From assembly GCA_965202585.1 (NCBI GenBank), contig CBDBBG010000238.1:1-64000 (forward strand): a stretch of 64,000 nucleotides of DNA. The letters are read 5' to 3'. Below are positions 1 through 64,000 of this stretch, in pieces. The position numbers were made by a program, and so were the translations under genes. Source of the DNA: Thalia democratica. Its lineage: Eukaryota. Positions within the stretch are counted from its first letter, which is position 1, and the number at the start of each line of letters is the position of its first letter. A model generated the notes under the pieces. The model made no database searches, was not told where the DNA came from, and saw only the letters and a program-made list of their open reading frames with translations.

Positions 1-190
1 GAATTGAAGTTTTTACATCTTTATTTGTTTTTTATAATTGTGTTAAATGTATCTGAATTGACATTATTATATATTAAAATTTAGGTTAAATCATTAACAG
101 AATATTAAGTTAACAAACTTTACGTCTAAAGTAAAAACTTTTATTCGGTAAACAATTAAAAAGTATGTGTTTTAGCAAAAATAAAATAAA

Positions 191-694
191 ATGGACCGAT
201 TCATTTTCGATCATGTCGAAGAATATCCTGAGCAGCAGCAAGCTGATGAACAAGCAGAACAACAGTCAGAAGATTTTGCACAATTTTTCATGCCGGTGCG
301 AAATAGAAGGCAACTCGATGCGGAAATCGCGCGAACCACTTTACGGATGCGAGCGAGAATGCAACGAACACAACATGCACGACGCATTCAGCAGCGGAGA
401 GAGAATACAACGACAAGTGGAGCAAGAAATGCAACAAGAAATTCAGCAAGAAATTATGCAGCAGAGAGGGAGTGTACCACAAGAAATGCGGCAAGAATTA
501 CAACAAGAAATGCTGGCGCGGCGCATTGTGCAGCAGAGAGAGAGAGAGAGAGAGTAGAACAAAGATTTGAAGAAGAAATACATCAGGAAATTATTAGTTT
601 ATTATATTTTATAATTCAAAACTCGCAATTAATTTGTTTTATCTTTAAAAGACAAACAGCCAATTTAAAATTAATACAAGTTAACATCTTTTAG
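191..694 (+). pseudogene. RING-less paralogue of the RING gene; open 167-aa frame but internally double-frameshifted
   Basis: N-terminus MDRFIFDHVEEYPEQQQADE aligns with MDQLNPDHVEDYAEQQQVDE, and RRI(V)QQRE modules are shared. The Q/E-rich homologous peptide is read in the +1 frame between (GA)4 at 397-404 and (AG)10 at 535-554. No RING follows. Confidence 0.6.
535..554 (+). repeat. (AG)10 microsatellite inside the paralogue ORF (same length in all five units)
   Basis: Read directly; also 14883-14902 etc. Confidence 0.95.
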
Positions 695-1004
695 TTTGTT
701 TCAAAACTTTTGTGAATTATTTCTGTCTTAAAAGTCAGTGACATAAAAATTAAAGTATAGTTAAAGTTTTTTATTTTTTTGTTATTTAAATTTAATCTTA
801 GTTTGTTGTACATGATTTATTAAGGTTTATTGTAAAAAGGAAAATAAAAACTTATGTTTTTGTTAAGGCTGTCTAAAATGGTACCAATGCATATTTTTGG
901 GTACATTGTTTGTAATTTATTAAAATAAATATTAATCGCTTTTCTGATATTTAATATATTTTGTTAAACTTTAAAATTTTAAGCTTTAACGGTTTTATCA
1001 TTTT

Positions 1005-1274
1005 TATTTAAATCTAACACACGTGTATTAAGTATTCAGTGTATACTGTTTAGTTTGTACATATAATTTTTTTTTGAATATAAAATTTAATTTGTTTGAT
1101 CTTTAGTTTTTTTGTATCAATTTGTTAAATATACTTGAGCTGTTATATTGATACATTATAGTTAAGGGTAAACTATTAAAAGAACAATATGTTATACAAA
1201 CCTTACATCTAAAGTAAAAACTTTTAGTAGGTAAAAAGTAAAAAAGTATCTTATTAAGCTGAGAATAAAACGAA
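1005..1274 (+). promoter_or_regulatory. ~270-bp upstream module of the RING gene, paralogous to 14267-14538 upstream of the RING-less gene
   Basis: Collinear blocks ATTTAAATC..ACACGT.TATTAAGT..CAGTGT, and CTAAAGTAAAAACTTTT 50-51 bp before each ATG. Regulatory function is inferred. Confidence 0.5.
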
Positions 1275-1721
1275 ATGGATCAACTCAATCCTGATCATGT
1301 CGAAGATTATGCTGAGCAGCAGCAAGTTGATGAACTGCTAGAACAATATTTCGAACCTGGTTTCGCAGTTCTACGACGTTTAATGCAACCACATATGGAA
1401 CGTGTACGACGCATTGTGCAGCAGAGAGAGCAAAAGATGATGCAACAAGAAGTACAACGTGTACGACGCATTGTGCAGCAGAGGAGAACGCAACAACCTG
1501 TTACTGGTCTGACACCCGAACGAATTGGTAGATTTGAACACTTCGCTGCAGACGAATCGTTGGTGGGCGAGCAATGCGTGGTTTGCCTCGATGACCTGAA
1601 ATGTGGCACGAGAATGGTCCGTCTGGACTGTCATGTCCCCCATTGTTTGTGCAAAACATGTACAGATGCTTGGTTTAAAGATCACAACAAATGTCCTTTA
1701 TGCAATCATGTTTTCAACTAG
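1275..1721 (+). CDS. Intronless RING-finger protein, probable E3 ubiquitin ligase (148 aa, P122 allele)
   Basis: C101-x2-C104-x14-C119-x3-H123-x2-C126-x2-C129-x10-C140-x2-C143 with W133. GLTPERIGRF segment precedes the RING. N-terminus is Q/R/E-rich. A-rich ATG context, AATAAA 57 bp after the stop, and GC content well above the flanks. Confidence 0.9.
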   Translation: MDQLNPDHVEDYAEQQQVDELLEQYFEPGFAVLRRLMQPHMERVRRIVQQREQKMMQQEVQRVRRIVQQRRTQQPVTGLTPERIGRFEHFAADESLVGEQCVVCLDDLKCGTRMVRLDCHVPHCLCKTCTDAWFKDHNKCPLCNHVFN

Positions 1722-1777
1722 AAACCGGTTTAACAGTAATATAGAATATTGGTGACAGTGCTTTTCTTGCAACAATT

Positions 1778-1783
1778 AATAAA
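1778..1783 (+). terminator. Poly(A) signal AATAAA of the RING gene (recurs in every unit)
   Basis: 57 bp after the TAG and followed by a GT/T-rich tract (TGTGAATTGTG..GTTTTGTTTTGTT). The hexamer alone is weak evidence in AT-rich DNA. Confidence 0.55.
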
Positions 1784-3131
1784 CTGTGAATTGTGAATAC
1801 GTTTTGTTTTGTTAAGTAAAATGTTATAGTTAATATAAAAGATATAAAGTATATAAAACATTAACTTCATTATTACATATGAATAACTTACTTATTTTAA
1901 CAAAAACCCATACTTATAATATAATTTTAAAAACGAACTTATTAAATATACTAAAAAATTTTGACATGTAGCACGATGAATACTTTTCTTATCAAATGTT
2001 TTAAACATTTTTTGTTTGAAAATATAAACATAGTTTAAAAACCTTGCGGTATGTAGCAATTCGTGTATTTATATGTAAAGAACTTCCAAGCTCATCCATT
2101 TTTACAATAATCTAAAACACTAGTGATCTATCTAATTTATATTTTTAAGAACTCTTTTTCATTAGGATTCACTTACTAAATAGGATTATAGGTCCAATAG
2201 ATCAATAATTTCAAGCGATCTTTAACAACTGGAATCTTAAATTATGCAACAATCATTAGAGTTACAAGAACTTATAAAAAGTTTTACAAAAATTAAATTT
2301 TAAACTACCAAAATAAAAATTAAAGTTTTTACTTTCAACTACAATAGTACTGATAATGTTTTAGTTAATAGACTAATGCTATTACAAAAAATAGAAGATC
2401 ACTAAATCTAATAATTTGTTTTATTAAAAACTATCAAATTCTTTATTACTCAAAATGCTTTAACTTTGCTATTTTACTAAAACACTGGTTCTTTTGGTAG
2501 GAACCTGTACATAAGCATTGTTCTTATCTAAACAATCATGAATAAAGTTTCAGTTTGTACTTGAATACCCAATATCTATTTAAAACTATGATTTTTCTAG
2601 TCGTTTTGTTTTCCATTTGTGACGTAAATGTATTAAAGTGAAAATATATTTAATTGTTGGATCATAGCCTACATGCTGAAAACTGCCGATCTGACACCCA
2701 GCCTATAAAGTTTTAAAAAGAACATCAACTTCACACACTTATAGTTATAAAAATTAAACATAACTCACTCATTTTCGAAAAAAGTTTATTAATCAATTTC
2801 GTTTAGCGCATGCTCAAAATAATATTGCTAAAAACTATTAATACTGTAGTGTAATTTTAGTTACATACAATGAATTTGAAAAGTCTAGCTAAAAATAGCT
2901 ACTTCATAAAGTATAAAAGTCTCTTTAGAAAAAGTTTAAAATAGAATTGAGTTATAATTAGCTAATTTGAAGTAAATTATAAGACAAAATTGCTAAAACA
3001 AAAGTATTTAAAATAGTAAATTTTTTTACCTGAAACTAAATTAAATAAAAAGCACATTACAAAATACGACAAAAACGACAACAATAATATTACTAAAAAC
3101 ACGCTATTTTTAAAGTTTTTAAATGTAATTT

Positions 3132-3615
3132 ACAATATACATGAAAATTATAACAGCTATCTGATTTGTACTATAAATTTATTTAATTTAGTCTTTATGT
3201 TTAGGAAAGCAATGAAGCGCTTTATTATGAAATGAAGTATATAATCTATTAAAAATGAAACAACAACCAATAATTAGTGAATCAATTAAGTTTATCAACG
3301 GTAAAGACAATAAAACTCACAGGAATCTTATGTAACGCGTGTTTTATATATTAAATCTTTGTAATGATAAAATCTATAAATTTAAAATTATAACAGATAA
3401 ATTTATTTTAGGTACATTTAGGAAGCTGTGACTTATATTGTCTTTACCGTTGTTAAACTTTGTTGATTTACTAATTATTGGTTGTTGTTTCATTTTTAAT
3501 ACATTATATACTACATTTCATAATAAAGCGCTTTATTGATTTCTTAACATAAAGACTAAATTAACTAACTTTATAGTACAAATTAAATAGCTGTTATAAC
3601 TTTCATATATATTGT
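3132..3615. mobile_element. Foldback/MITE-like element, ~190-bp imperfect inverted arms (3132-3322, 3426-3615) with ~103-bp spacer
   Basis: For example CAACGGTAAAGACAAT / ATTGTCTTTACCGTTG and TAAAAATGAAACAACAACCAATAATTAGT / ACTAATTATTGGTTGTTGTTTCATTTTTA. No clear TSD. Confidence 0.75.
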
Positions 3616-5461
3616 GACGAAATTATTGGACGTTTTTTGTTCAATTATTGACAACAGTAAAAAATTTGATTCATGTTTCTTTCCAATAAGGTAAGTGGTT
3701 TGTTTATATTATGATTTGTTCTTTTGTTGTGTATTTTAGTTTACTTTACTTAATCAGACTAAATAATTACGAATATTATATAATTTTATAACAATCGGAT
3801 TTAACATTAAGTATTTTACCTATTATTAACTATTAATCTGTAAAAATTTGTGGTAAGTTATTTTATTTTATTTTAATTTTAATGAAAACATGTATACACC
3901 TACTTTATTCCATGATTCTATTCTCATATTACACTAATTACTATTTACAGAACCCAGTTGAAGTGTGTTGATTAGTTAGCACACAGAAACATATGTTGGT
4001 ACAATAAAGCAAGACTATTGTATAGTAAGGTTTTAAGTATGCATTTTAATTTAGCTCAACTACTATTTGTAGTGGTATTCACTACTGTGGATTTGTTAAA
4101 GCTTCACAGTTTAGCTAATTTAGAAACAGTTTAGTTTTATAGTTGGCGGGTTGGATACTATATGCTAGCACAAGCGGCTTAAGCATTCAATATATGTAAA
4201 AAGATAATTGAGTTTGTTTTTAATATCAGATTATTTATAAAAATAAATATCAGTCACTCAAAAAAACGTTTCATCTAATCACTTTAAATATACTAAAATT
4301 ATTTCTAGTCTAAACATTAATCAAATTTAATTTCTTATAGACAGACGTTAACAGTGTTAGTTTTAAATAAAAAAGGTAATTTTAGCTCTATTTAGTCGCA
4401 ACTCTCAACTGTAAAAACCCAGAAAAAAATTGATATGATAAAAAATACAATTTTAAATGGTTGCTATAACTGTTTTATTCGTATTTATCAAAACATATAC
4501 AAGTATCCTTTGAAAGAAAAGAAAAACTGTTCTTTAGTTATTTTGTTTTAAGTTTTTTTTTACATTATTAAAAAAGTGTAATTGTTTATAACATCTATTT
4601 AGGTGATATTAACAAATCCAGAAGGGATTCATGTTAAATTAAGTATATTGTGTTGCGTAGAATATAATTTTAATGACTTTTTGTTGTTTATAGTAATATA
4701 ATTTATATGTTGAAAAAAAAAATTAAAGCGGTTTCTTTGATCAAAGCAAATTGAGTTTTATAAGTATATCCAACTTATTTCAATTTTTTTATAAATGATT
4801 TTCGTTACTTATCTAGACTCTTTCAATTGAGCTTTGTTTTACCTTAAGTTATTTTTTTCTAAATGAGCTGAAGGGGATTTGGATTAATTAAGCTTTAGCT
4901 TATTTTAGCTATTATGTTTATACTTGTTTTTTAAGTTTTAGAAACATCACCAGCATTTCCGTTTTTGTTTTAATATTTTGTTGAACCAGCCAGTAATGAA
5001 AATGATATGGGTATGAATAAAATTTGCCAAAATATCTAATTTTTCAAAACCATCTATGCCAGGAATTCTAATTTACCTGACTGGACTTTTATGTCAAATA
5101 AATCCACGTGGTTGCTTATAATGCTGATAAAATTTAAGATTATTGATTGTAATGTCTAATAAAGAATGTAAGGCTGAACTACATTAATCCCAGGCGTTTC
5201 TACATTTAAGAGACAAAGTTTAACCTTCATTTTTGTTAGACGAAATGTTTCCTTATTTGAAATTATCAACAGTATTAATATTAACCGAGAAAAAATATAC
5301 TTTAAAAAGCTTAAACTAAAAAGTTGTGATTTAAAACACACGTAAGTAAGGATATTAATGTCTTTCAAATTAATTAACAGCAAATTTATGCTTAGATATA
5401 AGACATTAGAAAGCATTGTATATGATATGCATAAATAAACCTTGTAGACCAAAACTTTGGC

Positions 5462-5491
5462 TTTCACTTTTAAATTAAACATATCTGTTAA
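5462..5491 (+). repeat. 30-bp exact direct repeat, second copy at 6009-6038
   Basis: TTTCACTTTTAAATTAAACATATCTGTTAA read at both positions. Confidence 0.9.
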
Positions 5492-5633
5492 GTTTCTGTC
5501 TAAGTGGCATAAACCTTCCACATACACTGTTCCTTAGATATACTACTTACAAAAGTATATGGTTCTCTACCATTAAGAATGCAATGTACCAACATTAGTA
5601 ACATACTTTGCACAACCATTGTTTTTCTCTATA

Positions 5634-5748
5634 AAGCCTAACGACGTTTAAATCTCAGTAAGTAATCTACTAGTGTAACTCAAACAAATAATAAACTATT
5701 CCTGTATCATTTTAGAGCCTTAAATAATTCATAGAGTAACCGGCACTG
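5634..5748 (-). mobile_element. hAT-like terminal fragment (CAGTGCCGG.. on minus strand), inverted homologue of 13063-13176
   Basis: 27-bp perfect inverted core at 5718-5744 / 13067-13093. Similarity extends ~115 bp and decays away from the CAG end. Recurs in each unit. Confidence 0.55.
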
Positions 5749-6365
5749 AAGTAATGTAAATTGAAATTAATTAAGTAATTATTTTCCAATAATGGACAAA
5801 ACATGAAAAAAAGTTAAGAACCGGTGGTTTCAAGTATAATTAAATACTAAACTAAGAATTTATTTGCAGTTTATGAGACTTGGTAACTTGAATTGATATA
5901 ACTTTTTGAATATATTTATAGAATGATACTGATAAAGTAAACTACAACGTAAAACTGTTGTGTTACTTTCAATAATTCGAATTTCTTACAGATTTATACT
6001 TTTAAACATTTCACTTTTAAATTAAACATATCTGTTAATAACACTAAAACTCTGTTCAGTCTTTACTTAAACTTGAGCTAAAAAAGAATTAAATTACTTA
6101 ACAACATGCAATAGAAACAAAACAATAAAGCTAAGGCTTGTTTGAATAATAACATAAATTAGATAGAAGACTTTTATAGGTAAACTAACTGGTATGTACA
6201 ACTAGTAAACTTGTGAGACAAAATACAATAGAATGATATTAATAAACCAAATTACAACAAGTGAAGTGTTACATATAGAATAATAAATTGATTGTTTACT
6301 CCAAAACTATACTAAATTAGAATATGTTTTTTTCAGCAGTTGATCAATGTTACAAAAACAAACAT

Positions 6366-6646
6366 TTGAACTAAAACAAAGATTAAAGGTGAAATCAAAA
6401 ATACAGCGGAGATATTTGTTGTGAACATAGCTCGAGTACTAGTACCTGCTAACTTTTTTAATTTCTAACTCTCATCATGCAAATAGATACAAGTTTGAAA
6501 GGTATTTGAAACAACCAAGTAGTTTAAAATCAAAGCTTTGAAGTTTTAAAGCTCCATTTTGCTTATTTTTTATCGTTTTTATAAAGTGTTTGGTGTTTTT
6601 TAGCATAAAATTTTCTGTCAGAAACGATGGAAATGTTTATTTTCAA
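6366..6646 (+). repeat. ~280-bp diverged internal duplication, copy A
   Basis: Collinear with 7482-7756. Exact blocks ACAAGTTTGAAAGGTATTTGAAACAAC (27 bp) and AAATCAAAGCTTTGAAGTTTTAAAG (25 bp). Confidence 0.9.
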
Positions 6647-7481
6647 GTATTTGTAAGTTAAAAAAAAAAAAGAAAAAAAAATCCAAAAAAAATTATACTT
6701 GTTTATTATCATTCAATTTTGTTGGTTAAAATTTGCATATTTTTAATGATATTGTAATTTGCTTTAAATTAATTTTGTTTTCAACTTAAGTAGCTTTAAA
6801 AAGACCATTATACTTTATTTTTACAGCTCATTACAAACTGCTTTACTCCTATAATAAGATATAAAATGTTTTCGGTTGTTAAAAGTAAATCAAAAAAAGT
6901 TTTAGAGCAAATAAATGCAAGGTATGTAAAAAATAGAAAATGTAATAAGCAAAATGAAAAAAACACAAACATTAAAAAACTTTTGGCTAAATAAGGTTAT
7001 GTTTAAAACTAAAATTTGTTACAACAACTGCATTAATTTCAACTGTGAAGTATGAAATGTAAATGTCAAAATAGGTTATGTAAAACCTAATATAGTTTTA
7101 ATGACTACATTTGGTATGGGTTTGATTTAAAAGCTAATTTTATTTGTAGAAAATATCAATATAATTTGTTCTTTAACAGTTTTTTTTTATTGATTCATTA
7201 GTTATTTTGCTATGTCTTAAACATAGTTTGTAAAGTTAAGTTAAACCTCAATGTTTTTTTAAATGATTATTAAGGTGTTTATTACTCATGATCTCATTAA
7301 AACTAGAGTGAAGTATTAATTTAAAAATAAATAAACAAGTCAATAAGTTTGTATAGTAAGTTACATAAACTTAATGTTAATCTCAAGTTTATGGTTATTA
7401 TATTAAATTAAAGTTTGAATAGAAACAATTAATTTCACTTATACATATTTTTTTAAGCAATAAATGAGCTAATATAAACCT

Positions 7482-7756
7482 TTAACTGAAACAAAAATTT
7501 TAAAGTGAAATTAAAAACATAGCAGAGATATTTGCGATGAACATAGTTTGAGTACTAATACCTGCTAACTGTTTTTAACTAATATCATGCAAATAGAAAC
7601 AAGTTTGAAAGGTATTTGAAACAACTAAGTAGTGTGAAATCAAAGCTTTGAAGTTTTAAAGATTTATTTTGCTTATTTTTCATCGTTTTTATGAAGTGTT
7701 TGGTGTTTTTTGAAGCAGAATTTTGTACTGAAAACGATGGTAAAACTTATTTTTGA
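7482..7756 (+). repeat. ~280-bp diverged internal duplication, copy B
   Basis: Collinear with 6366-6646. Confidence 0.9.
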
Positions 7757-8167
7757 AAAAAACAAGGTTTGAAAAAGTTACAGCTAAAAGTTGAAAATTA
7801 GCTTTAAACTGTCAAAGCGAGAGAAGAGAGGCCTCGTGAATGTCACCAAGTGAATTTTTTGCACAAAGTTTTTATTTATTACGTAATTATACAAAAAATC
7901 AGTTTGCAGAAATTTCTAAAAAATTGCAATTCATTTTAGAAAAGTTTTCTTGGAAGTTGTAGGTCATCAAATTTTTACTTTAACTTTCTTCACATATGTA
8001 TTTCTAGAGTTTACCTTTTATATGTTTCTTTAAGTAATAAAAGGAACTTAAAGTACAAGCACATACAATTCCAAACCAATGACATAGTATGAAAAAATCA
8101 ATAAAACTTAAAACTTGAACTGTTTATGCTTGAATAAAAAAGAAAACAAAACAAATCTACATCATCT

Positions 8168-8590
8168 TGTCAAAGTTATTTAAATCAACAGTCTTCTAGT
8201 TTATTATGATAATCAAGTGTATTATTATATTTTGTTCACAACTTCAAAGAAAAGTCTTTACCTGTATGTTGTCAAAGTTATTTAAATCAACAGTCTTCTA
8301 CTTTATTGTGATAATCATGTATTTTATTTTGTTTTTGTTCACAACTCAACAGAAAAGTCTTTACCTGTATGTTGAAAAATTGTCTTAAATCAACAGACTT
8401 CTACTTTATTCTGATAATCATGTTTTTTTTTTCTTTTTGTTCACAACTCCAATGAAAAGTCTCTACCTGTATGTTGAAAAAATGTCTTAAATCAACAGAC
8501 TTCTACTTGATTATGACAAGCATGTGTATTATTATCTTATTGTTCACAACTTTAAAGAAAAGTGTTTACCTGTATGTTGAAAAAGTGTCA
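8168..8590 (+). repeat. Minisatellite, 102-103-bp period, 4 full copies plus a partial
   Basis: Units start at 8168, 8270, 8373, 8475 and 8578. Conserved TTAAATCAACAG, TGTTCACAACT and TACCTGTATGTTG. Confidence 0.92.
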
Positions 8591-8822
8591 TTTGTTTGAT
8601 TTACTTTACATTCATAAACTCACTAAAAAGTCTTATGTTGAGCAGAAACAAAATGGCCATCTATATTCAAGTGCTAGATCAATCATCTTTCTAAATCTTA
8701 ATCAATACTCAAATACTGCTAACTATTTTGGTGAACCAAGTCATTTCTTGGACTATTGCAGCTCTAAGTGAGGTTAGTTTTTTGTTAATTAAGATAGATA
8801 AATTTAATGCAAGATTATTTTT

Positions 8823-9082
8823 CAGGGTTGCCAAGCACCTAATGTTTCAGTATACTCAGGTGTTTTCTCAATTTTAAATACTTAAAAATTACTTGTTTAA
8901 TTAAATTTTATTTGTAAACATAGAACATCATTAATATAATTTGGTGCTCAAACTCAATTGATATCAAGTAAATGTAAAGTACATAATGCATTAACAGCTT
9001 CTGCTGCCTAGTTTCTAATTATATTTAAATTATGCTGAATTTCACAAGAGTACAGTTTTTGAATTAAAGACTGGCAACCCTG
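8823..9082. mobile_element. 260-bp hAT-type MITE
   Basis: Perfect 11-bp TIRs CAGGGTTGCCA / TGGCAACCCTG. The 8-bp flanks TTATTTTT and GTATTCAT match at only 5/8 (eroded TSD). No coding capacity. Confidence 0.75.
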
Positions 9083-9953
9083 GTATTCATATTGTTATTA
9101 ATTTTTTAAGTAAATGTTTTATTATTATGTTTTTATCCACTAGTCAATTAAAGCAATAGTGTAAAATTTTTCTTTATAAGTGACATATTTCATTATATAT
9201 AAACATATAAGAACACAAACAACATTTAGACAGCATGATCAACTGACTGGTGCTTAGTTGGTGTTTTTGTATGTTTATATAACTAAGTTAGATAAAATTC
9301 TGGTTTGTTTCAGTTAGTTGTAGTGATTATAATTAAAAGTGGTAATAAAATTCAATGTTTAAATATACTATAAGATTGATAATCATTAAGTGGTTATTAT
9401 AGTTGACAGAATTGTGATAAATGAACTGTAACTAGCTGACAAAACCAGACTGTTGCCTGACTATATATGATGTTTGTAAAAAGACTATGTTGTATAGACA
9501 TGATAGACTTAATTTTGAGGAACACTAATAATACTTCAAAATAGTCTTTGTCTGGAATTTCTATTGTGACATTATAAACTAACATAGGTGTTTATTTTAT
9601 CTCAAACTTGATACTATGTATTGTGCAGCATTATTTCCAAGTGTTTTTTAGTAGTTTCATCATTCATACTAGTAGATAGTGTCACAGTAAAGACTCAAAA
9701 CAAAGAATATTTTGATAATTAATAAAAGTTTGTTTTTTATACAGTACACAAGAATGTTAACTATTTTATTTAAACAAACTCTGTCAAAAACTGTATAAAA
9801 AATAAAATCACTAATATTCCTTTTGAATATTTTATAACATTGTGTAGTAACTCAAGTGGTACTGTATTTTATTGGTTAAACAATATAGTTTTAGACAGTG
9901 ATTGTTTAAATTTAAATATGTTAGTAATTAGACAAGGTAAGTTAAGCCATATT

Positions 9954-10156
9954 TTAAGTGGATCGGCTGCAGTTGTAAGGCTTTGTATAATAACATTATG
10001 AGGTGAAGTGATAATACAGCTTAGTATTAAAAACAATTACCAAATTACATAAAAATAAAATGAGAAACAAGTTTTATTACTTCAAACTTAAAATCAGTAA
10101 AACTGTAATATATTAGCCAATCAGAAGCGACGTTATAACTGCAGCCGGACCTTAGA
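9954..10156. mobile_element. ~200-bp degenerate MITE with TTAA-like flanks (Kolobok-like, tentative)
   Basis: Inverted repeat CGGCTGCAGTTGTAA (9964-9978) / TTATAACTGCAGCCG (10133-10147), 14/15 match. TTAA on the left, TAGA on the right. Confidence 0.5.
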
Positions 10157-10572
10157 GCTACTTAAGATGTAAGTAGTTAACAGATTTTGAACAAAAAATA
10201 ATTTGTTATTGACATGAAGCTAGTATGGTTTAGTTAGTAAGAATGTATTTCTATAAGGTACGCGGTTTAAGAAGAACGCACTCGCATAGGTACGCACTAA
10301 ATTATTAAGGCCCCCACACAAAATTTCACAAAATGGGGGAATCCCCTAAAGTGAAAATCGAACGGGAATTTTTTGAGATTAATAATTAAAATTATTTTTT
10401 AAGGCATTTCGCCGGCTCCGCCGGCGAAAAATTTTTCACTTTTACTCCCAACCATTTTTTCTTGAAAACCTAATTACGCTTGGAGCCCAGTTAGTAAGCC
10501 TGACAGCCAAACCAGATAAAAGTGTGGTACTGAGCTCTAAGAAGTAGTTCGGTTTTGAGTTAAAGTGGTAGC

Positions 10573-10675
10573 GGACAGCTTTCGTTATTTGTGCATAAGT
10601 CCCTCCCGCTGCGAGCTGCTCCTATCGGAGCAGCTCTTGCTCCCGGGACTTTTGCACAAATAACGAAAGCCGTCC
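10573..10675. other. 103-nt GC-rich fold-back (31-bp outer stem, 10-bp inner stem, TATC loop)
   Basis: 10573-10603 pairs with 10645-10675 (29/31). GAGCTGCTCC-TATC-GGAGCAGCTC at 10613-10636. Confidence 0.85.
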
Positions 10676-10835
10676 TTTAGGCCGCGTCCTTATGCTGGTC
10701 GGCACCTAATTAGTTTTTTGTTTGATGTACGAGTAGTTACGCACCTTCTTTAGTATGTTATATTTCTTTTATCATGTGGTTTTATATACATGTAAGTATC
10801 GAGATGCATGTTTAATAAAAAAATAACTGATTTAC

Positions 10836-11781
10836 AGTAAAGTTTTATGTTTTATAGTATGTATCCATGGTGTCTTACTACAAATTAAACAGTTTTGTAG
10901 TGGACAGTCTGGCATTATTCTATAGTAAACACTTCAACTTACATTGTAATCTTATTTATCGGTATCATTTCATTGTTAGTTATGGGACTACTTTAGTTTA
11001 TTCACAGTTAGACAAAACAATTTATACAACTTGTTATTATTAATTTAATTATATGGATTTGTTAGAAAGTAAATATTTTCGTGTTGTCTCCTTTCTTTTT
11101 TTTTTATTAAAAATATTTATGTCTTAATTTGTATAAACTAGTTTTGGCCATCTTTGAAAATTACACACTAACGAAATACAGTTTTTGTCCACAACTTTTC
11201 AACTAATTTACAGTTTTCAATTATTACGTCATCCGGTAGTCTCATGCAGTTTAAACTTCGTAATTTTTGCTGCATAATATGTATTTGATTATAAATTATA
11301 AAGTAATGTTCTAAATATATAGTCTATATTTTCAATTTAAGTAGTGCAAATTTTATAACGTTAACACTAATTATATGTACATATTAAGTATTGGATAAGG
11401 TGTATCTTAATTAAACTAATACTTATAAATATATATGGCAATTAACTCTTAAATAATATATTGCTGCGTATAACTTAAACTAATATTAAAGTTACAATTA
11501 ACTCCTAATCATTAATCATTATCTTGTTGCGCTGGATTATATGATTATTTCTAGTTTTATGTCTTAAACACTGTATGTATTCATCTATAAATTAAAAAGA
11601 TTGAATTTTTTCTTTTAAGTAATAATTACAGTTCAAATATACATCCCATTTAGAGGCTTTATGAGTTTTAAAAGGTCAAATTCAACCATTGTATAAAACT
11701 TTATTTACCATTAAGCGTGTTAAACTAAAAAAAATCATGCCAGTTACTAGCTCTGTACTTTTGATAGTATAGATCAAATAC
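10836..11781 (+). repeat. ~1-kb diverged internal duplication, copy A
   Basis: Collinear with 12874-13900. Exact blocks of 31 bp (10836-10866 / 12874-12904) and 35 bp (11385-11419 / 13503-13537). Confidence 0.9.
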
Positions 11782-13663
11782 CGTTACGCCAACTAACTCT
11801 TATTTTGAGGTTATTACATTTAGTAACTAAGTACTTTTAACAAAAATTTTTACAATTCAAGTAGTTAATTTAGTTAAAAAAAAGTATTGGTATAGAATAT
11901 TACAAAATTGTGGGATTAGTTCTCAATTATGTCTTAATCGTGATTAAACATACCTTATTCTAACAATATTGATATCAGATGCAACTTTGTAATTTAGTTG
12001 GTAGTTCATTATTTTGTTCGTGTTGTTGTAAAGTTAATTAAAAGTTTGTTTGATAAATATTCTCTCTCGTTTCTCTACAATTAATAGCCTTTTTTTATAT
12101 TTCTATAACGTTATTGCATTTCTATTTTGTTCTTTCGTTACTTAATTCTACTTCTGGCTCAATACAGTCAATTTTTACTATTTTATTATCAGTCATCATC
12201 ATGTTGCTCTGGTTTGTATGATTATTTCTTTATGTCTTAAACAATACTTATTTAAAACCTTTTAGTAATGATTACACTTGAAATATGCTTTTTATTAAAA
12301 TTTAAAGGTCAAATCTGTTAAATTGTTCAATGGTTATACATGACTTTTTTAACACTGATTTTGTAACTTAATCTAAAAATAATTAATTTTTAAAAGATAG
12401 CCTGCTTAACTTAAGTTTTTTTTTTCTATTTTTATAAATATTCAATCCAGAAGCTACTTTAGTTTTTAGGTCACTAGTTTTGTCACCTTTTACAGTAGTG
12501 TTGTAGTGCCATTTAGCAGTTAAATATATATTCATTCTCTTATAATACTTTGCTGAAATTAAACTTATATTAAAAATAACTAACAATTCTTAACATTCAA
12601 TCCTATATATCATCTTGTTGCCCTGTTTTACATGATTATTTCCAATGGTATGTCTTAAAAAGTTTATGTTCAAATAGTAAAGATTAAAATGTTCAATTGG
12701 AGTCTAGGAAATTTCGGTCTTTAACTACCTACAACTCAACCTAATACAAACGTGTTTATTATATTTGTATATTTAATAAAATAATTTTTAAACAGTACTC
12801 TTTCTTTAGTTTTGCATGTTTTAAAGCGCTTCTACTTAGTTTAAACTTTTTTTGTTAACATATCTAAATTACAAGTAAAGTTTTATGTTTTATAGTATGT
12901 ATCCTGGCTGTCTTACTACAAATGATTCAGTTTTGTAGTAAACAGTCTGGTATTATTCTATAATAAACACTCCGCTTACTGTAATTTAATATTATAACTT
13001 ATTGTCCCATTACGAGGGGATAGCACCTGCAGACTTGTTGAAAGCCGTGTTAGTGCCGTAACCAGCGCCGGTTACTCTATGAATTATTTAAGGAATTCAA
13101 ATAATACAGGATCGTTTCCTATAACTTTGAGGTACTTGAGTAAATTACTTACTGAGGTATAAGTGATTTTAGGCTTGAAATTCTACACTAAAGTTTTTCG
13201 TTTACATAAATAAGTATTTCAGTCTTAATTTGTATAACAAAGTTAGGAAATCTTTTAAATTATTGTCCACAATTTTCAAAGTAATTTTGTAATATTTTAT
13301 ATTTTCCCCATTTACAATTATTACGTCATCACCCAGTAGTCTAACACAGTATAAACTTAGTAATTTTTACTTACACTTTAGTTGTATATGGATGTTATCT
13401 TTTTGATTATAAATTATTAAATTTGTTTCAAATCGCTCTATATTTCAAAGTTTGGTAAAGCAACTTGTATGTTAATGAATAAGAATAATTGTATGTAAGT
13501 AATAAGTATTGGATAAGGTGTATCTTAATTAAACTAACAGAAACAAATTATATGGTAATTAGCTCTTAAATATTTTACTGCTGCGTATAAATGAATCTAA
13601 TTTTTTGAATTACAATCAACTCTTGATAATACCTAATCATTAATTATCATATTGTTGCGCTGG
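11078..13663 (-). pseudogene. Cluster of 4-5 decayed minus-strand gene modules with a shared leader
   Basis: Leader motif CAG(C/A/G)GCAACA..AT(G/A) at 11521-11535, 12198-12212, 12612-12625 and 13649-13663. The N-terminal remnants share [RK][IV][DE]C, and frames are full of stops. Confidence 0.4.
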
Positions 13664-13900
13664 TTTAATTATTGTTTATAGTTTTATATCACAAACAATT
13701 ATTTAACTATAAATTTAAAAGTTTAAACTGTTTCTTACAAGTAATAATTACAGTTCAATTAAACATCCCATTTAAAGCTTTCGTGTGTATAAAGGCTTCT
13801 TTTGAATTTAACCATAATATATAACTTTTTCAAAAACTGCGTGTCAAAATAAACAATAGTTGGTACCAGCTCTGTACTTTTGATAAATTAAATCAAATAC
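12874..13900 (+). repeat. ~1-kb diverged internal duplication, copy B (middle ~12990-13215 replaced, contains the hAT-like end)
   Basis: Collinear with 10836-11781. Confidence 0.9.
13063..13176 (+). mobile_element. hAT-like terminal fragment CAGCGCCGGTTACTCTATGAATTATTTAAGG..
   Basis: Inverted homologue of 5634-5748; no matching 8-bp TSD found. Confidence 0.55.
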
Positions 13901-14112
13901 TGACTAAGTACCATTTTTTACGGTGTGCATTTTGTACATGTTGTGTTAAGTTAAATGATAAAAAGGAAAATACAAACTTTCATATTGTTAAAGTTATATA
14001 AAATAGATATCCGTTCAAACTTTTTAATACATTGTTTGTATTATATTAAAGTAAATATTAATTGATATTCAACTATTTAATAAACTCAATTAAATTTGTA
14101 AAAATTACAAGC

Positions 14113-14254
14113 TATAATGCTTTCATCATTTGAAATTACAAATACCACTAGAATTCAGAAAGACATAAATTTGAAAACTGTAAAATTTGAAGATATAATG
14201 CTTTCACCATTTTAATTTACAAATACCACTAGAATTTATAAAGAAGATACTTGA
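14113..14254 (+). repeat. 81-bp-period tandem duplication encoding a 27-aa repeat; 45-aa ORF open only in units 2 and 3
   Basis: TATAATGCTTTCA.CATTT..ATTACAAATACCACTAGAATT at 14113 and 14194. Codon 33 is TAA (14213, 57256) or CAA (28561, 42909). Confidence 0.8.
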
Positions 14255-14266
14255 GTGTAACATTCT

Positions 14267-14538
14267 TATTTAAATCAAAGACACGTTTATTAAGTTATCA
14301 GTGTTAACAGTTTAGTTGGTATGTATACCCTTTTTTCATCGAATTATAGAATTGAAGTTTTTACATCTTTATTTGTTTTTTATAATTGTGTTAAATGTAT
14401 CTGAATTGACATTATTATATATTAAAATTTAGGTTAAATCATTAACAGAATATTAAGTTAACAAACTTTACGTCTAAAGTAAAAACTTTTATTCGGTAAA
14501 CAATTAAAAAGTATGTGTTTTAGCAAAAATAAAATAAA
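14267..14538 (+). promoter_or_regulatory. ~270-bp upstream module of the RING-less paralogue
   Basis: Homologous to 1005-1274 and repeated in each unit. Confidence 0.5.
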
Positions 14539-15042
14539 ATGGACCGATTCATTTTCGATCATGTCGAAGAATATCCTGAGCAGCAGCAAGCTGATGAACA
14601 AGCAGAACAACAGTCAGAAGATTTTGCACAATTTTTCATGCCGGTGCGAAATAGAAGGCAACTCGATGCGGAAATCGCGCGAACCACTTTACGGATGCGA
14701 GCGAGAATGCAACGAACACAACATGCACGACGCATTCAGCAGCGGAGAGAGAATACAACGACAAGTGGAGCAAGAAATGCAACAAGAAATTCAGCAAGAA
14801 ATTATGCAGCAGAGAGGGAGTGTACCACAAGAAATGCGGCAAGAATTACAACAAGAAATGCTGGCGCGGCGCATTGTGCAGCAGAGAGAGAGAGAGAGAG
14901 AGTAGAACAAAGATTTGAAGAAGAAATACATCAGGAAATTATTAGTTTATTATATTTTATAATTCAAAACTCGCAATTAATTTGTTTTATCTTTAAAAGA
15001 CAAACAGCCAATTTAAAATTAATACAAGTTAACATCTTTTAG
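14539..15042 (+). pseudogene. RING-less paralogue copy 2
   Basis: Same translation as 191-694. Confidence 0.6.
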
Positions 15043-15622
15043 TTTGTTTCAAAACTTTTGTGAATTATTTCTGTCTTAAAAGTCAGTGACATAAAAATTA
15101 AAGTATAGTTAAAGTTTTTTATTTTTTTGTTATTTAAATTTAATCTTAGTTTGTTGTACATGATTTATTAAGGTTTATTGTAAAAAGGAAAATAAAAACT
15201 TATGTTTTTGTTAAGGCTGTCTAAAATGGTACCAATGCATATTTTTGGGTACATTGTTTGTAATTTATTAAAATAAATATTAATCGCTTTTCTGATATTT
15301 AATATATTTTGTTAAACTTTAAAATTTTAAGCTTTAACGGTTTTATCATTTTTATTTAAATCTAACACACGTGTATTAAGTATTCAGTGTATACTGTTTA
15401 GTTTGTACATATAATTTTTTTTTGAATATAAAATTTAATTTGTTTGATCTTTAGTTTTTTTGTATCAATTTGTTAAATATACTTGAGCTGTTATATTGAT
15501 ACATTATAGTTAAGGGTAAACTATTAAAAGAACAATATGTTATACAAACCTTACATCTAAAGTAAAAACTTTTAGTAGGTAAAAAGTAAAAAAGTATCTT
15601 ATTAAGCTGAGAATAAAACGAA

Positions 15623-16069
15623 ATGGATCAACTCAATCCTGATCATGTCGAAGATTATGCTGAGCAGCAGCAAGTTGATGAACTGCTAGAACAATATTTC
15701 GAACCTGGTTTCGCAGTTCTACGACGTTTAATGCAACCACATATGGAACGTGTACGACGCATTGTGCAGCAGAGAGAGCAAAAGATGATGCAACAAGAAG
15801 TACAACGTGTACGACGCATTGTGCAGCAGAGGAGAACGCAACAACCTGTTACTGGTCTGACACCCGAACGAATTGGTAGATTTGAACACTTCGCTGCAGA
15901 CGAATCGTTGGTGGGCGAGCAATGCGTGGTTTGCCTCGATGACCTGAAATGTGGCACGAGAATGGTCCGTCTGGACTGTCATGTCCCCCATTGTTTGTGC
16001 AAAACATGTACAGATGCTTGGTTTAAAGATCACAACAAATGTCCTTTATGCAATCATGTTTTCAACTAG
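15623..16069 (+). CDS. RING-finger protein copy 2 (P122)
   Basis: Same protein as 1275-1721. Confidence 0.9.
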   Translation: MDQLNPDHVEDYAEQQQVDELLEQYFEPGFAVLRRLMQPHMERVRRIVQQREQKMMQQEVQRVRRIVQQRRTQQPVTGLTPERIGRFEHFAADESLVGEQCVVCLDDLKCGTRMVRLDCHVPHCLCKTCTDAWFKDHNKCPLCNHVFN

Positions 16070-17479
16070 AAACCGGTTTAACAGTAATATAGAATATTGG
16101 TGACAGTGCTTTTCTTGCAACAATTAATAAACTGTGAATTGTGAATACGTTTTGTTTTGTTAAGTAAAATGTTATAGTTAATATAAAAGATATAAAGTAT
16201 ATAAAACATTAACTTCATTATTACATATGAATAACTTACTTATTTTAACAAAAACCCATACTTATAATATAATTTTAAAAACGAACTTATTAAATATACT
16301 AAAAAATTTTGACATGTAGCACGATGAATACTTTTCTTATCAAATGTTTTAAACATTTTTTGTTTGAAAATATAAACATAGTTTAAAAACCTTGCGGTAT
16401 GTAGCAATTCGTGTATTTATATGTAAAGAACTTCCAAGCTCATCCATTTTTACAATAATCTAAAACACTAGTGATCTATCTAATTTATATTTTTAAGAAC
16501 TCTTTTTCATTAGGATTCACTTACTAAATAGGATTATAGGTCCAATAGATCAATAATTTCAAGCGATCTTTAACAACTGGAAACTTAAATTATGCAACAA
16601 TCATTAGAGTTACAAGAACTTATAAAAAGTTTTACAAAAATTAAATTTTAAACTACCAAAATAAAAATTAAAGTTTTTACTTTCAACTACAATAGTACTG
16701 ATAATGTTTTAGTTAATAGACTAATGCTATTACAAAAAATAGAAGATCACTAAATCTAATAATTTGTTATATTAAAAACTATCAAATTCTTTATTACTCA
16801 AAATGCTTTAACTTTGCTATTTTACTAAAACACTGGTTCTTTTGGTAGGAACCTGTACATAAGCATTGTTCTTATCTAAACAATCATGAATAAAGTTTCA
16901 GTTTGTACTTGAATACCCAATATCTATTTAAAACTATGATTTTTCTAGTCGTTTTGTTTTCCATTTGTGACGTAAATGTATTAAAGTGAAAATATATTTA
17001 ATTGTTGGATCATAGCCTACATGCTGAAAACTGCCGATCTGACACCCAGCCTATAAAGTTTTAAAAAGAACATCAACTTCACACACTTATAGTTATAAAA
17101 ATTAAACATAACTCACTCATTTTCGAAAAAAGTTTATTAATCAATTTCGTTTAGCGCATGCTCAAAATAATATTGCTAAAAACTATTAATACTGTAGTGT
17201 AATTTTAGTTACATACAATGAATTTGAAAAGTCTAGCTAAAAATAGCTACTTCATAAAGTATAAAAGTCTCTTTAGAAAAAGTTTAAAATAGAATTGAGT
17301 TATAATTAGCTAATTTGAAGTAAATTATAAGACAAAATTGCTAAAACAAAAGTATTTAAAATAGTAAATTTTTTTACCTGAAACTAAATTAAATAAAAAG
17401 CACATTACAAAATACGACAAAAACGACAACAATAATATTACTAAAAACACGCTATTTTTAAAGTTTTTAAATGTAATTT

Positions 17480-17963
17480 ACAATATACATGAAAATTATA
17501 ACAGCTATCTGATTTGTACTATAAATTTATTTAATTTAGTCTTTATGTTTAGGAAAGCAATGAAGCGCTTTATTATGAAATGAAGTATATAATCTATTAA
17601 AAATGAAACAACAACCAATAATTAGTGAATCAATTAAGTTTATCAACGGTAAAGACAATAAAACTCACAGGAATCTTATGTAACGCGTGTTTTATATATT
17701 AAATCTTTGTAATGATAAAATCTATAAATTTAAAATTATAACAGATAAATTTATTTTAGGTACATTTAGGAAGCTGTGACTTATATTGTCTTTACCGTTG
17801 TTAAACTTTGTTGATTTACTAATTATTGGTTGTTGTTTCATTTTTAATACATTATATACTACATTTCATAATAAAGCGCTTTATTGATTTCTTAACATAA
17901 AGACTAAATTAACTAACTTTATAGTACAAATTAAATAGCTGTTATAACTTTCATATATATTGT
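17480..17963. mobile_element. Foldback/MITE-like element, unit 2
   Basis: Copy of 3132-3615. Confidence 0.75.
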
Positions 17964-20900
17964 GACGAAATTATTGGACGTTTTTTGTTCAATTATTGAC
18001 AACAGTAAAAAATTTGATTCATGTTTCTTTCCAATAAGGTAAGTGGTTTGTTTATATTATGATTTGTTCTTTTGTTGTGTATTTTAGTTTACTTTACTTA
18101 ATCAGACTAAATAATTACGAATATTATATAATTTTATAACAATCGGATTTAACATTAAGTATTTTACCTATTATTAACTATTAATCTGTAAAAATTTGTG
18201 GTAAGTTATTTTATTTTATTTTAATTTTAATGAAAACATGTATACACCTACTTTATTCCATGATTCTATTCTCATATTACACTAATTACTATTTACAGAA
18301 CCCAGTTGAAGTGTGTTGATTAGTTAGCACACAGAAACATATGTTGGTACAATAAAGCAAGACTATTGTATAGTAAGGTTTTAAGTATGCATTTTAATTT
18401 AGCTCAACTACTATTTGTAGTGGTATTCACTACTGTGGATTTGTTAAAGCTTCACAGTTTAGCTAATTTAGAAACAGTTTAGTTTTATAGTTGGCGGGTT
18501 GGATACTATATGCTAGCACAAGCGGCTTAAGCATTCAATATATGTAAAAAGATAATTGAGTTTGTTTTTAATATCAGATTATTTATAAAAATAAATATCA
18601 GTCACTCAAAAAAACGTTTCATCTAATCACTTTAAATATACTAAAATTATTTCTAGTCTAAACATTAATCAAATTTAATTTCTTATAGACAGACGTTAAC
18701 AGTGTTAGTTTTAAATAAAAAAGGTAATTTTAGCTCTATTTAGTCGCAACTCTCAACTGTAAAAACCCAGAAAAAAATTGATATGATAAAAAATACAATT
18801 TTAAATGGTTGCTATAACTGTTTTATTCGTATTTATCAAAACATATACAAGTATCCTTTGAAAGAAAAGAAAAACTGTTCTTTAGTTATTTTGTTTTAAG
18901 TTTTTTTTTACATTATTAAAAAAGTGTAATTGTTTATAACATCTATTTAGGTGATATTAACAAATCCAGAAGGGATTCATGTTAAATTAAGTATATTGTG
19001 TTGCGTAGAATATAATTTTAATGACTTTTTGTTGTTTATAGTAATATAATTTATATGTTGAAAAAAAAAATTAAAGCGGTTTCTTTGATCAAAGCAAATT
19101 GAGTTTTATAAGTATATCCAACTTATTTCAATTTTTTTATAAATGATTTTCGTTACTTATCTAGACTCTTTCAATTGAGCTTTGTTTTACCTTAAGTTAT
19201 TTTTTTCTAAATGAGCTGAAGGGGATTTGGATTAATTAAGCTTTAGCTTATTTTAGCTATTATGTTTATACTTGTTTTTTAAGTTTTAGAAACATCACCA
19301 GCATTTCCGTTTTTGTTTTAATATTTTGTTGAACCAGCCAGTAATGAAAATGATATGGGTATGAATAAAATTTGCCAAAATATCTAATTTTTCAAAACCA
19401 TCTATGCCAGGAATTCTAATTTACCTGACTGGACTTTTATGTCAAATAAATCCACGTGGTTGCTTATAATGCTGATAAAATTTAAGATTATTGATTGTAA
19501 TGTCTAATAAAGAATGTAAGGCTGAACTACATTAATCCCAGGCGTTTCTACATTTAAGAGACAAAGTTTAACCTTCATTTTTGTTAGACGAAATGTTTCC
19601 TTATTTGAAATTATCAACAGTATTAATATTAACCGAGAAAAAATATACTTTAAAAAGCTTAAACTAAAAAGTTGTGATTTAAAACACACGTAAGTAAGGA
19701 TATTAATGTCTTTCAAATTAATTAACAGCAAATTTATGCTTAGATATAAGACATTAGAAAGCATTGTATATGATATGCATAAATAAACCTTGTAGACCAA
19801 AACTTTGGCTTTCACTTTTAAATTAAACATATCTGTTAAGTTTCTGTCTAAGTGGCATAAACCTTCCACATACACTGTTCCTTAGATATACTACTTACAA
19901 AAGTATATGGTTCTCTACCATTAAGAATGCAATGTACCAACATTAGTAACATACTTTGCACAACCATTGTTTTTCTCTATAAAGCCTAACGACGTTTAAA
20001 TCTCAGTAAGTAATCTACTAGTGTAACTCAAACAAATAATAAACTATTCCTGTATCATTTTAGAGCCTTAAATAATTCATAGAGTAACCGGCACTGAAGT
20101 AATGTAAATTGAAATTAATTAAGTAATTATTTTCCAATAATGGACAAAACATGAAAAAAAGTTAAGAACCGGTGGTTTCAAGTATAATTAAATACTAAAC
20201 TAAGAATTTATTTGCAGTTTATGAGACTTGGTAACTTGAATTGATATAACTTTTTGAATATATTTATAGAATGATACTGATAAAGTAAACTACAACGTAA
20301 AACTGTTGTGTTACTTTCAATAATTCGAATTTCTTACAGATTTATACTTTTAAACATTTCACTTTTAAATTAAACATATCTGTTAATAACACTAAAACTC
20401 TGTTCAGTCTTTACTTAAACTTGAGCTAAAAAAGAATTAAATTACTTAACAACATGCAATAGAAACAAAACAATAAAGCTAAGGCTTGTTTGAATAATAA
20501 CATAAATTAGATAGAAGACTTTTATAGGTAAACTAACTGGTATGTACAACTAGTAAACTTGTGAGACAAAATACAATAGAATGATATTAATAAACCAAAT
20601 TACAACAAGTGAAGTGTTACATATAGAATAATAAATTGATTGTTTACTCCAAAACTATACTAAATTAGAATATGTTTTTTTCAGCAGTTGATCAATGTTA
20701 CAAAAACAAACATTTGAACTAAAACAAAGATTAAAGGTGAAATCAAAAATACAGCGGAGATATTTGTTGTGAACATAGCTCGAGTACTAGTACCTGCTAA
20801 CTTTTTTAATTTCTAACTCTCATCATGCAAATAGATACAAGTTTGAAAGGTATTTGAAACAACCAAGTAGTTTAAAATCAAAGCTTTGAAGTTTTAAAGC

Positions 20901-22515
20901 TCCATTTTGCTTATTTTTTATCGTTTTTATAAAGTGTTTGGTGTTTTTTAGCATAAAATTTTCTGTCAGAAACGATGGAAATGTTTATTTTCAAGTATTT
21001 GTAAGTTAAAAAAAAAAAAGAAAAAAAAATCCAAAAAAAATTATACTTGTTTATTATCATTCAATTTTGTTGGTTAAAATTTGCATATTTTTAATGATAT
21101 TGTAATTTGCTTTAAATTAATTTTGTTTTCAACTTAAGTAGCTTTAAAAAGACCATTATACTTTATTTTTACAGCTCATTACAAACTGCTTTACTCCTAT
21201 AATAAGATATAAAATGTTTTCGGTTGTTAAAAGTAAATCAAAAAAAGTTTTAGAGCAAATAAATGCAAGGTATGTAAAAAATAGAAAATGTAATAAGCAA
21301 AATGAAAAAAACACAAACATTAAAAAACTTTTGGCTAAATAAGGTTATGTTTAAAACTAAAATTTGTTACAACAACTGCATTAATTTCAACTGTGAAGTA
21401 TGAAATGTAAATGTCAAAATAGGTTATGTAAAACCTAATATAGTTTTAATGACTACATTTGGTATGGGTTTGATTTAAAAGCTAATTTTATTTGTAGAAA
21501 ATATCAATATAATTTGTTCTTTAACAGTTTTTTTTTATTGATTCATTAGTTATTTTGCTATGTCTTAAACATAGTTTGTAAAGTTAAGTTAAACCTCAAT
21601 GTTTTTTTAAATGATTATTAAGGTGTTTATTACTCATGATCTCATTAAAACTAGAGTGAAGTATTAATTTAAAAATAAATAAACAAGTCAATAAGTTTGT
21701 ATAGTAAGTTACATAAACTTAATGTTAATCTCAAGTTTATGGTTATTATATTAAATTAAAGTTTGAATAGAAACAATTAATTTCACTTATACATATTTTT
21801 TTAAGCAGTAAATGAGCTAATATAAACCTTTAACTGAAACAAAAATTTTAAAGTGAAATTAAAAACATAGCAGAGATATTTGCGATGAACATAGTTTGAG
21901 TACTAATACCTGCTAACTGTTTTTAACTAATATCATGCAAATAGAAACAAGTTTGAAAGGTATTTGAAACAACTAAGTAGTGTGAAATCAAAGCTTTGAA
22001 GTTTTAAAGATTTATTTTGCTTATTTTTCATCGTTTTTATGAAGTGTTTGGTGTTTTTTGAAGCAGAATTTTGTACTGAAAACGATGGTAAAACTTATTT
22101 TTGAAAAAAACAAGGTTTGAAAAAGTTACAGCTAAAAGTTGAAAATTAGCTTTAAACTGTCAAAGCGAGAGAAGAGAGGCCTCGTGAATGTCACCAAGTG
22201 AATTTTTTGCACAAAGTTTTTATTTATTACGTAATTATACAAAAAATCAGTTTGCAGAAATTTCTAAAAAATTGCAATTCATTTTAGAAAAGTTTTCTTG
22301 GAAGTTGTAGGTCATCAAATTTTTACTTTAACTTTCTTCACATATGTATTTCTAGAGTTTACCTTTTATATGTTTCTTTAAGTAATAAAAGGAACTTAAA
22401 GTACAAGCACATACAATTCCAAACCAATGACATAGTATGAAAAAATCAATAAAACTTAAAACTTGAACTGTTTATGCTTGAATAAAAAAGAAAACAAAAC
22501 AAATCTACATCATCT

Positions 22516-22938
22516 TGTCAAAGTTATTTAAATCAACAGTCTTCTAGTTTATTATGATAATCAAGTGTATTATTATATTTTGTTCACAACTTCAAAGAAA
22601 AGTCTTTACCTGTATGTTGTCAAAGTTATTTAAATCAACAGTCTTCTACTTTATTGTGATAATCATGTATTTTATTTTGTTTTTGTTCACAACTCAACAG
22701 AAAAGTCTTTACCTGTATGTTGAAAAATTGTCTTAAATCAACAGACTTCTACTTTATTCTGATAATCATGTTTTTTTTTTCTTTTTGTTCACAACTCCAA
22801 TGAAAAGTCTCTACCTGTATGTTGAAAAAATGTCTTAAATCAACAGACTTCTACTTGATTATGACAAGCATGTGTATTATTATCTTATTGTTCACAACTT
22901 TAAAGAAAAGTGTTTACCTGTATGTTGAAAAAGTGTCA
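22516..22938 (+). repeat. 102-103-bp minisatellite, unit 2
   Basis: Copy of 8168-8590. Confidence 0.92.
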
Positions 22939-23170
22939 TTTGTTTGATTTACTTTACATTCATAAACTCACTAAAAAGTCTTATGTTGAGCAGAAACAAA
23001 ATGGCCATCTATATTCAAGTGCTAGATCAATCATCTTTCTAAATCTTAATCAATACTCAAATACTGCTAACTATTTTGGTGAACCAAGTCATTTCTTGGA
23101 CTATTGCAGCTCTAAGTGAGGTTAGTTTTTTGTTAATTAAGATAGATAAATTTAATGCAAGATTATTTTT

Positions 23171-23430
23171 CAGGGTTGCCAAGCACCTAATGTTTCAGTA
23201 TACTCAGGTGTTTTCTCAATTTTAAATACTTAAAAATTACTTGTTTAATTAAATTTTATTTGTAAACATAGAACATCATTAATATAATTTGGTGCTCAAA
23301 CTCAATTGATATCAAGTAAATGTAAAGTACATAATGCATTAACAGCTTCTGCTGCCTAGTTTCTAATTATATTTAAATTATGCTGAATTTCACAAGAGTA
23401 CAGTTTTTGAATTAAAGACTGGCAACCCTG
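23171..23430. mobile_element. hAT-type MITE, unit 2
   Basis: Copy of 8823-9082. Confidence 0.75.
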
Positions 23431-24301
23431 GTATTCATATTGTTATTAATTTTTTAAGTAAATGTTTTATTATTATGTTTTTATCCACTAGTCAATTAAA
23501 GCAATAGTGTAAAATTTTTCTTTATAAGTGACATATTTCATTATATATAAACATATAAGAACACAAACAACATTTAGACAGCATGATCAACTGACTGGTG
23601 CTTAGTTGGTGTTTTTGTATGTTTATATAACTAAGTTAGATAAAATTCTGGTTTGTTTCAGTTAGTTGTAGTGATTATAATTAAAAGTGGTAATAAAATT
23701 CAATGTTTAAATATACTATAAGATTGATAATCATTAAGTGGTTATTATAGTTGACAGAATTGTGATAAATGAACTGTAACTAGCTGACAAAACCAGACTG
23801 TTGCCTGACTATATATGATGTTTGTAAAAAGACTATGTTGTATAGACATGATAGACTTAATTTTGAGGAACACTAATAATACTTCAAAATAGTCTTTGTC
23901 TGGAATTTCTATTGTGACATTATAAACTAACATAGGTGTTTATTTTATCTCAAACTTGATACTATGTATTGTGCAGCATTATTTCCAAGTGTTTTTTAGT
24001 AGTTTCATCATTCATACTAGTAGATAGTGTCACAGTAAAGACTCAAAACAAAGAATATTTTGATAATTAATAAAAGTTTGTTTTTTATACAGTACACAAG
24101 AATGTTAACTATTTTATTTAAACAAACTCTGTCAAAAACTGTATAAAAAATAAAATCACTAATATTCCTTTTGAATATTTTATAACATTGTGTAGTAACT
24201 CAAGTGGTACTGTATTTTATTGGTTAAACAATATAGTTTTAGACAGTGATTGTTTAAATTTAAATATGTTAGTAATTAGACAAGGTAAGTTAAGCCATAT
24301 T

Positions 24302-24504
24302 TTAAGTGGATCGGCTGCAGTTGTAAGGCTTTGTATAATAACATTATGAGGTGAAGTGATAATACAGCTTAGTATTAAAAACAATTACCAAATTACATAA
24401 AAATAAAATGAGAAACAAGTTTTATTACTTCAAACTTAAAATCAGTAAAACTGTAATATATTAGCCAATCAGAAGCGACGTTATAACTGCAGCCGGACCT
24501 TAGA
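24302..24504. mobile_element. Degenerate MITE, unit 2
   Basis: Copy of 9954-10156. Confidence 0.5.
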
Positions 24505-24920
24505 GCTACTTAAGATGTAAGTAGTTAACAGATTTTGAACAAAAAATAATTTGTTATTGACATGAAGCTAGTATGGTTTAGTTAGTAAGAATGTATTTCT
24601 ATAAGGTACGCGGTTTAAGAAGAACGCACTCGCATAGGTACGCACTAAATTATTAAGGCCCCCACACAAAATTTCACAAAATGGGGGAATCCCCTAAAGT
24701 GAAAATCGAACGGGAATTTTTTGAGATTAATAATTAAAATTATTTTTTAAGGCATTTCGCCGGCTCCGCCGGCGAAAAATTTTTCACTTTTACTCCCAAC
24801 CATTTTTTCTTGAAAACCTAATTACGCTTGGAGCCCAGTTAGTAAGCCTGACAGCCAAACCAGATAAAAGTGTGGTACTGAGCTCTAAGAAGTAGTTCGG
24901 TTTTGAGTTAAAGTGGTAGC

Positions 24921-25023
24921 GGACAGCTTTCGTTATTTGTGCATAAGTCCCTCCCGCTGCGAGCTGCTCCTATCGGAGCAGCTCTTGCTCCCGGGACTTT
25001 TGCACAAATAACGAAAGCCGTCC
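24921..25023. other. 103-nt fold-back, unit 2
   Basis: Copy of 10573-10675. Confidence 0.85.
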
Positions 25024-28000
25024 TTTAGGCCGCGTCCTTATGCTGGTCGGCACCTAATTAGTTTTTTGTTTGATGTACGAGTAGTTACGCACCTTCTTTA
25101 GTATGTTATATTTCTTTTATCATGTGGTTTTATATACATGTAAGTATCGAGATGCATGTTTAATAAAAAAATAACTGATTTACAGTAAAGTTTTATGTTT
25201 TATAGTATGTATCCATGGTGTCTTACTACAAATTAAACAGTTTTGTAGTGGACAGTCTGGCATTATTCTATAGTAAACACTTCAACTTACATTGTAATCT
25301 TATTTATCGGTATCATTTCATTGTTAGTTATGGGACTACTTTAGTTTATTCACAGTTAGACAAAACAATTTATACAACTTGTTATTATTAATTTAATTAT
25401 ATGGATTTGTTAGAAAGTAAATATTTTCGTGTTGTCTCCTTTCTTTTTTTTTTATTAAAAATATTTATGTCTTAATTTGTATAAACTAGTTTTGGCCATC
25501 TTTGAAAATTACACACTAACGAAATACAGTTTTTGTCCACAACTTTTCAACTAATTTACAGTTTTCAATTATTACGTCATCCGGTAGTCTCATGCAGTTT
25601 AAACTTCGTAATTTTTGCTGCATAATATGTATTTGATTATAAATTATAAAGTAATGTTCTAAATATATAGTCTATATTTTCAATTTAAGTAGTGCAAATT
25701 TTATAACGTTAACACTAATTATATGTACATATTAAGTATTGGATAAGGTGTATCTTAATTAAACTAATACTTATAAATATATATGGCAATTAACTCTTAA
25801 ATAATATATTGCTGCGTATAACTTAAACTAATATTAAAGTTACAATTAACTCCTAATCATTAATCATTATCTTGTTGCGCTGGATTATATGATTATTTCT
25901 AGTTTTATGTCTTAAACACTGTATGTATTCATCTATAAATTAAAAAGATTGAATTTTTTCTTTTAAGTAATAATTACAGTTCAAATATACATCCCATTTA
26001 GAGGCTTTATGAGTTTTAAAAGGTCAAATTCAACCATTGTATAAAACTTTATTTACCATTAAGCGTGTTAAACTAAAAAAAATCATGCCAGTTACTAGCT
26101 CTGTACTTTTGATAGTATAGATCAAATACCGTTACGCCAACTAACTCTTATTTTGAGGTTATTACATTTAGTAACTAAGTACTTTTAACAAAAATTTTTA
26201 CAATTCAAGTAGTTAATTTAGTTAAAAAAAAGTATTGGTATAGAATATTACAAAATTGTGGGATTAGTTCTCAATTATGTCTTAATCGTGATTAAACATA
26301 CCTTATTCTAACAATATTGATATCAGATGCAACTTTGTAATTTAGTTGGTAGTTCATTATTTTGTTCGTGTTGTTGTAAAGTTAATTAAAAGTTTGTTTG
26401 ATAAATATTCTCTCTCGTTTCTCTACAATTAATAGCCTTTTTTTATATTTCTATAACGTTATTGCATTTCTATTTTGTTCTTTCGTTACTTAATTCTACT
26501 TCTGGCTCAATACAGTCAATTTTTACTATTTTATTATCAGTCATCATCATGTTGCTCTGGTTTGTATGATTATTTCTTTATGTCTTAAACAATACTTATT
26601 TAAAACCTTTTAGTAATGATTACACTTGAAATATGCTTTTTATTAAAATTTAAAGGTCAAATCTGTTAAATTGTTCAATGGTTATACATGACTTTTTTAA
26701 CACTGATTTTGTAACTTAATCTAAAAATAATTAATTTTTAAAAGATAGCCTGCTTAACTTAAGTTTTTTTTTTCTATTTTTATAAATATTCAATCCAGAA
26801 GCTACTTTAGTTTTTAGGTCACTAGTTTTGTCACCTTTTACAGTAGTGTTGTAGTGCCATTTAGCAGTTAAATATATATTCATTCTCTTATAATACTTTG
26901 CTGAAATTAAACTTATATTAAAAATAACTAACAATTCTTAACATTCAATCCTATATATCATCTTGTTGCCCTGTTTTACATGATTATTTCCAATGGTATG
27001 TCTTAAAAAGTTTATGTTCAAATAGTAAAGATTAAAATGTTCAATTGGAGTCTAGGAAATTTCGGTCTTTAACTACCTACAACTCAACCTAATACAAACG
27101 TGTTTATTATATTTGTATATTTAATAAAATAATTTTTAAACAGTACTCTTTCTTTAGTTTTGCATGTTTTAAAGCGCTTCTACTTAGTTTAAACTTTTTT
27201 TGTTAACATATCTAAATTACAAGTAAAGTTTTATGTTTTATAGTATGTATCCTGGCTGTCTTACTACAAATGATTCAGTTTTGTAGTAAACAGTCTGGTA
27301 TTATTCTATAATAAACACTCCGCTTACTGTAATTTAATATTATAACTTATTGTCCCATTACGAGGGGATAGCACCTGCAGACTTGTTGAAAGCCGTGTTA
27401 GTGCCGTAACCAGCGCCGGTTACTCTATGAATTATTTAAGGAATTCAAATAATACAGGATCGTTTCCTATAACTTTGAGGTACTTGAGTAAATTACTTAC
27501 TGAGGTATAAGTGATTTTAGGCTTGAAATTCTACACTAAAGTTTTTCGTTTACATAAATAAGTATTTCAGTCTTAATTTGTATAACAAAGTTAGGAAATC
27601 TTTTAAATTATTGTCCACAATTTTCAAAGTAATTTTGTAATATTTTATATTTTCCCCATTTACAATTATTACGTCATCACCCAGTAGTCTAACACAGTAT
27701 AAACTTAGTAATTTTTACTTACACTTTAGTTGTATATGGATGTTATCTTTTTGATTATAAATTATTAAATTTGTTTCAAATCGCTCTATATTTCAAAGTT
27801 TGGTAAAGCAACTTGTATGTTAATGAATAAGAATAATTGTATGTAAGTAATAAGTATTGGATAAGGTGTATCTTAATTAAACTAACAGAAACAAATTATA
27901 TGGTAATTAGCTCTTAAATATTTTACTGCTGCGTATAAATGAATCTAATTTTTTGAATTACAATCAACTCTTGATAATACCTAATCATTAATTATCATAT

Positions 28001-28886
28001 TGTTGCGCTGGTTTAATTATTGTTTATAGTTTTATATCACAAACAATTATTTAACTATAAATTTAAAAGTTTAAACTGTTTCTTACAAGTAATAATTACA
28101 GTTCAATTAAACATCCCATTTAAAGCTTTCGTGTGTATAAAGGCTTCTTTTGAATTTAACCATAATATATAACTTTTTCAAAAACTGCGTGTCAAAATAA
28201 ACAATAGTTGGTACCAGCTCTGTACTTTTGATAAATTAAATCAAATACTGACTAAGTACCATTTTTTACGGTGTGCATTTTGTACATGTTGTGTTAAGTT
28301 AAATGATAAAAAGGAAAATACAAACTTTCATATTGTTAAAGTTATATAAAATAGATATCCGTTCAAACTTTTTAATACATTGTTTGTATTATATTAAAGT
28401 AAATATTAATTGATATTCAACTATTTAATAAACTCAATTAAATTTGTAAAAATTACAAGCTATAATGCTTTCATCATTTGAAATTACAAATACCACTAGA
28501 ATTCAGAAAGACATAAATTTGAAAACTGTAAAATTTGAAGATATAATGCTTTCACCATTTCAATTTACAAATACCACTAGAATTTATAAAGAAGATACTT
28601 GAGTGTAACATTCTTATTTAAATCAAAGACACGTTTATTAAGTTATCAGTGTTAACAGTTTAGTTGGTATGTATACCCTTTTTTCATCGAATTATAGAAT
28701 TGAAGTTTTTACATCTTTATTTGTTTTTTATAATTGTGTTAAATGTATCTGAATTGACATTATTATATATTAAAATTTAGGTTAAATCATTAACAGAATA
28801 TTAAGTTAACAAACTTTACGTCTAAAGTAAAAACTTTTATTCGGTAAACAATTAAAAAGTATGTGTTTTAGCAAAAATAAAATAAA

Positions 28887-29390
28887 ATGGACCGATTCAT
28901 TTTCGATCATGTCGAAGAATATCCTGAGCAGCAGCAAGCTGATGAACAAGCAGAACAACAGTCAGAAGATTTTGCACAATTTTTCATGCCGGTGCGAAAT
29001 AGAAGGCAACTCGATGCGGAAATCGCGCGAACCACTTTACGGATGCGAGCGAGAATGCAACGAACACAACATGCACGACGCATTCAGCAGCGGAGAGAGA
29101 ATACAACGACAAGTGGAGCAAGAAATGCAACAAGAAATTCAGCAAGAAATTATGCAGCAGAGAGGGAGTGTACCACAAGAAATGCGGCAAGAATTACAAC
29201 AAGAAATGCTGGCGCGGCGCATTGTGCAGCAGAGAGAGAGAGAGAGAGAGTAGAACAAAGATTTGAAGAAGAAATACATCAGGAAATTATTAGTTTATTA
29301 TATTTTATAATTCAAAACTCGCAATTAATTTGTTTTATCTTTAAAAGACAAACAGCCAATTTAAAATTAATACAAGTTAACATCTTTTAG
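28887..29390 (+). pseudogene. RING-less paralogue copy 3
   Basis: Same translation as 191-694. Confidence 0.6.
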
Positions 29391-29970
29391 TTTGTTTCAA
29401 AACTTTTGTGAATTATTTCTGTCTTAAAAGTCAGTGACATAAAAATTAAAGTATAGTTAAAGTTTTTTATTTTTTTGTTATTTAAATTTAATCTTAGTTT
29501 GTTGTACATGATTTATTAAGGTTTATTGTAAAAAGGAAAATAAAAACTTATGTTTTTGTTAAGGCTGTCTAAAATGGTACCAATGCATATTTTTGGGTAC
29601 ATTGTTTGTAATTTATTAAAATAAATATTAATCGCTTTTCTGATATTTAATATATTTTGTTAAACTTTAAAATTTTAAGCTTTAACGGTTTTATCATTTT
29701 TATTTAAATCTAACACACGTGTATTAAGTATTCAGTGTATACTGTTTAGTTTGTACATATAATTTTTTTTTGAATATAAAATTTAATTTGTTTGATCTTT
29801 AGTTTTTTTGTATCAATTTGTTAAATATACTTGAGCTGTTATATTGATACATTATAGTTAAGGGTAAACTATTAAAAGAACAATATGTTATACAAACCTT
29901 ACATCTAAAGTAAAAACTTTTAGTAGGTAAAAAGTAAAAAAGTATCTTATTAAGCTGAGAATAAAACGAA

Positions 29971-30417
29971 ATGGATCAACTCAATCCTGATCATGTCGAA
30001 GATTATGCTGAGCAGCAGCAAGTTGATGAACTGCTAGAACAATATTTCGAACCTGGTTTCGCAGTTCTACGACGTTTAATGCAACCACATATGGAACGTG
30101 TACGACGCATTGTGCAGCAGAGAGAGCAAAAGATGATGCAACAAGAAGTACAACGTGTACGACGCATTGTGCAGCAGAGGAGAACGCAACAACCTGTTAC
30201 TGGTCTGACACCCGAACGAATTGGTAGATTTGAACACTTCGCTGCAGACGAATCGTTGGTGGGCGAGCAATGCGTGGTTTGCCTCGATGACCTGAAATGT
30301 GGCACGAGAATGGTCCGTCTGGACTGTCATGTCACCCATTGTTTGTGCAAAACATGTACAGATGCTTGGTTTAAAGATCACAACAAATGTCCTTTATGCA
30401 ATCATGTTTTCAACTAG
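29971..30417 (+). CDS. RING-finger protein copy 3 (T122)
   Basis: As copy 1 except CCC>ACC at 30334. Confidence 0.9.
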   Translation: MDQLNPDHVEDYAEQQQVDELLEQYFEPGFAVLRRLMQPHMERVRRIVQQREQKMMQQEVQRVRRIVQQRRTQQPVTGLTPERIGRFEHFAADESLVGEQCVVCLDDLKCGTRMVRLDCHVTHCLCKTCTDAWFKDHNKCPLCNHVFN

Positions 30418-31827
30418 AAACCGGTTTAACAGTAATATAGAATATTGGTGACAGTGCTTTTCTTGCAACAATTAATAAACTGTGAATTGTGAATACGTTT
30501 TGTTTTGTTAAGTAAAATGTTATAGTTAATATAAAAGATATAAAGTATATAAAACATTAACTTCATTATTACATATGAATAACTTACTTATTTTAACAAA
30601 AACCCATACTTATAATATAATTTTAAAAACGAACTTATTAAATATACTAAAAAATTTTGACATGTAGCACGATGAATACTTTTCTTATCAAATGTTTTAA
30701 ACATTTTTTGTTTGAAAATATAAACATAGTTTAAAAACCTTGCGGTATGTAGCAATTCGTGTATTTATATGTAAAGAACTTCCAAGCTCATCCATTTTTA
30801 CAATAATCTAAAACACTAGTGATCTATCTAATTTATATTTTTAAGAACTCTTTTTCATTAGGATTCACTTACTAAATAGGATTATAGGTCCAATAGATCA
30901 ATAATTTCAAGCGATCTTTAACAACTGGAAACTTAAATTATGCAACAATCATTAGAGTTACAAGAACTTATAAAAAGTTTTACAAAAATTAAATTTTAAA
31001 CTACCAAAATAAAAATTAAAGTTTTTACTTTCAACTACAATAGTACTGATAATGTTTTAGTTAATAGACTAATGCTATTACAAAAAATAGAAGATCACTA
31101 AATCTAATAATTTGTTTTATTAAAAACTATCAAATTCTTTATTACTCAAAATGCTTTAACTTTGCTATTTTACTAAAACACTGGTTCTTTTGGTAGGAAC
31201 CTGTACATAAGCATTGTTCTTATCTAAACAATCATGAATAAAGTTTCAGTTTGTACTTGAATACCCAATATCTATTTAAAACTATGATTTTTCTAGTCGT
31301 TTTGTTTTCCATTTGTGACGTAAATGTATTAAAGTGAAAATATATTTAATTGTTGGATCATAGCCTACATGCTGAAAACTGCCGATCTGACACCCAGCCT
31401 ATAAAGTTTTAAAAAGAACATCAACTTCACACACTTATAGTTATAAAAATTAAACATAACTCACTCATTTTCGAAAAAAGTTTATTAATCAATTTCGTTT
31501 AGCGCATGCTCAAAATAATATTGCTAAAAACTATTAATACTGTAGTGTAATTTTAGTTACATACAATGAATTTGAAAAGTCTAGCTAAAAATAGCTACTT
31601 CATAAAGTATAAAAGTCTCTTTAGAAAAAGTTTAAAATAGAATTGAGTTATAATTAGCTAATTTGAAGTAAATTATAAGACAAAATTGCTAAAACAAAAG
31701 TATTTAAAATAGTAAATTTTTTTACCTGAAACTAAATTAAATAAAAAGCACATTACAAAATACGACAAAAACGACAACAATAATATTACTAAAAACACGC
31801 TATTTTTAAAGTTTTTAAATGTAATTT

Positions 31828-32311
31828 ACAATATACATGAAAATTATAACAGCTATCTGATTTGTACTATAAATTTATTTAATTTAGTCTTTATGTTTAG
31901 GAAAGCAATGAAGCGCTTTATTATGAAATGAAGTATATAATCTATTAAAAATGAAACAACAACCAATAATTAGTGAATCAATTAAGTTTATCAACGGTAA
32001 AGACAATAAAACTCACAGGAATCTTATGTAACGCGTGTTTTATATATTAAATCTTTGTAATGATAAAATCTATAAATTTAAAATTATAACAGATAAATTT
32101 ATTTTAGGTACATTTAGGAAGCTGTGACTTATATTGTCTTTACCGTTGTTAAACTTTGTTGATTTACTAATTATTGGTTGTTGTTTCATTTTTAATACAT
32201 TATATACTACATTTCATAATAAAGCGCTTTATTGATTTCTTAACATAAAGACTAAATTAACTAACTTTATAGTACAAATTAAATAGCTGTTATAACTTTC
32301 ATATATATTGT
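31828..32311. mobile_element. Foldback/MITE-like element, unit 3
   Basis: Copy of 3132-3615. Confidence 0.75.
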
Positions 32312-35300
32312 GACGAAATTATTGGACGTTTTTTGTTCAATTATTGACAACAGTAAAAAATTTGATTCATGTTTCTTTCCAATAAGGTAAGTGGTTTGTT
32401 TATATTATGATTTGTTCTTTTGTTGTGTATTTTAGTTTACTTTACTTAATCAGACTAAATAATTACGAATATTATATAATTTTATAACAATCGGATTTAA
32501 CATTAAGTATTTTACCTATTATTAACTATTAATCTGTAAAAATTTGTGGTAAGTTATTTTATTTTATTTTAATTTTAATGAAAACATGTATACACCTACT
32601 TTATTCCATGATTCTATTCTCATATTACACTAATTACTATTTACAGAACCCAGTTGAAGTGTGTTGATTAGTTAGCACACAGAAACATATGTTGGTACAA
32701 TAAAGCAAGACTATTGTATAGTAAGGTTTTAAGTATGCATTTTAATTTAGCTCAACTACTATTTGTAGTGGTATTCACTACTGTGGATTTGTTAAAGCTT
32801 CACAGTTTAGCTAATTTAGAAACAGTTTAGTTTTATAGTTGGCGGGTTGGATACTATATGCTAGCACAAGCGGCTTAAGCATTCAATATATGTAAAAAGA
32901 TAATTGAGTTTGTTTTTAATATCAGATTATTTATAAAAATAAATATCAGTCACTCAAAAAAACGTTTCATCTAATCACTTTAAATATACTAAAATTATTT
33001 CTAGTCTAAACATTAATCAAATTTAATTTCTTATAGACAGACGTTAACAGTGTTAGTTTTAAATAAAAAAGGTAATTTTAGCTCTATTTAGTCGCAACTC
33101 TCAACTGTAAAAACCCAGAAAAAAATTGATATGATAAAAAATACAATTTTAAATGGTTGCTATAACTGTTTTATTCGTATTTATCAAAACATATACAAGT
33201 ATCCTTTGAAAGAAAAGAAAAACTGTTCTTTAGTTATTTTGTTTTAAGTTTTTTTTTACATTATTAAAAAAGTGTAATTGTTTATAACATCTATTTAGGT
33301 GATATTAACAAATCCAGAAGGGATTCATGTTAAATTAAGTATATTGTGTTGCGTAGAATATAATTTTAATGACTTTTTGTTGTTTATAGTAATATAATTT
33401 ATATGTTGAAAAAAAAAATTAAAGCGGTTTCTTTGATCAAAGCAAATTGAGTTTTATAAGTATATCCAACTTATTTCAATTTTTTTATAAATGATTTTCG
33501 TTACTTATCTAGACTCTTTCAATTGAGCTTTGTTTTACCTTAAGTTATTTTTTTCTAAATGAGCTGAAGGGGATTTGGATTAATTAAGCTTTAGCTTATT
33601 TTAGCTATTATGTTTATACTTGTTTTTTAAGTTTTAGAAACATCACCAGCATTTCCGTTTTTGTTTTAATATTTTGTTGAACCAGCCAGTAATGAAAATG
33701 ATATGGGTATGAATAAAATTTGCCAAAATATCTAATTTTTCAAAACCATCTATGCCAGGAATTCTAATTTACCTGACTGGACTTTTATGTCAAATAAATC
33801 CACGTGGTTGCTTATAATGCTGATAAAATTTAAGATTATTGATTGTAATGTCTAATAAAGAATGTAAGGCTGAACTACATTAATCCCAGGCGTTTCTACA
33901 TTTAAGAGACAAAGTTTAACCTTCATTTTTGTTAGACGAAATGTTTCCTTATTTGAAATTATCAACAGTATTAATATTAACCGAGAAAAAATATACTTTA
34001 AAAAGCTTAAACTAAAAAGTTGTGATTTAAAACACACGTAAGTAAGGATATTAATGTCTTTCAAATTAATTAACAGCAAATTTATGCTTAGATATAAGAC
34101 ATTAGAAAGCATTGTATATGATATGCATAAATAAACCTTGTAGACCAAAACTTTGGCTTTCACTTTTAAATTAAACATATCTGTTAAGTTTCTGTCTAAG
34201 TGGCATAAACCTTCCACATACACTGTTCCTTAGATATACTACTTACAAAAGTATATGGTTCTCTACCATTAAGAATGCAATGTACCAACATTAGTAACAT
34301 ACTTTGCACAACCATTGTTTTTCTCTATAAAGCCTAACGACGTTTAAATCTCAGTAAGTAATCTACTAGTGTAACTCAAACAAATAATAAACTATTCCTG
34401 TATCATTTTAGAGCCTTAAATAATTCATAGAGTAACCGGCACTGAAGTAATGTAAATTGAAATTAATTAAGTAATTATTTTCCAATAATGGACAAAACAT
34501 GAAAAAAAGTTAAGAACCGGTGGTTTCAAGTATAATTAAATACTAAACTAAGAATTTATTTGCAGTTTATGAGACTTGGTAACTTGAATTGATATAACTT
34601 TTTGAATATATTTATAGAATGATACTGATAAAGTAAACTACAACGTAAAACTGTTGTGTTACTTTCAATAATTCGAATTTCTTACAGATTTATACTTTTA
34701 AACATTTCACTTTTAAATTAAACATATCTGTTAATAACACTAAAACTCTGTTCAGTCTTTACTTAAACTTGAGCTAAAAAAGAATTAAATTACTTAACAA
34801 CATGCAATAGAAACAAAACAATAAAGCTAAGGCTTGTTTGAATAATAACATAAATTAGATAGAAGACTTTTATAGGTAAACTAACTGGTATGTACAACTA
34901 GTAAACTTGTGAGACAAAATACAATAGAATGATATTAATAAACCAAATTACAACAAGTGAAGTGTTACATATAGAATAATAAATTGATTGTTTACTCCAA
35001 AACTATACTAAATTAGAATATGTTTTTTTCAGCAGTTGATCAATGTTACAAAAACAAACATTTGAACTAAAACAAAGATTAAAGGTGAAATCAAAAATAC
35101 AGCGGAGATATTTGTTGTGAACATAGCTCGAGTACTAGTACCTGCTAACTTTTTTAATTTCTAACTCTCATCATGCAAATAGATACAAGTTTGAAAGGTA
35201 TTTGAAACAACCAAGTAGTTTAAAATCAAAGCTTTGAAGTTTTAAAGCTCCATTTTGCTTATTTTTTATCGTTTTTATAAAGTGTTTGGTGTTTTTTAGC

Positions 35301-36863
35301 ATAAAATTTTCTGTCAGAAACGATGGAAATGTTTATTTTCAAGTATTTGTAAGTTAAAAAAAAAAAAGAAAAAAAAATCCAAAAAAAATTATACTTGTTT
35401 ATTATCATTCAATTTTGTTGGTTAAAATTTGCATATTTTTAATGATATTGTAATTTGCTTTAAATTAATTTTGTTTTCAACTTAAGTAGCTTTAAAAAGA
35501 CCATTATACTTTATTTTTACAGCTCATTACAAACTGCTTTACTCCTATAATAAGATATAAAATGTTTTCGGTTGTTAAAAGTAAATCAAAAAAAGTTTTA
35601 GAGCAAATAAATGCAAGGTATGTAAAAAATAGAAAATGTAATAAGCAAAATGAAAAAAACACAAACATTAAAAAACTTTTGGCTAAATAAGGTTATGTTT
35701 AAAACTAAAATTTGTTACAACAACTGCATTAATTTCAACTGTGAAGTATGAAATGTAAATGTCAAAATAGGTTATGTAAAACCTAATATAGTTTTAATGA
35801 CTACATTTGGTATGGGTTTGATTTAAAAGCTAATTTTATTTGTAGAAAATATCAATATAATTTGTTCTTTAACAGTTTTTTTTTATTGATTCATTAGTTA
35901 TTTTGCTATGTCTTAAACATAGTTTGTAAAGTTAAGTTAAACCTCAATGTTTTTTTAAATGATTATTAAGGTGTTTATTACTCATGATCTCATTAAAACT
36001 AGAGTGAAGTATTAATTTAAAAATAAATAAACAAGTCAATAAGTTTGTATAGTAAGTTACATAAACTTAATGTTAATCTCAAGTTTATGGTTATTATATT
36101 AAATTAAAGTTTGAATAGAAACAATTAATTTCACTTATACATATTTTTTTAAGCAGTAAATGAGCTAATATAAACCTTTAACTGAAACAAAAATTTTAAA
36201 GTGAAATTAAAAACATAGCAGAGATATTTGCGATGAACATAGTTTGAGTACTAATACCTGCTAACTGTTTTTAACTAATATCATGCAAATAGAAACAAGT
36301 TTGAAAGGTATTTGAAACAACTAAGTAGTGTGAAATCAAAGCTTTGAAGTTTTAAAGATTTATTTTGCTTATTTTTCATCGTTTTTATGAAGTGTTTGGT
36401 GTTTTTTGAAGCAGAATTTTGTACTGAAAACGATGGTAAAACTTATTTTTGAAAAAAACAAGGTTTGAAAAAGTTACAGCTAAAAGTTGAAAATTAGCTT
36501 TAAACTGTCAAAGCGAGAGAAGAGAGGCCTCGTGAATGTCACCAAGTGAATTTTTTGCACAAAGTTTTTATTTATTACGTAATTATACAAAAAATCAGTT
36601 TGCAGAAATTTCTAAAAAATTGCAATTCATTTTAGAAAAGTTTTCTTGGAAGTTGTAGGTCATCAAATTTTTACTTTAACTTTCTTCACATATGTATTTC
36701 TAGAGTTTACCTTTTATATGTTTCTTTAAGTAATAAAAGGAACTTAAAGTACAAGCACATACAATTCCAAACCAATGACATAGTATGAAAAAATCAATAA
36801 AACTTAAAACTTGAACTGTTTATGCTTGAATAAAAAAGAAAACAAAACAAATCTACATCATCT

Positions 36864-37286
36864 TGTCAAAGTTATTTAAATCAACAGTCTTCTAGTTTAT
36901 TATGATAATCAAGTGTATTATTATATTTTGTTCACAACTTCAAAGAAAAGTCTTTACCTGTATGTTGTCAAAGTTATTTAAATCAACAGTCTTCTACTTT
37001 ATTGTGATAATCATGTATTTTATTTTGTTTTTGTTCACAACTCAACAGAAAAGTCTTTACCTGTATGTTGAAAAATTGTCTTAAATCAACAGACTTCTAC
37101 TTTATTCTGATAATCATGTTTTTTTTTTCTTTTTGTTCACAACTCCAATGAAAAGTCTCTACCTGTATGTTGAAAAAATGTCTTAAATCAACAGACTTCT
37201 ACTTGATTATGACAAGCATGTGTATTATTATCTTATTGTTCACAACTTTAAAGAAAAGTGTTTACCTGTATGTTGAAAAAGTGTCA
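36864..37286 (+). repeat. 102-103-bp minisatellite, unit 3
   Basis: Copy of 8168-8590. Confidence 0.92.
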
Positions 37287-37518
37287 TTTGTTTGATTTAC
37301 TTTACATTCATAAACTCACTAAAAAGTCTTATGTTGAGCAGAAACAAAATGGCCATCTATATTCAAGTGCTAGATCAATCATCTTTCTAAATCTTAATCA
37401 ATACTCAAATACTGCTAACTATTTTGGTGAACCAAGTCATTTCTTGGACTATTGCAGCTCTAAGTGAGGTTAGTTTTTTGTTAATTAAGATAGATAAATT
37501 TAATGCAAGATTATTTTT

Positions 37519-37778
37519 CAGGGTTGCCAAGCACCTAATGTTTCAGTATACTCAGGTGTTTTCTCAATTTTAAATACTTAAAAATTACTTGTTTAATTAA
37601 ATTTTATTTGTAAACATAGAACATCATTAATATAATTTGGTGCTCAAACTCAATTGATATCAAGTAAATGTAAAGTACATAATGCATTAACAGCTTCTGC
37701 TGCCTAGTTTCTAATTATATTTAAATTATGCTGAATTTCACAAGAGTACAGTTTTTGAATTAAAGACTGGCAACCCTG
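37519..37778. mobile_element. hAT-type MITE, unit 3
   Basis: Copy of 8823-9082. Confidence 0.75.
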
Positions 37779-38649
37779 GTATTCATATTGTTATTAATTT
37801 TTTAAGTAAATGTTTTATTATTATGTTTTTATCCACTAGTCAATTAAAGCAATAGTGTAAAATTTTTCTTTATAAGTGACATATTTCATTATATATAAAC
37901 ATATAAGAACACAAACAACATTTAGACAGCATGATCAACTGACTGGTGCTTAGTTGGTGTTTTTGTATGTTTATATAACTAAGTTAGATAAAATTCTGGT
38001 TTGTTTCAGTTAGTTGTAGTGATTATAATTAAAAGTGGTAATAAAATTCAATGTTTAAATATACTATAAGATTGATAATCATTAAGTGGTTATTATAGTT
38101 GACAGAATTGTGATAAATGAACTGTAACTAGCTGACAAAACCAGACTGTTGCCTGACTATATATGATGTTTGTAAAAAGACTATGTTGTATAGACATGAT
38201 AGACTTAATTTTGAGGAACACTAATAATACTTCAAAATAGTCTTTGTCTGGAATTTCTATTGTGACATTATAAACTAACATAGGTGTTTATTTTATCTCA
38301 AACTTGATACTATGTATTGTGCAGCATTATTTCCAAGTGTTTTTTAGTAGTTTCATCATTCATACTAGTAGATAGTGTCACAGTAAAGACTCAAAACAAA
38401 GAATATTTTGATAATTAATAAAAGTTTGTTTTTTATACAGTACACAAGAATGTTAACTATTTTATTTAAACAAACTCTGTCAAAAACTGTATAAAAAATA
38501 AAATCACTAATATTCCTTTTGAATATTTTATAACATTGTGTAGTAACTCAAGTGGTACTGTATTTTATTGGTTAAACAATATAGTTTTAGACAGTGATTG
38601 TTTAAATTTAAATATGTTAGTAATTAGACAAGGTAAGTTAAGCCATATT

Positions 38650-38852
38650 TTAAGTGGATCGGCTGCAGTTGTAAGGCTTTGTATAATAACATTATGAGGT
38701 GAAGTGATAATACAGCTTAGTATTAAAAACAATTACCAAATTACATAAAAATAAAATGAGAAACAAGTTTTATTACTTCAAACTTAAAATCAGTAAAACT
38801 GTAATATATTAGCCAATCAGAAGCGACGTTATAACTGCAGCCGGACCTTAGA
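38650..38852. mobile_element. Degenerate MITE, unit 3
   Basis: Copy of 9954-10156. Confidence 0.5.
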
Positions 38853-39268
38853 GCTACTTAAGATGTAAGTAGTTAACAGATTTTGAACAAAAAATAATTT
38901 GTTATTGACATGAAGCTAGTATGGTTTAGTTAGTAAGAATGTATTTCTATAAGGTACGCGGTTTAAGAAGAACGCACTCGCATAGGTACGCACTAAATTA
39001 TTAAGGCCCCCACACAAAATTTCACAATATGGGGGAATCCCCTAAAGTGAAAATCGAACGGGAATTTTTTGAGATTAATAATTAAAATTATTTTTTAAGG
39101 CATTTCGCCGGCTCCGCCGGCGAAAAATTTTTCACTTTTACTCCCAACCATTTTTTCTTGAAAACCTAATTACGCTTGGAGCCCAGTTAGTAAGCCTGAC
39201 AGCCAAACCAGATAAAAGTGTGGTACTGAGCTCTAAGAAGTAGTTCGGTTTTGAGTTAAAGTGGTAGC

Positions 39269-39371
39269 GGACAGCTTTCGTTATTTGTGCATAAGTCCCT
39301 CCCGCTGCGAGCTGCTCCTATCGGAGCAGCTCTTGCTCCCGGGACTTTTGCACAAATAACGAAAGCCGTCC
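39269..39371. other. 103-nt fold-back, unit 3
   Basis: Copy of 10573-10675. Confidence 0.85.
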
Positions 39372-42300
39372 TTTAGGCCGCGTCCTTATGCTGGTCGGCA
39401 CCTAATTAGTTTTTTGTTTGATGTACGAGTAGTTACGCACCTTCTTTAGTATGTTATATTTCTTTTATCATGTGGTTTTATATACATGTAAGTATCGAGA
39501 TGCATGTTTAATAAAAAAATAACTGATTTACAGTAAAGTTTTATGTTTTATAGTATGTATCCATGGTGTCTTACTACAAATTAAACAGTTTTGTAGTGGA
39601 CAGTCTGGCATTATTCTATAGTAAACACTTCAACTTACATTGTAATCTTATTTATCGGTATCATTTCATTGTTAGTTATGGGACTACTTTAGTTTATTCA
39701 CAGTTAGACAAAACAATTTATACAACTTGTTATTATTAATTTAATTATATGGATTTGTTAGAAAGTAAATATTTTCGTGTTGTCTCCTTTCTTTTTTTTT
39801 TATTAAAAATATTTATGTCTTAATTTGTATAAACTAGTTTTGGCCATCTTTGAAAATTACACACTAACGAAATACAGTTTTTGTCCACAACTTTTCAACT
39901 AATTTACAGTTTTCAATTATTACGTCATCCGGTAGTCTCATGCAGTTTAAACTTCGTAATTTTTGCTGCATAATATGTATTTGATTATAAATTATAAAGT
40001 AATGTTCTAAATATATAGTCTATATTTTCAATTTAAGTAGTGCAAATTTTATAACGTTAACACTAATTATATGTACATATTAAGTATTGGATAAGGTGTA
40101 TCTTAATTAAACTAATACTTATAAATATATATGGCAATTAACTCTTAAATAATATATTGCTGCGTATAACTTAAACTAATATTAAAGTTACAATTAACTC
40201 CTAATCATTAATCATTATCTTGTTGCGCTGGATTATATGATTATTTCTAGTTTTATGTCTTAAACACTGTATGTATTCATCTATAAATTAAAAAGATTGA
40301 ATTTTTTCTTTTAAGTAATAATTACAGTTCAAATATACATCCCATTTAGAGGCTTTATGAGTTTTAAAAGGTCAAATTCAACCATTGTATAAAACTTTAT
40401 TTACCATTAAGCGTGTTAAACTAAAAAAAATCATGCCAGTTACTAGCTCTGTACTTTTGATAGTATAGATCAAATACCGTTACGCCAACTAACTCTTATT
40501 TTGAGGTTATTACATTTAGTAACTAAGTACTTTTAACAAAAATTTTTACAATTCAAGTAGTTAATTTAGTTAAAAAAAAGTATTGGTATAGAATATTACA
40601 AAATTGTGGGATTAGTTCTCAATTATGTCTTAATCGTGATTAAACATACCTTATTCTAACAATATTGATATCAGATGCAACTTTGTAATTTAGTTGGTAG
40701 TTCATTATTTTGTTCGTGTTGTTGTAAAGTTAATTAAAAGTTTGTTTGATAAATATTCTCTCTCGTTTCTCTACAATTAATAGCCTTTTTTTATATTTCT
40801 ATAACGTTATTGCATTTCTATTTTGTTCTTTCGTTACTTAATTCTACTTCTGGCTCAATACAGTCAATTTTTACTATTTTATTATCAGTCATCATCATGT
40901 TGCTCTGGTTTGTATGATTATTTCTTTATGTCTTAAACAATACTTATTTAAAACCTTTTAGTAATGATTACACTTGAAATATGCTTTTTATTAAAATTTA
41001 AAGGTCAAATCTGTTAAATTGTTCAATGGTTATACATGACTTTTTTAACACTGATTTTGTAACTTAATCTAAAAATAATTAATTTTTAAAAGATAGCCTG
41101 CTTAACTTAAGTTTTTTTTTTCTATTTTTATAAATATTCAATCCAGAAGCTACTTTAGTTTTTAGGTCACTAGTTTTGTCACCTTTTACAGTAGTGTTGT
41201 AGTGCCATTTAGCAGTTAAATATATATTCATTCTCTTATAATACTTTGCTGAAATTAAACTTATATTAAAAATAACTAACAATTCTTAACATTCAATCCT
41301 ATATATCATCTTGTTGCCCTGTTTTACATGATTATTTCCAATGGTATGTCTTAAAAAGTTTATGTTCAAATAGTAAAGATTAAAATGTTCAATTGGAGTC
41401 TAGGAAATTTCGGTCTTTAACTACCTACAACTCAACCTAATACAAACGTGTTTATTATATTTGTATATTTAATAAAATAATTTTTAAACAGTACTCTTTC
41501 TTTAGTTTTGCATGTTTTAAAGCGCTTCTACTTAGTTTAAACTTTTTTTGTTAACATATCTAAATTACAAGTAAAGTTTTATGTTTTATAGTATGTATCC
41601 TGGCTGTCTTACTACAAATGATTCAGTTTTGTAGTAAACAGTCTGGTATTATTCTATAATAAACACTCCGCTTACTGTAATTTAATATTATAACTTATTG
41701 TCCCATTACGAGGGGATAGCACCTGCAGACTTGTTGAAAGCCGTGTTAGTGCCGTAACCAGCGCCGGTTACTCTATGAATTATTTAAGGAATTCAAATAA
41801 TACAGGATCGTTTCCTATAACTTTGAGGTACTTGAGTAAATTACTTACTGAGGTATAAGTGATTTTAGGCTTGAAATTCTACACTAAAGTTTTTCGTTTA
41901 CATAAATAAGTATTTCAGTCTTAATTTGTATAACAAAGTTAGGAAATCTTTTAAATTATTGTCCACAATTTTCAAAGTAATTTTGTAATATTTTATATTT
42001 TCCCCATTTACAATTATTACGTCATCACCCAGTAGTCTAACACAGTATAAACTTAGTAATTTTTACTTACACTTTAGTTGTATATGGATGTTATCTTTTT
42101 GATTATAAATTATTAAATTTGTTTCAAATCGCTCTATATTTCAAAGTTTGGTAAAGCAACTTGTATGTTAATGAATAAGAATAATTGTATGTAAGTAATA
42201 AGTATTGGATAAGGTGTATCTTAATTAAACTAACAGAAACAAATTATATGGTAATTAGCTCTTAAATATTTTACTGCTGCGTATAAATGAATCTAATTTT

Positions 42301-43234
42301 TTGAATTACAATCAACTCTTGATAATACCTAATCATTAATTATCATATTGTTGCGCTGGTTTAATTATTGTTTATAGTTTTATATCACAAACAATTATTT
42401 AACTATAAATTTAAAAGTTTAAACTGTTTCTTACAAGTAATAATTACAGTTCAATTAAACATCCCATTTAAAGCTTTCGTGTGTATAAAGGCTTCTTTTG
42501 AATTTAACCATAATATATAACTTTTTCAAAAACTGCGTGTCAAAATAAACAATAGTTGGTACCAGCTCTGTACTTTTGATAAATTAAATCAAATACTGAC
42601 TAAGTACCATTTTTTACGGTGTGCATTTTGTACATGTTGTGTTAAGTTAAATGATAAAAAGGAAAATACAAACTTTCATATTGTTAAAGTTATATAAAAT
42701 AGATATCCGTTCAAACTTTTTAATACATTGTTTGTATTATATTAAAGTAAATATTAATTGATATTCAACTATTTAATAAACTCAATTAAATTTGTAAAAA
42801 TTACAAGCTATAATGCTTTCATCATTTGAAATTACAAATACCACTAGAATTCAGAAAGACATAAATTTGAAAACTGTAAAATTTGAAGATATAATGCTTT
42901 CACCATTTCAATTTACAAATACCACTAGAATTTATAAAGAAGATACTTGAGTGTAACATTCTTATTTAAATCAAAGACACGTTTATTAAGTTATCAGTGT
43001 TAACAGTTTAGTTGGTATGTATACCCTTTTTTCATCGAATTATAGAATTGAAGTTTTTACATCTTTATTTGTTTTTTATAATTGTGTTAAATGTATCTGA
43101 ATTGACATTATTATATATTAAAATTTAGGTTAAATCATTAACAGAATATTAAGTTAACAAACTTTACGTCTAAAGTAAAAACTTTTATTCGGTAAACAAT
43201 TAAAAAGTATGTGTTTTAGCAAAAATAAAATAAA

Positions 43235-43738
43235 ATGGACCGATTCATTTTCGATCATGTCGAAGAATATCCTGAGCAGCAGCAAGCTGATGAACAAGCA
43301 GAACAACAGTCAGAAGATTTTGCACAATTTTTCATGCCGGTGCGAAATAGAAGGCAACTCGATGCGGAAATCGCGCGAACCACTTTACGGATGCGAGCGA
43401 GAATGCAACGAACACAACATGCACGACGCATTCAGCAGCGGAGAGAGAATACAACGACAAGTGGAGCAAGAAATGCAACAAGAAATTCAGCAAGAAATTA
43501 TGCAGCAGAGAGGGAGTGTACCACAAGAAATGCGGCAAGAATTACAACAAGAAATGCTGGCGCGGCGCATTGTGCAGCAGAGAGAGAGAGAGAGAGAGTA
43601 GAACAAAGATTTGAAGAAGAAATACATCAGGAAATTATTAGTTTATTATATTTTATAATTCAAAACTCGCAATTAATTTGTTTTATCTTTAAAAGACAAA
43701 CAGCCAATTTAAAATTAATACAAGTTAACATCTTTTAG
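43235..43738 (+). pseudogene. RING-less paralogue copy 4
   Basis: Same translation as 191-694. Confidence 0.6.
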
Positions 43739-44318
43739 TTTGTTTCAAAACTTTTGTGAATTATTTCTGTCTTAAAAGTCAGTGACATAAAAATTAAAGT
43801 ATAGTTAAAGTTTTTTATTTTTTTGTTATTTAAATTTAATCTTAGTTTGTTGTACATGATTTATTAAGGTTTATTGTAAAAAGGAAAATAAAAACTTATG
43901 TTTTTGTTAAGGCTGTCTAAAATGGTACCAATGCATATTTTTGGGTACATTGTTTGTAATTTATTAAAATAAATATTAATCGCTTTTCTGATATTTAATA
44001 TATTTTGTTAAACTTTAAAATTTTAAGCTTTAACGGTTTTATCATTTTTATTTAAATCTAACACACGTGTATTAAGTATTCAGTGTATACTGTTTAGTTT
44101 GTACATATAATTTTTTTTTGAATATAAAATTTAATTTGTTTGATCTTTAGTTTTTTTGTATCAATTTGTTAAATATACTTGAGCTGTTATATTGATACAT
44201 TATAGTTAAGGGTAAACTATTAAAAGAACAATATGTTATACAAACCTTACATCTAAAGTAAAAACTTTTAGTAGGTAAAAAGTAAAAAAGTATCTTATTA
44301 AGCTGAGAATAAAACGAA

Positions 44319-44765
44319 ATGGATCAACTCAATCCTGATCATGTCGAAGATTATGCTGAGCAGCAGCAAGTTGATGAACTGCTAGAACAATATTTCGAAC
44401 CTGGTTTCGCAGTTCTACGACGTTTAATGCAACCACATATGGAACGTGTACGACGCATTGTGCAGCAGAGAGAGCAAAAGATGATGCAACAAGAAGTACA
44501 ACGTGTACGACGCATTGTGCAGCAGAGGAGAACGCAACAACCTGTTACTGGTCTGACACCCGAACGAATTGGTAGATTTGAACACTTCGCTGCAGACGAA
44601 TCGTTGGTGGGCGAGCAATGCGTGGTTTGCCTCGATGACCTGAAATGTGGCACGAGAATGGTCCGTCTGGACTGTCATGTCACCCATTGTTTGTGCAAAA
44701 CATGTACAGATGCTTGGTTTAAAGATCACAACAAATGTCCTTTATGCAATCATGTTTTCAACTAG
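44319..44765 (+). CDS. RING-finger protein copy 4 (T122)
   Basis: As copy 3; A at 44682. Confidence 0.9.
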   Translation: MDQLNPDHVEDYAEQQQVDELLEQYFEPGFAVLRRLMQPHMERVRRIVQQREQKMMQQEVQRVRRIVQQRRTQQPVTGLTPERIGRFEHFAADESLVGEQCVVCLDDLKCGTRMVRLDCHVTHCLCKTCTDAWFKDHNKCPLCNHVFN

Positions 44766-46175
44766 AAACCGGTTTAACAGTAATATAGAATATTGGTGAC
44801 AGTGCTTTTCTTGCAACAATTAATAAACTGTGAATTGTGAATACGTTTTGTTTTGTTAAGTAAAATGTTATAGTTAATATAAAAGATATAAAGTATATAA
44901 AACATTAACTTCATTATTACATATGAATAACTTACTTATTTTAACAAAAACCCATACTTATAATATAATTTTAAAAACGAACTTATTAAATATACTAAAA
45001 AATTTTGACATGTAGCACGATGAATACTTTTCTTATCAAATGTTTTAAACATTTTTTGTTTGAAAATATAAACATAGTTTAAAAACCTTGCGGTATGTAG
45101 CAATTCGTGTATTTATATGTAAAGAACTTCCAAGCTCATCCATTTTTACAATAATCTAAAACACTAGTGATCTATCTAATTTATATTTTTAAGAACTCTT
45201 TTTCATTAGGATTCACTTACTAAATAGGATTATAGGTCCAATAGATCAATAATTTCAAGCGATCTTTAACAACTGGAAACTTAAATTATGCAACAATCAT
45301 TAGAGTTACAAGAACTTATAAAAAGTTTTACAAAAATTAAATTTTAAACTACCAAAATAAAAATTAAAGTTTTTACTTTCAACTACAATAGTACTGATAA
45401 TGTTTTAGTTAATAGACTAATGCTATTACAAAAAATAGAAGATCACTAAATCTAATAATTTGTTTTATTAAAAACTATCAAATTCTTTATTACTCAAAAT
45501 GCTTTAACTTTGCTATTTTACTAAAACACTGGTTCTTTTGGTAGGAACCTGTACATAAGCATTGTTCTTATCTAAACAATCATGAATAAAGTTTCAGTTT
45601 GTACTTGAATACCCAATATCTATTTAAAACTATGATTTTTCTAGTCGTTTTGTTTTCCATTTGTGACGTAAATGTATTAAAGTGAAAATATATTTAATTG
45701 TTGGATCATAGCCTACATGCTGAAAACTGCCGATCTGACACCCAGCCTATAAAGTTTTAAAAAGAACATCAACTTCACACACTTATAGTTATAAAAATTA
45801 AACATAACTCACTCATTTTCGAAAAAAGTTTATTAATCAATTTCGTTTAGCGCATGCTCAAAATAATATTGCTAAAAACTATTAATACTGTAGTGTAATT
45901 TTAGTTACATACAATGAATTTGAAAAGTCTAGCTAAAAATAGCTACTTCATAAAGTATAAAAGTCTCTTTAGAAAAAGTTTAAAATAGAATTGAGTTATA
46001 ATTAGCTAATTTGAAGTAAATTATAAGACAAAATTGCTAAAACAAAAGTATTTAAAATAGTAAATTTTTTTACCTGAAACTAAATTAAATAAAAAGCACA
46101 TTACAAAATACGACAAAAACGACAACAATAATATTACTAAAAACACGCTATTTTTAAAGTTTTTAAATGTAATTT

Positions 46176-46659
46176 ACAATATACATGAAAATTATAACAG
46201 CTATCTGATTTGTACTATAAATTTATTTAATTTAGTCTTTATGTTTAGGAAAGCAATGAAGCGCTTTATTATGAAATGAAGTATATAATCTATTAAAAAT
46301 GAAACAACAACCAATAATTAGTGAATCAATTAAGTTTATCAACGGTAAAGACAATAAAACTCACAGGAATCTTATGTAACGCGTGTTTTATATATTAAAT
46401 CTTTGTAATGATAAAATCTATAAATTTAAAATTATAACAGATAAATTTATTTTAGGTACATTTAGGAAGCTGTGACTTATATTGTCTTTACCGTTGTTAA
46501 ACTTTGTTGATTTACTAATTATTGGTTGTTGTTTCATTTTTAATACATTATATACTACATTTCATAATAAAGCGCTTTATTGATTTCTTAACATAAAGAC
46601 TAAATTAACTAACTTTATAGTACAAATTAAATAGCTGTTATAACTTTCATATATATTGT
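46176..46659. mobile_element. Foldback/MITE-like element, unit 4
   Basis: Copy of 3132-3615. Confidence 0.75.
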
Positions 46660-49600
46660 GACGAAATTATTGGACGTTTTTTGTTCAATTATTGACAACA
46701 GTAAAAAATTTGATTCATGTTTCTTTCCAATAAGGTAAGTGGTTTGTTTATATTATGATTTGTTCTTTTGTTGTGTATTTTAGTTTACTTTACTTAATCA
46801 GACTAAATAATTACGAATATTATATAATTTTATAACAATCGGATTTAACATTAAGTATTTTACCTATTATTAACTATTAATCTGTAAAAATTTGTGGTAA
46901 GTTATTTTATTTTATTTTAATTTTAATGAAAACATGTATACACCTACTTTATTCCATGATTCTATTCTCATATTACACTAATTACTATTTACAGAACCCA
47001 GTTGAAGTGTGTTGATTAGTTAGCACACAGAAACATATGTTGGTACAATAAAGCAAGACTATTGTATAGTAAGGTTTTAAGTATGCATTTTAATTTAGCT
47101 CAACTACTATTTGTAGTGGTATTCACTACTGTGGATTTGTTAAAGCTTCACAGTTTAGCTAATTTAGAAACAGTTTAGTTTTATAGTTGGCGGGTTGGAT
47201 ACTATATGCTAGCACAAGCGGCTTAAGCATTCAATATATGTAAAAAGATAATTGAGTTTGTTTTTAATATCAGATTATTTATAAAAATAAATATCAGTCA
47301 CTCAAAAAAACGTTTCATCTAATCACTTTAAATATACTAAAATTATTTCTAGTCTAAACATTAATCAAATTTAATTTCTTATAGACAGACGTTAACAGTG
47401 TTAGTTTTAAATAAAAAAGGTAATTTTAGCTCTATTTAGTCGCAACTCTCAACTGTAAAAACCCAGAAAAAAATTGATATGATAAAAAATACAATTTTAA
47501 ATGGTTGCTATAACTGTTTTATTCGTATTTATCAAAACATATACAAGTATCCTTTGAAAGAAAAGAAAAACTGTTCTTTAGTTATTTTGTTTTAAGTTTT
47601 TTTTTACATTATTAAAAAAGTGTAATTGTTTATAACATCTATTTAGGTGATATTAACAAATCCAGAAGGGATTCATGTTAAATTAAGTATATTGTGTTGC
47701 GTAGAATATAATTTTAATGACTTTTTGTTGTTTATAGTAATATAATTTATATGTTGAAAAAAAAAATTAAAGCGGTTTCTTTGATCAAAGCAAATTGAGT
47801 TTTATAAGTATATCCAACTTATTTCAATTTTTTTATAAATGATTTTCGTTACTTATCTAGACTCTTTCAATTGAGCTTTGTTTTACCTTAAGTTATTTTT
47901 TTCTAAATGAGCTGAAGGGGATTTGGATTAATTAAGCTTTAGCTTATTTTAGCTATTATGTTTATACTTGTTTTTTAAGTTTTAGAAACATCACCAGCAT
48001 TTCCGTTTTTGTTTTAATATTTTGTTGAACCAGCCAGTAATGAAAATGATATGGGTATGAATAAAATTTGCCAAAATATCTAATTTTTCAAAACCATCTA
48101 TGCCAGGAATTCTAATTTACCTGACTGGACTTTTATGTCAAATAAATCCACGTGGTTGCTTATAATGCTGATAAAATTTAAGATTATTGATTGTAATGTC
48201 TAATAAAGAATGTAAGGCTGAACTACATTAATCCCAGGCGTTTCTACATTTAAGAGACAAAGTTTAACCTTCATTTTTGTTAGACGAAATGTTTCCTTAT
48301 TTGAAATTATCAACAGTATTAATATTAACCGAGAAAAAATATACTTTAAAAAGCTTAAACTAAAAAGTTGTGATTGAAAACACACGTAAGTAAGGATATT
48401 AATGTCTTTCAAATTAATTAACAGCAAATTTATGCTTAGATATAAGACATTAGAAAGCATTGTATATGATATGCATAAATAAACCTTGTAGACCAAAACT
48501 TTGGCTTTCACTTTTAAATTAAACATATCTGTTAAGTTTCTGTCTAAGTGGCATAAACCTTCCACATACACTGTTCCTTAGATATACTACTTACAAAAGT
48601 ATATGGTTCTCTACCATTAAGAATGCAATGTACCAACATTAGTAACATACTTTGCACAACCATTGTTTTTCTCTATAAAGCCTAACGACGTTTAAATCTC
48701 AGTAAGTAATCTACTAGTGTAACTCAAACAAATAATAAACTATTCCTGTATCATTTTAGAGCCTTAAATAATTCATAGAGTAACCGGCACTGAAGTAATG
48801 TAAATTGAAATTAATTAAGTAATTATTTTCCAATAATGGACAAAACATGAAAAAAAGTTAAGAACCGGTGGTTTCAAGTATAATTAAATACTAAACTAAG
48901 AATTTATTTGCAGTTTATGAGACTTGGTAACTTGAATTGATATAACTTTTTGAATATATTTATAGAATGATACTGATAAAGTAAACTACAACGTAAAACT
49001 GTTGTGTTACTTTCAATAATTCGAATTTCTTACAGATTTATACTTTTAAACATTTCACTTTTAAATTAAACATATCTGTTAATAACACTAAAACTCTGTT
49101 CAGTCTTTACTTAAACTTGAGCTAAAAAAGAATTAAATTACTTAACAACATGCAATAGAAACAAAACAATAAAGCTAAGGCTTGTTTGAATAATAACATA
49201 AATTAGATAGAAGACTTTTATAGGTAAACTAACTGGTATGTACAACTAGTAAACTTGTGAGACAAAATACAATAGAATGATATTAATAAACCAAATTACA
49301 ACAAGTGAAGTGTTACATATAGAATAATAAATTGATTGTTTACTCCAAAACTATACTAAATTAGAATATGTTTTTTTCAGCAGTTGATCAATGTTACAAA
49401 AACAAACATTTGAACTAAAACAAAGATTAAAGGTGAAATCAAAAATACAGCGGAGATATTTGTTGTGAACATAGCTCGAGTACTAGTACCTGCTAACTTT
49501 TTTAATTTCTAACTCTCATCATGCAAATAGATACAAGTTTGAAAGGTATTTGAAACAACCAAGTAGTTTAAAATCAAAGCTTTGAAGTTTTAAAGCTCCA

Positions 49601-51211
49601 TTTTGCTTATTTTTTATCGTTTTTATAAAGTGTTTGGTGTTTTTTAGCATAAAATTTTCTGTCAGAAACGATGGAAATGTTTATTTTCAAGTATTTGTAA
49701 GTTAAAAAAAAAAAAGAAAAAAAAATCCAAAAAAAATTATACTTGTTTATTATCATTCAATTTTGTTGGTTAAAATTTGCATATTTTTAATGATATTGTA
49801 ATTTGCTTTAAATTAATTTTGTTTTCAACTTAAGTAGCTTTAAAAAGACCATTATACTTTATTTTTACAGCTCATTACAAACTGCTTTACTCCTATAATA
49901 AGATATAAAATGTTTTCGGTTGTTAAAAGTAAATCAAAAAAAGTTTTAGAGCAAATAAATGCAAGGTATGTAAAAAATAGAAAATGTAATAAGCAAAATG
50001 AAAAAAACACAAACATTAAAAAACTTTTGGCTAAATAAGGTTATGTTTAAAACTAAAATTTGTTACAACAACTGCATTAATTTCAACTGTGAAGTATGAA
50101 ATGTAAATGTCAAAATAGGTTATGTAAAACCTAATATAGTTTTAATGACTACATTTGGTATGGGTTTGATTTAAAAGCTAATTTTATTTGTAGAAAATAT
50201 CAATATAATTTGTTCTTTAACAGTTTTTTTTTATTGATTCATTAGTTATTTTGCTATGTCTTAAACATAGTTTGTAAAGTTAAGTTAAACCTCAATGTTT
50301 TTTTAAATGATTATTAAGGTGTTTATTACTCATGATCTCATTAAAACTAGAGTGAAGTATTAATTTAAAAATAAATAAACAAGTCAATAAGTTTGTATAG
50401 TAAGTTACATAAACTTAATGTTAATCTCAAGTTTATGGTTATTATATTAAATTAAAGTTTGAATAGAAACAATTAATTTCACTTATACATATTTTTTTAA
50501 GCAGTAAATGAGCTAATATAAACCTTTAACTGAAACAAAAATTTTAAAGTGAAATTAAAAACATAGCAGAGATATTTGCGATGAACATAGTTTGAGTACT
50601 AATACCTGCTAACTGTTTTTAACTAATATCATGCAAATAGAAACAAGTTTGAAAGGTATTTGAAACAACTAAGTAGTGTGAAATCAAAGCTTTGAAGTTT
50701 TAAAGATTTATTTTGCTTATTTTTCATCGTTTTTATGAAGTGTTTGGTGTTTTTTGAAGCAGAATTTTGTACTGAAAACGATGGTAAAACTTATTTTTGA
50801 AAAAAACAAGGTTTGAAAAAGTTACAGCTAAAAGTTGAAAATTAGCTTTAAACTGTCAAAGCGAGAGAAGAGAGGCCTCGTGAATGTCACCAAGTGAATT
50901 TTTTGCACAAAGTTTTTATTTATTACGTAATTATACAAAAAATCAGTTTGCAGAAATTTCTAAAAAATTGCAATTCATTTTAGAAAAGTTTTCTTGGAAG
51001 TTGTAGGTCATCAAATTTTTACTTTAACTTTCTTCACATATGTATTTCTAGAGTTTACCTTTTATATGTTTCTTTAAGTAATAAAAGGAACTTAAAGTAC
51101 AAGCACATACAATTCCAAACCAATGACATAGTATGAAAAAATCAATAAAACTTAAAACTTGAACTGTTTATGCTTGAATAAAAAAGAAAACAAAACAAAT
51201 CTACATCATCT

Positions 51212-51634
51212 TGTCAAAGTTATTTAAATCAACAGTCTTCTAGTTTATTATGATAATCAAGTGTATTATTATATTTTGTTCACAACTTCAAAGAAAAGTC
51301 TTTACCTGTATGTTGTCAAAGTTATTTAAATCAACAGTCTTCTACTTTATTGTGATAATCATGTATTTTATTTTGTTTTTGTTCACAACTCAACAGAAAA
51401 GTCTTTACCTGTATGTTGAAAAATTGTCTTAAATCAACAGACTTCTACTTTATTCTGATAATCATGTTTTTTTTTTCTTTTTGTTCACAACTCCAATGAA
51501 AAGTCTCTACCTGTATGTTGAAAAAATGTCTTAAATCAACAGACTTCTACTTGATTATGACAAGCATGTGTATTATTATCTTATTGTTCACAACTTTAAA
51601 GAAAAGTGTTTACCTGTATGTTGAAAAAGTGTCA
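51212..51634 (+). repeat. 102-103-bp minisatellite, unit 4
   Basis: Copy of 8168-8590. Confidence 0.92.
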
Positions 51635-51866
51635 TTTGTTTGATTTACTTTACATTCATAAACTCACTAAAAAGTCTTATGTTGAGCAGAAACAAAATGG
51701 CCATCTATATTCAAGTGCTAGATCAATCATCTTTCTAAATCTTAATCAATACTCAAATACTGCTAACTATTTTGGTGAACCAAGTCATTTCTTGGACTAT
51801 TGCAGCTCTAAGTGAGGTTAGTTTTTTGTTAATTAAGATAGATAAATTTAATGCAAGATTATTTTT

Positions 51867-52126
51867 CAGGGTTGCCAAGCACCTAATGTTTCAGTATACT
51901 CAGGTGTTTTCTCAATTTTAAATACTTAAAAATTACTTGTTTAATTAAATTTTATTTGTAAACATAGAACATCATTAATATAATTTGGTGCTCAAACTCA
52001 ATTGATATCAAGTAAATGTAAAGTACATAATGCATTAACAGCTTCTGCTGCCTAGTTTCTAATTATATTTAAATTATGCTGAATTTCACAAGAGTACAGT
52101 TTTTGAATTAAAGACTGGCAACCCTG
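51867..52126. mobile_element. hAT-type MITE, unit 4
   Basis: Copy of 8823-9082. Confidence 0.75.
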
Positions 52127-52997
52127 GTATTCATATTGTTATTAATTTTTTAAGTAAATGTTTTATTATTATGTTTTTATCCACTAGTCAATTAAAGCAA
52201 TAGTGTAAAATTTTTCTTTATAAGTGACATATTTCATTATATATAAACATATAAGAACACAAACAACATTTAGACAGCATGATCAACTGACTGGTGCTTA
52301 GTTGGTGTTTTTGTATGTTTATATAACTAAGTTAGATAAAATTCTGGTTTGTTTCAGTTAGTTGTAGTGATTATAATTAAAAGTGGTAATAAAATTCAAT
52401 GTTTAAATATACTATAAGATTGATAATCATTAAGTGGTTATTATAGTTGACAGAATTGTGATAAATGAACTGTAACTAGCTGACAAAACCAGACTGTTGC
52501 CTGACTATATATGATGTTTGTAAAAAGACTATGTTGTATAGACATGATAGACTTAATTTTGAGGAACACTAATAATACTTCAAAATAGTCTTTGTCTGGA
52601 ATTTCTATTGTGACATTATAAACTAACATAGGTGTTTATTTTATCTCAAACTTGATACTATGTATTGTGCAGCATTATTTCCAAGTGTTTTTTAGTAGTT
52701 TCATCATTCATACTAGTAGATAGTGTCACAGTAAAGACTCAAAACAAAGAATATTTTGATAATTAATAAAAGTTTGTTTTTTATACAGTACACAAGAATG
52801 TTAACTATTTTATTTAAACAAACTCTGTCAAAAACTGTATAAAAAATAAAATCACTAATATTCCTTTTGAATATTTTATAACATTGTGTAGTAACTCAAG
52901 TGGTACTGTATTTTATTGGTTAAACAATATAGTTTTAGACAGTGATTGTTTAAATTTAAATATGTTAGTAATTAGACAAGGTAAGTTAAGCCATATT

Positions 52998-53200
52998 TTA
53001 AGTGGATCGGCTGCAGTTGTAAGGCTTTGTATAATAACATTATGAGGTGAAGTGATAATACAGCTTAGTATTAAAAACAATTACCAAATTACATAAAAAT
53101 AAAATGAGAAACAAGTTTTATTACTTCAAACTTAAAATCAGTAAAACTGTAATATATTAGCCAATCAGAAGCGACGTTATAACTGCAGCCGGACCTTAGA
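52998..53200. mobile_element. Degenerate MITE, unit 4
   Basis: Copy of 9954-10156. Confidence 0.5.
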
Positions 53201-53616
53201 GCTACTTAAGATGTAAGTAGTTAACAGATTTTGAACAAAAAATAATTTGTTATTGACATGAAGCTAGTATGGTTTAGTTAGTAAGAATGTATTTCTATAA
53301 GGTACGCGGTTTAAGAAGAACGCACTCGCATAGGTACGCACTAAATTATTAAGGCCCCCACACAAAATTTCACAAAATGGGGGAATCCCCTAAAGTGAAA
53401 ATCGAACGGGAATTTTTTGAGATTAATAATTAAAATTATTTTTTAAGGCATTTCGCCGGCTCCGCCGGCGAAAAATTTTTCACTTTTACTCCCAACCATT
53501 TTTTCTTGAAAACCTAATTACGCTTGGAGCCCAGTTAGTAAGCCTGACAGCCAAACCAGATAAAAGTGTGGTACTGAGCTCTAAGAAGTAGTTCGGTTTT
53601 GAGTTAAAGTGGTAGC

Positions 53617-53719
53617 GGACAGCTTTCGTTATTTGTGCATAAGTCCCTCCCGCTGCGAGCTGCTCCTATCGGAGCAGCTCTTGCTCCCGGGACTTTTGCA
53701 CAAATAACGAAAGCCGTCC
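53617..53719. other. 103-nt fold-back, unit 4
   Basis: Copy of 10573-10675. Confidence 0.85.
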
Positions 53720-56700
53720 TTTAGGCCGCGTCCTTATGCTGGTCGGCACCTAATTAGTTTTTTGTTTGATGTACGAGTAGTTACGCACCTTCTTTAGTAT
53801 GTTATATTTCTTTTATCATGTGGTTTTATATACATGTAAGTATCGAGATGCATGTTTAATAAAAAAATAACTGATTTACAGTAAAGTTTTATGTTTTATA
53901 GTATGTATCCATGGTGTCTTACTACAAATTAAACAGTTTTGTAGTGGACAGTCTGGCATTATTCTATAGTAAACACTTCAACTTACATTGTAATCTTATT
54001 TATCGGTATCATTTCATTGTTAGTTATGGGACTACTTTAGTTTATTCACAGTTAGACAAAACAATTTATACAACTTGTTATTATTAATTTAATTATATGG
54101 ATTTGTTAGAAAGTAAATATTTTCGTGTTGTCTCCTTTCTTTTTTTTTTATTAAAAATATTTATGTCTTAATTTGTATAAACTAGTTTTGGCCATCTTTG
54201 AAAATTACACACTAACGAAATACAGTTTTTGTCCACAACTTTTCAACTAATTTACAGTTTTCAATTATTACGTCATCCGGTAGTCTCATGCAGTTTAAAC
54301 TTCGTAATTTTTGCTGCATAATATGTATTTGATTATAAATTATAAAGTAATGTTCTAAATATATAGTCTATATTTTCAATTTAAGTAGTGCAAATTTTAT
54401 AACGTTAACACTAATTATATGTACATATTAAGTATTGGATAAGGTGTATCTTAATTAAACTAATACTTATAAATATATATGGCAATTAACTCTTAAATAA
54501 TATATTGCTGCGTATAACTTAAACTAATATTAAAGTTACAATTAACTCCTAATCATTAATCATTATCTTGTTGCGCTGGATTATATGATTATTTCTAGTT
54601 TTATGTCTTAAACACTGTATGTATTCATCTATAAATTAAAAAGATTGAATTTTTTCTTTTAAGTAATAATTACAGTTCAAATATACATCCCATTTAGAGG
54701 CTTTATGAGTTTTAAAAGGTCAAATTCAACCATTGTATAAAACTTTATTTACCATTAAGCGTGTTAAACTAAAAAAAATCATGCCAGTTACTAGCTCTGT
54801 ACTTTTGATAGTATAGATCAAATACCGTTACGCCAACTAACTCTTATTTTGAGGTTATTACATTTAGTAACTAAGTACTTTTAACAAAAATTTTTACAAT
54901 TCAAGTAGTTAATTTAGTTAAAAAAAAGTATTGGTATAGAATATTACAAAATTGTGGGATTAGTTCTCAATTATGTCTTAATCGTGATTAAACATACCTT
55001 ATTCTAACAATATTGATATCAGATGCAACTTTGTAATTTAGTTGGTAGTTCATTATTTTGTTCGTGTTGTTGTAAAGTTAATTAAAAGTTTGTTTGATAA
55101 ATATTCTCTCTCGTTTCTCTACAATTAATAGCCTTTTTTTATATTTCTATAACGTTATTGCATTTCTATTTTGTTCTTTCGTTACTTAATTCTACTTCTG
55201 GCTCAATACAGTCAATTTTTACTATTTTATTATCAGTCATCATCATGTTGCTCTGGTTTGTATGATTATTTCTTTATGTCTTAAACAATACTTATTTAAA
55301 ACCTTTTAGTAATGATTACACTTGAAATATGCTTTTTATTAAAATTTAAAGGTCAAATCTGTTAAATTGTTCAATGGTTATACATGACTTTTTTAACACT
55401 GATTTTGTAACTTAATCTAAAAATAATTAATTTTTAAAAGATAGCCTGCTTAACTTAAGTTTTTTTTTTCTATTTTTATAAATATTCAATCCAGAAGCTA
55501 CTTTAGTTTTTAGGTCACTAGTTTTGTCACCTTTTACAGTAGTGTTGTAGTGCCATTTAGCAGTTAAATATATATTCATTCTCTTATAATACTTTGCTGA
55601 AATTAAACTTATATTAAAATAACTAACAATTCTTAACATTCAATCCTATATATCATCTTGTTGCCCTGTTTTACATGATTATTTCCAATGGTATGTCTTA
55701 AAAAGTTTATGTTCAAATAGTAAAGATTAAAATGTTCAATTGGAGTCTAGGAAATTTCGGTCTTTAACTACCTACAACTCAACCTAATACAAACGTGTTT
55801 ATTATATTTGTATATTTAATAAAATAATTTTTAAACAGTACTCTTTCTTTAGTTTTGCATGTTTTAAAGCGCTTCTACTTAGTTTAAACTTTTTTTGTTA
55901 ACATATCTAAATTACAAGTAAAGTTTTATGTTTTATAGTATGTATCCTGGCTGTCTTACTACAAATGATTCAGTTTTGTAGTAAACAGTCTGGTATTATT
56001 CTATAATAAACACTCCGCTTACTGTAATTTAATATTATAACTTATTGTCCCATTACGAGGGGATAGCACCTGCAGACTTGTTGAAAGCCGTGTTAGTGCC
56101 GTAACCAGCGCCGGTTACTCTATGAATTATTTAAGGAATTCAAATAATACAGGATCGTTTCCTATAACTTTGAGGTACTTGAGTAAATTACTTACTGAGG
56201 TATAAGTGATTTTAGGCTTGAAATTCTACACTAAAGTTTTTCGTTTACATAAATAAGTATTTCAGTCTTAATTTGTATAACAAAGTTAGGAAATCTTTTA
56301 AATTATTGTCCACAATTTTCAAAGTAATTTTGTAATATTTTATATTTTCCCCATTTACAATTATTACGTCATCACCCAGTAGTCTAACACAGTATAAACT
56401 TAGTAATTTTTACTTACACTTTAGTTGTATATGGATGTTATCTTTTTGATTATAAATTATTAAATTTGTTTCAAATCGCTCTATATTTCAAAGTTTGGTA
56501 AAGCAACTTGTATGTTAATGAATAAGAATAATTGTATGTAAGTAATAAGTATTGGATAAGGTGTATCTTAATTAAACTAACAGAAACAAATTATATGGTA
56601 ATTAGCTCTTAAATATTTTACTGCTGCGTATAAATGAATCTAATTTTTTGAATTACAATCAACTCTTGATAATACCTAATCATTAATTATCATATTGTTG

Positions 56701-57581
56701 CGCTGGTTTAATTATTGTTTATAGTTTTATATCACAAACAATTATTTAACTATAAATTTAAAAGTTTAAACTGTTTCTTACAAGTAATAATTACAGTTCA
56801 ATTAAACATCCCATTTAAAGCTTTCGTGTGTATAAAGGCTTCTTTTGAATTTAACCATAATATATAACTTTTTCAAAAACTGCGTGTCAAAATAAACAAT
56901 AGTTGGTACCAGCTCTGTACTTTTGATAAATTAAATCAAATACTGACTAAGTACCATTTTTTACGGTGTGCATTTTGTACATGTTGTGTTAAGTTAAATG
57001 ATAAAAAGGAAAATACAAACTTTCATATTGTTAAAGTTATATAAAATAGATATCCGTTCAAACTTTTTAATACATTGTTTGTATTATATTAAAGTAAATA
57101 TTAATTGATATTCAACTATTTAATAAACTCAATTAAATTTGTAAAAATTACAAGCTATAATGCTTTCATCATTTGAAATTACAAATACCACTAGAATTCA
57201 GAAAGACATAAATTTGAAAACTGTAAAATTTGAAGATATAATGCTTTCACCATTTTAATTTACAAATACCACTAGAATTTATAAAGAAGATACTTGAGTG
57301 TAACATTCTTATTTAAATCAAAGACACGTTTATTAAGTTATCAGTGTTAACAGTTTAGTTGGTATGTATACCCTTTTTTCATCGAATTATAGAATTGAAG
57401 TTTTTACATCTTTATTTGTTTTTTATAATTGTGTTAAATGTATCTGAATTGACATTATTATATATTAAAATTTAGGTTAAATCATTAACAGAATATTAAG
57501 TTAACAAACTTTACGTCTAAAGTAAAAACTTTTATTCGGTAAACAATTAAAAAGTATGTGTTTTAGCAAAAATAAAATAAA

Positions 57582-58085
57582 ATGGACCGATTCATTTTCG
57601 ATCATGTCGAAGAATATCCTGAGCAGCAGCAAGCTGATGAACAAGCAGAACAACAGTCAGAAGATTTTGCACAATTTTTCATGCCGGTGCGAAATAGAAG
57701 GCAACTCGATGCGGAAATCGCGCGAACCACTTTACGGATGCGAGCGAGAATGCAACGAACACAACATGCACGACGCATTCAGCAGCGGAGAGAGAATACA
57801 ACGACAAGTGGAGCAAGAAATGCAACAAGAAATTCAGCAAGAAATTATGCAGCAGAGAGGGAGTGTACCACAAGAAATGCGGCAAGAATTACAACAAGAA
57901 ATGCTGGCGCGGCGCATTGTGCAGCAGAGAGAGAGAGAGAGAGAGTAGAACAAAGATTTGAAGAAGAAATACATCAGGAAATTATTAGTTTATTATATTT
58001 TATAATTCAAAACTCGCAATTAATTTGTTTTATCTTTAAAAGACAAACAGCCAATTTAAAATTAATACAAGTTAACATCTTTTAG
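57582..58085 (+). pseudogene. RING-less paralogue copy 5
   Basis: Same translation as 191-694. Confidence 0.6.
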
Positions 58086-58665
58086 TTTGTTTCAAAACTT
58101 TTGTGAATTATTTCTGTCTTAAAAGTCAGTGACATAAAAATTAAAGTATAGTTAAAGTTTTTTATTTTTTTGTTATTTAAATTTAATCTTAGTTTGTTGT
58201 ACATGATTTATTAAGGTTTATTGTAAAAAGGAAAATAAAAACTTATGTTTTTGTTAAGGCTGTCTAAAATGGTACCAATGCATATTTTTGGGTACATTGT
58301 TTGTAATTTATTAAAATAAATATTAATCGCTTTTCTGATATTTAATATATTTTGTTAAACTTTAAAATTTTAAGCTTTAACGGTTTTATCATTTTTATTT
58401 AAATCTAACACACGTGTATTAAGTATTCAGTGTATACTGTTTAGTTTGTACATATAATTTTTTTTTGAATATAAAATTTAATTTGTTTGATCTTTAGTTT
58501 TTTTGTATCAATTTGTTAAATATACTTGAGCTGTTATATTGATACATTATAGTTAAGGGTAAACTATTAAAAGAACAATATGTTATACAAACCTTACATC
58601 TAAAGTAAAAACTTTTAGTAGGTAAAAAGTAAAAAAGTATCTTATTAAGCTGAGAATAAAACGAA

Positions 58666-59112
58666 ATGGATCAACTCAATCCTGATCATGTCGAAGATTA
58701 TGCTGAGCAGCAGCAAGTTGATGAACTGCTAGAACAATATTTCGAACCTGGTTTCGCAGTTCTACGACGTTTAATGCAACCACATATGGAACGTGTACGA
58801 CGCATTGTGCAGCAGAGAGAGCAAAAGATGATGCAACAAGAAGTACAACGTGTACGACGCATTGTGCAGCAGAGGAGAACGCAACAACCTGTTACTGGTC
58901 TGACACCCGAACGAATTGGTAGATTTGAACACTTCGCTGCAGACGAATCGTTGGTGGGCGAGCAATGCGTGGTTTGCCTCGATGACCTGAAATGTGGCAC
59001 GAGAATGGTCCGTCTGGACTGTCATGTCACCCATTGTTTGTGCAAAACATGTACAGATGCTTGGTTTAAAGATCACAACAAATGTCCTTTATGCAATCAT
59101 GTTTTCAACTAG
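58666..59112 (+). CDS. RING-finger protein copy 5 (T122)
   Basis: As copy 3; A at 59029. Confidence 0.9.
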   Translation: MDQLNPDHVEDYAEQQQVDELLEQYFEPGFAVLRRLMQPHMERVRRIVQQREQKMMQQEVQRVRRIVQQRRTQQPVTGLTPERIGRFEHFAADESLVGEQCVVCLDDLKCGTRMVRLDCHVTHCLCKTCTDAWFKDHNKCPLCNHVFN

Positions 59113-60522
59113 AAACCGGTTTAACAGTAATATAGAATATTGGTGACAGTGCTTTTCTTGCAACAATTAATAAACTGTGAATTGTGAATACGTTTTGTTT
59201 TGTTAAGTAAAATGTTATAGTTAATATAAAAGATATAAAGTATATAAAACATTAACTTCATTATTACATATGAATAACTTACTTATTTTAACAAAAACCC
59301 ATACTTATAATATAATTTTAAAAACGAACTTATTAAATATACTAAAAAATTTTGACATGTAGCACGATGAATACTTTTCTTATCAAATGTTTTAAACATT
59401 TTTTGTTTGAAAATATAAACATAGTTTAAAAACCTTGCGGTATGTAGCAATTCGTGTATTTATATGTAAAGAACTTCCAAGCTCATCCATTTTTACAATA
59501 ATCTAAAACACTAGTGATCTATCTAATTTATATTTTTAAGAACTCTTTTTCATTAGGATTCACTTACTAAATAGGATTATAGGTCCAATAGATCAATAAT
59601 TTCAAGCGATCTTTAACAACTGGAATCTTAAATTATGCAACAATCATTAGAGTTACAAGAACTTATAAAAAGTTTTACAAAAATTAAATTTTAAACTACC
59701 AAAATAAAAATTAAAGTTTTTACTTTCAACTACAATAGTACTGATAATGTTTTAGTTAATAGACTAATGCTATTACAAAAAATAGAAGATCACTAAATCT
59801 AATAATTTGTTTTATTAAAAACTATCAAATTCTTTATTACTCAAAATGCTTTAACTTTGCTATTTTACTAAAACACTGGTTCTTTTGGTAGGAACCTGTA
59901 CATAAGCATTGTTCTTATCTAAACAATCATGAATAAAGTTTCAGTTTGTACTTGAATACCCAATATCTATTTAAAACTATGATTTTTCTAGTCGTTTTGT
60001 TTTCCATTTGTGACGTAAATGTATTAAAGTGAAAATATATTTAATTGTTGGATCATAGCCTACATGCTGAAAACTGCCGATCTGACACCCAGCCTATAAA
60101 GTTTTAAAAAGAACATCAACTTCACACACTTATAGTTATAAAAATTAAACATAACTCACTCATTTTCGAAAAAAGTTTATTAATCAATTTCGTTTAGCGC
60201 ATGCTCAAAATAATATTGCTAAAAACTATTAATACTGTAGTGTAATTTTAGTTACATACAATGAATTTGAAAAGTCTAGCTAAAAATAGCTACTTCATAA
60301 AGTATAAAAGTCTCTTTAGAAAAAGTTTAAAATAGAATTGAGTTATAATTAGCTAATTTGAAGTAAATTATAAGACAAAATTGCTAAAACAAAAGTATTT
60401 AAAATAGTAAATTTTTTTACCTGAAACTAAATTAAATAAAAAGCACATTACAAAATACGACAAAAACGACAACAATAATATTACTAAAAACACGCTATTT
60501 TTAAAGTTTTTAAATGTAATTT

Positions 60523-61006
60523 ACAATATACATGAAAATTATAACAGCTATCTGATTTGTACTATAAATTTATTTAATTTAGTCTTTATGTTTAGGAAAG
60601 CAATGAAGCGCTTTATTATGAAATGAAGTATATAATCTATTAAAAATGAAACAACAACCAATAATTAGTGAATCAATTAAGTTTATCAACGGTAAAGACA
60701 ATAAAACTCACAGGAATCTTATGTAACGCGTGTTTTATATATTAAATCTTTGTAATGATAAAATCTATAAATTTAAAATTATAACAGATAAATTTATTTT
60801 AGGTACATTTAGGAAGCTGTGACTTATATTGTCTTTACCGTTGTTAAACTTTGTTGATTTACTAATTATTGGTTGTTGTTTCATTTTTAATACATTATAT
60901 ACTACATTTCATAATAAAGCGCTTTATTGATTTCTTAACATAAAGACTAAATTAACTAACTTTATAGTACAAATTAAATAGCTGTTATAACTTTCATATA
61001 TATTGT
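60523..61006. mobile_element. Foldback/MITE-like element, unit 5
   Basis: Copy of 3132-3615. Confidence 0.75.
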
Positions 61007-64000
61007 GACGAAATTATTGGACGTTTTTTGTTCAATTATTGACAACAGTAAAAAATTTGATTCATGTTTCTTTCCAATAAGGTAAGTGGTTTGTTTATAT
61101 TATGATTTGTTCTTTTGTTGTGTATTTTAGTTTACTTTACTTAATCAGACTAAATAATTACGAATATTATATAATTTTATAACAATCGGATTTAACATTA
61201 AGTATTTTACCTATTATTAACTATTAATCTGTAAAAATTTGTGGTAAGTTATTTTATTTTATTTTAATTTTAATGAAAACATGTATACACCTACTTTATT
61301 CCATGATTCTATTCTCATATTACACTAATTACTATTTACAGAACCCAGTTGAAGTGTGTTGATTAGTTAGCACACAGAAACATATGTTGGTACAATAAAG
61401 CAAGACTATTGTATAGTAAGGTTTTAAGTATGCATTTTAATTTAGCTCAACTACTATTTGTAGTGGTATTCACTACTGTGGATTTGTTAAAGCTTCACAG
61501 TTTAGCTAATTTAGAAACAGTTTAGTTTTATAGTTGGCGGGTTGGATACTATATGCTAGCACAAGCGGCTTAAGCATTCAATATATGTAAAAAGATAATT
61601 GAGTTTGTTTTTAATATCAGATTATTTATAAAAATAAATATCAGTCACTCAAAAAAACGTTTCATCTAATCACTTTAAATATACTAAAATTATTTCTAGT
61701 CTAAACATTAATCAAATTTAATTTCTTATAGACAGACGTTAACAGTGTTAGTTTTAAATAAAAAAGGTAATTTTAGCTCTATTTAGTCGCAACTCTCAAC
61801 TGTAAAAACCCAGAAAAAAATTGATATGATAAAAAATACAATTTTAAATGGTTGCTATAACTGTTTTATTCGTATTTATCAAAACATATACAAGTATCCT
61901 TTGAAAGAAAAGAAAAACTGTTCTTTAGTTATTTTGTTTTAAGTTTTTTTTTACATTATTAAAAAAGTGTAATTGTTTATAACATCTATTTAGGTGATAT
62001 TAACAAATCCAGAAGGGATTCATGTTAAATTAAGTATATTGTGTTGCGTAGAATATAATTTTAATGACTTTTTGTTGTTTATAGTAATATAATTTATATG
62101 TTGAAAAAAAAAATTAAAGCGGTTTCTTTGATCAAAGCAAATTGAGTTTTATAAGTATATCCAACTTATTTCAATTTTTTTATAAATGATTTTCGTTACT
62201 TATCTAGACTCTTTCAATTGAGCTTTGTTTTACCTTAAGTTATTTTTTTCTAAATGAGCTGAAGGGGATTTGGATTAATTAAGCTTTAGCTTATTTTAGC
62301 TATTATGTTTATACTTGTTTTTTAAGTTTTAGAAACATCACCAGCATTTCCGTTTTTGTTTTAATATTTTGTTGAACCAGCCAGTAATGAAAATGATATG
62401 GGTATGAATAAAATTTGCCAAAATATCTAATTTTTCAAAACCATCTATGCCAGGAATTCTAATTTACCTGACTGGACTTTTATGTCAAATAAATCCACGT
62501 GGTTGCTTATAATGCTGATAAAATTTAAGATTATTGATTGTAATGTCTAATAAAGAATGTAAGGCTGAACTACATTAATCCCAGGCGTTTCTACATTTAA
62601 GAGACAAAGTTTAACCTTCATTTTTGTTAGACGAAATGTTTCCTTATTTGAAATTATCAACAGTATTAATATTAACCGAGAAAAAATATACTTTAAAAAG
62701 CTTAAACTAAAAAGTTGTGATTTAAAACACACGTAAGTAAGGATATTAATGTCTTTCAAATTAATTAACAGCAAATTTATGCTTAGATATAAGACATTAG
62801 AAAGCATTGTATATGATATGCATAAATAAACCTTGTAGACCAAAACTTTGGCTTTCACTTTTAAATTAAACATATCTGTTAAGTTTCTGTCTAAGTGGCA
62901 TAAACCTTCCACATACACTGTTCCTTAGATATACTACTTACAAAAGTATATGGTTCTCTACCATTAAGAATGCAATGTACCAACATTAGTAACATACTTT
63001 GCACAACCATTGTTTTTCTCTATAAAGCCTAACGACGTTTAAATCTCAGTAAGTAATCTACTAGTGTAACTCAAACAAATAATAAACTATTCCTGTATCA
63101 TTTTAGAGCCTTAAATAATTCATAGAGTAACCGGCACTGAAGTAATGTAAATTGAAATTAATTAAGTAATTATTTTCCAATAATGGACAAAACATGAAAA
63201 AAAGTTAAGAACCGGTGGTTTCAAGTATAATTAAATACTAAACTAAGAATTTATTTGCAGTTTATGAGACTTGGTAACTTGAATTGATATAACTTTTTGA
63301 ATATATTTATAGAATGATACTGATAAAGTAAACTACAACGTAAAACTGTTGTGTTACTTTCAATAATTCGAATTTCTTACAGATTTATACTTTTAAACAT
63401 TTCACTTTTAAATTAAACATATCTGTTAATAACACTAAAACTCTGTTCAGTCTTTACTTAAACTTGAGCTAAAAAAGAATTAAATTACTTAACAACATGC
63501 AATAGAAACAAAACAATAAAGCTAAGGCTTGTTTGAATAATAACATAAATTAGATAGAAGACTTTTATAGGTAAACTAACTGGTATGTACAACTAGTAAA
63601 CTTGTGAGACAAAATACAATAGAATGATATTAATAAACCAAATTACAACAAGTGAAGTGTTACATATAGAATAATAAATTGATTGTTTACTCCAAAACTA
63701 TACTAAATTAGAATATGTTTTTTTCAGCAGTTGATCAATGTTACAAAAACAAACATTTGAACTAAAACAAAGATTAAAGGTGAAATCAAAAATACAGCGG
63801 AGATATTTGTTGTGAACATAGCTCGAGTACTAGTACCTGCTAACTTTTTTAATTTCTAACTCTCATCATGCAAATAGATACAAGTTTGAAAGGTATTTGA
63901 AACAACCAAGTAGTTTAAAATCAAAGCTTTGAAGTTTTAAAGCTCCATTTTGCTTATTTTTTATCGTTTTTATAAAGTGTTTGGTGTTTTTTAGCATAAA

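Follow-up and report, generated by a model that had tools for sequence, protein, structure and literature searches.

D4Z4/DUX4 and TSPY (DYZ5) are gene-bearing macrosatellites whose biology depends on array size, and arrays of this kind have, to our knowledge, been studied closely in humans but scarcely in invertebrates. In the RS447 array, which is expressed, the unit of about 4.7 kb consists mostly of the gene and is present in 20 to more than 100 copies. According to parts of two published sources, the RS447 megasatellite of humans carries USP17 (DUB-3) deubiquitinase genes and varies in copy number between individuals (PMC2874809, PMC5687341). The array described here resembles RS447, as far as those parts describe it, in its head-to-tail, kilobase-sized units with one intronless ubiquitin-system ORF each, and differs from it in a 14.3-kb unit that is 97% non-coding, in coding for a candidate RING ligase instead of a deubiquitinase, and in a copy number that is roughly inferred. 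With D4Z4/DUX4 and TSPY (DYZ5) it shares the presence of one ORF per unit and a high identity within the array; those arrays, however, are old, occur in conserved form in primates or mammals and are subject to known chromatin regulation, whereas the present array appears to have formed long after samples of the animal diverged. A literature search for a macrosatellite carrying a RING ligase returned nothing relevant.

The locus probably arose when unequal crossing-over recently amplified a segment with a working RING gene aboard, and the amplification is best regarded as a neutral or not-yet-tested copy-number variant and not as an established dosage adaptation. The finding alone demonstrates no new mechanism. 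Its interest lies in an array caught almost at birth, with a constrained gene and with copies 0.03% apart while versions of the locus elsewhere differ by 1-5%, and in a RING family (at least 96 clusters, with no named member in the collections searched) that is worth describing.

Repeat units and their RING genes

The window (the whole 64-kb stretch of DNA that was analysed, with zero N bases) had been described in a sequence-only reading as a gene-bearing macrosatellite of at least 4.46 near-identical, head-to-tail units of 14.3 kb, each with one intact RING ORF provided with a start context and a poly(A) signal. All of this was borne out by the analysis. Self-megablast and a period scan have revealed a period of exactly 14,348 bp and 4.46 head-to-tail copies, with a megablast identity between units of 99.965-99.985% (about 99.97%), so that both the unit length (1 kb or more) and the identity are those of a macrosatellite, and one complete 148-aa ORF was found in each of the five units (Table 1). 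The window lies wholly within the array, and the 4.46 copies are therefore a lower bound for an array of at least 64 kb. Because of the length and identity of the units, the repeat is not attributable to chance. Nine variant sites were found among the unit copies (eight substitutions plus the loss of 1 bp from an A-run), a divergence of 0.03%, and several of these variants are common to neighbouring units, such as position 1638, which reads C, C, A, A and A across the units.

Table 1. Positions in the window of the repeat units, the RING genes and other features of the unit.
Feature	Position	Strand	Description	Basis
Repeat unit 1	1..14348	+	Reference unit, 14,348 bp	Self-megablast and period scan
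Repeat unit 2	14349..28696	+	4 mismatches vs unit 1	Megablast and variant comparison of copies
Repeat unit 3	28697..43044	+		Megablast and variant comparison of copies
Repeat unit 4	43045..57391	+	14,347 bp; 1-bp deletion in A-run at unit position 12572	
Repeat unit 5	57392..64000	+	Partial, 6,609 bp, cut by window end	Megablast
RING gene, copy 1	1275..1721	+	148 aa, Pro122	ORF, Pfam zf-RING_2, model
RING gene, copy 2	15623..16069	+	Pro122	Intact 148-aa ORF
RING gene, copy 3	29971..30417	+	Thr122	Intact 148-aa ORF
RING gene, copy 4	44319..44765	+	Thr122	Intact 148-aa ORF
RING gene, copy 5	58666..59112	+	Thr122	Intact 148-aa ORF
Conserved upstream block	1145..1274	+	About 130 nt; candidate promoter or 5' leader; recurs in each unit	
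Poly(A) signal	1778..1783	+	AATAAA, 57 nt past the RING ORF stop; recurs in each unit	
Truncated paralogue	135..694	+	Frameshifted, RING-less; recurs in each unit	About 76% identity to the 5' part of the gene
Foldback element	3132..3615	.	Inverted arms 89-91% complementary; very high-copy dispersed repeats on flanks	
Minisatellite	8164..8589	+	102 bp, 4 copies, inside each unit	
GC-rich island	10120..10740	.	Non-coding, strongly structured, once per unit	

The RING gene contains no intron, its start codon is preceded by an A at -3 and followed by a G at +4, and both start and stop are common to the paralogues. The poly(A) signal persists, exactly or almost exactly, in all four sequences compared; it reads AATAAA in two paralogues and AATACA in a third. 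In the alignment of four paralogues, column identity in the upstream block averages 80%, and long stretches of it are invariant. Since the paralogues share start and stop, the RING half is constrained and the flanks are conserved, the ORF is read as genuine, and this comparative evidence supports its status as a bona fide gene. The P122T change, one of the nine variants, is non-synonymous and located in the RING loop; it fits neutral drift, a single change being too little for a test.

The RING gene accounts for 3% of the unit, which is otherwise non-coding, AT-rich (26% GC) and repeat-laden. The other coding-looking segments had been reported as decayed, and indeed the sole one recognized is the truncated, frameshifted paralogue, which retains the upstream block of the family and the part coding for the N-terminus, has a (GA)n tract at its end and gave no Pfam match. 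Among the 88 other open frames of at least 38 aa in the unit no Pfam family was found beyond chance, the weak scores being those for DltX and bPH_9 in one frame each (E about 0.008). A mitochondrial or other organelle concatemer, suggested by the unit length and the low GC content, was rejected because ARAGORN detected zero tRNA genes and Rfam gave nothing at E values up to 0.1. The unit also holds older local duplications of 76-90% identity (two copies each of the RING cassette, of a 2.1-kb segment and of a 1.1-kb segment, and four of the 102-bp repeat), which would represent earlier rounds of duplication.

The RING protein and its family

The predicted protein consists of a long N-terminal helix (67 residues, 6-72) and a C-terminal RING with C3HC4 spacing (residues 101-143). 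An HMM search of the 148-aa protein, called for in the sequence-only reading together with a dN/dS comparison against paralogues, gave a match to Pfam zf-RING_2 (PF13639) at residues 100-144, scoring 31.2 bits where the gathering cut-off is 27.3, with an E value of 2.8e-7. The eight ligands of a cross-brace are present with the spacing C101-x2-C104-x14-C119-x3-H123-x2-C126-x2-C129-x10-C140-x2-C143, assigned after alignment to RLIM. Across 29 family members 7 of the 8 ligands are invariant and C140 is nearly so; 21 columns are invariant, the zinc ligands among them, and the N-terminus is highly variable. The AF2 model has a mean pLDDT of 89, reaching 94-95 in the RING part, and its top Foldseek match is the RING of RNF12 (TM 0.90, rmsd 1.0 A, 69 alignment columns), followed by RNF13, RMR1, RNF38 and RNF165, so that the predicted model has a RING fold. 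A family profile run against solved structures finds RNF4, RLIM and RNF165, the best match being the RNF4 RING (E 1.1e-9). The Val/Ile two positions after the first Cys, the Trp four positions after the sixth ligand and the Pro after the seventh are kept, positions known for E2 contact from the c-Cbl-UbcH7 and RNF38-UbcH5B structures. On these grounds the protein is a candidate RING-type E3 ligase that would act in E2-dependent ubiquitin transfer.

Compared with the named C-terminal RING ligases RLIM/RNF12, RNF38, RNF165/Arkadia and RNF13, the predicted model matches in fold (TM 0.74-0.90), and as in these the RING is placed at the extreme C-terminus, after a motif of the 'GLT..RI' type that can be aligned with RLIM, whereas sequence identity is 22-31% and confined to the RING. 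In this protein Cys serves as the fifth ligand (C3HC4, three residues separating the third Cys from the His), a place taken by His in RLIM, RNF38, RNF165 and RNF13 (RING-H2). In this clade an Asn follows the last Cys, in contrast to the 'linchpin' Arg of the named ligases, and the remainder of the protein, a single predicted helix of 67 residues, is without counterpart in RLIM, RNF38, RNF165 or RNF13. Like the SUMO-targeted ligases of RNF4 type, the protein is small, has its RING at the C-terminal end and carries a conserved aromatic residue close to the C-terminus, here the invariant Phe147. RNF4-type ligases have SUMO-interaction motifs N-terminal to the RING, but by inspection none was seen in residues 1-77 of this protein, a region predicted as one helix from residue 6 to 72.

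The dN/dS values against paralogues (NG86) were 0.09-0.21 for the RING half and 0.5-0.8 for the N-terminal half; pairs with the paralogues L003 and L004 were left out, as their C-termini are of unequal length and the ungapped alignment was out of register. The RING half is therefore not evolving neutrally, and these sequence comparisons indicate that it is under purifying selection. Clustered at 90% identity, the family has at least 96 clusters, all of them unnamed metagenome proteins that, in the collections searched, come solely from marine metagenomes; a cut at 50% identity (E up to 1e-10) gives 167 representatives. The family, which is without annotation, may have undergone a lineage-specific expansion. 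No members were found in JGI metagenome contigs, and no relatives of the RING protein in IMG/VR viral contigs. With this last result, and with no Pfam match beyond chance in the 88 frames, the derivation of the unit from a transposon or a virus was rejected. Kinship with the viral RING clusters that are nearest in the protein atlas was rejected as well, scores of 0.90-0.92 and under 170 features in common being taken as generic RING likeness.

Age, copy number and origin of the array

Copy number was estimated from summed Logan contig depths. In sample X2 (organism A), contigs that exactly match unit-specific parts have a k-mer depth of 512-906, even over non-coding stretches, and diverged related contigs have a depth of 49-104. 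The same locus was found with about 1-5% divergence in sample X5 (organism B) and in the marine metagenome X3, at depths of 43-91 and 6-27, respectively; the depth of dispersed repeats is about the same in X2 as in X5. By these depths the source sample would have about 10-18 copy equivalents and another sample 1-2, a rough figure whose baseline is two diverged contigs. On the copy-number comparison proposed in the sequence-only reading, contig depth points to a difference between samples (512-906 for the exact contigs in X2, 43-91 for their homologues in X5, the overall depth being similar), and copy number may differ between them, but the baseline is uncertain. Samples X1 and X2 may be the source sample of the assembly itself and give no independent support for the tandem arrangement.

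The amplification is read as very young: divergence among the copies is 0.03%, against 1-5% for versions of the locus found in other samples. In the reading that we favour, a 14.3-kb segment has undergone a very young tandem segmental amplification, most likely through unequal crossing-over or replication slippage, each unit carrying one complete gene for a small, presumably soluble, putative RING E3 ligase of a large lineage-specific family together with a dead 5' fragment of a paralogue. The fast-evolving N-terminal helix probably pairs the protein or binds a target, and the conserved C-terminal RING would recruit the E2~ubiquitin conjugate, as the RINGs of RNF12, RNF38 and Arkadia do. The gene was presumably functional at the time of the amplification, and the array would multiply its dose provided that transcription of the copies takes place.

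The array may play a part in dosage, and it might be an adaptive, dosage-amplified set of E3-ligase genes (for example in the germline, immunity or genetic conflict) with the variable helix in target recognition, although we consider this unlikely. A constrained gene with paralogue-conserved flanks, intact in all five copies, is the pattern that a dosage benefit would also give; purifying selection acts on the RING half and the N-terminal half changes fast, the family is both large and lineage-specific, and copy number seems to vary between samples, as in known dosage arrays. The sequence-only reading had offered a dosage-amplified array as one possibility and a gene that is a passenger of a recent expansion by unequal crossing-over as the other, the latter being the one favoured here. 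To take the RING ORF, as the only intact gene of the unit, for a sign of dosage selection is not supported: intactness of all copies is uninformative on selection, because a divergence of only 0.03% has left no time for decay. Moreover, the N-terminal dN/dS of 0.5-0.8 does not exceed 1, the gene is a small part of a unit whose remainder is non-coding repeat, and no RNA run carrying array sequence was found in the run search.

It is improbable that the locus is a gene-derived satellite in the making, with copies already silent and bound to decay. A dead RING-less cassette does lie directly upstream of the full gene in each unit, but the full gene shows no defect in any copy and its lineage has been constrained up to the divergence from the closest paralogues. 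An assembly artefact or extrachromosomal circle, in which a concatemer had been made of a 14.3-kb sequence that is in fact single-copy or circular, would agree with nearly identical units and a window that never leaves the array, but is very unlikely given the eight inter-unit substitutions in a structured pattern that a concatemer of one molecule would lack, the exact contigs that in X2 are about 10 times or more deeper than their diverged relatives, the lack of any tRNA, rRNA or Rfam match, which argues against an organelle genome, and the lack of a replication or mobility gene, of Pfam matches outside the RING ORF and of relatives in viral contigs.

A bolder extension, to which we give little credence, would make the array an expressed, copy-number-variable dose amplifier from an undescribed, fast-diversifying helix-plus-RING family that repeatedly seeds arrays, with the helix recognizing targets in an arms race against viruses, transposons or drive elements; the structured non-coding cassette present once per unit might then promote or mark macrosatellite formation. 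The GC-rich island contains a near-perfect hairpin of 105 nt (10573-10675). It belongs to no Rfam family, the sole Rfam matches being miRNA-like ones far under the gathering score (25 against 98 bits), which were rejected, and no copy of the hairpin was found in JGI metagenome contigs. The bins adjoining the foldback element reach a summed contig depth of 1e4 to 5e5.

The tandem array

A period scan of the window gave a single sharp peak at 14,348 bp, and a megablast comparison of the first unit with the window revealed five copies in head-to-tail order, with starts at 1, 14349, 28697, 43045 and 57392, the fifth being truncated by the window end. The inter-unit identity was 99.965-99.985% with one 1-bp gap, as expected from the near-identical 14.3-kb units claimed in the sequence-only reading. 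At the sequence level the array is real. Only nine variable sites were found among the copies in the multiple alignment, of which eight are substitutions and the ninth is a deletion within an A-run. Several variant states were common to adjacent units, such as unit position 1638, which is C, C, A, A and A across the units and distinguishes copies of the RING gene with P122 from those with T122. The window has a G+C content of 26% and contains no N. As to known kinds, the array corresponds to the gene-bearing macrosatellites and the gene to the RING E3 ligases.

Features of the 14,348-bp unit (unit positions refer to the first unit, window 1-14348)
Feature	Unit position	Window position	Strand	Remarks
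Cassette, partial second copy of the 5' part of the RING gene	~135-694		+	~76% identical to the 5' region of the gene; also stands out from the 24-26% G+C background
RING gene	1275-1721		+	Stands out from a 24-26% G+C background
Dispersed repeats, very high copy	2801-3200; 3601-4200	17149-17548; 17949-18548; also 13349-13748
Foldback, 480 bp	3132-3615			Flanked by dispersed high-copy repeats
Inverted arms, ~115 nt	5634-5748; 13063-13176
Minisatellite, 102 bp	8164-8589			Four copies per unit, 83-86% identity
Non-coding G+C-rich island	~10120-10740	+14348 per unit		Once per unit, up to 53% G+C; also stands out from the 24-26% G+C background
Hairpin within the island, 105 nt	10573-10675			Near-perfect, z -9.0

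The RING gene, its family and the predicted protein

The 148-aa RING open reading frame was found intact five times in the window, the ATG having A at -3 and G at +4, and with AATAAA located 57 nt 3' of the stop, so that the intact frame, start context and poly(A) signal proposed earlier for each unit were recovered. In four paralogues, the ~130 nt 5' of the ATG were 80% conserved with long invariant blocks, and AATAAA was present in three of them, the fourth having AATACA. This conservation of the flanks indicates that the family expanded through duplication of DNA together with its control regions and not through retroposition. The relatives are single open reading frames with identical start and end residues, which supports a gene without introns.

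The open reading frame passed Pfam zf-RING_2. Among 5.8 billion proteins the single sequence retrieved 28 relatives and the family profile 96, all of them unnamed and from marine metagenome assemblies in ENA, including Tara Oceans; no relatives of the family were found in viral contigs. When the C-terminal 74 residues were compared with 50%-identity representatives, 167 proteins were obtained at E values up to 1e-10, nearly all with a length of 70-290 aa and the domain at the extreme C-terminus. In the family alignment the last 72 residues were strongly conserved (21 columns, the zinc ligands among them, are invariant), and the N-terminal half was Gln/Glu/Arg-rich and hardly alignable. Nei-Gojobori dN/dS values, calculated with DNA from five metagenome contigs, were 0.09-0.21 for the RING half in all pairs in correct register and 0.52 and 0.77 for the N-terminal half. 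The gene is genuine and constrained, and the RING family to which it belongs is unnamed.

Synonymous divergence between the first copy of the gene and members carried by two metagenome contigs was uneven, with dS values of 0.08 (N-terminal half) and 0.52 (RING half) against L002:130-579, and of 0.23 and 0.26, respectively, against L001:478-942 (L001a). Such a mosaic points to recombination or gene conversion between paralogues. The 5.6-kb Tara Oceans contig L001 carries two diverged, opposed members about 4 kb apart, at 478-942 (+) and 5014-5651 (-), indicating that clusters of family members exist outside tandem arrays as well.

With the family alignment as input, AlphaFold2 predicted, at a mean pLDDT of 89, a single helix (residues 6-72), a short linker and the RING (78-148). 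The best structural match was the RNF12/RLIM RING (TM 0.90, rmsd 1.0 A), followed by the RING domains of RNF13, plant RMR1, RNF38 and RNF165, and the closest solved relatives by sequence profile were RNF4, RLIM and RNF165/Arkadia. The zinc-ligand spacing is C3HC4, with three residues from the third Cys to the His. V103, W133 and P141, at the E2-contact positions usual in RING-E2 complexes such as c-Cbl-UbcH7 and RNF38-UbcH5B-Ub, were each invariant or nearly so in the family alignment, and the 'linchpin' residue that follows the last Cys is Asn in the clade of the gene and Arg in more distant members. An RNF4-type ligase was set aside because no SUMO-interaction motif was seen by eye in the N-terminal part. 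We infer a soluble E3 whose helix would pair the protein or bind a target, and whose RING would activate the E2~ubiquitin conjugate.

Copy number, age and interpretation of the array

Depth was taken from Logan contigs of four sequencing runs, with coded sample names, over window positions 13349-19348. In run X2 (organism A), contigs exactly matching unit-specific, mostly non-coding stretches had k-mer depths of 906, 756, 512, 648 and 629, and a contig with three differences from the unit had a depth of 759. Two listed diverged relatives had depths of 49 and 104, so that in this run the unit is roughly 10-18 times as deep as its least abundant relatives, with a baseline of two contigs and summed depths that are crude. 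The even depth across non-coding parts looks like DNA and not RNA. X2 is probably the source sample of the assembly and may not be independent of it. The multi-copy state of the array is supported by contig depth.

In run X5 (organism B), the corresponding stretches appeared as contigs 2-4% different with depths of 43-91, and the dispersed high-copy repeats of the unit had 1.1-1.8 times their X2 depth, so that the overall sequencing depth of both runs is similar. Versions of the locus 1-5% different were found in X3, a marine metagenome, and with those of X5 they indicate that the locus occurs in nature with ordinary levels of divergence. Compared with this, the 0.03% within the array implies that the amplification, or the last homogenisation, is some 50-100 times younger. 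Short contigs identical to the unit were also found in X8, a run labelled as another organism (C), at a depth of 2-5 (window 13507-13663, 14513-14771, 15191-15341 and 16591-16741), and could be trace DNA of the animal, as prey, associate or contamination, in the library of another organism.

We favour, as moderately probable, a recent amplification that is neutral or as yet untested and carries a working gene. Selection of the array for dosage appears rather unlikely: the intactness of all copies is no evidence for it because copies only 0.03% apart say nothing about selection on the array, and against dosage stand the N-terminal dN/dS below 1, the small share of the gene in the unit (3%) and the fact that no RNA run was found carrying the sequence. 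A satellite precursor with copies already silent is quite improbable, and an artefact or a circle is the least credible reading.

Other components of the unit

One unit contains 95 stop-to-stop frames of at least 38 aa, and a Pfam scan of the 88 located outside the gene gave just two matches, both at chance level, with no recognisable transposase, polymerase, capsid or other gene remnant. The cassette has the upstream block and the first residues as in the gene, followed by a frameshift, a (GA)n end and no RING, and its degree of identity marks it as an old, dead partial duplicate. Both results bear out the earlier view that every other coding-looking segment is decayed. A mitochondrial genome present as a concatemer, considered because of the 14.3-kb AT-rich unit, was rejected since no tRNA was found in the window and Rfam gave no match at E values up to 0.1.

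X2 (depth 232) and X5 (depth 91) both contained contigs in which the cassette end is joined to the gene's RING half (window 14943 to 15834, unit 595 to 1486), with 13-32 other letters between. They indicate that a full-length paralogue with a cassette-type N-terminus exists elsewhere, the cassette of the unit being a truncated copy of it.

The island folded much more stably than its shuffles, with z values of -8.0 (+ strand) and -6.9 (- strand), and matched no Rfam family. Older local duplications with 76-90% identity (a 2.1-kb and a 1.1-kb segment, twice each, and the 102-bp repeat four times) indicate that several rounds of tandem duplication preceded the amplification of the 14.3-kb unit. 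The dispersed repeats reached summed contig depths of 1e4 to 5e5 in X2 and X5, versus about 1e3 for unit-specific parts. The inverted arms, 73-88% complementary and 7.3 kb apart with no open reading frame between them, may represent a small element present twice in opposed orientation, or else the termini of a non-autonomous DNA transposon.
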